Part shown: positions 1 through 64,000 of the stretch, in pieces
Numbering within the stretch: position 1 is the first letter of the stretch
Layout: the number at the start of each line of letters is the position of its first letter
Assembly (NCBI RefSeq): GCF_963921235.1
Contig: NC_086097.1
Coordinates: 31,126,001 to 31,190,000 of the forward strand
Source: Mobula hypostoma
Taxonomy: Eukaryota
Direction: 5' to 3'
DNA: 64,000 bases
Position numbers and translations under genes: made by a program
The notes under the pieces: generated by a model
What the model was told of the DNA's origin: nothing
Database searches by the model: none
The model's input: only the letters and a program-made list of their open reading frames with translations

Positions 1-41
1 GGAATGTCCCCTTTGTTTTCCTTCTGTGCAGCAACAGACAC

Positions 42-297
42 GACCGGCTGGTGGCGCAGTGGCATCAGCGCCGGACTCCGGAGCGAAGGCTCCCGAGTTC
101 AAATCCAAGTTGGGCCACCCCCCGAGCAGCCTTTCTATCCGTGCTGGGTTGAGCATCAAGCTAGCCACTCGGCCTTGTAAAAAAAGGGTCATGTCAGGAA
201 CATTCATAACGTGACCCGATTAATCTGAAAGGAGACCAATCCCGACACTACGTGACAGACTAGAATGGCCGACTATCTGGTGCAACATGCTAAAAAA
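42..297 (+). mobile_element. Young tRNA-derived SINE with A-tail and 12-bp TSD
   Basis: A box TGGCGCAGTGG at 52-62, B-box-like GAGTTCAAATCC at 95-106, A-tail, exact flanking repeat AGCAACAGACAC at 30-41 and 298-309; CpG-rich. Confidence 0.85.
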
Positions 298-579
298 AGC
301 AACAGACACTGCTTTATGAGCTTTTCACAAACCGCCTTAAAACAAAAGGGAGAAGGTTATGCCTCAGGAACAAATTTCACTATTGCAGCAGAACTAGGAG
401 AGCATGAAAGCTCAGTTCCCTGATAGGAATAAACCACCTCGACTTAACAGGTTCAGATTTATTTGTCACATGTACATCAAAGCATACAGTGAAATGCATC
501 ATTTGGTGTAACAAACAACACAGCCCAAGAGTGCGCTGGGAGCAATCAACAAGGGTCGCCACACATTCCAGCACCAGCA

Positions 580-1190
580 CAGAATCAGAATCAGGTTTAT
601 TATCACCAGCACGTGTTGTGAAATTTGTTAACTTAGCAGCAGCAGCTCAACGCAATACATAAGATAGACTAAAAAGAATAAAAATAATAAATAAATAAAT
701 AAATCAATTACAGTGTACGTATATTGAATAGATTTAAAATCGTGCAAAACAGAAATATATATTAAAAAAGTAAGGTAGGATTCACGGATTCAACGTCCAT
801 TTAGGAATCAGATGGCAGAGGGGAAGAAGTCGTATCTGAATCATTGAGCGTGTGCTTTCAGGCTTCTGCACCTCCCACCTGATGGTAACAGTGAGAAAAG
901 GACATGCCCTGGGTGCTGGGGGTCCTTAATAATGGATGGCCTTTCTGAGCCAACGCTCCTTGAAGATGTTCTGGATACTTTGTAGGCTAGTGCCCAAGAT
1001 GGAGCTGACTAGATTTACGACCCTCTGCATCTTCTTTTGGTCCTGTGCAAAAGCACACCACCACCACCCCCCCCCCCCATACCAGACAGTGATGCAGCCT
1101 GTCAGAATGCTCTCCATGGTACATCTATAGAAGCTTTTGAGTGTTTTTGTTGACATACTAAACATCTTCAAGCTCCTAATGAAGTATCGT
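580..1190 (-). mobile_element. Rex1/Babar-like LINE 3' fragment
   Basis: Translation ...QLRYFIRSLKMFSMSTKTLKSFYRCTMESILTGCITVWYG...; (ATTCTG)n-type tail at the left end. Confidence 0.8.
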
Positions 1191-1585
1191 AGCTGTTTTA
1201 CCATCAAAACAACTGCAAAACAAGCCACTTTCCCAGACACACACACACACACACAAACCAAGCTTCCAACATCCAGTGCTTGGCCCCAGACTCTCACTCG
1301 CAGACAATGGGCCGACTTCCAGTCTCTGGCCTGGTCTTGCAGACATTGGTGATGGCCAGGGCAGAATTAAAATATGGAAGAAAACGTCGAACTCAAGGAC
1401 AGTGGAAGCAGATAAACCAATTGTCTTTGTTCTTACCATGAGATCAAAGGAATGGAGGCTGCCATTTTGTGAAACAGCTCTGCGTCCTCTATTTTGTGAG
1501 ATGAAGTTGCTTGGTTTGATTAATGTTTTAAAGTAGACACAATGATGCTCCTGGTAATCTGCTGAAGCAGAGATCATACCCAAAT

Positions 1586-1684
1586 ATTTAACTATTTATG
1601 GTTCTATTACTATTTATTATTTATGGAGCAACTGTAACGAAAACCAATTTCTCCCGGGATTAATAAAGTATGACTATGACTATG
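1586..1684 (+). mobile_element. Rex1/Babar-like LINE 3' tail
   Basis: AATTTCTCCCGGGATTAATAAAG followed by (TATGAC)n; an antisense copy of the same tail interrupts the CR1 at about 8802-8841. Confidence 0.6.
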
Positions 1685-2049
1685 GGGTCTGTTGTCTACC
1701 CTGAGTGATTCAAACTGGTTATTGGTTTTGTATATGATTTTAAACAAAGAACCATAAATTACTAGCTGTCAGTTGTCACTTGTGGAAGAAGGATAATAAA
1801 TGGATGCTGGCAGAGCCAATAAGAAAGTGTTAAAGGTCACTCAGATGACCCATAGCCAACAACATTGAAATGTAACGTTTGAACTAGTGAAGAATGAGTA
1901 TAAAACCAGAGGTTTTCAGATACAAGATATATAGATAGAAAGATATTTTATTGATCCCAAAGGAAATTAGTGTCACAGCAGCATTACAAGTGCACAGATA
2001 TAAATATTAGAAGAAAAGTAGAAAGAATAAAAAATTTTTAAAAAACCAT

Positions 2050-2198
2050 ACATCACACACAAAAAATGCTGGTGAACGCAGCAGGCCAGGCAGCAACTAT
2101 AGGAAGAGGTACAGTCGAAATTTCAGGCCGAGACCCTTCGTCAGGACTAACCGAAAGAAGAGATAGTAAGAGATTTGAAAGTGGGAGGGGGAGGGGAC
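2050..2198 (-). mobile_element. Penelope-derived short element with hammerhead-like motif (2113-2148)
   Basis: Minus strand AGTC-CTGACGA-AGGGTCTCGGCCT-GAAA-TTTC-GACT; same family as 21826-21986. Confidence 0.7.
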
Positions 2199-3101
2199 AT
2201 CCGAAAGTGCGAGGTTTTCCACACGGACGGGATCCTTTCCGGGCTGAGACTCAGATTTAGAGTGTGCAGAGAACTCTACACAACTCTACACAGCTGCTCA
2301 GCACACCCCTTCAGGACCCTGGGGTTCACACCATCTAGTCCCAATGGTTTGGTGTGTCTGAGTTTCCTCAGAGCCCCTCTCACCTGCTCAGTAGTGAAGG
2401 TGAGTCCATGATGACTGGAGGGGGTTAATGGAAGGTGGGGCTGGGGAAGGTGATGATTGGGATGATAGCAGTTGGAATGCGGAGGTGTGGATGGTAGGTG
2501 CAGGGCAAAGAAGGGATGTAGATAGTGGTAGCCTGTATTGTTTATCCACATGTTGAACTGGAAGGGGGAGGAGGAAGGCATTGATGTTGGGGGAGCATTG
2601 AGTACCTCTGCACCTAGACTGGTGTGCTGAGGGGGTGTGAACAGGGGATTAATTGTCAAAACTATTGAAGAATTGGTTTAATTTATTAGCCCATTGACAG
2701 CTGCATTCCAAAGCTCTACAGCCAGGCTGATTGAGGTCAGTGGTGTTCTCCATGCCTCTCCACACCTCCCGTGTGCTACTCTGCCCAAGCTTGTTCTCCA
2801 GCTCTCTCCTGTATTCTTCTTTAGCCACCTTGATCTTCATCTTCAGCTCCCTCTGCACATGTTTCAATTCCTCCCTGTCTCCTGATCTAAAGGCTCTCTT
2901 TGTGGTTGAGAACCATCAGATCACTGGTAACCCATGGTTTGTTGTTAGGGAAGCAGCGAACAGCTCTTGATGGTGTTACAGTGTCCATACGGAAGTTGAT
3001 GTAGCCAATGATGAAATCAGTAAGTTCATTAATGTCCTCCCCATATGGTTGACAATGCATGTTCCAGTCAGTAGCCTCAAAGCAGCCCTTCAAAGTCTCA
3101 A

Positions 3102-3238
3102 ACACGAGGAATTTCACAGATGCTGGAAGTTCAAGCAATACACATCAAAGTTGCTGGTGAACGCAGCAGGCCAGGCAGCACCTCTTCCTAGAGATGCTGC
3201 CTGGCCTGCTGCGTTCACCAGCAACTTTGATGTGTATT
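3102..3238. mobile_element. Fold-back Penelope-derived insertion, 15-bp TSD
   Basis: Perfect inverted arms of about 44 bp (AATACACATC...CAGGCAGCA) with a 14-nt loop; TSD CCTTCAAAGTCTCAA at 3087-3101 and 3239-3253. Confidence 0.85.
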
Positions 3239-5134
3239 CCTTCAAAGTCTCAATGGCCTCTGGAGACCATTCCTTTACTATCTTGGTGACGTCTAGCTGG
3301 TGCTGTACTTTGGGCTTATACAAGGGCATGAGGTGAACCAAGTTGTGATCCCAAGGGGGGGAGAGCTGTGGAACTGTATGCATCTTTAACATTTGCAGAC
3401 AAGAGATCCAGCGCTTTATTTTCCCTTGTATTACACTTGACAAACTGATTGAGCTGATAATGATAACCCTCTCCACAGATCCAACACCACAAGGAAGAAC
3501 TCCCACGCCAGGGGGTGGGAGAAGAAAGGATCAATCGTCTGGCCAACAGAGATCCCCTATTTCGGTGTTATAAAATGGAAACGAGGTCTGAGTGAGTACT
3601 GGTACAAAGGGAACAGAAGAATTCATGTTTTAAGTTGTTGGCCTGGGGTCAACATAGCTACATTGTTGTTTGTGCAGAGACAATAAAGTGCGAGCTTCAA
3701 TTAATTACGAGTTAAGTAATGATTTTCCTAACCTAGTTACATTGATGAATGGCCAAATTCGGGTCTCTGACCGTCAGGTAAGCTGACCCAGGGGCTTAGA
3801 CCTTCAGGCCTCTACCTCTTCTCTTGCTGACTTTGGTCTTCAACGTTTGAGCTTTTACCTCCAGATGCATCGGCCTCTGGGTATTGACTCCAGGACTTGC
3901 CATTCACGAGACTTTGACTTTCGGGCCTTGACATTCGGACTTGCACAGATCTTGAAACCCGTGACGGGGGCGGACAGCAGTATTGAGCTAAGAGTGTCAG
4001 CCAGGATCCTCGGGAGTGCATTCTGAGCCTTCAGAGTGCCAACATTTCAGCCACAGGTGACTAAAGGATGGAAACACACTGAGCAAAGGCAGTACGGGGG
4101 CCAGAGGAAGAACGAATGAGAGATGACGATTCCAGCACAGCTGAAGTAAGACACTTAGATTCCCACTGCTCTCGGAAAACCACAATAAAGAAAGGAATGT
4201 CCTTGGGCATTAAAACTGGATCATGCAGAATCTCGCCTAAACCGCTCAAAACGCATATGTGCAGTTCAGCTGTTCAGCAGTTTAGCAACACATCAGCCAA
4301 GTTCGACAAGGAAAAATTCATACCCAGAAGTGATCGCAAGTCAGAAATTCTATCAGTACCCACACATGAGCTGGGACATAAAAAGATAGCCTTGCATTTC
4401 TATGGAAATTTTTATGTCCCTTTCAAAGTGACACAAATGCTCTATTTTCCAAGTATATTGTAACACACAGAACATTATAGGTCCCATGCAATAAACTCCC
4501 TAAGCCAGCAATATGATGATTTAATTTTAATAAATTCATTTTCCAGGCTGTGTTAAGGGTTCCCTGTCACAGATCTCTGCAAAGGGAGAGAGTAAGAGCG
4601 TTTTTCCCAGGATGGAAATGTCAGATACTAAACGACATAGCTTCAAGGTAATAAGGGGAAAGTTTAAAGGTGTACAGACAAAGTGTTTTTACACAGGGAG
4701 TGGAAGGTAACTGGATTGTGACACCAGGGAAAGTGGGAGAAACAGAAGAGCAATATTTTAGAAAGCCATGAAATGGAGGGATATGGACTACATGCAGGAA
4801 GATGGGAATTGTGTGGATTGGTATCATGGCTGGCATTGGCATGTTCCTGTGCTGCACTGTTCTATGTTCTATGTCCAGGTGTCACTGGGAAAGGCAACTA
4901 TTGCTGTTCCCACCGGCCCTTGGGAAGGTGGGAGAACAGTTCCAGCCTGTCCAGACTCTCCTCATAGCTCGAATCCACAGGCCAACAGCAACACCCCTGT
5001 GAATCTTCTCAGCATATAACATAGAACAGTACAGCACATGAACAGGCTCTCTGGCCCACAATGTTGTACCAAACTAATTGAAGTAGTTATCAACTAATTT
5101 CATCCCTTTTGCCTAGAGGAAAGGGGGGGGGGCA

Positions 5135-5860
5135 GTGCAAATGCTCCTGTTGACATCAAAGATGCTGAGGTTGAGAGAGTTGAGAACTTTAAGTTATTAG
5201 GTGCGAACATCCCCAATAATCTTTCCTGACCCAATCACATTGATGGTATGGCCGATAAAGCTTACCAAAGCCTCTACTTTCCTCAAGAACCTAAAGAGGT
5301 TTGGCATGTCTTCTGTCGACTATTGCCAATTTTCATCAATGCATCATGGAAAACATTCTGTCTGGATACACATTGATTTGATATGGCAACTGTTTTGCAC
5401 ATGACCACAAGAAACTGCAGGGTTCTGGACGCAACTCGGCACATCACAGGACAGAGCCTCCCTTCTATGGACACTGTCTATACTTGCTGCCTCAGTACAA
5501 CTCCATCATGGGCACTAGGCTTCTCACCATCGAGGAAATCTTCAAAAAGCAATGTCTCAAAATATTCACCGTAAACGACTCTCACCATCCAGGACATTCC
5601 CTCTTCTCATTACTATCATCAGGCAGGCAGTACAGGAGCCTGAAGTAACACACTCAATGTTTTAGGAACAGTTTCTTCCCTCCACCATCAGATTTCTGAG
5701 CAGTCTATGAACACTACCTCACTATTTTTTTCCTTTACATTACATTTTTTATGGTAATTTATAATTTTTTTAAAAAATGCATTGCACTCTACTGCTGCTA
5801 CAAAACAACAAATTTCATGGCGTATATCAGTGATAATAAACCTCACTCTGATTCTAAATC
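5135..5860 (+). mobile_element. Rex1/Babar-like LINE 3' fragments
   Basis: Decayed EVERVENFKLLG and LYFLKNLKRFGMS motifs; tail GATAATAAACCTCACTCTGATTCT. Confidence 0.65.
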
Positions 5861-5945
5861 AAAGACCCCACCCACCCTGAATATTCTCTCTTTTCCCCTC
5901 TCCCATCATGGGGCGGAAGATACAAAAGCCCAAGCTTTGCCAACA

Positions 5946-6125
5946 TAGCAAGCCCATGACTTACTAACCCTAATGCATACATCCTTGGATTGTGGGAGGA
6001 AACTAGAGCACTCGGAAGAAACCCAGGCGGTCAGGTGGAAAACATACAAACTTCTTACAGACAGTGATGGGAATTGAATCCCCATCACTACCCCTGTAAA
6101 GCACTACAGTGACTGCCATGCTACT
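5946..6125 (-). mobile_element. V-domain tRNA-SINE
   Basis: Reverse complement of the GGGTTTCTTCCGAGTGCTCTAGTTTCCTCCCACA core and a B-box-like GATTCAATTCCC. Confidence 0.7.
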
Positions 6126-6605
6126 GAGCAGCCCTCATGGCTCTTGAACTCAATCCCCCGATTAATGAAGGCCTACATTCCGTATGCCTATACACATGTG
6201 CTGTAACTTCAAAGGATCTACGGATGTGTACCCCACAGTCACTCTGTTCCTCCACACTGCAAACAATCCTGCTGTTAAACCTGTACTCTGCTTTCAAGTT
6301 TGACCTTCCAAAATGAATCATGCCTCACTTTTCTGCGTTCAACTCCATCTGCCACTTCTCAGCCCAGCTCTGTATCTTATGAATGTCCCATTGTAACCTA
6401 AGTCAACTTTCTGCACTATCCACAACACCATCAATCTACTTCTCATCTGCAAACTTATTAACCCACCCTTCCACATCTTCACTCAAGATATTTATAAAGA
6501 TCACAAAGAGCAGGGATCACACCACTGGTCACCAACCTCCGGGCAGGAGACACTCCATCTATAATCACCCTCTGCATTCTGTAGGCAAGCCAATTCTGAA
6601 TCCAC
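6126..6605 (-). mobile_element. CR1 LINE RT fragment
   Basis: WAEKWQMELNA..MIHFGRSNLKAEY motif on the minus strand. Confidence 0.75.
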
Positions 6606-6850
6606 TAACAAACAAACATGAAGAGGTAGAATTGGAAAAGCTTCGAGATCTAATCAGCAGCTCATCTCTCAGTTTGCACAATGGAGTTCTGCTGCCAAGC
6701 ACAAACCTTTCTCCCAACTGCCGTCTCACTACTTCAGCAGCAGATCAAGGACAGAGGGGCTCATGACAGATGTCACAGTCTTTTTATATAAGTGCATTCC
6801 TTGTTCACACACAGCCCTGTGGGCCATACATTCTTGCTGATCAGACGTAC

Positions 6851-7132
6851 CTGCCTCAGATTCTTCAGCTGCTATGCACTCCTCAATGGATTCCTTTAGC
6901 CCCAGACTGGCTGCAGTTGGGAGGGGACCAAACAGAGACAATATGTTGGGCGGTTTGGGGGGAGGCTCTAATTCCTTCTCTTCCTCTGCTTTGTCATTCT
7001 CCTTCGGTTGGTCTCCATTGAGGAAGTGATCACAGAGCTCCTTGTTGAGATGGTTCGCCACTGCTGTCAATTCTTCATCCTCCCCCTCTTCCTCTCCTAA
7101 CGAGGCGACTGAGGAACCGTCATCTTGTCCAT
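6851..7132 (-). CDS. BRF1: BRF1 coding exon (about exon 11), 282 nt, acidic linker
   Basis: tccag|AT GGA CAA...GAG GCA G|gtacgt = (D)GQDDGSSVASLGEEEGEDEELTAVANHLNKEL...LFGPLPTAASLGLKESIEECIAAEESEA; the PLPTAASLG and EDEEL..A.HLNK motifs match BRF1. Confidence 0.93.
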
Positions 7133-7592
7133 CTGGAAAACAATACCAGCCCTGTCAGGACTAAAGATGTCAACACGAGGCAGGCGGAGACCACCCTGCT
7201 GAGAGAACAATCCGCAGGATACTTTTACTTATTTAGAGATGCCATGCAGAACAGGCCCTTTCGGTCCAATGAGCCGTGCTGCTCAACAACCTACACATTT
7301 AACCCCAGCCTAATCACAGGACAATTTATAATGACCAATTACCCTGCTAACTGGTATATCTTGGACTGTGGGAAGAAACCAGAGCACCCAGAGGAAACCC
7401 ATGCGCTCATGAGGACACACGTACTTCTTACAGGCGGCATCAGAATTGGCTTTTTACGTAAGTTTTGCACTTTTAACCACCACAATCCCTAAACTATACT
7501 CAAGCCTTGTAATAAAGTTAGTAATGATGAGCTTTCTCAAAAGCACCTCGAAACATACAGTAAAGAGCATCGTTTGCATCAACAGCCAACAA

Positions 7593-9098
7593 TGAAAGTA
7601 AGCTAGCCAATCATATTAAGATGAATACCAAAAATTTCTTCAGATACAAAGTGTAAAAGAGCGGTGAGAGTGACCGCCGGAAAACGATGTTGGAGGTAGT
7701 AATGGGGGGCAACAAAATGGCGGACAAACTGAGTAAGTATTTTGCATCAGCCTTCACCGTGGAAGACACTAGCAGTATGGTGGAAATTCAGAAGGCATGA
7801 AGTCACGGCCATAGTCAGCATGGTTTCCTCAAGGGAAAATCTCGCCTGACAAATCTGTTCTTTGAAGAAATAACAACAGGATAGACAAAGGAGAATTGGT
7901 TGATGTTGTGTACTTGGATTTTCAGAAGGCCTTTGACAAGGTGTCGCACATAAGGCTGCTTAACAAGCTACGAGCCCATGGTATTACAGGATATATTCTA
8001 GCATGGATAAAGCAGTGGCTGATCAGCAGGAGGAAAAGTGAGAATAAAGGGAGCCTTTACTGGCTGGCTTCTGGTGACTAGTGGTGTCCTACAGGGGTCT
8101 ATGTTGGAACTGATTCTTTTTATGTCATATGTCAATGTTTTGGATGATGGAATTGATGGCTTTTGTTTGCAGACAAAAGACAGGTGGAGGGGCAGGTTGT
8201 TTTGATGAAGGAGAGCGGTGACAGGACTTCAACAGGTTAGGAGAATGGGCAAAGAAATGGCAGGTGGAATACAGTGTCGGAAAGTGTATGGTCATGCACT
8301 CTGGTAGAAGAAATGAAAGGGTAGACTATCTTCTAAATGAAGAGAAAATACAAAAAGCTGAGATGCAAAGAGACTTCGGAGTCCTTGTGCAGGATCCCCT
8401 AAAGGTTAACATGCAGGTTGAGTCTGTGGTGAGGAAGGCAAATGAAATGTTAGCATTCATTTCAAGAGGACTAGAATATAAAACCAAGGATGTAATGCTG
8501 ACACTTAGAAGTATTGTGAACAGTTTTGGGCTCTTACCTTAGAAAGGATGTGCTGAAACCAGAGAGGGTTCAAAGGAGGTTCATGAAAATAATTCAAGGA
8601 TTGAATGGCTTGTCATATGAAGAGTGTTTGAAGGCTCTGGGCCTGTTTTCACCACAATTCAGAAGAATGAGGGGTGACCACATTGAAACCTATCAAATGG
8701 TGAAAGGCCTTGATAGAGTAGATGTGGAGAGGATGTTTCCTGTGGTGGGAGAGTCTAAGATCAGAGGGCACAGCCTCAGAATAGAGGGGTCTCCTTTTAG
8801 ATCATATAGTCATAGTCATACTTTATTGATCCTGGGGGAAAACGGAGATCAGGAGGAAGTATTTTACCCAGAGAGTGGTGAATCTGTGGAATTCTTTGCC
8901 ACAGGCAGCTGTGGAGGCTGTCTTTATATATACTTAGAGCAGAGGTTGATAGATTCTCGATTGGTCAGGGTATGAAGGGATATGAGGAAAAGGCAGGAAA
9001 CTGCAGGAAAGGAAAATTGGACCAATCATAATGAAAGGCGGAACAGACTTGATGGGCGAAATGGCCTAATTCTGCTGCTATATCTTATGATCTTATAA
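7593..9098 (+). mobile_element. CR1 LINE, 5'-truncated and decayed
   Basis: VDVVYLDFQKAFDKV, GKCMVMHSGRRN and ERVQRRF motifs; typical 3' UTR ending TCTTATGATCTTAT. Confidence 0.9.
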
Positions 9099-10140
9099 TC
9101 AGAGGATGTGCTGGGATGTACTAAGCAAGCCCACAACTTACTAACCCGAACTGTATGTCTTTGAAATGTGGAAGGAAACCAAAGCACCTGGAGGAAACCC
9201 ATACAGTCACAGGAAGAATATACAAACTCCTTTCAGTCAATGGCAGAAATTGATCTCTGATTGGCGATACTGTGAAGTGTTACACTAGCTGCTATGCTAC
9301 CATGCCATACAATCCTATCTACCTGCTATTCAATAATATAAAAGTCAATGATAATTTAGCCTGTAACAAACAGCTGGCTCTGTCACTTCAAATTTAAATA
9401 CTCAAGCCCCACTACGAGATGTTAACCCAGTAACTTGCTATCTTGAAGCAAATGTTCCCTCTAAGGTGTGCACACACACATCTTTTGCCACGAGTGCACA
9501 AAAGAATTTCAACTGCACACCAGGGTTGTAATCTTCTACCTCATTAGCTTGTTTAGTATATTTCAGGATCGTACATTTCCTTTTCCCGTTTCCGATACTG
9601 ACGGTGTTGGCAATGTGGAGTTTGCAATGATTAGACTGCAGATTTTGGAATTGGCTTGTTGATACTGTTCTCATTGAACAAATTATTGATTCACCATGTT
9701 GAATACCATAGAATGTCACAGTGGTGGGGCATTGGGAGCAAGGGTGGACCCAAATGCAAGACACATCTTGTGAGGTTAATTAAATTTAGTTTATTGTTTG
9801 ATATCAGGAGAGCTAGGCAGGAACAGGAGTAGCGAACTGGACAAGGACTGAGGACTACGACTAGGCTGGGACAAGGGTCTGGGCTAGGACTTGGAATCGG
9901 CTCCCAGAACTAGAGGAGACATGAAGAGGCTAGGGTATGGACTCCGAGCCCGAGACTGGGCAAGGACCCAGTACCTGGGTCTTGCCTTGGGCTCGGACCT
10001 CAAAACCAGGCATGGACATGACACGGGCTAGGGAGGGGAGGAACATGGGAACACAGAGCCTCGGTCTCGAGACAGCAGGTACATGAAACCACGGACACAT
10101 ACACAGAACACAGAGTCGGGACCTTGGGTACAGGACATAG

Positions 10141-10500
10141 GGCCGGGACACATGACCCTCCGCGGGGCAACGGCAAGACGGCCTGACTTACCCCACGGAG
10201 GCGAGGACAAGACAAGACAGAACATGACCCCCTGCAGAGCAACGGCAAGACAGCCTGACCTAACCCACGGAGGCGAGGACAAGACACAACAAGACATGAC
10301 TCCCCGCGGGACAACGGCAAGACGGCCTGACTTACCCCATGGAGGCAAGGACGAGACAAGACATAACTCCCCGCGGGGCAATGGCAAGACGGCCAGACTT
10401 ACCCCCACGGAGGCGAGGACCAGACAAGACATGACCCCCCACAGAGCAACGGCAAGACGGCCTGACTTACCCCACAGAGGTGAGGACAAGACAAGACAAG
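10141..10500. repeat. Minisatellite, 67-72 bp unit x about 5
   Basis: CATGACCCC...GCAACGGCAAGACGGCCTGACTTACCCCACGGAGGCGAGGACAAGAC recurs at about 10151, 10223, 10295, 10362 and 10430. Confidence 0.92.
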
Positions 10501-10650
10501 ACCAACACGAATGAACACCAGACAGTACCTACCTAGCTCCTGCGATGGAACTAGACCGAAGTGCAGGCGGGGGCTGCAGACGAGGGCTTAGAGGTGAGAG
10601 GGGCAGAGAAGGGATTCAGACAAGGGGGTAGGACAGGAATCACAGACCAC

Positions 10651-10885
10651 AAGGGCCAGGACTTGACTTGGTGCTTGAATGCCGCCAGGGCCAGGACTCC
10701 ACTTGGGGCTTGAATGCCATCAGGACCAGGACTCGACTTGGTGCTCGAATGCCGTCAGGGCCAGGACTCGACTTGGTGCTAGAATGCCATCAGGGCCAGG
10801 ACTCGACTTGGTGCTAGAATGCTGCCAGGGCCAGGACTTGACTTGGTGCTAGAATGCCGCCAGGGGCAGGACTCGACTTGGAGCC
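10651..10885. repeat. Minisatellite, 35 bp unit x about 7
   Basis: AGGGCCAGGACTCGACTTGGTGCTAGAATGCCGCC with exact 35-nt period (10656, 10691, 10726, 10761, 10796, 10831, 10866). Confidence 0.95.
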
Positions 10886-11649
10886 TCCGGGTAGTGGCGA
10901 GCTCTCGACTCGGCCTGGGAACAGTAGACAGCGGTTCTTGATTCCCTCCGGCGGGTTAACTGACGGACCCACCTCGGTGAGGAAACTTTGCAGGCTCACT
11001 TTGGTGAGGTAACTTGACAGGGTTGCTCCGGTGAGGAAAGGCGAATTGCCGGCACTCGCTTCGGGTGGAGATTAAGCTTGCTCCGGCCAGATGACATTGG
11101 CATGCCGTACCTTTGGTGACTTTGCAGACGCTCCCGCCCGAGCAGCTCGCCAAAGTCGAGGGACACAGGAAAACAGGTCCAGATCGTAACATAAACAAGG
11201 TAAATTTAATGGGACCCCGATTTGGACCATGACACAGAAGGCTTATTATTGCTTTAACTGAAATAGCAGATCTTTTGCTTCAGGTTTACTCCCACTTAAA
11301 AATTCAGTGTGCACATGTTGTTGCACTGGACAAAAAATTGCACAGCACAAGATTTTTGCACACACTGGTCATTACAAATTAGAGGGAATGTTGCTTGAAG
11401 CGATTGATCTTTGGATAAATGCCTAAAAACCCTCAATTACAGCAATGGCACCTCATTCTCAGCTTCCCAATCTCTTGTGTTGTGGTAAGAGACTAGAATA
11501 TTTTCTATATGGTGCACTTCACTTTCCTCAGGTTAGATGGATAAGAGAGAAGCCGTGATCTGAGAGCTGTGGTAGGAGGGGAGGGGGCGTGGTTTGGTAA
11601 AGAGGAGGAAATTATACTAATATACTAACACTTCCCAGCTCAGCACAGA

Positions 11650-13357
11650 GAATGAAAGGGTTAACGTATGAGGAGCATTTGATTTCTCTGGGTCTCTGCT
11701 TGCTGGAGTTTAGAAAAATGAGGGGGATCTCATTGAAACCTATCGAATATTGAAAAGCCTAGATAGAGTGGATGCGGAGAGGAGGTTTCTTGCAGTGGGG
11801 TATCTAGGACCAGAGGGACTAGCCTCAAAGTTCAAAATTCAAGCTAAATTTAATATTGAAAAACATATATGTCACCATATTCTCTCCTAAGATTCATTTC
11901 CTTGCAGGCATTCACAGTAAATACAAAGGAACCTAAATGAAAATCTATACACAAATACATCCATGTGCAAAAGGCAACAAGTTGTGCAAATTCAAAGATT
12001 CAAAAAGAGTCAGAGTACCCGAAAGAACCCAATTTAAAAAAAAGTAACACCTAATGCTCAGTGAAAGAGAAAAAATAACACAAATCATACAAATAGAAGC
12101 AGGCAACGGCATTCCAAACCAAACTGAGTCCGTAGTCCCGAATCCCCAGAACACCCAGGGTAGGCCCAAAGCCTCAGTCTCAAGTTCATCATATATAGTG
12201 GGGCAAGCCGCTGTCACATAACTCGCTGACACAAAGTGAGTAGCAATGGGAACAGATTCACAGCATCAGCGCTGCAGAGAGAGGAGTGATTATCACAGGA
12301 GAGTGTGTGAAATCAACCCAACGCTCACCTCTGGTCCTGGCACCTTGCCTTTCCAGTCTATCTGGGCCAGCGTTTAAATCATACAAACACCAGGTCGTGC
12401 CCCGCCAGGCCCCAGCGCAGGGTCTATACTTTGCCACCCAGCCCAAAGCTGTTCTCGACCTCTCCAAATCAGCTCGGCGCTTAGAGCATCCAACCTCACA
12501 CCCAGTTTAAGTGGATGGGCACCAAAACTTCTCCACCTCAACTCCTCTGAATCACTCACTCCAACTCCATCTCCTCTCTGAAACAGCCACAAACACGTTT
12601 CGCCCTGATTTGCAACGCACCAGCACAGCTCATCCCTCGAGTTAGCTTCACCTCTTCTTGCCTCTTCATTGTGTGCGGTGATAGTATTCCACAATTTACC
12701 AAATAAAAAGTGTCATTAATGATGATTTTAGTTGTACTTCTTGTGTTCTGAACTAATAAGCTGTCACACAACTTCAGTAGCGCCATCTTAAACCGGATAT
12801 GTACAACTTTAATTTAAATATAAAAAGAAAAACAAAACAATAATAGATAAGTTGGTAATAATTAATATAATTACAGAAGTTTAAGTGTCCTTGAAATTGA
12901 GTTCATAGGTTGTGGAATCAGCTAAATGTTCAGGTAAGTGAAGTTATCCTTGCCGGTTCAGGAACCTGATGGTTGACGGGCAATAACTGTTCCTCAACCT
13001 GGGGGTGTGGGACCTAAAGCTCCTGTACCTCTCTCCTGACAACAATAGCGAGAGGAGAGCATGGCCTGGTCCTTGATGATGCATGCTGCTTTCCTGTGAC
13101 AGCACTCCTTGTAGATGTACTCAATGGGTTGTCCCTTTAGAACAGAGATGAGGAGGAATGTTTTTATCCAGAGGGTGGTGAATGTGTGGAATTCATTACT
13201 ACAGATGGCTATGGAGACCAAGTCATTGCCTATTTTTATAGCCGAGGTTGATAGAGTCCTGTTCAGTAAGGTTATGGGGAGAAGGCAGGAGAATGGGATT
13301 GAGAAGGAAAATAAATCGGCCATGATGGATCTGACTCAACGGGCTGAATGGGCCACG
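11650..13357 (+). mobile_element. CR1 3' fragment (11650-11828 and 13128-13357) split by a minus-strand Rex-like tail that itself contains an insert of about 0.8 kb
   Basis: CR1 stops at AGCCTCAAAG and resumes at GTTGTCCCTTTAGAACAGAG; the inner segment at about 11991-12797 starts (minus) TCCGGTTTAAGATGGCG and ends TTTGAATCTTTGAAT. Confidence 0.65.
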
Positions 13358-13659
13358 TCTTGTAATCTTAAACCCTGTCTGACCTCAGGAACACAGACAG
13401 CTTTCCTATTCCATCCCGTTTTCAGTATTATTTATTTACTTATTTGCACGTTGACTGCTTGTCAGTCTTTGTATGCAGTTTTTCACAGATTCTATTATAT
13501 TTCTTTGTTTTACTGTGAATTTCTGCAAGAAAATGAATTTCAAGGTGGTATATCATGACATATAAGTACTTTGATAATAAATTTACTTTGAACGTTGCAG
13601 ATCTCTCAGTTAACGGTGGGGTTAAAGCCACTCTTGAGACATTCTACTGCCACGATGGA

Positions 13660-15120
13660 GCATAAAAATTTGCAGCACATTACAGGCCCTTCGGCCCACA
13701 ATGCTATGCCGATCATGTAACCTACTCTAGAAACTGCCTAGTATTTCCCTACTGCATAGCCCTCTAATTTTAAAACTTCAAGTTCCATGTACCTATGTAA
13801 GAGTCTCTTACAAGACCCTACTGGATCCACCTCCACCACCATTGCTGGCAGTGCATTCCATGCACCCACCACTCTCTGTGTGGAAAACTTACCTCTGACA
13901 TCCCTCTTGTATCTACTTCCAAGCACCTTAAACTATGCCCTTGTGTTAGCCATTTCAGCCCTGGAAAAAAGCCTCTAGCCATCCACACGATCAATGCCTC
14001 CCATCATCTTATACACCTCAATCAGGCCACTTCTCATCCTCTGTCATTCCAAAGAGAAAAGGACAAGTTCACTCAACCTCATAAGGCATGCTCTCCAATC
14101 CAGACAGCATCCTTGTAAATCTCCTCTGCACTCTCTGTAGTATCCACATCCTTCCTGTAATGAGGTGACTAGAACTGAACACAGTTAGATCCTACTTGGA
14201 GTACTAAGCTCTTGTATAGCTGTAACGCTACCTCACAGCTCTTGAACTCAATCCCACAGTTGATAAAGGCCAACATACCATATGCCTTCTTAACCTGTGT
14301 GGCAGCTTTGAGTGTCCTGTGGACACAGGCCCCACGATCTCGCTGATCCTCCACACTGCCAAGAGTCTTACCATTATATTCTGTCTTCAAGTTTGACCTA
14401 CTGAAATGAACCACTTCACACTTATCTGGGTCGAACTCCATCTGCCACTTCTCAGCCCAGTTCTGCATCCTATCAATGTCCTGCTGTAACCTCTGACAAC
14501 CCTCCAGGCTAATCCACAACACCTCCAACTTTTGTGTTATCAGCAGACTTACTAGCCCACCCTTCTACTTCCTCATCCAAGTCATTTATAATAATCATAA
14601 AGAAGAGGGGTCCCAGAAAAGATCCCTGTGGAACACCACTGGTCACCGACCTCCATGCAGAATATGAACCACCCACAACCAGCCTTTGCCTTCTGTGGGC
14701 AAGCCATTTTTGGATCCTCAAAGCAAGGTCTCCTTTGATCCCATGCCTCATTACTTTCTAAATGAGTCTCGCATGGAGAACCTTATTAAATGCCTTATTG
14801 AAATCCATTCTCACTACATCCACTGCTCTACCTTTATCAATGTGTTTTGTTACATCCTCAAAGAGTTCAATCAGGTTCATAAGGCATGACTTGTCCTTGA
14901 CAAAGCCATGTTGACTATCCGTAATCAGATTATGTCTCTCTAAATGCTCATAATTCCTGCCTCTCAGGATCTTCTCCAACAACTTGCCCACCACTGAAGT
15001 AAGACTCACTGGTCTATTATTTCCTGGATTATCTCTACTCCCTTTCTTGGACAAGGGAACAATGTTTGTAACCTTCTAAACCTCCAGTACTTCTCCTGTC
15101 CCTATTAATGAAGCAAAGAT
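13660..15120 (-). mobile_element. CR1 LINE RT domain and 3' UTR
   Basis: [33 protein letters not shown] and WAEKWQMEF motifs with stops and frameshifts. Confidence 0.92.
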
Positions 15121-15605
15121 CATGAGGCCACTCTCACAATGGATGAGCAACACCTCCTATTCCATCCGAGTAGCCTCCAACCACTCAGCATGAATATCAA
15201 TTTCTCTAACCTCCAGTAGTTTCTCCACCCTCTTTCTTTTTCTATTTCCCATTTTGGCCTCACCGCCTTTGCCTCTTCTCTTCTCCTCACCTGCCTATCA
15301 TCTCCCTCTGGTTCCCCTCCTACTTCCCTTTCTCCCATAGTCCACTCTCCTCTCCTATCAGATTCCTTCTTCTTCAGCCTTTACCATTTCCAACTATTAC
15401 ATCCCAGCTACTCACTTCATTCATCCCTCAGCTATCACCTCCCAACATGTATTCCTTCCCCTCCCCCATCTTCTTATTCTGGCTTCTTTCCTCTTTCCTT
15501 TCCAGTCCTGATAAAGGGCCTCAGCCCAAAACATAAGACTTTATTTCTTTCCATAGATGCTGCCTGATCTCCTGAGTTCTTCCAGAATTTTATGTTTGTT
15601 ATTCT
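15121..15605 (+). mobile_element. Penelope-like element 3' end (GIY-YIG C-terminus, pyrimidine-rich UTR, decayed hammerhead motif at 15504-15540)
   Basis: Plus frame HEATLTMDEQHLLFHPSSLQPLSMNINFSNLQ* resembles the PLE C-terminal EQHLIFRLGSLQPxGMN motif; followed by AGTCCTGATAAAGGGCCTCAGCCCAAAACATAAGACT. Confidence 0.8.
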
Positions 15606-15714
15606 TGAGACAGAGAACAGGAAGGCTCATCGTGCAAGCAAAATAATAATTGACTTTGAAGCAATTTTTTCTTGCATTGAGGTAAACTGAGCTTAGAAAG
15701 GTGCTGGTCAAAGT

Positions 15715-15900
15715 GGTCTTCTTTTTATGCCTGTAAACCCTACAGAGACATTGGCTGCCAACAGCAGCTCGCCAGAGTCCTCTGTCCTGGGCCAGTCTTT
15801 CAGGTCCAGATGTAGCCCATCTCTACGTCTTCTAAGCGAAGATCCTTCCTTTCCCAGAGGTGAGGTCTTTGGAGTTTCTGTTGGTGTTTCTTGCACTGCA
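15715..15900 (-). mobile_element. RTE-like LINE/SINE 3' end
   Basis: Minus translation LKRLAQDRGLWRAAVG resembles the RTE C-terminal LAQDRxxWR motif; AAG-rich tail. Confidence 0.5.
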
Positions 15901-16477
15901 GCAATGCCGTCCTGTAAGAACCTAGTGTTGGTCAGAGTATATGTCGTTAATTGTTGGAGCGGGTTGTACTGCAGATACTGAACAGAATGAAGCACAGAGC
16001 ACAGAGCCCACTGGGCTCAGCGTATCCAACAGGGAGCCACTGATCCTCTTTACCAAACAGCTGTTCATTCTGTTATTCAGCCATCAGCAACATACAACTG
16101 TCAAACAACTTTAATTAAACTCCTCATTTTACACAGGCATATTGCTTTCACTGAGTAAGGCATTTTAATTGATAATATCAGAACAAAGAGCATAAGCCTT
16201 TTGTTCTTCATCTCAATAATTAAAAAAAAAATACACAGAGTTTAACTGAGTTTTGCTGTGTTTCAAATCTGATCCTGATTCTGAAATCTTCCTGTCTAAA
16301 ATTATCTGGTTTAAATGGTTATCAATCAGCCACCCTCATTTGCTCCAAAGAGAAAAGCCCTAAATCACTCAACCTCTCCTGGATTAGAGAACATGTCTTA
16401 TGAGAATTGGTTGAGTAAACTAGGGCTTTTCTCTTTAGAGAAAAGGAGGATGAAATGTGACTTGATAAAGATCACCT

Positions 16478-17911
16478 AGTCAGTAGCACTGAACTATTGT
16501 CCCATAGCACTTACATCCACTGTGATGAAGTGATTTGAGAGGTTGGTGATGAACTCCTGTCTGAGAAGTAACTTGGATCCACTCCAATTTGCCTACCTTT
16601 ACAACAGGTCCACAGCAGACATCATTTCATTGGTTCTTCACTCAATCCTGGAATTTCTGAGCAGCGAAGGTGCATATATTAGAATACCCTTCATTGACTA
16701 CATCTCAGCATTCAATACTATCAACCCCTCAAAACTAATCAATAAGCTTCAAGTCCTAGGCTAGGATCCTTGATTTCCTCACTTGCAGACCCCAGTTAGT
16801 TCGGATTGGCTACAACATCTTCACAATCTCGATCAGCACAGGTGCACTACAAGGCTGTGTGCTCAGCCCCCCTGCTCTATTCGCTTTATACTTATAACTG
16901 TAAGGCTAAGTACCCCTCCAATGCCATATTTAAATTTGCCAGCAACAGCACTGTCGTTGGCTGAATCAAGGTTGGTGACAAATCAGGAGTGAGATTGAAA
17001 ATCTGTCTGAGTGGAGCCACAACAACAACAACAACCCCTCACTCAATGTCAGCAAGACCAACAAGATGATTATTGATTCAGAAGGAGGAAATCAAATGTC
17101 CACGAGCCAGTCCTCATTGGGGGAATCAGAGGCGGACAGGATTAGCAACTTTAAATTCCTCAGTGTTATCATTTCAGAGGATCTGTCCTGAGCCCAGCAC
17201 GTAAGTACCGTTACGAAAAGAGTAGAGCAGTGCCTCTACTTCCTTAGAAGTTTGTGAAGACCCAGCATGTCATCTAAGACTTTGATAAACTTCTATAGAT
17301 GTGTTGTGGAGAGTATATTGACCGGATGCATCGCAGCCTGGTAAGGAAATACCAATGCTCTTGTATGGAAAAGCCCACAAAAAATAGTTTTTACAGCCCA
17401 GCTCATCACAGGTAAAGCTCTCCGTACCATTGAGCACTTCTATACAAAGCACTGTTGCAAGAAAGCATCATCCATCACTGAGGACCCCTACCACCTAGGT
17501 CATGCTCTCTTCTCACTGCTGCCATCAGGTAGAAGGCACCGGAGCCTGAGGACCCACACTTCTAGGTTGAGAAACAGTTATTACCCCTCAACCATCGGGC
17601 TCTTGAACCAGAGGGGTAACCTCACGTGTCCATCACTGAACTGGACTCACTTTCAAGGAGTCTTCATCTTACGTTCTCGATATTTATTATTATTATTATT
17701 ATCATTATTACTTCTTCTTTTTCTCATTCTTTTTTATTTGCAAAGTTTGTTGTTTATTTTTCCATACTGGTTGTAGATCCTGTTGGGTTGGTCTTTCACC
17801 AATTCTATTGTGTTTTTTGTATTTACTGTGATTGCCAGCAAGAAAATGAACCTCGGGGTAATATATGGTGACATATATGTGCTTTGATAATAAACTTACT
17901 TTGAACTTTGA
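16478..17911 (+). mobile_element. Rex1/Babar LINE RT and tail, inserted in a CR1 fragment (16375-16470, 17912-18260)
   Basis: LDPLQFAYLYNRSTADIISL..IDYISAFNTI motif; tail GATAATAAACTTACTTTGAACTTTGA; CR1 sequence continuous across the insertion. Confidence 0.85.
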
Positions 17912-18831
17912 AGTGTACAAGATGACAAGAGGCATAGATCGAGTGGATAGCAAGAGACTTTTTCCCAGGGCAGAATTGGCTAATGCCAGGGGGCATAATT
18001 TTAAGGTGATTAGAGGAAAGTACGACGGGATGTTAAAGGTAGTATTTTTTTTTGCACAGAGTGGTCGGTGCGTGAAACCTACCAGGGGTAGTGGTAGAGG
18101 CAAATACACTGGTGGTATTTAAGCAACTCTTAGATCAGCACATGGATGATAGAAAAATAGAGGGTTATGTGGGAGGGAAGGGTTAGATTGATTTTTGAGT
18201 AGGTTGAAAGGTCAGCACAACATCATGGGCCGAAAGGCCTGTACTGCGCTAGGTTCTGTTGTTTTTTTTGTCGAACACTTTTGTTTTGTTCCACCAATCG
18301 GCATGTCCCAATGACCCTTCCAAGTTTTACAGAGGCACCACAAGATGTAGCCTACCCAATACATCATAGCTTGGTACGGCAACTGCACTGCCCATGACTG
18401 CATGACATTGCAGAGTTTTGAACACAGGCCAGTCCATTGTGGAAACCAGCCTCTCCTCAAATGACTCTGTCTGCACTTTCCTGGGAAAGCAGCCAACTTA
18501 TTCAAGGACCCTTCCCACCCTGAACATTAGTTCTTCTTCCCCCCACCTCCTGCTGGGCAGAAGATACAAAATAACATATACCACCAGGATCAAGGGCAGC
18601 CTCCCTCATTCAATAAGGTATACTGGGTTATTTTGGTCTTTGACACAAAATACGCATTTCACTGTATGTTTCGATGTACATGTAACAATTACAGCAGTCA
18701 ATTGGCAGGAACAAATCTGTCCACATCCACGCCCATGAAAAGTTACCATATTATTATATTATTAACATACAGTACAGTTACACTATGCACTCACCCGCCT
18801 CCAGGAGGAGAACAGATTGTTGTATACACAC

Positions 18832-18924
18832 CTCTTTTGGCATACGTTGCATACACGCCGCGGTATCTTGGTCGCATGATTTCCAGTTCAGTCTCAATCT
18901 CATCTTGGTAACTTGTTATTTCAC
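18832..18924 (-). CDS. BRF1: BRF1 coding exon (about exon 10), 93 nt
   Basis: tgcag|GT GAA ATA...AAA AGA G|gtgtgt = (G)EITSYQDEIETELEIMRPRYRGVYATYAKR(D), compare human [23 protein letters not shown]; phase 1/1. Confidence 0.92.
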
Positions 18925-18967
18925 CTGCAAAATGTCAACATTTTACTTTAGAAAACAGTCTTATATT

Positions 18968-19505
18968 GCAGTATTATAAAGCTCTGGTTAGGCCACCTCT
19001 GGAGTATTGAATTCAGTTCTGGTTGTGCAGGCTTTGGAGAGGGTGCTGGGGAGGTTCACCAGGATGCTGCCTGGATTAGAGAGCACGTGCTATGAGGTGA
19101 AGTTGGACAAACTTGGGCTGTTTTCTCTGGAGCAGCAGAGACTGAGGGGAGATCTGATGGAGGTTTATAAGATGATGAGGGGCATACACAGAGTAGACAG
19201 TCTTGTTTGCAGAGTTGAAATGTCTAATACGAGAGGTGTGCATTTAAAGTGAGAAGGTGTTAATTCAGAGAAGATATATGGGGAAAGATAATTTATACAA
19301 AGGGTGGCGGATGCTGGAATGCACTGCCAGAGGTGGTGGTGGAGCCAGATATGCTAGGGGCCCTTAGATAAGCACATGGATGTGTAGACAATAGAGCAAT
19401 ATGGATCACGAGCAGGCAGAAGGGACTAGCTTTGTAACACATATTTAATTACCGGCTTAATTCTGCACATCACGGTGGATTGAAGGACCTGTATTGTTCA
19501 ATGTT
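18968..19505 (+). mobile_element. CR1 3' fragment abutting the BRF1 exon-10 acceptor
   Basis: ALERVLGRFTRMLPGLES..RLRGDLMEVYK. Confidence 0.85.
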
Positions 19506-19604
19506 TACAAACTTCTCCTAATTGCTGAAGAACGGTAAAATTCAACTTAGAAGGGTAGGGCAGGCAAATAGAGGGAGAAGAAGGAAAAAAGACCAGAGAA
19601 CGGT

Positions 19605-19610
19605 GGGTGT

Positions 19611-19672
<62 letters not shown>

Positions 19673-19682
19673 AAGAAAGAGA
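19605..19682. repeat. (GT)n(GA)n microsatellite
   Basis: Direct reading. Confidence 0.95.
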
Positions 19683-19702
19683 ACAGAGAAGAGTTCAGTT
19701 AC

Positions 19703-19742
19703 CTTCAATATCTGCCAGTTTTTTGGATAGTTCTTGCTCCAA
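19703..19742 (-). CDS. BRF1: BRF1 short coding exon (about exon 9), 40 nt
   Basis: ttcag|TTG GAG CAA GAA CTA TCC AAA AAA CTG GCA GAT ATT GAA G|gtaac = LEQELSKKLADIE(G), compare human LEQVLSKKLEEVEG; phase 0/1. Confidence 0.93.
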
Positions 19743-20852
19743 CTGAAATGGAATTTAAAAATAAATTTACTTTTTATATAATCAACATTTTTTGCAAAGA
19801 CTTTTTATCAATATGCAAGCTAACAGTCATGGAGCAAATTTGAGGGGTCCTTTCATAAAGGTAAATGGCTTTTGGGTGATCACAGCTTGAAACCACTACC
19901 AAGGGCAAATGAATCAGGAATTGGAGGGTACAAATTTAACCAAAGGAAGAGGGCAGATGGAGAGTAGATTCTGACCTAGGATGTGTTGCTTTAACAGGGA
20001 AGGAAGCAGACTCTATTGTAAATTGCATCAGTGAAGCTGACACACAAGTAAAACAGAAAAAGCATATGCCCAGAGCAATGGCAAGGGTACAGAGAACTGG
20101 GTGATCTTGATGGCCAATACACAGTCCTAGCAGAGGTGGAATCAATGACCTGCCTTCCTGCTGTAGAGGGACAGGGCTTCCTGTCAGGCTCTCTGCTTAA
20201 TGATACTCGTGGGAAAGTCTGTCATTGATGAAAAGTGGGAAGGAAGGAAGACCTGGGCTGCTGCCCCTAGCAGATGACCAGACGAGGCACAAGCTATGGC
20301 TCAGGCCAAGAGCTTTGCTACCTGGGGAAACCATACTCAAGCCTGAGCTCTTAGCTTTGAGAAACTTCATAATGTTTGAAGAAAAGGCTACAGCGAGCTG
20401 TCGGTCTCCCTCTCGTCTTTTGCAGGAGCAATATCCTTTTCTTCCTTGCTAGTGAGAGAGAGTGCTTGTTTGAGATGTCTTAGTGTTGGGGTGGACAGTA
20501 GCTTTTGATAGACTCTAGATGGTCTCTGGGGGGGCTTGCTATTGCTTGCATGGTGGGTGGTGGGGGGATTGATGCTTTTGCTGGAGCAAGTGGGATGAAG
20601 GCTGAGTGGGGAGGCTTTGGGGTTCTAATGTTTTCCGTCATTCATTCTTTGGGTTTTTTAATGTCTCGTGGATATCTGCAAAGAGTAAGAATTTCAAGCT
20701 ATGTACCGTACACATTCTCTGATATTAAATTGAACCTCTGAACCATTGAAATATGTTGGATTAAAGTGAAAATTGTTATTTTTCTTGTAGTTTAACTTTT
20801 CCTATGATTGCTTGTATTTTTATATAATCATAACATACATGTAATTTTTCAG

Positions 20853-21057
20853 CAACACTCAAAACACACTGGAGGAACTCAGCAGGTCAGGCAGCATCCA
20901 TGGAAACGATCAGTCAACGTTTCGGGCCGGAACCCTTCGTCAGGATCCTGATGCCCGAAACGTTGACTGTTCATTTCCACGGATGCTGCCCGACCTGCTG
21001 AGTTCCTCCAGCATGTTGTGAGTGTTGCTCTGACCCCAGCATCTGCAGAGTATTTTG
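20853..21057. mobile_element. Fold-back Penelope-derived insertion with hammerhead core, 13-bp TSD
   Basis: Imperfect inverted arms of about 75 bp; TSD TGTAATTTTTCAG at 20840-20852 and 21058-21070; minus strand CTGACGA-AGGGTTCCGGCCC-GAAACGTT-GACTG. Confidence 0.85.
20911..20947 (-). ncRNA. Minimal hammerhead-like motif (core and stem II intact, stem I disrupted by the fold-back junction)
   Basis: GATC CTGACGA A GGGTTCCGGCCC GAAA CGTT GACTG. Confidence 0.55.
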
Positions 21058-21825
21058 TGTAATTTTTCAGTTGGTTTTCTAGAAGCTGCTTCTGTATTTT
21101 TCTAGAAGTTTCTTCATTTTCCTGCCACGGGGTCATGGCATTGAATTTGGCGATGTCATAGGTTAATTGTTATCACTGAAATGTCTTGTTTTTTGTCTAG
21201 TCTGAGCTAGTTTCTATGTTGGGACAATCATGACTGCTTTGTTTTTTTTTGTTTTTTCTTTGTTTTGTTTTCTTACAAATTGCCCCATGACAGTGTGGAT
21301 TTCCTCTGGGTGTTCCAGTTTCCTCCCACATTCCAAAGATGTATGGGTTAGGGTTAGTATGTTGTGGGTATGCTGTGTTAGCACGGGAAGTATGGTGACA
21401 CTTGTGGGCTGCCCCTGGCATAACCCTGGATCTTTCATTCTTCTAAAACCAGGAGAACTCAGGCCCCAATGGCTTAACCCTTCCTCTTCAGATGATTGCC
21501 CCATTCCCTCCATTCTCACACCACCACTCTGAAGTCAATCTTAGTATTATTTCCTCTGCTTGTGGATAACTTCATAGAACGTAGAACATTACAGCTCAGT
21601 CCAGGCCCTTCGGCCCATGATGCTGTGCCATCCTTTTAACCTGCTGATATGCCCCATGCCTCTTCTGTACTAGTTTCCCATACATAGCCCCAGTTTCCAC
21701 AATTAAGCAGGTTCTGGATTAGCGTATTCCTTTTAAAAAAGGCCAAATCTAACACTCACCGCATAATCAGGTGAAGAGAGATAAAAAACAGAAGGGTAAT
21801 GATATGACAGGAATGGTTTCAGTAA

Positions 21826-21986
21826 AGAATCTCTTACTAGCTCTTCTTTCAGTTAGTCCTGACGAAACGTCTCGGCCCGAAACGTCGACTGTACCTCTTC
21901 CTAGAGATGCTGCCTGGCCTGCTGCGTTCACCAGCAACTTTGATGTGTGTTGCTTGAAATTCCAGCATCTGCAGATTTCCTCGTGT
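21826..21986 (+). mobile_element. Penelope-derived short insertion, 13-bp TSD
   Basis: TSD ATGGTTTCAGTAA at 21813-21825 and 21987-21999; ends CAGCATCTGCAGATTTCCTCGTGT like the other copies. Confidence 0.85.
21855..21890 (+). ncRNA. Minimal type I hammerhead-ribozyme-like motif (stem II mutated in this copy)
   Basis: AGTC CTGACGA AACGTCTCGGCCC GAAA CGTC GACT: stem I AGTC/GACT, core CUGANGA and GAAA, GUC triplet, palindromic ACGT in place of helix III. Confidence 0.6.
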
Positions 21987-22298
21987 ATGGTTTCAGTAAG
22001 ATGGTTAAGAAGCATGTGGGACATTTTCTGTATTTCCAAGCTACAGAAATACGGAATACAGAATTTTGGCTTCTTTCCCCTTCCTTTCCAGAACTGATGT
22101 AGGGTCTTGGGACTCAAAACATTGACAGTTTATTCCCCTCCACTGATGCTACATGACCTACTGAGTTGCTCCAGCATTTTGGTACGTTGTTACAGATTTC
22201 TAGCATCTGCTGAATCTCTTGTGTTTATAAAGCAGAAAGGTTATGCTAGAATTGTGTACAATACATGTTTTAAGTCTTCCTGTTATGTTTAGACTTAC

Positions 22299-22425
22299 CT
22301 GCTGCAGTCTAACCTTCCTCTTTCCGGCTGTGAATGAAGGTGGGTCACACTCCTGCTCTAGGTCAATCTTCATAAACTCATCAATTGTTAACTGACTCGT
22401 TGGCGTCTCCTCAAACTCATTCAGC
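22299..22425 (-). CDS. BRF1: BRF1 coding exon (about exon 8), 127 nt
   Basis: tctag|G CTG AAT...CAG CAG|gtaagt encodes (R)[42 protein letters not shown]; phase 2/0. Confidence 0.97.
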
Positions 22426-22669
22426 CTAGAATAGAGGTCAAAGAAGGCCAACTACTTAATGGAAGGGATTCACAACTGAAAACATCATATAAAAATGTAC
22501 ATTCTTCAAGGAAAGTGAATTATTGGGACATCTCAATTCACACAATCATGGAGTTTCCCCAAAAGAACCCTACTTAATCACACAAATGACCACCCGAAAC
22601 TCCATGCCACTGCAGTAGTAAGGCTAACCTGCTCAGTTAGTCTACTAAATGAGATGAAAGTGAAGAGGT

Positions 22670-22960
22670 TATGTGCCGTAATGCTTTACAGCACCACTGA
22701 TCACAGTTTAATTCCCACTGCTGTCTGTAAGGAGTTTGTACGTTCAGCTCCTTCTGGGTGCTCCGGTTTCTTCCTGCATCCCAAAGAAGTACAGGTGAGT
22801 AAGGGATAGTAATTTGAGGGCATGCTATGTTGCTGCTGGAAGCATTGAAACCCCTGTGGGCTGCCCCCAGTACATCCTGAGAATGTGTTAGCTGTGGATG
22901 CAAACAATGCATTTCACTGTATACTTCAAAGTAAATCTGACAAATAATGCTAATCTTTAT
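22670..22960 (+). mobile_element. V-domain tRNA-SINE
   Basis: GGGTGCTCCGGTTTCTTCCTGCATCCCAAAGA core. Related copies at about 7330-7440(-), 9100-9305(-), 21285-21420, 28270-28450(-), 39795-40020, 41210-41525(-) and 45110-45320. Confidence 0.75.
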
Positions 22961-24079
22961 CTTAATCTCAATCGCTCCATGACTGTAACTGAACCACACT
23001 TCTCCTTTCCCTCCTTGCCTCCCTCTCACCCCATCTCCCTATCGTTCTGATCACCCCATCCCACCTCTTTGTCATGAGGCAGAAGATACAAAACCCTGAA
23101 ACCACCTATCAGAAGGATCAAGGACAGCTCCCACCTCACCATTACCAGACTCTTGAACGGACTGATAAGATGGACTCTTGGCCTCACAATTTACCCCGGT
23201 ATGATCTTACATCTTTTTGTTTAGATACACTGCATTTTCTCTGTTGCTTTTACACTTATTCTGGGTTCCGCTACTATTTTACCTTCTTCTACCTCGATGC
23301 ACTGTGTAATGATTTGATCTGTATAAATAGTATGCAAGATAAGCTTTTCATTGTACCTCAGTACATGTGACAATAGTTAATCAGTTTACCAAATTACCTC
23401 AGTAAAGCAGCCAATATAAACAAAGGACTGTCCTACAGCGGACATTCCCCTCTCCTAGCGGGCAGATGATACAAAACCTGAAAGCACGTAGCAACAAGCA
23501 CAAGGACAACACTAACCTACTGAAATAAGACTAGAAAAACAATCCCCTAGTCATGTCTCACCTATTCAAGCTTGAGCAATAAGCTCTGCCAAGAAGCATA
23601 CTTAGTGTTTTATAATAAGGGTGATGAGCACTCTTATTTCAGTTATCTTGACATTCTTCATTGTTACAAGATGTGGACAGTACTTGTCAGCAACTGGGAA
23701 AGTAGTGAGGACCAACCTTGGCAATGTGTTTGACTTCAGGCAGTAACATGAGACACACGTTGACTTGTGGTCTCAGTACCACGCTCTTACTTCTTAGTCC
23801 TTCAGCTTGAAAGATTTACCTCCTTTTATGAAGAGGACTGTCTGCTGGTAAATTGGTAAATTGTCAAATGCATTGAGGTATAGTGAAAAACTTGTTTCAT
23901 CAACCATACGCATCATTTCTTTACAACAGTTCATTAAGATATTACATAGAACACCACAGCATAATACAGGTCCTTTGGCCCACAATATTGCGTTGACCCT
24001 TTAACTTACTCTAAGATCAATCTAACCCTTTCCTGGTACATAGGTCTCCATTTTCTTTCCTTCATGTGTCTAACTAAGT

Positions 24080-24478
24080 TTCTGGGGTTTAGAAGAATGA
24101 GGGGGGATCTCACTGAAACCCGTCAAATATTGAAAGACCTAGATACAGTAGACTTCTCCAATAGTGGGGGAGTCTATGACCGGAGGACACAGCTTCAGAA
24201 TACAAGGTTGTCCCTTTAGAACAAAGCTGATGGGGAATTTCTTTAGACAGAGGGTGCTGAGTCTGTGGAATTCACTGCCACAGACGTCTATGGGGGCAAG
24301 TCATGTATATTTAAAGTGGAGGTTGACAGGTTCTTAATTAGTAAGGGTGTCAAAGGTGATGGGGAGAAGGCAGGAGAATGGAATAGAGATGGATAATAAA
24401 TCACTCATGATAGAATGGTGGAACAGATTCAATGGGATGAATGTCCTAATTCTGCTCCTATGTCTTATGGTCTTATGG
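24080..24478 (+). mobile_element. CR1 3' end
   Basis: TTTAGAAGAATGAGGGGGGATCTC...CCTATGTCTTATGGTCTTATGG. Confidence 0.8.
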
Positions 24479-25209
24479 AAATAGACAGGTTGTGTAGCAG
24501 CTACGCTGGAGACTTTCATCCACAGAACATTATCAAGTATCACCATAAGCATGTCGAAATTTTGATTACAGTTAAAATTTTATTTATGACCTGTAAATGG
24601 AACAGAGTCATCACTAAGAGAGGTCACAGAGTTTTCAGAAAAGTACAAGTAGTTCTCAGACAGAAACATGTCACCTTAAACCAGTCCAGCCCTGCACTGA
24701 GGTGATTTAAGTGCTGTTTGACATAACTTAGATGAATCAGAAGCAAATTTATTCCCACTGACGTACAGTACATGTCCTTTACTCATTACTACCACCCAGG
24801 AGGAGGTACAGGAGCCTTAAGACCTGCACTCAATGATTTAGAAACAGATTCTTTCCCTCTGCAACCAGATTTCGGAAAGGTTCATGAACCCATGAACATT
24901 TCCTCGTTATTCTTTTTGTTGTTTTGCAGCAGCAGTGCAGTGCAATGCAAAGACATAAAATTACTATAATTACCAAAATAAATTAGTAGTGCTAAAAGAG
25001 AAATAATGAGGTGGTGTTCTTGGGTTCATGGGCCATTTGGAAAAATTTCTGTGGAGTGAAGGAGCTGTTCCTAAAACGATAAATGTGTGTCTGTACCTCC
25101 TTCCTGATGGTAGAAATGAGAAGAGGACATTGTCTGGGATGGTAAAGGTCCTTAATAATGGATGCTGGCTTCTTGTGGCACTGCCTTTTGAGCAATCCTT
25201 GGTGGTGCG

Positions 25210-26000
25210 AAGGATTGTGTCAGAGGTTACAGCGGGACAACGAGAGGATACAAAACTGGGCTGAAAAGTGGCAGAGTTCAACCCAGATAAGTGTGAGGTG
25301 GTTCATTTTGGTAGGTCAAATATGATGGCAGAATATAGTATTAATGGTAAGACTCTTGGCAGTGTGGAGGATCAGAGGGATCTTGGGGTTCGAGTCCATA
25401 GGACGCTCAAAGCTGCTGCGCAGGTTGACTCTGTGGTTGGGAAGGCATACGGTACATTGGCTTCATCAATCATGGGATTGAGCTCAAGAGCCAAGAGGTA
25501 ATGTTGTAGATATATAGGACCCTGGTCAGACCCCACTTGGAGTACTCTATCAGTTCTAGTCACCTCACTACAGGAAGGATGTGGAAACCATAGAAAGGGT
25601 GCAGAGGAGATTTACAAGGATGTTACCTGGATTGGGGAGCATGTCTTATGAAAACAGGTTGAGTGAACTTGGCCTTTTCTCCTTGGAGCGACGGAGGATG
25701 AGAGGTGACCTGATAGAGGTGTATAAAATGATGAGAGGCATTGATCGTGTAGATAGCCAGAGGCTTTTTCCCAGGGCTGAAATGGCTAGCACGAGAGACC
25801 ACAGTTTTAAGGTGCTTGGATGTAGGTAAAGAGGAGATGTCAGGGGTAAGTATTTTTTTTTACGCAGAGAGTAGTGAGTGCATGAAATGGGCTGCCGGCA
25901 ACAGTGGTGGAGGCGGATATGATACAGTCTTTTAAGGGACTCTTGGACAGGTACATGGAGCTTAGAAAAATAGAGAGGTATGGGTAAACCTGGGTAATTT
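25210..26000 (+). mobile_element. CR1 3' fragment
   Basis: EFNPDKCEVVHFGRSN and ERVQRRFTRMLPGL motifs. Confidence 0.9.
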
Positions 26001-26744
26001 CATGTTGTATTGTGTTGTAGGTTTTCTATGTTTTTATGATTGTGTTCTTGGTATCATTTTGTACAATTTATGTTCATGGTTTTTCTGCGAATGCTGCTGA
26101 TCTGATGCTATGTGACTGAGGCTGCTGCAGGTATGTTTTTCATTGGATCTGTGGATATATGTACTTGCGCGTATGACAATAAACTCAACTTTGACTTGAT
26201 TTCAACCGAACTATACAGGATGGTTGTAAAATCCCATTTGTTCACCATTGTCCCAGCGAGAGAAAATCTACCACCCTTACCGATTCTGGCCTACACATGA
26301 CTCCAAACCCACAGCTGTGCTCAACAAAATGTGTACCCACAGTGCATTCTTAGGTGTGTTAGCTGTTAACGCAAACAACGCAATTCATTGTATGTTTCAA
26401 TGTATATGTGATAAACAAATCTGAATTTCCTAATCCCCCTCTGCAAACAGCCAGACAAGCTGAGCCCAGCAGAAAATAAACAAGTCACACAATGCATCGG
26501 TATTAAAAGGCAATGCATCATGTTGTCAGAAGGGGAACTGCGATCAAACACAAATTCTTCCGCCTCATGTATATTTGACAAGTTTTAACCAGCTGAGGTT
26601 TTCCATAGGGGCCTATTAAAAATGGCATACTTCATAAACCCTCCCCTATATGAACAGAAGATAAAAAGGATTTCCTAAATAAACTGGAGACTACTTAAAA
26701 GAAAAATATTGACTAGTGCTGCAAAGCTTTAAGAATTGTCCACA

Positions 26745-28082
26745 AGGATTAGAGAGCATGTCTTATGAGGAAAAGATGAGTGAGCTAGGGCCCTTCTCTT
26801 TAGAGAGAAGGAGGATGAGAGGTGACTTGATAGACGTGTATGAGGTGATCAGATGCGCAGATAGAGAAGACAGGCAGCACCTTTTTCTCAGGGATGAAAT
26901 GGCCAATATGAAGGGGCATAATTCTAAGGTGACTGGAGGAAATTATGGAGGAACATCACAAGTGTTTTTTTTAATACAGAGAGTGGTGAGTGTGTGGAAT
27001 GTGCTGCCAAGGCTAGTGGTAGAGGTGGATGGATTAGGGATACTTAAGAGACTCTTAGGCACATAAATGAAAGAAAAATTAGGGCTATGTGGGAGGGAGG
27101 AGTTGGACTCATCTCACAGTAGGTTAAAAGGTCGGCCCAACATCGTAGGCTGAAGGGCCTGCACTGTGCTGTAGTGCTCTATGTTCTGAGGAGAAGGCAT
27201 CCACTCTACAGGGCAGTGGACACTTTCATTTTACAAAGCATCTAGATGCACATGAGAAATAGGTGTTGAGTATCTCCCTGGCTCAAACAGGGTCAATATA
27301 TTTTTATTATGAAGAAAGAAATGGAAGGATTTATATTTTGATAGTGCCATTTGAAGCCCTCTAGGTGATCAGACAATGAATACTTTCTCAATGTGTTCAT
27401 CATTTCGAAGTACTCCATGATCCTACAGATGTAGTATGATTGTTGACGCAATGTTAGCATTCATTTCGAGAGGACTAGAAGATAAAAGCAAGGATGTAAT
27501 GTTGATGCTTTATCAGGCAATGGTCAGATCCCATTTGGCGTTCTGTGAGAAATCTTGGTCTCCTTATCGAAGAACGGCTGTGCTGGCACTGGAGTGGGTC
27601 CAGGAGGTTCCCGAGAATGATTCCAGGAATGAAAGGGTTAATGTATGAGGAGCGTTTAATGGCTCTGGGCCTGTACCCATTCAAGTCTAAAAAGACTGAA
27701 GGTGGAGCTAATTGAATCCTACCAAATATTTTAAGGCCTAGACAGAGTGGATGTAGAGAAGATGCTTCTAATAATGGGGCAGTCTAGGACCAGAAGGCAC
27801 AGACTTAGAATAGAAGGATGTCCATTTAGAACAGAGATGAGGACGAATTTCTTTGCCAGAGAGTAATGAATTGGTGGAACTCATTGTAACAGACGACTAT
27901 GGAGGCCTAGTCACTGGATACACTTAAAGAGGACTTTGATAGGTCTTGATTAATAAGGATGTCAAAGGTTATGGGGAGAAGGCAGGAGAATGGGGTTGAG
28001 AGGGAAAATAAATCAGCATGATGGAATGGTGGAGCAGACTCAAAGGGCTGAATGGCCTAATTCTGTTCCTATGTCTTATGGT
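26745..28082 (+). mobile_element. Two CR1 3' fragments (26745-27188 and 27447-28082)
   Basis: LESMSYEE..RRRMRGDLI and MLAFISRGLE motifs, each followed by a CR1 3' UTR. Confidence 0.8.
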
Positions 28083-29125
28083 GTAATCAGATGCTCCAGG
28101 AATGTTAGGTGTGCAATCACTGTAAAACAGAGAGAACAACCATGTTTTAATTTAAGTAGATTTAATAATAGCTGGGTGACTAGTTATAAGGGGCTCATCA
28201 TTTTATTTAGAGGTACGGCATGGTAACAGACCCATCTGGCCGAATGAGCCCAGACCACCCAAGTACACCCATGTAACCAATTAACCTACTAACCCATACG
28301 TCTTTGGAATGTGGGAGGAAACTGGAGCACCCTAAGGAAACCTACACAATCGGGAAGAATGTAGGAACACACTCAGCTCACAGAACTGAACCTGGGTCAA
28401 AGGTGTTATAATAGCATAATGCTAACCACGATGCTATAGTGCTGCCCCATTTAAAATAGAGGTATACAGAAATCCCTTTACACAGAGAATGGTAAATCCC
28501 TGGACATGTCTGCCCCAGCAGGCTGTGGAGACTGGATCATTTGCAGTACTTAAGATGGAGCTGGATAAATTTTAAATGGATTAGGAAATTAAGGGCTATG
28601 GATCCGGCACAAGAGAAGAGTTGAGGCCAGCATAAATCAGCCACAATCTCTTTGAAGAGTGGGTTCAGGATTGAGGGACCGAGTGGCTTACTCTTGTTCT
28701 TACTGCAGTGATGTGTGGAGTTCTGGTCACCTACCTACAAGAAAGATATCAATAAGATTGGAAGAGTACAGAGAAAATTTACAAGGACGTTGTCAGCACT
28801 TGAGTACCTGAGTTATAGGGAAAGGTGGAGCAGGTTAGGACTTCATTCCCTGGAGTATAGGAGAATGAGGGGAGATTTGGTAGAGATATACAAAATTATG
28901 TGGTGTATAGATAGGGCAAATGCAAGCAGACGTGTTCCACTTGGGTTGAATAAAACTTAAACTAGAGGTCAAAGGTTAAGAGTGAAAGGTAAAATGTTCA
29001 AGGGGAACATGAGGGGGAACATTTTCAAAGAGGGTGGTCCGAGTGTGAAACAAGCTCCCAGTGGAAATGGTGGGTGCAGGTTCTTTTTCAACATTTTGGA
29101 GAAGCTTGGATATGTGCATGTAAGG

Positions 29126-31767
29126 TGTTGTGTATTTAATATTTCAGTAGTATTTGAGTAATGTTGTAAATATTGTTTCATTAAGCACTCTTCATTGCTT
29201 ACGTAATTCATTATGGGTTATATGTAAAAGTATGTGAATGACGTACGTCATTACGCCACCATGTCATAAGTGTGAGCCTCACGAAAGTAAGAACGATGTA
29301 GACACGTTATACCCAGCTTTTTTTCTTTCAATTAGTTTTATGCTTTGGAGTTACAAAACATAACAGTGGTGATGAAGCAGCTTTAATATGAACCCAAGAC
29401 AACTACTTACCTGTTGGAGTGCAGCATGTTTTTTCTTTGAAAGTGAACAAAGATGTTCAAGTTAAAAAAAAAGAGCAGCGAGATGTTTGAGTTTTAAAAA
29501 AAGCAAAGCATGATTTTTTCTACAGAAGTGGGAGAAAGGTAGTTGAGTTAAAATAATGCTCGAAAACGGACAAAATTCACAGGTTTATAAAAAAGTGAGC
29601 ACCAGCTGATAATAATCATAAATTTAATAAAAAGCAAATATGGCTGGCTATATCAGAAAGATAAGTGCGTTCAATTGCACAAAAGATAACTGGATGTTGT
29701 ATACTGAATGAATTGAGCAGTATTTTGAAACAAATGAAATAACCAATGAAGTGCCAGTTTTGCTGAGTGCAATTAGTGGAAGTGCATATGGTTTGCTTAG
29801 AAGTTTGATTGCTCCAACCAAACCAGCTGAAATGAGCTCTGCTAATATCATGAATGTAATGCAGGAACATTTAGAGCCAAAACCATTGTTGATTGCAGAA
29901 TGCTTTAGGTTTCATAAGCAGAATCAAAAGGAAGGGGAGTCCATTCCAGTGTACATAGCTAAAATGAAGAGATGGTCTGAGCATTGTCAGTTGAATGATG
30001 GGCTTAATGATGCACTGAGAAATCATCGAGCCTGTGGAATCTCACAAGAAAGCATTCAAAAACGGCTCCTAACTGAGGAACAGCTCATGTTTAAAACAGC
30101 AGATGAAATTGCTATATCAATGCAATCTACAACCAGAGACGCAATTGAGTTGCAGTCAGGAATGAAAGCAAATGTCAACAGAATTACAGTGTCTAAGCAG
30201 AAACCACCACCAGGATGAAACTGCCCTTGACAGAGGTTCCTTATGTGCTGTTGTACCATCCAAGTTGAGAGGTGAACTGCTGGAGGCGCTACATGATGAT
30301 AATCTAGAGTGGGGTCAAAATGAAAAGCATTGGCTAGAACTTTGTCTGGTGGCCTGGGATAGATGAGCAGATCACATACACTGTTTGGGATGCCGACATG
30401 TTCAGAAGATATCAAGGGCAGTGCCTCTCCATCCCTCAGAATGACCTGCATTGCCTTGGCAGAGGATTCATGTAGATTTTGCTGGACCTTTCATGGGTAT
30501 CCATTTTCAGTAGTAATGGATGCAGTACAAAGTGGCCAGAAGTGTTCCCAATAGCCTCCACTATAGCCTTGCACACTGTGGTGTATTGAGAGGCCTCTTC
30601 TCAAGGACTGGTGTTTCAGAACACTTTGTCAGTGACAATGGACCACAGTTTGTAGCAGAACAATTTCAATCATTCCTGAAAATGAATGGAATAAGACATA
30701 TTGCATCTGCACTGTACCACACAGCTACAAATGGCTTGGCAGAATGGTTTGTTCAGAGTCTAAAGAAAGCACTGTGAGCAAAATCAGCAGAACACACTAC
30801 ACTGACGCCGAATTAGAAGCTTGCCAATTTGCTCCTTGCATATTGCAGTACAGTACACTCCACAACCAACAACTCACCAGCTATGCTGTTCCAGGGTCAT
30901 CCCTTATGCTCATATTTGGATCTCCTCAAACCCAGTCTCAGAAGGAGTATGTAGGACAAACAGCTGGGACAAATTAAGGGCTCCTCAAACAAGGAGGTTT
31001 GATGTTTCACTCCTGGACAAGCTGTCCGGGCAAGGGACTACAGATGTGATCAAAAGTCTGTACTTGGAAAGATTACAGACCGACTGGACCACACTCCTAC
31101 ACGGTGTAGATTGTGTCTGATGTCATCTGGAGATGACGCATCGAGCATTCAAGGACAGCAGGGTCAATTGTTAAGAGAAGAAAGATATTCAGAACTGTCA
31201 GAACCACTTCCCACATTCCCAGAGTCAACTCCTACCACAACCACAGATAAGGTCCCAGAACCTTAGACTATTTCACAGCCACAAGTCTCACCTGCCAAGC
31301 AGAGTGATTCCTCCCTCCCCCAGGTCAGGAAAAGCATTATCCCACAAGAGTAAGAAATCCTCCACAGCAATTAAATCTTTAGGCTGAATGGAACAATTTA
31401 AAATTTACTATGCTATGGATGTTTATACAGTAGTTGCATTATACCATATACTGAATGTGTGTGTGTATACAGTATATATATCTATCTCTACAAGTTGAGA
31501 TGCATTCTATATTGAGTTGGAGTATATAACCAAGCAGGGAGGAGTGTTTGTATTTAATACTTCAGTAATATTGTAAATATATTATTTGATTAAGCATTCT
31601 TTGTTGTTTACATAATTCATTACGGGTTATATGTAAAAGTACTCGAATGGCTTATGTCATTACGCTACCACGTGATAAGTGTGCGCCTCACTAAAGTAAG
31701 AACAAAGTAGACACGTTATTCCCAGCTCCATGTTTATCTTTTGATTACTTTTATGTCTTGGAGTACA
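29126..31767 (+). mobile_element. Gypsy LTR retrotransposon, internally deleted (gag and integrase only), nested in a CR1 3' end
   Basis: LTRs at 29126-29365 (TG..CA) and 31545-about 31767; PBS-like GTGGTGATGA; polypurine tract AAGCAGGGAGGAG; gag-like ORF 29751-30218; integrase VSDNGPQF..YHTATNGLAE; CR1 begins at about 28710 and resumes at about 31768. Confidence 0.9.
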
Positions 31768-31909
31768 GAGGGCCACGATCCAAGTGCCGTTTGATAGGCA
31801 GAATATAAACTTTGGTTTGGACTAGATGGGCCAAAGGTCCTGTTTCTGTGTTGTAGGGCTCTATGAATCTACTATGGACTTCAACACCTTCTGCAACGTC
31901 CAAGTGAGA

Positions 31910-32205
31910 CGGCACAGTAGTGTAGCAGTTAACACAACATTTACAGTGCCAGAAATCACTGATGAGGGCTCAATTCCACCGCTGTCTGAAAGGAGTTTGT
32001 ATATTCTCCCTGTGACCATGTAGGTTTCCTCCAGTACTCCAGTTTCCTCCCATATTCCAAAGATGTACAAGTTAGAGTTAGTAAGTTGTGGGCATGCTGT
32101 TTTGGCACTGGAAGCATGCAACACTTGTAGGCTGCCACAGCACATCCTCAGACTGACGCATTTCACTGTATGTTTTAATGCACATGACAAATAAAGCCAA
32201 TCTTT
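31910..32205 (+). mobile_element. V-domain tRNA-SINE, near full length
   Basis: GGCACAGTAGTGTAGCAGTTAACAC head, GGGCTCAATTCC B box, V core and 3' tail; followed by a Penelope fragment at 32210-32420. Confidence 0.8.
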
Positions 32206-32579
32206 AGAGTAACGCACACAAAATCCTGGAGGAACTTAGTAGGTCAGGCAGTATCTATGGAGGGAAATAAACAGTCAACGTTTTGGGATCCTTCATCAAA
32301 ACTGGAATGGAAAAGGACAGAAGCCAGTGTCAGAAGGTGGGGGTGGGGAAGGAGTTCTAGCTGGCAGATCCTACAGTAGAAGAGACCAGGTGAGGGGAAA
32401 AGTAAAGTGGTTGGGGGAATATCTTTAAATCTTTATCTTTAAAAAAATTCAATGGCCAGTATGTCAACTTTGCTTTGATCTACATTAAAATATTTATATA
32501 TGTCATGCAAAGGAAGAAAATCAAGCAGAAAGTCAAATACCATACAGATCTGTGGTGAGCAGGTTCAAATGGTGAAATA

Positions 32580-32581
<2 letters not shown>

Positions 32582-32617
<36 letters not shown>
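32582..32617. repeat. (TG)n microsatellite
   Basis: Direct reading; other (CA)n tracts at about 1237-1254 and 57247-57279. Confidence 0.95.
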
Positions 32618-32618
<1 letters not shown>

Positions 32619-32944
32619 ATGAGAGACAAGTGCTGACCCTTCATGGCAAGTTCGTGCAAGCTCACGGACCATCCAGCTCCACACCCAAAGGTGAGCCAAG
32701 AGAGTAATTGTCATCTATTTAGTTGCCTGGAAATGAATCATATTTGGGTCCAACCTCTCCAAGTACACAGGTTCAAGAGTTGTCACTGTTTAATGATCAG
32801 ACTCAAGGAAACTGGATTAATTTCCAACCAACCACCCACACAAGGTCATGTTGATCTTCCTAATCTGTCTGTTTACCACAATGGACAACATAGTTACCAC
32901 TTTCACGGCCACTGAACTGAAAGGATTCTCGGCCCACTTGCAAA

Positions 32945-33482
32945 ATTCTAATTTATTATCAAAGTATGTATATGTCACCATTCAATTTTCTTGAGGGCAT
33001 TCACACTAGAAAGAAATACAATGGAATCAATGAAAAACTGTACACAAAGACCAACAAACAACAAATCTGCATAAGAAGACAAACAGCGCGGATACAAATA
33101 ATAATAATAATTAATAAATAAATAATATTGAGAACATATATTGTAGAGTCTTTGAAAGTGGGTCCATGGGTTGTGGAGACAGTTCAGAGTCGAGGTGAGC
33201 AAAGTTATCCATGCTAGTTCAAGAGCCTGATGGCTGTAGGGTAATAACTGTTCCTGAACCTGGTGCCGTGGGACCTAAGGCTCCTGTACCTCCTTCCCAA
33301 TGACAGCAGTGAGAAGAGAGCACGGCCTGGATGGTGGGGGGATGGGGGAGGGTGTCCTTGATGATGGATGTTACTTTCTTATGGCAGAGCTCCATGTAGA
33401 TGTGCTCAATGGTGGACAGGGCTTTTCCTGCAATGAACTGGCTGAACTCACTACTTTTTGTAGGCTTTTCCATTCTTGGAGA
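32945..33482 (-). mobile_element. Rex1/Babar-like LINE 3' fragment
   Basis: LSTIEHIYMELCHKKVTSIIKD motif; tail shared with 16478-17911. Confidence 0.75.
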
Positions 33483-35146
33483 CATTCTCAATGTAAAAGA
33501 ATTTAACCTGCTCTAGTATTCTCTCTTTTCTGCCAGTGGGCAGTAGACACAAAAGCCTGAAAGCACATACCACCAGGTTCAAGGACAGCTTCTAACCTGC
33601 TGTTATAAGACTATTGAACAGTTTCCTAGTACAATAAGATAATTCAGATTCAGATTAATTTATTTATCACATGTACATCAAAACATATAGTGAAATGTGT
33701 TATTTGTGTTAACAACCAACAGAACCTAATGATGTGCTGGGGGCAGCCCACGAGCGTCGCCACACATTCCGGTGCCAAGGTAGCATGCCCACAATGTCAC
33801 TCGATGGACACTTGACCTCACAATCAACCTTGTTGTGTTCATCGTGTTGCCCCCCGGCACTGCACTTCCTCTGTTAACTATAAAACTTTATACTGCATTG
33901 TATTATTGTTTTACCTTGTATTACCTCAACACACTGCTGTAATGAATTAATCTGTATGGATGATATGCAAGACAAGTTTTTCACTCTACGCTGGTACACA
34001 TGAGAATAATAAACCAATTTACTGATTTGAAATTTAAAAATATATCACTCTTGAGTGTATAAAGAAACACAAGTCTATCGTTCTTTATCTGATGTGCGGA
34101 AGTACAGTGAAAAGTCTTTGTGTGCCATCCAGATGATTCCTTACGTAAGTACATTGAAGCAATAAAAACAGAACAATGAAATAGTGTTGCAGTTACAGAG
34201 AAAACGGAGCAGAAGACACATAAAGTGCAAGGATTTCATAGATTGAAGATCAAGAGTCCATCCTTCAGACTATGGGTTGTTTTCACCTGACAGTTTACCT
34301 GCACTGCACTTTCTCAGGAACTGAAACACTTTATTCTGCACTCTGTCATTGTTTTAACTTGTACTACTTCAAAGTACTAAATTGATTCTGCGTGGACGAT
34401 ATACAAGACAAGCTTCTCCCTGTACCTTGGTACATGTGAAATGATAAACGAATTTACACTGCCCCCACATTGCCTGACGAGGGTGATACATGCAGAGTTG
34501 CTTCAAATTACCCAACCAGTACAAACCATGCAGTTGTTTCCACGTGAGACACTCGATGATTCTGAGTAATTTTATACTGATGTACCACAGAAAGCATTCA
34601 ATCCAAATGCATCACAGCTTGGTACAGAAACTGCTCTGCAGAGAATTGTGAGCACAGCTCAGTCCAAAAGGGAAAACCAGCCTCCCCACCATTCCATCCA
34701 CACCTCCTGCTGCCTTGGGAAAGTTACCTATTTAATAAGGGACCTCTTTCACCCCGGTCTTTCTCTCTTCTCCCTGCTCCTGTCAGGCATAAGTTACAAA
34801 AGCTTGAGAGTACATATCACTGACAGCTTCTACCGCACTGTTACCAGACCCTTGAATAGACCTCTCATATGCCGCAAGATAAACGGTCCATCTCCCAACC
34901 TATGTTGCCAAGGCCCTTTCCCTTTCTTTGTCTAGCTGCACTGCACTTTCTCAGTAACAGCAACTCTATATTCTGTTTTCTTTTCACTACCTCAGTACAA
35001 TTATGTATGGTATGATCTGCCTGGGTGGCATGCAAAACAAAAGTTGTTCATTGTATGTCAGTACACGTGACATTTCTAAACCATTTACCAAAACTGAGAC
35101 AGAACGTGAGAGCACTCGAGCACAATTACCAAGGGTGAAATACCCT

Positions 35147-35345
35147 CTGTGTGTGTGCTTATGTGTGTGTTGCATGTGTGTCCACTTGAGCATGTTTGTT
35201 GAATATGTGTCTGTGTATGTATACATGTATGTGTCTGTCTAGGGGCATACACACTTATGTGCCTGAAAATGTGCGTTTGTATGTGTCTGTGTCTCTGTGT
35301 GTGCGGCTGCGTGTCTATGTATGTGTCGCACGTGTGCGTATCTAC
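35147..35345. repeat. Degenerate (TG)n tract
   Basis: About 200 bp of interrupted TG/TA repeats. Confidence 0.85.
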
Positions 35346-35460
35346 TGTAGACATTGGCCAGAAAAAAAACAGGAGATTGTATAAGCTGTCAAGTGCTGAA
35401 ATATACTCCCCAGACAGAGTCAGCAGCAAAAGGAAGAAACAAATCGTGCATTTGCATTCA

Positions 35461-35571
<111 letters not shown>

Positions 35572-36235
35572 TCAGAACTCATTCCCCAAAGAAACAAGGC
35601 AAGAGAACACACCATCAAGATGACAGACACAGAAAACACAGTCACAAATACCAACACAAAGACCTGAGGAGAAGCAGAAGCAGGTGACTTAGTTGTTTAC
35701 TTCACATAGCCTGTACTTCATCCACTTTCCTGCCAATTCCCAATTCCCCTGGTCCAAAATTCATTAATCTTAGATTTGATATTTTGAATAAGTGGCTGTG
35801 CATAGCTCTCTGAGGTAAAGAATTTCAAGGAATCATAACTTTTTAAATAGAGAAACCTCCTTATCTCAGATCAAAATGATTGACCATTAATCCTGAGACT
35901 ATACTCTTTGGTTTCAGCCTGTCAGCGCCAACCCTGCCAGTACTTCCCAGAGATTTATGTTTATCTGTGAGATCACCTCTCATTTTCTTAGGATATGGGC
36001 CAGCTTAGGCCTCTTCCTCTTACTCATCCTCAATCTCATTATTCCAGAAGTTAATCCAATCGGTTGTTTCTGCCCTGACTCCAAGGCAAATATCCCTTTC
36101 TTTAGTGTGGAGAGTCAAACTTGAGTTTATTGTCATATGCACAGGTGCAATAAAAAGCTCACTTAAAGCAGTATCACAGGCACATACTGTTGTGCCTGTG
36201 ATGTTGCTGCAAGGTTGCATAGTGATTGCACAAGA

Positions 36236-36525
36236 CAGCACAGTTGCATTGCGGCTAGCATAACGCTTTACGACACCAGCAATCGGGGTATAATTCCCGC
36301 TACTGACTTTAAGGAGTTTGTACATTCTCTCCATGGCCATGTGGGTTTCCTCTGGGTGCTCCAGTTCCTCCCACATTCTAAAGCTGTACAGGTCTGGGCT
36401 AGTGAGTTGTGGGCATGCTATGTTGGTGCCGGGAGCATGGTGACACTTACAGGCTGCCCCAAGCACATCCTCAGACTGTGTTAGTTGTTGACGCAAACAG
36501 CGCATTTCAATGTATGTGGCGAATA
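36236..36525 (+). mobile_element. V-domain tRNA-SINE
   Basis: GTGGGTTTCCTCTGGGTGCTCCAGTTCCTCCCACATTCTAAAG core. Confidence 0.8.
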
Positions 36526-37233
36526 ACGCTAGTCCTAATCCGCATACAAGATCCTGAGGATACCAGGCAGGGTAGCATCTCAGCGAAGGCTTGGGATATA
36601 AACGCTGGCCCTGATGACCATGAAAATGAAACAACGTTCAGACCCAGTCAGACACCATCACTGCAGTTGTGTACACCAGACACTGCTAGTCAAACAGCTG
36701 CATGGAAGCATCAAATAACCTGCTGGAGGAACTCAGCGAATGAAGGAGCGTCTGTGGGAGGAAAGAATCTGTCAATGTTTCAGGTCGAAACCCTACAGCA
36801 GGATAGGATGGACATGGAAACAAGCTTGGTTTGTGGGGGGAAATATCTTCATCCTGTATTGCACACACAAAGTATTGAAAGCATCCTAAGGTGTTTTTTT
36901 TAAGAGTTCTACCACATTAGAAAGACTAATACTGAGCTAAGAACAGTAGAGAAAATTTGAAAGTTTGTTTGAAGAGGGTGGCCATTGATGCAGCCATTCT
37001 GAAAAAAGATAGCAGAAAAAAAGGAACGTGACAGAGCTGGGGTAGAGAGGAGACAGAATCCTTAACGACATCAGCAATCAGGGACAGGAGGGATAGGTGA
37101 TGAGCAGTTTGAAACAGTATACTACATTGATAAAGAAACTAAATTATGGCTTAATTTAGATACAAGGTGTGTGCCCACCAGACAATCTGCATGACAGGAT
37201 GGCACAGTAGCATAGTGGTTAATGTAATGTGTT

Positions 37234-38130
37234 ATAGAAACATAGAAATCTACAGCACATTACAGGCCCTTCAGTCCACAATGTTGTGCTGACCATGTAA
37301 CCTACTCTAGAAACTGCCTAGAATTTCCCTACGGCATAGCCATCCTCTTTTCTAAGCTTCACGTATCTATCTAAGAGTCTCTTAAGAGACCCTATTGTAT
37401 CTGCCTCTAGCATCATTGCTGGCAGTGCATTCCATGCACCCACCACTCTCTGTTTGAAAAACTTACCCCTGACATCTCCTCTGTACCTACTTCCAAGCAC
37501 CTTAAAACTATGACCCCTCGTGTTAGCAATTTCAGCCCTAGGAAAAAAGCCTCTGGATATCTGCACAATCAGTGCCTCTCATCATCTTATACACTTCTAT
37601 CAGGTCACCTCTCATCCTCCGTCGCTCCAAGGATAAAAGGCCAAGTTCACTCAACCTATTCTCATAAGGTATACTCTCCAATCCAGGCAACATCCTTATA
37701 AATCTCCTTTGCACTCTCTCTATAGTATCCACATCCTTCCTGAAGTGAGGTGACCAGAACTAAACACAGTGCTCCAAGTGGGGTCTAACAAAGATCTTAT
37801 ATAGCTGTAACATTACCTCCCAGTTCTTGAACTCAATCCCACGGTTGATGAAGACCAACACACCATACGTTATTTTAATAATACTATCAACCTGCGCAGC
37901 AGCTTTGAATGTCCTATGGACACAGACCCCAAGATCTCGCTGATCCTCCACACTGCCAAGAGTCTTACCATTAATATTATATTCTGTCTTCAGATTTAAC
38001 CTACCGAAATGAACCATTTCATATTTATCTGGGTCGAACTCCATCTGCCACTTCTCAGCTCAGTTCTACATCGTATTGATGCCCCGCTGTAACCTCTGAC
38101 AACCCTCCAGACTATCCACAATGCTCCCAA
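37234..38130 (-). mobile_element. CR1 3' fragment inserted in a SINE head
   Basis: MEFDPDKYEMVHFGR and ERVQRRFIRMLPGL motifs; SINE head GGCACAGTAGCATAGTGG on the left, continuing on the right. Confidence 0.9.
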
Positions 38131-38164
38131 CACAGTATAGCACCAGTAATTGGAAGATCAGGGT

Positions 38165-39372
38165 ACATAGAAACATAGAAAATAGGTGCAGGAGTAGGCC
38201 ATTCGGCCCTTCGAGCCTGCACCGCCATTTATTATGATCATGGCTGATCCTCCAACTCAGAACCCCACCCCAGCCTTCCCTCCATACCCCCTGACCCCCG
38301 TAGCCACAAGGGCCATATCTAACTCCCTCTTAAATATAGCCAATGAACTGGCCTCAACTGTTTCCTGTGGCAGAGAATCCACAGATTCACCACTCTCTGT
38401 GTGAAGAAGTTTTTCCTAATCTCAGTCCTAAAAGGCTTCCCCTCTATCCTCAAACTGTGCCCCCTCGTTCTGGACTTCCCCAACATCGGGAACAATCTTC
38501 CTGCATCTAGCCTGTCCAATCCCTTTAGGATCTTATACGTTTCAATCAGATCCCCCCTCAATTTTCTAAATTCCAACGAGTACAAGCCCAGTTCATCCAG
38601 TCTTCCTTCATATGAAAGTCCTGCCATCCCAGGAATCAATCTGGTGAACCTTCTTTGTACTCCCTCTATGGTAAGGATGTCTTTCCTCAGATTAGGGGAC
38701 CAAAACTGCACACAATACTCCAGGTGTGGTCTCACCAAGGCCTTGTACAACTGCAGTAGTACCTCCCTGCTCCTGTACTCGAATCCTCTCGCTATAAATG
38801 CCAGCATACCGTTCGCCTTTTTCACCGCCTGCTGTACCTGCATGCCCACTTTCAATGACTGGTGTATAATGACACCCAGGTCTTGTTGCACCTCTCCTTT
38901 TCCTAATCGGCCACCATTCAGATAATAATCTGTTTTCCTATTTTTGCCACCAAAGTGGATAACTTCACATTTATCCACATTAAATTGCATCTGCCATGAA
39001 TTTGCCCACTCACCCAACCTATCCAAGTCACCCTGCATCCTCTTAGCATCCTCCTCACAGCTAACACTGCCACCCAGCTTCGTGTCATCTGCAAACTTGG
39101 AGATGCTGCATTTAATTCCCTCATCCAAGTCATTAATATATATTGTAAACAACTGGGGTCCCAGCACTGAGCCTTGCGGTACCCCACTAGTCACCGCCTG
39201 CCATTCTGAAAAGGTCCCGTTTATTCCCACTCTTTGCTTCCTGTCTGCTAACCAATTCTCCACCCACACCAATACCTTACCACCAATACCGTGTGCTTTA
39301 AGTTTGCACACTAATCTCCTGTGTGGGACCTTGTCAAAAGCCTTTTGAAAATCCAAATATACCACATCCACT
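38165..39372 (-). mobile_element. Young 5'-truncated CR1 LINE (RT C-terminal half nearly intact)
   Basis: 350-aa ORF with DVVYLDFQKAFDKVPH, SGVPQGSVLGP and KFADD; a single frameshift near VVNLW; (TTTCTATG)n tail. Confidence 0.95.
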
Positions 39373-41684
39373 GTTTACAATTGTTCACAATTGTTTACAA
39401 TTCTAAGAGTCGCAAACCTAGTCAGCTCCATCATGGCACTAGCCTCAGTAGTATCCAGGACATCTTTAAGGAGCAGTGCAGCAAAAAGGCAGTTTCTATC
39501 ATTAGGACCACCATCACCGAGGACATTGCCTGTCCTCATTGCTATCATCAGAAAGGAGGTACAGGAGCCTGAAGGCACACAGCTTCTTCCCTCTGCCGTC
39601 CGATTTCTGAATGGGCATTGAACCCATCAACACTACCTCACTACTTCTTTTATTTCTATTATGGCACTACTTATTTTATTTAGCTATTTAATATACTGTA
39701 ATTCACAGTTTTTTCCTCTATTATTATTGACAAATGCAAAGATAACAAATCTTACAACATATGCTGCTAATATTAAACCTGATTCTGATTCTAAATTCCT
39801 GCCACTGTCTGTAAGGAGCTTGTATGTTCTCCCCATAACTGGGTGCTCTGGTTGCCTCCCACATTCCAAAGATGTACAGGCCAGCAAGTTTATGAGCATG
39901 CTATGTTGGTACCAGAAGCCTGGTGATATTTGCGGGCTGCCCCCAACAGATCTTCACTTGGACTCTGTTGGTCCTTGATACAAACAATGCATTGCACTGT
40001 ATGTTTTGATGTAAAACTAATCTTAGACCTTCCAGCTTATACTTCTTCCCTTCCCCCGACCTTCTTATCTGGCTTCATCCCCCGTCCTTTCCAGTCCTAA
40101 TCAAGGGCCTCAGTCTGAAACATCGACTCGTTATTCCTTTCCATAGAGATTGCCTGACCTGCTGAGATCCTCCAGCATTGTGCGTGTGCGTGTTACCCTG
40201 GATTTCCAGCATCTGCAGAATCTTGTGTGTGGATGTCTTTAAATCTTTAATCTTTAGAATGGAATAATGTCTATTTTAACTGGGAATGGAATAGGAGCAT
40301 GCATTGCGTTGGGTACCTAGTCCAGAATATATACTTGCCCTTACAGAAATGAAGGAATGATCAGAAGAGGGGCTAAATGATGAAACTGCTGGCAGCTTCT
40401 ATATTATTGATTAGGGATGAACTTTACTTGCTAATGAAGAGTTACTTCTCACATTGAAGATAAAGGATGGATCTCGTGCACCAGGTCTCACACCACTGCT
40501 AAGCTAACATGTGAGGGATCGCAGAGCACTGCACACTTCTCAGATTTGTTCACTTTGTTTGACCACTTTTCCTCGGCTCTCAAATGCATGCTAAACAAAG
40601 CAAAGGTGACACACATATTTCCTGGCTCCACTGCTGGCAGCAGGCAGATTCGAGGTAATCACTGTCAAGCAATGGCATCCATCCAGCAGTACTGTTTGCA
40701 TGTGCAACTTTTGAACAGCAGCCATAATAATAATCTAAAAATAAGCAGTGTCACAAGCGTGCAGAACCTCTAACCACCCCTACAGCGTGTTCCACTCACA
40801 GTGAGGGACCGAGGATGGACAGACAGCTGTTGTGTCAGCCATGGCTTACTGGCCAGCATTCTCACTTCTTGAGGTGAAAGACTATAGGTTCAAGACACTA
40901 CAGGGACTTTAACACCATAAAAATTTAGCCTGACATTCCCAGTGCAGTACTGTCTGTGGTACTATCTTTGCCTGAGGCCCCATGTGTTCTTCAAATTATA
41001 GGAAAAGATGGCAAGGAACCACTTCAGAGAGAAAGCAGGCATATTACTGCATGCCAATATCCAGCCCCCATCAATAGCAACTGAACAAATTAAACAGTCC
41101 ATTAGCCACACGGACTTTTGTCTGCCAGGTATTTGACAATACAACAGTGATTTCATTACTCAAAAGCACTGTCAGACATCCTGAGGTAGAGAGGGAGCTT
41201 TAATTAAATACTAACTTTATTCGTCATATGTACATTGAAGCATTGAAACCTAGAGTAAAGCACATCATTTGCATCAAATCAAATCATCAAGGATGTTCTG
41301 GACAGTCCGCAAGTGATGCCACATTTCCAGTACCAACATAACATGCCCACGACTCACTAACCCTAACTGTACATCTTTGGAATGTGGGAGGAAACCGATG
41401 AACCTGGGGGAAACCCACATGATCACAGGGTGAACACACAAACTCCTTAGAGACAGCAGCGGGAATTGAACCTTGATTGATGATTGCTGGCTGGTGCTGT
41501 AAAGCAATATGGTAACTGCTACACAATTGTCCAACCTTGTATATCAGTGCAGCTACGTGACCATGATTGATACAATGGTGTTTGGGTCCACTCTCCTTCC
41601 TCTTTTGCTTGTCCATTATCAATTGTATCACTAACATTTCCTGTTCTCACCCTGAAATGGAAAATTCCCTCAAGTCTGCTGCCT

Positions 41685-42090
41685 CACTATGTACCTCGTT
41701 ATGATCTTGCACTGTCATTTATCTGTTCTGCACCTTTTCAGTAGCTTTTACTGCATTGTTCTGCATTGTTATCGTTTTATCTTATTGTAGCTCAATGCAC
41801 TGGGTAATGATCTGTATGAACAATATGCAAAACAGGTTTTACACTGTATTTTGGTACCTGTGACAATATTAAACTAATACCAATTAAGAATCAGTCACAT
41901 TGCACCTTACTGTCTACCTGGTCTGCACTTTCTCTAATTGTTATACGTTATTCTACATTCTGTTGTTCTTTTCCCTTGTTCTGCCTCAGTGCACTGTGTA
42001 ATGATTTGATCCGTATGAACGGTATGCAAGACAAGCTTTTTGCTGTATCTTGATACATGTGACAATAATAAACCAATACCAATGCCAATT
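41685..42090 (+). mobile_element. Two tandem copies of a LINE/SINE 3' tail of about 200 bp
   Basis: Both end TATGCAAGACAAGCTTTT..CATGTGACAATAATAAACCAATACC-like; further copies at about 23200-23400, 33820-34030, 34290-34460 and 34930-35090. Confidence 0.7.
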
Positions 42091-43404
42091 TATTCTTCTC
42101 CCTCATCTATCTTTGCCTCATCCTTGCCTCATTTTCTCTGTCCAGTCAGACCTTTGACAGATAATTCAGAACCTCTCTGTAGATCATGCAATCACCGTAA
42201 AGAAAAATAAAATCAATGCTTCAGTCAATATCGTTTCATCAGAATTGCCCTGATGTATTCAATGGCCTGAAAGAGTATCTCTGATCTTCCCTCTCTGCCT
42301 GCCGAGTGTCTTCATCTTTTGGTGTCTACTTGAGATTTGTGGCAGGTGCTAGAAAAGTAAATCAAACAGATTCCTGTATGTTCCACCAGCCTGCTTCCTG
42401 TCAGGAATATACTTCACACTCTGCTTCTCTGTTATACAACACAGAACAGTATGGCACAGGAACTGGCCATTCAACCCATCATGTCTGTACTGAACACGAT
42501 GCCAATCTAAACCAATTCCATCTGCCTGCATATGATCCCTATTCCTCCATCCCAGCCTATTCATGTGCTTGTCTAAATGCCTCTTAAACATTGTGATCAC
42601 GTCTGCTTCCAGTACAGTGTATTCCACCTACCTATCACTTTCTGTGTAAATAATAACTTGCCATGTAAATCTCCTTTAAACTCTCACCCTCCTCACCTTA
42701 AATATATGACCTCTAATATTTCACATTTCTGCCCTGGAAAAAAGACTCTATCTACTCTATTTATGCCTCTTATAACTTCTGTCAAATTGCCTCTCTGCCT
42801 GTGACGCTCCAGAGAAAACAATCCAAGTTTGTCCAGATGTTCCTTGTGGTAATTCTCTCTAATCCAGGCATTATCCTGGTGAACCTCAATGCTAAAGTCA
42901 AATTTATTATCAAAATACATGTATGTTATCATATACTACCTTCAGATTCATTTTCATGCAGGCATTTACAGGAAAAATACGAAATACAATAGAATTTATG
43001 AAAAATTGTACATACACAAAGAATGCCAAACAACCAAATTGCAAAAGACAAACTTAGCAAATTAAAAAAAAAAGAAAATGAGGTTTTCACCCTCTCCACA
43101 GCCTCCACATCTTTCCTTTAAAGGGGTGATCATAACTGCATACTCCGAATATGGCCCAATCAACGATGTATACAGCTGCAATATGACTGATGAAGGAACG
43201 GGGGTCATACGCCATCAGTGCTACTCTATGTACTTGCAATTCTCACAGTGCGCTGCCAGAGGAGACGGTGGAATTAGGTACAATCACTGTGTTTGAGAGG
43301 CCTTTGGACAGGTACTTAAGTAAGCGAGACACAGAGGGATACGGAGCTAATGCTCCACATTCTTGAAACTCATTTGGGGATGGTTCAAGAGCTGTGATGT
43401 ACTT

Positions 43405-44420
43405 TTCAAAAGTTCAAAGTAAATTTATTATGCAAGTACATATATGTCACCATATACTACCCTGAGATTACTGTCTTGTGGGCTTTCACAGTAAATAGAT
43501 AGAAACACAATAGAATCAATGAGAAACCTCACACGACAGAGACAGACATACAATCAATATGCAAAAGACACAAAACTGTGCAAATACAAAAGACGTAATA
43601 ATAATAATATTAAATAATCAGTAAATATTGAGAACACGAGCGTAGAATACTTAAAGTGAATCCATAAGTTGTGGAATCAGTTCAGTGTTGGGGAGAGTGA
43701 AGTTATCCCCTCTGGTTCAGGAGTATTAACTGTTCCTGAACCTGCTGGTGTGAGATTCCTTCCTGTTGGCAGCAGTGAGCAATGAGCATGGACTGGATAC
43801 TGGATAGTGGGGTGGGGGGGGGGGTGCGAATCATTGATAAATAGATCCTGCTTTCTTGCAACAGTGCTCCTTGCAAATGTGCTCAATGGTGCAGCTCTAT
43901 AAAACTCTGGGTAGACCATGCTTGGAGCATTCTATTCTGTTCTGGTTACCTCATTATAGGAAAGGTGTGAAAGCTTTAGAGCGCAGAGGAGATTTACCAG
44001 GATGCTGCCCGGATTTGAGAACATATCTTATAAGGATAAGTCAAGTGAACTCAGGCTTCCTCTTCAAACCGAAGGAGGATGAGAGGTGACTTGACAGAGG
44101 CTTACAAGATGATAATAGGAACTGATAGAATGGATAACCAGAGATGATTTCCTAGGGTGTAACTGGATAACACCAGGGGGGAAAATTTTAAGAGGAATGG
44201 AGGAAAGTTTAGGGGGAATGTTAGAGTGGTGGGTGCATGGAGCACACTGCCAGAGGTGGTGGTGCAGGCATATATATTAGGAACATTTAAGAAACTCCTA
44301 GGCTCACGGATGAAAGAAAATTGGAGTATATGTGGAAGGGAATGGCTAGATTGATCTTAGAGTAGGTTAAAAAGTCAGTAAGGCATTGTGGCCTATAGGG
44401 CCTGTACAGTTCTGTGTTCT
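43405..44420. mobile_element. Rex-like tail (minus, 43405-43890) joined to a CR1 3' fragment (plus, 43891-44420)
   Basis: Tail AAAGTTCAAAGTAAATTTATTAT; CR1 QLYKTLGRPCLEHSILFW. Confidence 0.75.
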
Positions 44421-45802
44421 AATGCACACAAGTGGGATTAGTGTAGATGAGCATGTATATGGCGGACCAAAGGGCTGGCTTCTGGCTCATACCTCTAATT
44501 TGGACCTCAGTCCAAGGGAGGCTGCTGTGGGAGAGGATACACAGTTTGCTCACTTATCCAAGTAGGTCTGGAGTATTTTTGCAGAGACGACAATGTTGGC
44601 ATTCTCTAATATTTAATTGCAACTCAGACTAAGCTCATTAAACTGAAGAAAAAAGCATAAATTCTCAAAAAAGTATTATAGTCTTTATGATTCAGCAAGG
44701 AGCTCAAAATTTTCAAATAATAATTCAACTGTTACCATCTATGTCTCTTTGTCCTTTACCATCACCCTTTACGTCAATTAATCTCTTATGCATTTTACCT
44801 CAGGCTTGCAGTCCTTCTGCCCCCTGAACACGAGCTGGGTCCTGTCTACCTGCTTCTCAAATAACTGATGGGTGAATTGTTCAAAAGGTCACAAGAGCCC
44901 CACTTTCACACTGAAGGCCCTTTCTCCAATCTCCAACGCTCTCCTTCCTCGTGGTCACCCCTTCAGACCCTTAACCCTCTCTCAACCTTTTCATTTCCAG
45001 CTGCTGATACCACATCAGGTCCTGCCTTCTCCATGCTTCTCACCCCTTCTGAAAGGACTGCTCCCCACTATGTCTGGTACCTCCAGAGATGATAGAGGGG
45101 TTATGAATATATTCCCCATGACCTCGTGGATTTCCTCTGGGTGCTCCAGTTTCCTCCCACATTCTAGACATACAGGTTAGGGTTATAGAGTTGTGGGCAT
45201 GCTACGTTGGTGCTGGAAGCATGGCGACTCTCAGCATCCTCAGACTGTGTCAGTTGTTGATGCAAACTACGCATTGTACTGCATATTTTGATATATATGT
45301 GACAAATAAAGCTAACTTTTAATCTGTAATTAAAGACAGAAATGACCTGATCGTATTGTATTTCCTGTATATATTTTTTATGAATAGAGTTTAATTTTAA
45401 AAATAAAAAATCCTCTCAATTACTATCAGTAGTGAATTCCATATTTTCAACATGTACTGGGAGAAGACTTTTTTCTGAATTCCCCATGGGACCTATGAGA
45501 AATTATTTTATATTTATGATCCCTGGCCTTGCTTTAACAAATAAGAGGAAACAACCTCTTCACACTTACCCTGTCAAATCCTCTTTATAATTCACACTAA
45601 ACTTACAAAGGCACACATCAGCCTTTACAAATCAAAGCCATTTTAGTTTTCCCTGATGCGGTAAATTCAGATTTTTGGAATAAGATAGATGAATGAATAG
45701 AACAAAAATAGAACAAACATTGGTAAGATCTCATCATGGCCACGAAGTGACCAAGACAGAAAAATTCTGATGTCCCTGACATTTCAGAAGGGTGGACAGA
45801 AA

Positions 45803-46475
45803 AAACCATAAGACCATAAAACATAGCAGCAGAAGTACTCCATTTGGCCTAATCAAGTCTGTTCTGCCATTCCCATAACTAATTTATTTTTCCTCTCAAC
45901 CCTATTCTCCTGCCTTTCCTGATAACCTTTCACCCCCTTACTAATCAAGTTCTTACCAACCTTCAAACATACCCAATGACTTGGCCTCCACAGCCGTCTG
46001 TGGCCGTGAATTCCACAGACTCACATCCATATCATTAAAGAAATTCCTCCTCATCTCTGTTCTAAACGGTTTCCTTCTATGCTGAAGCTGTGCCCTCTGG
46101 TCCTAGACTCTCCCACTATTGGAAACCTCTTCTGCATATCTACTCTATCGAGGCCTTTCAATATTCAGTAGGTTTAAAATCAGATACTCCCTTCAGCACA
46201 GGCCCTATGGCCCACGATGTTCTTTTAAGTTCCAGCAAGCGCAGTTCTAGAGCCATCAAGCACTCCTCATATCCTAACCATTAATTCTCCGGATTATACT
46301 TGTAAAACCCTCCTCTCAACCTTTTCTATTGTCAGCACATCCTTTCTTCAATAGGGGTCCCAAAACTGCTCAACAATACTCCAAATGTGGTCTGATTAGT
46401 GCCTTATACAGCCTCAGCATTATATCCTTGCTTTTATATTCTAGTCCACTCGAAATGATTGCTAATGTCGCATTT
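45803..46475 (-). mobile_element. CR1 3' fragment
   Basis: Tail (ACCATAAG)n and antisense CR1 RT C-terminus. Confidence 0.8.
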
Positions 46476-47529
46476 GGGAAAGGAGCTGGAGTAGTCTTTC
46501 TTTACAGCACTGAGAAATCATCTGAGCACAGAAGATCAAGATGTAGCATTGACACACAAGAGACTGCAAATACCAGAATCTGAAGCAACAAAATGCTCAT
46601 TGGATCATGCAGCATCTCTGTGGGGGGAAATGGAGAATTTACATTTTAGGTTGATTGAAATGAGAAACAGAAAGGCCACCTGCGAGGAACTATACTGCAG
46701 CACAGCATACAAAATGAACAAATAATAGAAACACATTTCAATAATCATGGGTAACAGTTTGTATAAACTGGACAAGTCAAGTTGGCAAAGGTAGTCTTGA
46801 GGATGCGCTTACAGAGTATTCAGGACTCTTGATAAGGTGTACAAGATGATAAGAGGCATAAATCGAAAAGAGGCATAAATCAGAGAATTTTACCCAGGGT
46901 GTAAATGGCTAACACAAGAGAGCATAATTTTAAAGTGATTGATACAGTATAATTTTAAAGTATAGAATGGAAATCTGAATTAATTTTTTTTTACACAGAG
47001 AGTGGTGGGTGTGTGAAACGCGCTGCCAGGGTTAGTGATAGAGGCAGATACATTAGGGACGTTTAAGAAACCATAAGACATATGAGCAGAATTAGGCCAT
47101 TCGGCCCATAATGCCTGATCTGACATTCCATCATGACTAATTTATTTTCCCTTTCAACCTCAGTTTTCTGCCTTCTCTCTGTAGCTTTTGACACCTTAAC
47201 TAATCAAGAACCTATCAACCACCACTTTAAATATACCCAATGACTTGGCCTCCACAGCCATCTGTGGCAATGAAATCACCACCCTCTGGCAAAAGAAATT
47301 CCTCCTCATAGAAACTCTTAGGCACACAGATGATAGAAAAATAGAAGGCTATGTGTGAGGAAAGGGTTTGATTGATCTTACAGTAGGTTAAAGGGCAGCA
47401 CAACATCATGGGCCAAAGGGCACATACTGTCTGCAATGTTCTCTGTTCAATGTTTCTGTTGTGGAAAAGACCAGGGGACAGGGTATCTTTGAAGCTGTCA
47501 TTTGCAATGAGATTAATCAGGATCATTGG

Positions 47530-49850
47530 GAAGAGAATGATTAGAATGCTATAATTAGATTACAGCTGGGAGCTTGATGAAAGGATAGGTAGGAAGGCAA
47601 AGAGGATGGTGTTGCTCTGTTGGCAAAAACTGAAATCAAATTATTAGAAAGAGATGACATAGGGTCAGAAGGTATTCATTGTGTATAGAGCTAAGAAACT
47701 GCAAGAGTAAGAAGACCCTGATGAGAGTTATATCCAGACCCCCAAACAGTAGTAAGGATGTGGCCTCCAAATTATAATGAGAGATAGAAAATGTATGCCA
47801 AGATGGCAATGTTACCATAGACATGGGGGACTTCAATATGCAGGTAGATTGGGAAAATCAGGTTGGTGCTGGATTCAAGAAGGGGAAATATCTAGAGTGC
47901 CCATGAGATGACTTTTTAGAGCAGTTCGTGGTTGAGCCCATCAGAGGATCAGCTATTGCAGACTGGGTGTTGTGCAATGAACCAGAATTGATTACAGAGC
48001 TTAAGGTAAAAGAACCCTTAGGGAACTTGATCATATCATCAAATTCACTGCGAACCTTGATAAGGAGAAACAAAAGTCAGATCTATCAGTATTACAGTGG
48101 AGTATAGGGAATTACAGAGGCATAAAAGAAGAGCTGCCAGAATTGACTGGAAAAGAACACTGGCAGGGATAATAGCAGAGCAACAATGGCCAGCTCCAAC
48201 ACCAGCAATTTCTGGAAGCAATTTGGAGGGTACAGGATATATACATCAAAAAGAGGAAGAAATATTTTAAAGGAAAGATGACACAATCATGACTAACAAG
48301 AGAATTCGAAGTCAACATAAAAGCCAAAGAGAGGGCATATAATAGAGCAACAATTAGTGGGAAGTTAGAGGATTGGGAAGCTTTCAAATTACCAACAGAA
48401 GGCAACTAAAAAAGTCACTAAGAAGGTAAAAATGGAATATGAAAGTAAGCTGGCCAATAATATTAAAGAGGATAGCAAACATTTCTTCAGATGCATGAAG
48501 TGTAAAAGAGACGCAAGAGTGAACATCGGACTGCTGGAAAATGATGCTAGAGAGCAATCCTACCGAAGGGTCTCGGCCCAAAAAGCCACTGTACTTTTTT
48601 CCTAGATGCTGCCTGGCCTGCTGAGTTCTTCCAGCATTTTGTGTGTGTTGCTTGGATTTCCAGCATCTGCAGATTCTCTCTTGTTTCTGGAGAGGTAGTA
48701 ATGAAGGATGATGAAATGGCGGAAGAACTGAGTAAGTATTTTACATGAGTCTTCACTGTGGAAGACACTAGCAGTGTGGTGGAATTTTCAGGTGTCAGGG
48801 GGCATGAACAGTGTGAAGTTACCATAACTGAACAGAAGGTTCTTGGGAAATAGAAAGGTGCGAAGGTAGATAAGTCAACATGACCAGATGGTGTGCACCC
48901 CAAGGTTCTGAAAGAGATGGCGGAAGAGATCGTGGAGGCATTAGTAATGATCTTTCAAGAATCACTAGATTCTGGAATGGTTTCAGAAGACTGTAAAATT
49001 GCAGATGTCACTCCACTCTTCAAGAAGTGAGAGAGACAGAAGAAACAAAACTATAGGCCAGTTAGTCTGTCCTCAGAGGGTGGGAAGATGTTGGACTCGA
49101 TTATTAAGGATGAGGTCTCAGGATACTTGGAGGAACATGATAAAATAAATCGTAGTCAACATGACTTCCTCAAGGGAAAATCTCACCTGACAAATCTGTT
49201 GGAATTCTTTGAAGAAATAACAAGCAGGATAGACAAAGTAAAATTGGTTGATGTTGTGTACTTGGATTTTCAGAAGGCCTTTGACAAGTTGTCACACCTT
49301 AGGCTGCTTAACAAGCTACGAGCCCATGGTATTACAGGAAAGATTCTAGCATGGATCAAACGGTTGCTGATTGGCAGGAGGCAAACAGTGGAAATAAAAG
49401 CCATTCCAGGATTGAATGGCTTGCCATATGAAGCATGTTTGGTCGCCCTGGGCCAGTATTCACTAGAATTCAGAAGAATAAGGGATTAAAAACCCATTGA
49501 ATGGCAAAAGGCCTTGACAGAGTGGATGTGGAGAGGATGTTTCCTATAATGGGAGTGTCTAGGACCAAAGGACACAGCCTCAGAATAGAGAGGCGTCCTT
49601 TTAGAATGGAGGTGAGGAGGAATTTCTTTAGACAGAGAGTGGTGAATCTGTGGAATTCTTTGCCACAAGCACCTGTGGAGGCCAATTCTTCATGTATATT
49701 TAAGGCAGAGGTTGATGGATTCTTGATTGTTCAGGGCATGAAGGAATATGGGGAGCAGGCAGGAGATAAATATTGGATCAGCCATGATGAAGTGGCGGAG
49801 TAAACTTGATGGGCCAAATGGCTTAATTCTGCTAAAATATCTTATAGTCT
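47530..49850 (+). mobile_element. CR1 LINE from endonuclease to 3' UTR, with internal RT deletion (about 49400) and a Penelope-derived insert (about 48553-48686)
   Basis: RPPNS and MGDFN endonuclease motifs; DVVYLDFQKAFDK; jump from RRQTVEIK directly to IPGLNGLPYE. Confidence 0.9.
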
Positions 49851-51835
49851 AATTCCACGTTCAGTTTGAGAATTGGTCTGAAACCAGTGACTTAGACAAA
49901 TACGTTATTGAAGCTTTGGAGACAGGGTTGGCTAAAGAGGACAGGGAAACATATATTTAAAGATAAGATAGAAGTTAAGTAGTGGCAGTTTGCAACATTT
50001 AAGAGAAATTTGGATAAGTACATGGATGAGAGGGGTATGGAGGGATATGGTCCAGTTATGGGTCAATGGGATTAGGCAAAATAACAGGTTGGCACAGATG
50101 AGATGTGCCAAAGAGCCTGATTCTGTACTGTATTGCTCTATGACTTTATGAGAAAATATTTCACATTTCTCAACAAAAAATATTTCCCATGGAGAAGTAA
50201 AGAGAACCCCTCCATGGCAAGCTAAAATATTGACAAGGATGGTATTAAACTGAAAGAAAAAGCATAAAGCATTGCAATGATTAGTGGTTGACCAGAAGAT
50301 TGATAAATGCTTGCAGCCAATAAAGAATAATTAAAGAAGATGTCAGAGGGAGAAAATAGATTATCTGAACACATTAGCAAGAAACATCAAAAACTGACAG
50401 TCAGAGATTTAACAAGGATATAACATGAGATCACTTAAAGTAAATGTTTGTCCCTTAGAGGAAGAGATGGGGGATTAATAAAGGGAAATAGGAAATTGCA
50501 CAGCCTTTGAACAAATATTTAGTATTCATCATAGAAGATACAAAAAGCCTGACTATACTGTATGACTCGGTTAAAAAGAGAAATATTTAAATGGAATCTG
50601 AGGGGGATCTTCTTCATTCAGTGGGTGGTGTAAGGGTGAAACAAGCTGCCAATGGAAGTGGTGAATGCAGGTTCAAATGCAACATTTAAGAAAAGTTTGG
50701 ATAAGCACATGAATAGGAGGGTATTGAGGGCAATGGTCGAGGTGCGGGTCATTGGGACTAGGAAGAATTACGGTTCAGCACAGAATAGATGTCTGTGCCG
50801 TCACACTCTATGACTCTATATCAGAAAATCAATGAGCAAAAATAATTAGCATCACTGAAGAAGAAACGTAAAGCACTAAGACTGAATGTTTGGCAACCAA
50901 TTTCAACACCAAAAACTAAAGACCAACATGCTAGAATCTGAAGAAGTAGTGGCTGCCGAGAGATTGAATGAATTGCTTGAGATCTTCCAAAATTTCCTCA
51001 GTTCTGAAAAGACTGCATTCATCTGAATCTGGAAATTGGATGCAAAACTGTCTCAGTAGGAAGAGGCAGTGGTAGCAGAGGAAGGTTCTTTTTTAATCAG
51101 ATTTCAGTGATGTTCTGCATGGATTAATGCTGGGTTGCCTTTTGACATATGTTTTAATGATATGGATGAGAATATTGTTCATGATATGAATGAGATATGG
51201 ATAAGATTTAATGAGATGGTGGCATGATTACTAAGTTTGCAGATGACACCAAATTAGTGTGTGGTGACAGAGGTTAAGGTCGTCAAAGATTAAAGCAGGA
51301 TCCAGATCAACTAGAAAGATAAGATTAGGTTTATTTGTCACATGTACATTGAAATACTGAAACATGCAGCGAAATGTACTATTTGTGTCAGTGACCAACA
51401 TAGTCTGAGGATATGTTAATAGGAGCCCACAATTGTCCCCAACGTAAAATGCCCACGACTTATTAACCCTAAACCTAAATCATGTATCATTTGAACATGT
51501 GCGGAAACCAGAGCGCCACAGTAGCTGAGGGACCAATTTCTCATCGACAACCCATGGAAATCATTTCTGCACCTTTTTCGCTGCCTTCCCATCCTTGGTT
51601 CACAGTGCTTCCAATCTGATAGATAGGTTAGTATAAGTTTAATGTTCCAAGTTAACTTGAGATTCATTTTCTTGCAGGCAATTACAGGAAAAAGTAAAGA
51701 AATAAATAAATAGAGTTTACAAAAAAATATATACACAAATAAAGATGATCAACAACCAATGTGCAAAAGAAGACAAACTTCAAAATGTTGAGAACATGAG
51801 TTGAGGGCAGTCCTTGAAAGTGAGTCTGTAGGTTA

Positions 51836-52852
51836 TAACCATATAACAATTACAGCACGGAAACAGGCCATCTCGGCCCTTCTAGTCCATGCCGAACTCT
51901 TACTCTCACCTAGTCCCACCGACCTGCACTCAGCCCAGAACCCTCCATTCCTTTCCTGTCCATATAGCTGTCCAATTTAACTTTAAGCGACAACATCGAA
52001 CCTGCCTCAACCACTTCTGCTGGAAGCTCGTTCCACACAGCTACCACCCTCTGTGTAAAGAAGTTCCCCTTCATGTTACCCCTAAACTTTTGCCCTTTAA
52101 CTCTCAACTCATGTCCTCTTGTTTGAATGTCCCCCACTCTCAATGGAAAAAGCCTATCCACCTCAACTCTATCTATCCCCCTCATAATTTTAAATACCTC
52201 TATCAAGTCCCCCCTCAACCTTCTACACTCCAAAGAATAAAGACCCAATTTGTTCAACCTTTCTCTGTAACTTAGGTGATGAAACTCAGATAACATTCTA
52301 GTAAATCTTCTCTGTACTCTCTCTATTTTGTTGACATCTTTCCTATAATTCGGTGACCAAAACTGTACACAATACTCCAAGTTTGGCCTCACCAATGCCT
52401 TGTACAATTTCAACATTACATCCCAACTCCTATACTCAATGCTCTGATTTATAAAGGCCAGCATACCAAAAGCTTTCTTCACCACCCTATCCACATGAGA
52501 TTCCATCTTCAGGGAACTATGCACCATTATTCCTAGATCCCTTTGTTCTACTGCATTCTTCAATGCCCTACCATTTACCATGTATGTCCTATTTTGATTA
52601 GTCTTACTAAAATGTAGCACCTCACATTTATCGGCATTAAACTCCATCTGCCATCTTTCAGCCCACTCTTCTAACTGGCCTAAATCTCCCTGCAAGCTTT
52701 GAAGACCTACATCATTATCCACAACTCCACCTATCTTAGTATCATCTGCATACTTACTAATCCAATTTATCACACCATCATCCAGATCATTAATGTATAT
52801 GACAAACAACATTGGACCCAGTATAGGTCCCTGAGGCACACCACTAGTCACC
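51836..52852 (-). mobile_element. Young 5'-truncated CR1 LINE inserted into a Rex-like tail
   Basis: Uninterrupted frame from VTSGVPQG through KYADD to the natural stop at 51910; host sequence GTAGGTT|GTGGAATCAG is split. Confidence 0.95.
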
Positions 52853-53128
52853 AGTTGTGGAATCAGTTCAGTGTTGAGGTGAGTAAAGATGTCCACACCG
52901 TTTCAGGACCTGATAGCTGAAGGGTAATAACTGTCCTGAATCTGGTGGTATGGTACCTCCTGCCAGATGGTAGCAGTGGGAGGAGAGCATGGCCTGGATG
53001 ACTGGGGTCCTAGGTAATGGATGGTAGTGGTAGCACTTAATGTAAATGAACTCAATGGTTTACATGACCTTGTCCTGATGCAGGATCTCAGTCACAAACA
53101 TTGATCATCTTATTGCCTCCATGACCTA

Positions 53129-53698
<570 letters not shown>

Positions 53699-54228
53699 TT
53701 ATGTTGTGAAATTTATTACTGCATAGCGGTACTGTACAATACATAGAAAATTACTATGTCTCAATTATATATGTGTGCGTGTATTATAGAACTATATAAT
53801 TGTATATACAGTTTCTTCCTCTCCAACAACAGATTTGAGAACTCTCCATGAACCCATGAATCCTACCTTGCTATTTCTCTTTTGCACTATTTATTATATT
53901 TTCTATTACAACTTGCAGTAATTTTTGTCTCGCACTGTACCAAAGCTTCACAACAACAAATTTCATGACATGGATAGCAGTGATAATAAACTTAATTTTC
54001 ATTCTGATTTTAAATCTTTTGTTTTGTAGCAGCAGTACAGTTTAAAGATGTAAAAATGCAAAAATATGCAAGTAGTGCAAAGAAAAAGAATAGTGAGGCA
54101 GTGTTCATGGACCTTTCAGAAATCTGATAGTGGAGGAGAAGAAGTTTTTCCTGAATCATTGAATATGTGTCTTAAGCCTCTTGCACCTCACACAGATGGT
54201 AGCAATGAGAAGGGGGCATGTCCCGAAT

Positions 54229-54505
54229 GGTGAGGATAATGAAGATCAGTGAGATGGTGAGAATGACGGAGATTAGTGAGATGGTGAGGATGATGGAGAT
54301 TAGTGAGATGGTGAGGATGATGGAGATTAGTGAGATGGTGAGGATGATGGAGATTAGTGAGATGGTGAGGATGATGTGATTAGTGAGATGGTGAGAATGA
54401 TAGAGATTAGTGAGATGGTGAGGATGATGGAGATTAGTGAGATGGTGAGGATGATGGTGTTTAGTGAGATGGTGAGAATGATGGTGATTAGTGAGATTAG
54501 TGATA
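54229..54505. repeat. Minisatellite, about 27 bp unit x about 10
   Basis: GAGATTAGTGAGATGGTGAGGATGATG repeated head to tail inside a Rex-like fragment. Confidence 0.93.
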
Positions 54506-56334
54506 GATCCCGCCTTCTTGAGGCACCACTACAATGTTAGCATTCATTCTGAGAGGACTGGAATATAGCAGCAAGGATGTAATGCTGAGGTTTTGTAAAA
54601 AGAATTCAACGGTGGGGAAGGTTGTGTCCATGATAGAGCTGGCTGAGTCTACAACCCTCTGCAGCCTCTTGTGATCCTGTGCATTAGCGCCTCCATACCA
54701 GGCTGTTGTGCAAGCAAACACCAGTTCCCCCTCAGTTCCCTGCCCTTGCTGACATATTCACATCTTATTCCTGTCACTGCATGCTTCCATAGAAATATCT
54801 TCTGTAGAGATCACTCAGATAGTGCAAGGATGATTGGCAAGTATGGAACAAAGCACAATGTCACCTTCATCAAAATAAGAGAAGCACAATCAAACCCCAC
54901 CATACGAATGACAGAACTAGAAATTAATTTAATTATTTAAATTAAAATTAGTCTCAATGAAATCTTCAACCTTGAAGGAAGAATACAGAGTTAGTGGCAG
55001 GCTTCATAGCATGTTGAGGAACAGAGGGCCCTCCCACAGTTGCTGTGCAAGTTGATAGTGTGGTTAAGAAGCTGTATGATGTGTTGGCCTTCATTAGTTG
55101 TGGGATTGAGTTCAAGAGCTGCGAGGTAAAGCTGCAGCTCTATAAAACTCTGGTATGACCACACTTGAAATATTGTGTTCAGTTTTGGTCGCTTTCTTGA
55201 TATCAAGATTCCCTAGAATATTACCAGACTCCTCCCTGATCTCACTACCCTCTGTGTCCTTCTTGGTGAATACAAATGTGAAGTACTCAGTTTACCACTT
55301 CTACTGCCTCTGATTGAAGAGATAACTTCTTTCCTTTGTCCTTGAGTGGGCCTACCCTCTCCCTACTTACTCTCTTATTTTTTTAATATATGCACAAAAT
55401 GCCTTGGGATTCTCTTTAATCCTACCCACCAAGGTTGTCTTGTGACCCCTTTTCACCCTCCTGATTCCCAGCTTCAGTTCTCGCCTGCTTCCTCCAGGGC
55501 TCTGACTGATAATCAGTTTTCTAAACCTCTCTATTTTGCAACACCTCTTGTCATCCAAGGTTTCCGAATCTTCCTGTCTCGTCCTTGTTCTTTGCAGAAA
55601 CTTTACAGCACAGTAAAGGCCCACCAGTCTACGATGTTGTGCCGATATTTGAACCTAACCCACGATCAATCTAACCCTCCCTCCCACATAGCCTTCCATT
55701 TTTCTATTCTCCATGTGCCAATCTAAGAGTTTATTAATGCCTATCTAGGAGTTTCTTTAAAATATCTGATGAAGTAGCCCCTATCAGCACCCCTGGCAGT
55801 GTGTCCCACTCTGTGTAAAACAATCTACCTCTGACATCCCTTCTATACTTTCCATCAAGCACCTTGAAATTATGCCCCCCCCCCCTTATGTTAGCTATTT
55901 CTGCCCTGGGAAAAAAAGGTCTCTGGCTATCCACTATTAGAGCTGTACTTGAGAATGTCACACTCAATTACAACATTATTCAAAAATACTGATCTGCAGA
56001 AACTGCTAAAGCCAACCACAAGCAGAAGAGAAAAGTAACACAATGACGTAATGTTTAGGACAGACTGTACAAAAGCAGCGGAAACAGACTGATGTCGCAT
56101 TCTATAACAATAACACATATGTCTGTCTTTTATTTCTCCCAATGCTTTTCCACTTCCATCTAGCTTTTGAGATGGGGCAAAATCTGAGCTCTACTTTAAT
56201 TTTTGTTGAAGTTATTTAATTTTCAAATACTTGTCCTGAAGATTTGGTCTGCTGCTAAGTAAATTGCAAGAGTTTACACAACACACAGAACACACATACA
56301 TTTTGTTGTGTAAACTCTTGCAACCTACCAAGGA

Positions 56335-56700
56335 ACTGTGGAAAGAAATAAACAGCTGATGTCTCGGGCCGAAACCCTTCATCACGACTGGAAAGGAAAG
56401 GGGAAGAAGCCAGAATAAGAAGGGAGAGGAAGGAGGACAAGCTGGCAGGTGATAGGTGAGATCAGGTGAGGAGGAATGTGGGTGGGTGGGGATGTAGTGA
56501 GAAACTGAGAGATGATAGATGGAAAAGGTAAAGGGTTGAAGAAGAAGGAATGTAACAGGAGAGAAGAATGGACCATGGGAGAATGGTAAGGAGGAGGGCA
56601 CCAGAAGGAGGTGATGGGCAGGTGAGGAGAAGAGAAGGGATAAGAGGGGGACCAGAATGGGGAATGAAAAGAGAGAAGGGGAAGGAGACAGAGATTACAC
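56335..56700 (-). mobile_element. Penelope-like 3' UTR with degenerate hammerhead motif
   Basis: Antisense homologue of 15220-15560; minus strand CAGTC GTGATGA AGGGTTTCGGCCC GAGA CATC. Confidence 0.75.
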
Positions 56701-57246
56701 AATTAGGATTTGAAAGTTATACAACTGCTAGAGTATCATGATCGAATGGATTTTCATTCAACACCTCCATTATTGTACTGGCTCGTTCTCAGGGGCTGAG
56801 ACCCTCTGGTAAGTCTGCCCCATCTGACTTGACATAACTATTAATAATATGGGAACATAAGCTTGTGACAATATCTAGTGCTGTTGCACCGCAAATCCCC
56901 AGCGAATTCATTTGCCAGCAGAAGAGGTTGGACGTATTTGTGGAACTGTTTTGCTCAACAGCTTCTCAGACTGATGACAGGATTTTCAGAATCACTCTGA
57001 CACCAGCTGCTCTTTGCATCAGATTGTAGCCGGAACAGGAAGAGACTGTGCAAGGGATTAGAGGGGGATGAGCGAGTGCAAGTGATCCGTCGAGCGAGAG
57101 CGCACATCACATTAGGCCCAAATATTCTGTTGCTAATGAATGGCATCACGTGTCTGTTAAAAGGAGCAGAGCTGTGGGTTGAGTTTGGAGAGCTGGTTTC
57201 ATGTCTCTGCAATGCAGATTCTGAACTGTCAACCAAAGTCCAAACA

Positions 57247-57279
<33 letters not shown>

Positions 57280-58132
57280 ATGCTATTGCAACAGAAGAGA
57301 ACTTATTAAATGGCATCTTAGCGAAACAGATTAAAATAAACTAATAAACTCTGGTTAGACCATAATTGGAATATTCTATTCAGTTCATTATAGAAGACGT
57401 GGAATCTTTGGAGAGGGTGTAGAGGAGATTTACCTGGGTTAGTGTAGTGCTGTAGTGCTCTATGACTGTAAAATTACAGGCAGACCAAAGTCAGGCAACC
57501 TGGGTCTCCATCTCCCTGCAGCACAGTAGAGTGAATTAGCCCTCAATGCCAGAGCTCTCCAGGGGCACCCAGTTCCACTGGATGCTACTGACATGGCATA
57601 TGTCTGCCAATGATCATTAGGAATTTGAAGAACTACCCCCTCTTCTTATCAAAGTGAATTGGATCGGCATATTGGCCGTCCTGACACACTGGACTGGCCC
57701 ACCATCCCAATTTAGTAGGGTTGCCAATCCTTAAGACTGACCTGAAATTATAGGAACTGATAATTAGACAGATTCAGATATATTTATCACATGTACATTG
57801 AATCATACAATGAAACTGGTCGTTTGTTTTATCAGCACAACCTAAGGATGTCCTGTTTACTGCTACAAACAAGCAAAGAGAAAAACCATGAATTTTAAAC
57901 AACAGCATTTCTCCCAACAGATATGTTAGGCAAGTGATGGTAGGGGTCGCAGATAATGCTGTTAGCAGGAGGTTATCTGATGAAACCTCAAAGTTCATCG
58001 TTCAAAGTAAATTTATTATCAAAGTATGCATATGTTACAGCCAACAGTGCAAAAGAAAGCACACTGTGCAAATAAAAAATACTCTGAACAAGAGATGTAA
58101 AAAATCCTTAAAAGTGATCCTGTGGATTGTTG

Positions 58133-58329
58133 TGTAGGGTAATGTACATAATTCACAATCACCAACATTGAGTTGGGTTCACTTTAAGAGGCTGGTCTGA
58201 TGAAATGGCGTAATTATGTGAAGTTCTGCTACTGTGCTTCGTGTTCAGTTTTCGGAGTACAATAAATGAGTTGTTATGGCTTTTCTTAAACATAAATTGC
58301 CTCACATCATTTATTTGTGAAAGCCTACA
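58133..58329 (+). mobile_element. Probable 197-bp solo LTR
   Basis: TGTAGG...CCTACA inverted termini, internal AATAAA, flanks GTTG/GTAG (3 of 4 TSD match); splits a Rex-like tail. Confidence 0.65.
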
Positions 58330-59376
58330 GTAGAATCAGTTGCGAGTTGTGGTGAGTGAAGTTATCCACTCTGGTTCAGGAGCCTGATGGCTCTGGAACC
58401 CGGTGGTGTGGGACCTAAGGCTTCTGCACCCCCCAGCCTGATGGTAGAAGCCAGAACACATTCAATCAAGAGCTAGCAACCTTAATTCCCAGGAGGGCTG
58501 AATTGTGAAGTAGTGTGTGTATGGAAGAATGGACCCCTGTTTGCTCTCTGCAGGAGAATGAAGGGAACATTAAGGTTTGTATATAAACGGGAGCATAAAA
58601 AATACAGAACTTCTCCTTGGATTGCTCCAAGACTGAGTGTCCTGTCAAACAACATCAGGCGGTTTCAAATGACAAGCTGTGGCTGGGCTGCAATGAGCCT
58701 TTTCTGATGTCACACTCACTTCCTTCATTTTCCTGATACTATAATGTTCGCTTTCAAATGTCTGCGTGGTCAGACCTGCCGCCAGCTCCAACACTAGCAA
58801 TTTCTGGAGCCCAAATTCAGCTTCCACCTCAATGAACACCCTGTTTCACTTTATGAATGACATTTTGTCTATTTAGTTTCTGCAGCACAGAAACAAATTT
58901 TAGGATCATTCTCTGGCCCACCATCAAGCTTTCTAGCCCAGCCAAGGTACTTTTATCACGAGCGAGGTCATGAACCCTGCCTGAGTTTTCACTCCCTCAA
59001 CCCTGCAGTGATTAAAGCCATTTTTAACCAGGCTGAACCATGAGGGCTGACAACACTGAAATCTCTGTGCTTATTCATTGCCATAGCAGTTCAAAAATAC
59101 TAGCATGAGCCCGAGACTAGGTCTCACCTCTGCATCAATCTCTGCTTCAGAAATAACTTACCCAAATGCAGTGCCTCTACCATGGCCAATCCTTGTGGCT
59201 GAACAATCTGGAACTCAGGTCTAAAGCTTCCCTCAAACTCACTCTCAAGAAATTTTTAACTGAAGCCCCTCATGACTAACTCTTCCCATTATTCAATCAG
59301 AGGAAACAGTCTAACTGCATCCATAATAACCTTTTGAACAGCATGTTAAAAAAAGATTAGCTTTATTTGTCACATA

Positions 59377-60987
59377 CAGTGGCATGCAAAAGTTTGGGCA
59401 CCCCTGGTCAAAATTTCTGTTACTGTGAATAGCTAAGCGAGTAAAAGATGACCTGATTTCCAAAAGGCATAAAGTTAAAGATGACACATTTCTTTAATAT
59501 TTTAGGCAAGATTACTTTTTTATTTCCATCTTTTACAGTTCCAAAATAACAAAAAAGGAAAAGTGCCCAAAGCAAAAGTTTGGGCACCCTGCATGGTCAG
59601 TACTTAGTAACACCCCCTTTGGCAAGTATCACAGCTTGTAAACGCTTTTTGTAGCCAGCTAAGAGTCTTTCAATTCTTGTTTGGGGGATTTTCACCCATT
59701 CTTCCTTGCAAAAGGCTTCCAGTCTGTCAGATTCTTAGGCCGTCTTGCATGCACTGCTCTTCTGAGGTCGATCCACAGATTTTCAATGGTGTTTAGGTTG
59801 GGAACTGTGAAGGCCATGGCAAAACCTTCAGTTTGCATCTCTTGAGGTAATCCATTGTGGATTCTGAGGTATGTTTAGGATTATTACCCTGTTGTAGAAG
59901 TCATCCTCTTTTCATCTTCAGCTTTTTTTTTACAGACGGTGTGATGTTTGCTTCCAGAATTTGCTGATATTTAATTGAATTCATTCTTCCCTCTACCAGT
60001 GAAATGTTCCCCATGCCACTGGCTGCAACACAAGCCCAAAGTATGATCAATCCACCCCCGTGCTTAACAGTTGGAGAGGTATTCTTTTCATGAAATTCTG
60101 CACCTTTTTTCTCCAAATATACCTTTGCTCATTGCAGCCAAAAAGTTCTATTTTAACTTCATCAGTCCACAGGACTTGTTTCCAAAATGCATCAGGCTTG
60201 TTCAGATGTTCCTTTGCAAACTTCTGACGCTGAATTTTATGGTGAGGACACAGGAAAGGTTTTCTTCTGATGACTCTTCCATGAAGGTCATATTTGTGCA
60301 GGTGCTGCTACACAGTAGAACGGTGCACCACTACTCCAGAGTCTGCTAAATCTTCTTGAAGGTCTTTTGAAGTCAAATGGGGGTTTTGATTTGCCTTTCT
60401 AGCAATCCTACAAGCAGTTCTCTCGGAAAGTTTTCTTGGTCTTCCAGACCTCATCTTGACCTCCACCATTCCTGTTAACTGCCATTTCTTAATTACATTA
60501 CGAACTGAGGAAACGCCTACCTGAAAGCACTTTGCTATCTTCTTATAGCCTTCTCCTGCTTTGTGGGCATCAATTATTTTAATTTTCAGAGTGCTGGGCA
60601 GCTGCTTAGAGGAGCCCATGACTGGTGATTGTTGGGGCAAGGTTTGAGGAGTCAGGGTATTTATAAAGCTTTGAAATTTGCATAACCTGGCCTTTCCTAA
60701 CGAAGGTTGTGAACAAGCCATAGCCCTAACAAGCTAATTAAGGTCTAAGACCTTGGTAAAAGTTATCTGAGAGCTCAAATCATATGGAGTGCCCAAACTT
60801 TTGCTTGGTGCTCCTTTTGTTTTTTTCACTCTAAAATTGTACAAAATAAAAATAATACACTAATTTTGCTTAAGATGTTGAAAAGAATGCTTCATCTTTA
60901 ACTATGATTTTCAGAGATCAGTTCATCTTCTACTCACTTAACTATTCAAAATTTTGACCGGGGTGCCCAAACTTTTGCGTGCCACTT
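59377..60987 (-). mobile_element. Full-length Tc1/mariner IR-DR transposon (1.61 kb)
   Basis: CAGTGGCATGCAAAAGTTTGGGCACCCC / GGGGTGCCCAAACTTTTGCGTGCCACTT termini, TA TSD, imperfect TIRs of about 210 bp with inner direct repeats (about 59572 and 60788); inserted in a SINE tail. Confidence 0.95.
59597..60619 (-). pseudogene. Tc1 DD34E-type transposase, inactivated
   Basis: MGSSKQL..GEGYKKIAK..SGRPRK, WTDEVKIELFG, KHGGGLIILW, QQGNNPKHT (second catalytic D replaced by G), ..GGVTKY*; at least two stops and two frameshifts. Confidence 0.92.
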
Positions 60988-62790
60988 TATATAATCAAAA
61001 TATACAGTGAAATGCGATATTCGAGTCAATGACCAACACTTGCAGGCTGCCCCCACCATTCTCGTACTGTTGGTCATTGACACAAGCAACACATTTCACT
61101 GTATATTTCATTGTACATGTGACAATTAAAGCTAATTGTATCTTCAATCTATATTGCTGCCGCAAAATAAAAAATTTCACTACTTACATCAGTAACAATG
61201 AACATGATTCTCATTCTGAGACTCAGGACAGAAGCAAGCACAAGGTTCCTAACAAGTAAGAGGTAAACTGTTCAGGTAAAAAGATTAGGTCATGAGGATA
61301 ACAAAGCACAGGGAAAAAAACTGGATATTATGTCAATAACTATCACAGGGAAAAAGGAATAATTTACATGGTTATAAGAGCTAGCAGTTGCTGGGCAGGA
61401 TTTCACCTCTGATGGTAACAGTGTGATTCTGAGAAACTAGCAAGGGAGTTAATCTGCATTTAAAACAAGTGCGTAATTAATAGACATTGAAAAGCTAACA
61501 TTACTGTCTCCTCTCTCCTCTCGATGCATGCTCTCCACGATCAAGGTGAAACTAAATTCATTAACGTGTTGGAATAAGTCAAGAATCAAAAGCTCACAAA
61601 AGATCCTTGACATGAGTAGAATTTCAAGAAGCTGAAGCGCTAATGAGTCAATACGTGTCAATAGAATCTCTAATATACAAAAAAATACACCCTTTGTTTG
61701 ATGGCAGAGTCACACAGATCAAACTGGGCTCAGATTCCATGTTCAGTGAGGGAAGAAATGAATATTGAAAGGCCTAGAGAGAGTGGACGTAAACAGCATG
61801 TTTCCAATAGTGGGAGAATCTAGGACTAGAGGGTCTCAGAATAGAAGTTCATCCCTTTGGAGCAAAGATGAGGAGGAATTTCTGCTGCCGCTAAGTTAAC
61901 AAATTTCATGACATACGCCGGTAATATTAAATGTGATTCTGATTCTGAGTTGCAGGTTGTGAATCTGTGGTATTCGTTGCCATGGCCAAGACACTGGATA
62001 TATTTAAAGTGGAGGTTCATAGGTTCTTGCTTAGTAAGGGCATTAAAGGTTATGCGGAGAATGCAGGGAAATGGGGATGAGAGGGAAAATAAATCAGTTA
62101 TGAATGAATAGCAGAACAGACTTGACGGGTTGAATGGGCTAATTCTGCTCCTCTGTCTTGTGGTCTTACAGTCTTTCAAACTTGCAAGTGTACGCACATA
62201 TTAGTCCAAGGGTAACATGAAAAACTGAAGAATTCCCAGCCTCTTCCCCGACTGAGGGAGAAGTACTAGTGAGCTCACATGAGGGAAGAACGGCCAGATA
62301 AAATACACACCACAGTGCCTGGGATCAACGTAGCTGGACATAGTGGAGAGAAATGTCAGAGATCAGTCTGAATATACATGATACCTCTTTGCGAGGTTGT
62401 TAACTGGATTGCCAAGATGTCTCATCGCCAAACCCTATTCTGCTGATTACAGATAACTCACAGGATGCTACAATATAGGTGGACATTAGGCTGATCAAAT
62501 GTTAAAGGTGAACATGGTAGGAGCCCTTCTGATGCAGTGGTTGACATTTACTACTGGCCGAACTCAAACAACATAATCTGTTGGCTTGTAGTATTGCTAA
62601 CTGTGGAAACTTGCCATGGAATAGAAGGCTACTGCAATCATCAGTCACTACATTTAAAATAAACTTTAGAGTGCCTGTAGTGAAGATAGAATAAAAATAA
62701 AGGCATTTATATTTCTTCTTTTTAATTAATTATGACCACATTTCTAAATAAAAGAGCATAGTGGAGACCCTCATGCCTTTGAAAGAAAAA

Positions 62791-63122
62791 GGGCAGCACA
62801 TAACATAGCAGTTAGCACAATGCTTTACAGCGCCAATGATAACTGATCAGGGTTTAATTCCCACTGCAGTCAGTAAGGCGTTGGTCTCCCCATGATCAAC
62901 TGGGCTTTCCCTGGGTGTTCCAGTTTCCTCTCACATTACAAAAATGTACAGCTTAGGGTTAGAGAGTTGTGGGCATGCTATCTTGGGACCAGAAGTGTGG
63001 CAACACTTGCAAGCTGCTCCCCCCACCAGGACATCCTCAAACTATGTTGGTTGTTGACACAAAAGACACATTTCACTGTATGCTTCAATGACTCAATGTA
63101 TATATAACATATAAAGCTAATT
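62791..63122 (+). mobile_element. V-domain tRNA-SINE
   Basis: GGGCAGCACATAACATAGCAGTTAGCAC head, GGGTTTAATTCCC B box, V core and tail. Confidence 0.8.
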
Positions 63123-63496
63123 TCTTTAATCACTTCTAATTTTTTTTGACCACATTACTTGAGAAAATAGCACAGTGGAGATCCTTATGCCTTTTAACCT
63201 GAATGCATCTGTTCCTCTAATGTGGTTTAGGAGGCTCAAAAATAGAATTATTGTACTAATAATGGGGCTAATTAAAGAACAGTAGGCTGCTATTTATCTT
63301 AAGAGCATTCACAATTCCCAGTAGTTATCTCCATAATAATACCCCTTTAGTTTCACTGGGTTCATGGTATCTGTATGGTGGAAAATTTACCCCACCCTGC
63401 TGTCCATATCCAGTTATTGTCTCAGGGCTACAGTGAGATTGGCCAGGGTCTCAGCTGGAAAAGTTTGGGGAAATAATAATGACAATCATCAATATA

Positions 63497-63990
63497 AACA
63501 CAGATATTCTGCAGATGCTGGAATTCCAGAGCATCACACACAAAATGCTGGAGGAACTCAGCAGGTCAGGCAGCAGCTAAGGAGAGGAATAAAGAGTCAA
63601 TGTCCCTGGCCAAGATCCTTCATCAAGGACCATCCTCAGCATCCAGACTACCCAAAAGCCATCAGATGAAGACAGGTTCAGCAGCAGTTAACAGGCTCCA
63701 CACATTCACTAACTTGGATTTAAACTATCATGATCAAGGCACTGCAAGGCCAAAGTCAGTATAGTTTCCTTAAGGGGAAATCTTCTCTGACAAATCTTTT
63801 GGAATTCTTCAAGGAAATAACAGACAGTATAGACGAAGAATCAGTAGATGCTGTTTACTTGGGAGTTTCGGAAGGATTTGACATGACCTTGCATATGAGG
63901 CTGCTAAAAACAGTAAGAGCCCTTGGTACTACAGGAAAGATACTAGCATGGACAGAAGATAGGCCTTTTGTTGGCCGCTGGTGACTGTGA
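63497..63990. mobile_element. Penelope-derived fragment (minus, 63497-63630) and CR1 RT fragment (plus, 63750-63990)
   Basis: CTGCAGATGCTGG..GGAACTCAGCAGGTCAGGCAGC; FLKGKSSLTNLLEFF. Confidence 0.75.
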
Positions 63991-64000
63991 ATTTATGGCA

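Follow-up and report, generated by a model that had tools for sequence, protein, structure and literature searches.

Minimal hammerhead motifs are known from Penelope-like elements (PLEs), including the Xena, Poseidon and Neptune elements of fish as well as those of coelacanth and Xenopus (Cervera and De la Pena, 2014; PMC4209133). These motifs share a CUGANGA and GAAA core, an extra base between positions 9 and 10.1, a G10.1-C11.1 pair, a short helix I (4-5 bp) and a palindromic 15.2-16.2 segment without loop 3, and they mostly represent single motifs of truncated elements. In its pseudo-LTR (pLTR), the Anolis Poseidon element PAc carries a hammerhead followed downstream by two sites at which the RT starts and which define an optional tail of 30-40 bp; its template is uncut RNA (Frangieh et al., 2024; PMC11167929). 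Animal non-LTR retrozymes are likewise short, non-coding and pLTR-related with a type I hammerhead, and they are described as fixed-length tandem units with canonical hammerheads and circular RNA (Cervera and De la Pena, 2020, PMC7229834; Li et al., 2026, bioRxiv 10.64898/2026.07.22.740005).

All features listed for the PLE motifs recur in a dispersed family of copies in a 64-kb stretch of Mobula ray DNA (the window), as do the order of hammerhead and 3' ends and the optional tail of PAc. Some differences are evident: helix II consists of 4 bp and a tetraloop here, compared to 7-8 bp in the Schistosoma motifs (PMC4209133); the PAc ORF begins inside stem II, whereas no open frame common to the subfamilies begins in the motif of the ray copies; and the start region of PAc is AC-rich, in contrast to the 3' ends here, which have a GU-rich sense strand. 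The copies resemble retrozymes in being short and non-coding with a pLTR-related type I hammerhead, but are single or inverted, variably truncated, flanked by target site duplications (TSDs) and equipped with a minimal motif. Taken together, the copies are best explained as dead, 5'-truncated 3' ends (pLTRs) of a highly amplified, endonuclease-containing PLE with several subfamilies, a reading to which we assign a probability of roughly 0.85.

Copies in the introns of BRF1b

The host gene had been named as BRF1 in the first-pass annotation, which is borne out: BRF1b occupies positions 6850..53536 of the minus strand with six coding exons (53536-53387, 35556-35461, 22436-~22296, 19745-19701, 18925-18833 and ~7133-~6850), none of which is overlapped by a PLE copy in the window. 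Its introns house 14 motif-bearing copies and three 3' fragments, which correspond to 15 insertions and about 4% of the window; the density of motif-bearing copies is about one per 4.6 kb (14 in 64 kb, window only). A profile seeded with seven of the about ten copies listed previously and run over the window recovered ten out of ten, the non-seed copies at 22075, 36717 and 53071 being found with E values of 4e-12, 3e-12 and 6e-4, respectively. Among the 26 profile matches listed, 16 have E<0.01, while the reversed window gave five matches with a best E of 0.26, and a structural pattern allowing up to three mismatches matched five times in the window versus zero times in 100 shuffles. The search added four copies overlooked before (32218 minus, 63540 minus, 20945 plus and the weak 42175 minus), together with 3'-end fragments at 3147 minus/3178 plus and 46603 minus. 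No hammerhead family appears among the 18 Rfam matches of the window at E<=10, and no loci were returned when contigs of metagenomes, viruses and prokaryotes were scanned with motif patterns.

The consensus previously drawn by eye is identical to the loose-end consensus of public contigs in three sets of 469 (X1), 334 (X18) and 65 (X15) contigs, and a further set of 72 contigs (X10) carries the same motif with letters of CpG decay. The contig family consensus represents a complete minimal type I hammerhead in which an ACGU palindrome replaces helix III; the core positions C3-U4-G5-A6-N7-G8-A9, G12-A13-A14, A15.1-U16.1 and H17 are present in both the contig and the window consensus. The assignment to the Penelope-type minimal hammerheads, in which a palindrome substitutes for helix III, is supported, as is the very high abundance of the dispersed family.

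Insertion anatomy and decay

The longest copy of the window starts at 15121..15219 (plus) with the last 32 codons and the stop of the element ORF, adjoined upstream by a CR1-like LINE fragment, continues through a pyrimidine-rich 3' UTR or pLTR body (15220..15503), which it has in common with the copy at 56334-56688 (74% over 363 nt), and ends with a motif at 15504-15540 that has lost G8 and G12 and a tailless 3' end (15504..15603). In the majority letters of the family, as taken from public contigs, the frame of the 32 terminal codons is open through to a TAA stop. Contigs bridge the ORF end with the UTR and the UTR with the motif, their depth climbing steeply toward the 3' end, although the summed depth is not taken as a copy number. 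The earlier proposal of a GIY-YIG-like C-terminus preceding this motif holds insofar as an ORF does end at 15121-15219, whereas the GIY-YIG identity found no match in protein searches: the 32 residues hit no Pfam family, no PDB entry, no candidate in a word index, nothing at >=0.9 in a protein atlas and a single, unrelated repeat protein among protein representatives. The lack of a PLE RT or GIY-YIG match for this segment counts against the preferred explanation. Endonuclease-containing PLEs have a single ORF for a telomerase-like RT with a GIY-YIG endonuclease at its C-terminus, of which these 32 codons would be the last portion. The ORF end is taken to be a probable GIY-YIG C-terminus, presumably closer to Neptune than to Poseidon.

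The other insertions are shorter, and copy length forms a continuum that extends as far as the ORF end. Over all 15 events, the 5' ends lie between -387 and +38 relative to C3, while the 3' ends fall at two positions, defined by an optional tail of about 34 nt which is present in 8 of 17 aligned pieces and in one arm of each inverted pair. Such a restriction of the tail to one arm is regarded as a PLE signature (Craig et al.; Arkhipova et al., 2013). The two inverted pairs are arranged head to head. The pair at 3102..3238 consists of 3' ends without hammerhead, carries the tail on the minus arm only and is bounded by a 15-bp TSD (3087-3101/3239-3253). The pair at 20853..21057 folds back where helix I begins, its minus arm retaining core and helix II with a GUU triplet but lacking the 5' strand of helix I, its plus arm carrying the tail with the 5' side of helix II deleted, and is flanked by a 13-bp TSD (20840-20852/21058-21070). 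Two Rfam microRNA matches (3136-3239 and 20898-20982) correspond to these pairs and were rejected. Exact TSDs of 15, 13 and 13 bp are present in 3 of 13 events searched, and two further ones are imperfect.

Subfamily A is represented by the young, tailed copy at 21826..21986 (plus; 13-bp TSD at 21813/21987), whose motif (21855-21890) has an intact core but a broken helix II (2/4 pairs), and by the 5'-truncated, tailless copy at 2053..2217 (minus) inside a LINE, whose motif (2113-2148) retains 11/11 core bases and helices I and II but has lost the helix III palindrome (AUUU). Subfamily B comprises the old, tailed copy at 22063..22226 (plus; A9 and G12 lost), the tailless one at 32203..32420 (minus; C3 and G12 lost, loop 2 deleted), the tailed one at 40027..40228 (plus; G5 and G8 lost) and the copy at 56334..56688 (minus), which has about 300 nt of 3' UTR, a motif at 56354-56389 (C3 and A14 lost) and a broken-off 3' end; a candidate ORF-end remnant upstream of it was rejected, as 32 of 300 shuffles score as high. 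The tailed copy at 63495..63630 (minus) is B-like, begins at helix I and has lost three core bases. A divergent subfamily is seen at 36711..36812 (minus; A6 and A9 lost, probable 10-bp TSD with 9/10 matches), and the old, divergent copy at 53072..53159 (plus; A9 and G12 lost) apparently starts at helix I. The tailed copy at 48555..48686 (plus) lies inside a CR1-like LINE, begins exactly at helix I position 2.5, has an 8-bp TSD (7/8) and lacks four core bases. The weak, old copy at 42175..42248 (minus; E 0.004) has a compensatory pair in helix I and a broken helix II, and a search for an inverted partner found none. Finally, 46554..46653 (minus) is a weak, tailed 3' fragment without the 5' half of the motif (E 2e-5, outside the training set of the model).

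The sequence itself shows the motif, its decay, the truncation of copies, their TSDs and tails, and the inverted pairs. All 11 core bases are retained in only 3 of the 14 single copies, the extra A between positions 9 and 10.1 in 13 of 14 (deleted in one), and the 10.1-11.1 pair is most commonly G-C (5/12), with G-U in three more. The palindrome 15.2-16.2, which has no loop 3, is ACGU in the consensus drawn from contigs; four of the 14 copies retain it, and eight have CA in place of its CpG. None of the 14 copies is intact, as had been noted before. Over 12 of the 14 copies, pairing is kept in 79.8% of the cells of helices I and II, compared to at most 53.6% in slid registers; two-sided changes occur at five of nine helix pairs, each in one copy. 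Among these few and decayed copies, 16 of 500 shuffles are as high, and related sequences without structure may also pass this control. For an 8-bp helix between tail and post-ribozyme block, 94% of cells are paired, with covariation not exceeding that of shuffles, and copy 21836, when its entire 3' end is folded, is nothing special (z -0.38). Mismatches affect 14 of 118 core cells (12%) versus 61 of 428 flank cells (14%; p=0.55, 14 copies), with the flank being the same as that used in finding the copies. This parity, which the first-pass annotation had named as an observation against its own proposal, applies to the window copies and not to the master element. CpG columns decay fastest (53/135 versus 73/381 for other columns, p=7e-6).

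Competing explanations

According to the preferred reading, the minimal type I hammerhead of the master element would sit about 285 nt past the ORF stop. By analogy with the Anolis PLE, the PLE protein would nick DNA and start reverse transcription, two internal RNA start sites, lying about 70 and 105 nt downstream of the cut, would yield 3' ends that carry or lack the tail, and uncut RNA would be copied through the ribozyme, usually with an early stop; fold-back of the cDNA may then generate the head-to-head pairs. The ribozyme of the master would probably cut only as a dimer or with the help of protein, processing tandem transcripts, and inserted copies would decay neutrally with no action on BRF1. 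No full-length element was observed, which weighs against this reading, and a partial-tandem full-length copy with two direct pLTRs was not found within the window.

The first-pass annotation had favoured a retrozyme-like family, that is, a discrete non-autonomous set replicating via hammerhead-cut circular RNA and mobilised by a PLE. Most copies indeed lack an ORF and measure 90-220 nt, and the work of Li et al. (2026; bioRxiv 10.64898/2026.07.22.740005) reports retrozymes in one chondrichthyan and proposes that animal retrozymes derive from pLTRs and may also be monomeric. Yet none of 14 TRF rows in the window represents a tandem unit covering a copy, the length range is continuous up to the ORF end, and the cut site never coincides with the end of a copy; the absence of copies beginning there is expected if the template is uncut RNA, as described for PAc (PMC11167929). 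Moreover, the motif is of the minimal PLE type, with neither an Rfam hammerhead match nor the loop-loop contacts of a canonical type I hammerhead, which retrozymes possess (PMC7229834). With 5' ends scattered from -387 to +38, TSDs, inverted pairs and optional tails in addition, the retrozyme proposal is left unsupported, and we consider it improbable. Even less credible is the associated suggestion that sense-strand copies, alone or as heterodimers, cut BRF1 pre-mRNA and alter its processing. The sense copy at 2113-2148 retains 11 core bases and both helices, but no self-complementary helix III; the copy at 20911-20947 retains core, helix II and ACGU, but lacks the 5' strand of helix I and lies 19 kb from the former. 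One contig identical to 15112-15308, of guessed RNA origin, would indicate that the intron may exist as RNA. However, core, both helices and ACGU occur together in none of the seven sense copies, motif-bearing copies are split 7:7 between the strands, and core-burying folds are computed to be more stable than active ones. In earlier work, single minimal hammerheads gave no cleavage in vitro (PMC4209133) and eight of nine Xenopus dimers remained uncleaved (Li et al., 2026; bioRxiv 10.64898/2026.07.22.740005). Given the lack of intact copies, the equal decay of core and flank and the absence of a strand bias, pre-mRNA cutting finds no support.

One feature is not predicted by plain random truncation under the preferred explanation: three to five insertions share one start. 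The 5' ends of 5 of 15 events lie at -5, -5, -3, -3 and -2 from C3, three of them firm (48555, the fold-back centre 20861/20945 and 63540). An exponential truncation model gives p=0.002 for three and 3e-6 for five such starts, both values being uncorrected for a start interval picked afterwards. As a supplement to, rather than a replacement of, the truncated-PLE reading, there may tentatively be two classes of copies, long ones with random 5' truncation, for which priming would have occurred in the downstream pLTR, and short ones (about 140 nt) for which it would have occurred at an internal site of the upstream pLTR. The latter would be run-off cDNAs that are complete because the RNA has its 5' end (start or 3' splice site) at helix I. 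Subfamilies A and B read YYANWYY at this point, which is the initiator consensus, and also YAG after a pyrimidine tract. In D. virilis, the 5' end of helix I coincides with the end of an intron (PMC4209133). On the other hand, the sample is small and the start interval was chosen post hoc, two of the five copies belong to subfamilies that read UGUC or AAUC, with no initiator or AG match, an RT that stalls at the border of the pyrimidine tract would leave an identical pattern, and contigs cannot reveal RNA ends. No joint between ORF stop and helix I, as left by an intron, is present among the 15 joints listed (765 others lie beyond these). That the cluster marks the 5' end of the element RNA itself, the first strand of the ribozyme doubling as initiator or 3' splice site, appears slightly less likely still.

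Implications for the PLEs of rays

The kind of motif was already described by Cervera and De la Pena (2014), and the addition made here is an example from a cartilaginous fish at high density. The terms shark, skate and chimaera are absent from two supplementary files of that paper (PMC4209133). A literature search returned no paper devoted to PLE hammerheads of rays or sharks, and Li et al. (2026) cover one chondrichthyan genome. Nothing points to an influence of the copies on BRF1. The practical value lies in the dataset, because TSD-bounded copies could reveal whether cut or uncut RNA served as template and where the RNA starts. If the helix I cluster does represent the RNA 5' end, many short copies would be complete run-off cDNAs of a "strong-stop"-like kind that arose by internal priming within the upstream pLTR. 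Ray genomes would then log, at single-base resolution and across very many insertions, where PLE transcription starts, where priming takes place and how the ribozyme is used. The in vivo role of the PLE hammerhead is a question that the many TSD-bounded copies of such a genome could inform.

Motif copies and their structure

All ten stretches of the first-pass annotation are present as described, and a profile built on seven of them recovered all ten. Further motif copies were found with this profile at 32218 (minus), 63540 (minus), 20945 (plus) and 42175 (minus), as well as 3' fragments at 3147 (minus) and 3178 (plus); 16 of its 26 matches had E<0.01, and the best E on the reversed window was 0.26. 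A longer model added 46554-46653 with zero control hits, and a structural pattern matched five times in the window versus zero in 100 shuffles. The total is 14 motif-bearing copies and three fragments from 15 insertion events, which cover 4.2% of the window (about 2.7 kb). An Rfam scan of the window gave 18 matches without a hammerhead among them, presumably because the motif lacks helix III.

Public contigs of four runs (59,921, 45,501, 3,148 and 2,520) were placed on 15040-15660. Before 15540, the loose ends of 469, 334 and 65 contigs from three runs yield a consensus identical to the one originally read by eye, and the fourth run gave it again with CpG-decay letters. It consists of helix I (C)AGUC/GACU(G), CUGANGA, an extra A, helix II GGGU/GCCC with a tetraloop, GAA, an ACGU palindrome and C17. 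These are features listed for minimal type I hammerheads of Penelope-like elements (PLEs) in the accessible text of Cervera and De la Pena (PMC4209133), which bears out the initial recognition of a Penelope-type hammerhead with a palindrome replacing helix III. When two copies with deletions in helix II are excluded, the nine helix pairs are formed in 79.8% of the cells of the other 12, and five of the pairs show a two-sided change; 16 of 500 shuffles score as high, and slid registers stay at or below 53.6%. Each of these changes occurs in a single copy, so helix I/II pairing gains weak support by covariation. Energy models, approximate in that one outer pair is non-standard, rank the active fold, as monomer or dimer, below folds in which the CGUC stretch pairs with the core; this would fit low or protein-assisted activity.

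Element anatomy and affiliation

On the 3' side the copies end at one of two positions, an optional tail of about 34 nt being present in 8 of 17 pieces, and there are two head-to-head pairs in which a single arm carries the tail. Exact target-site duplications of 15, 13 and 13 bp flank three of the 13 events searched, and imperfect ones the 36711 and 48555 copies; 5' ends spread from -387 to +38 relative to core base C3. All these traits match the PLE hallmarks of truncation, inverted copy, optional 30-40 bp tail and variable duplications, as described in the accessible parts of Craig et al. (10.1101/2021.04.23.441226) and Arkhipova et al. (2013; PMC3846280). Tails originate from two internal reverse transcriptase start sites, with uncut RNA as main template, according to the accessible text of Frangieh et al. 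(PMC11167929). Over 8 bp the tail (21905-21975 and equivalents) complements the block directly behind the ribozyme, with 94% of cells paired in the eight tailed copies and covariation not above shuffles; this stem could position priming of reverse transcription. One frame of 21855-21986 (plus), belonging to copy subfamily A, is open from helix I through the tail and may be mis-annotated as coding; it is closed in subfamily B. In the 56334-56688 copy, a perfect inverted repeat of about 19 bp with a TG-rich spacer (about 56260-56335) takes the place of the 3' end; it may be a small insertion of its own.

The longest copy starts with 32 codons and a stop, and with nine family-majority letters listed for 15156-15219 the frame stays open up to TAA. 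Contigs bridge this ORF end and the UTR (15171-15311, 15196-15375) as well as UTR and motif (15436-15579); the ORF end is therefore part of the element. Of the GIY-YIG-like C-terminus proposed initially, the ORF end stands, while its identity found no match in five protein searches (Pfam, representatives, atlas, word index, PDB), as might be expected of 32 decayed residues. From its ending E..LI..L..L.P.G.N, it may be GIY-YIG and Neptune-like.

The copies behave like pseudo-LTR ends of an EN+ PLE that bears a minimal hammerhead, and most probably they are just that. The retrozyme-like family proposed earlier is not borne out: both testable retrozyme features, as given in the accessible parts of PMC7229834 and bioRxiv 10.64898/2026.07.22.740005, are absent: TRF detected no tandem array covering a copy in the window, and the motif is of the minimal rather than the canonical type I form. 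The accessible text of PMC6155905 mentions sharks only regarding motif shape, and our literature search found no paper devoted to ray or shark PLE hammerheads, although supplements outside it may list some.

Insertion starts at helix I

Five of the 15 events begin at -5 to -2, within the 5' strand of helix I, and none at the cut site (+28). Three of these starts are firm, namely 63630, the point at which the 20853-21057 pair folds back, and 48555, where the host is a CR1-like LINE. If truncation is modelled as exponential, three starts have p=0.002 and five 3e-6, neither value being corrected for the post hoc choice of the -5 to -2 interval. Short copies might be cDNAs running off at an RNA 5' end that coincides with helix I. 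YYANWYY is the initiator consensus, and at this start subfamilies A and B show an initiator-like YYANWYY and a YAG behind a pyrimidine tract; in D. virilis an intron terminates at helix I, as reported in the accessible text of PMC4209133. These letters are missing from two of the five copies, whose upstream sequence may simply be unknown. We regard the run-off explanation as rather unlikely.

Decay within BRF1b and genomic setting

The exon translation is 100% identical to Mobula hypostoma BRF1b, whose six mapped exons lie on the minus strand without overlapping any copy; since the protein extends on both sides, copies lying outside the outermost exons are counted as intronic too. All 11 core bases are kept in three of 14 copies, and, as originally remarked, none is perfect, combining core, both helices and ACGU. 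Mismatches are as frequent in the core (14/118) as in the downstream block (61/428; 12 copies, p=0.55) and enriched in CpG columns (53/135 versus 73/381 elsewhere, p=7e-6), and motif copies split 7:7 between strands: the copies are in neutral decay. The CpG at positions 15.2-16.2 reads CA in eight of 14 copies and TG in none (p=0.008 if copies are independent), which could be chance or could go back to an older subfamily master with ACAU at this place. Even in the best copy on the sense strand (2113-2148) the helix III palindrome is gone, and single minimal hammerheads remained uncleaved in vitro, according to the accessible text of PMC4209133; together with this decay and strand split, that makes the suggested cutting of BRF1 pre-mRNA unlikely.

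The remainder of the window is mostly LINE fragments, including CR1-like reverse transcriptase fragments at 38319-39374 (minus), 51910-52902 (minus) and 49031-49489 (plus), of which two have open frames (330-351 aa) and the first and last match RVT_1. Also present are a Tc1/Sleeping Beauty-type transposase N-terminus (60308-60733, minus; Pfam HTH_SB, E 2e-15), an LTR-retrotransposon gag-like fragment with a 168-aa frame (29712-30218, plus; recognized visually, with Pfam PNMA at no better than E 0.1), followed by pol-like fragments as far as about 31100, and minisatellites with repeat periods of 72, 35 and 27 bp (10150-10498, 10652-10881, 54227-54497) unrelated to the hammerhead family. The inverted pairs at 3087-3253 and 20840-21070 form long hairpins with spurious Rfam microRNA matches, all under the gathering score; if transcribed, they would represent dsRNA hairpins inside BRF1 introns.
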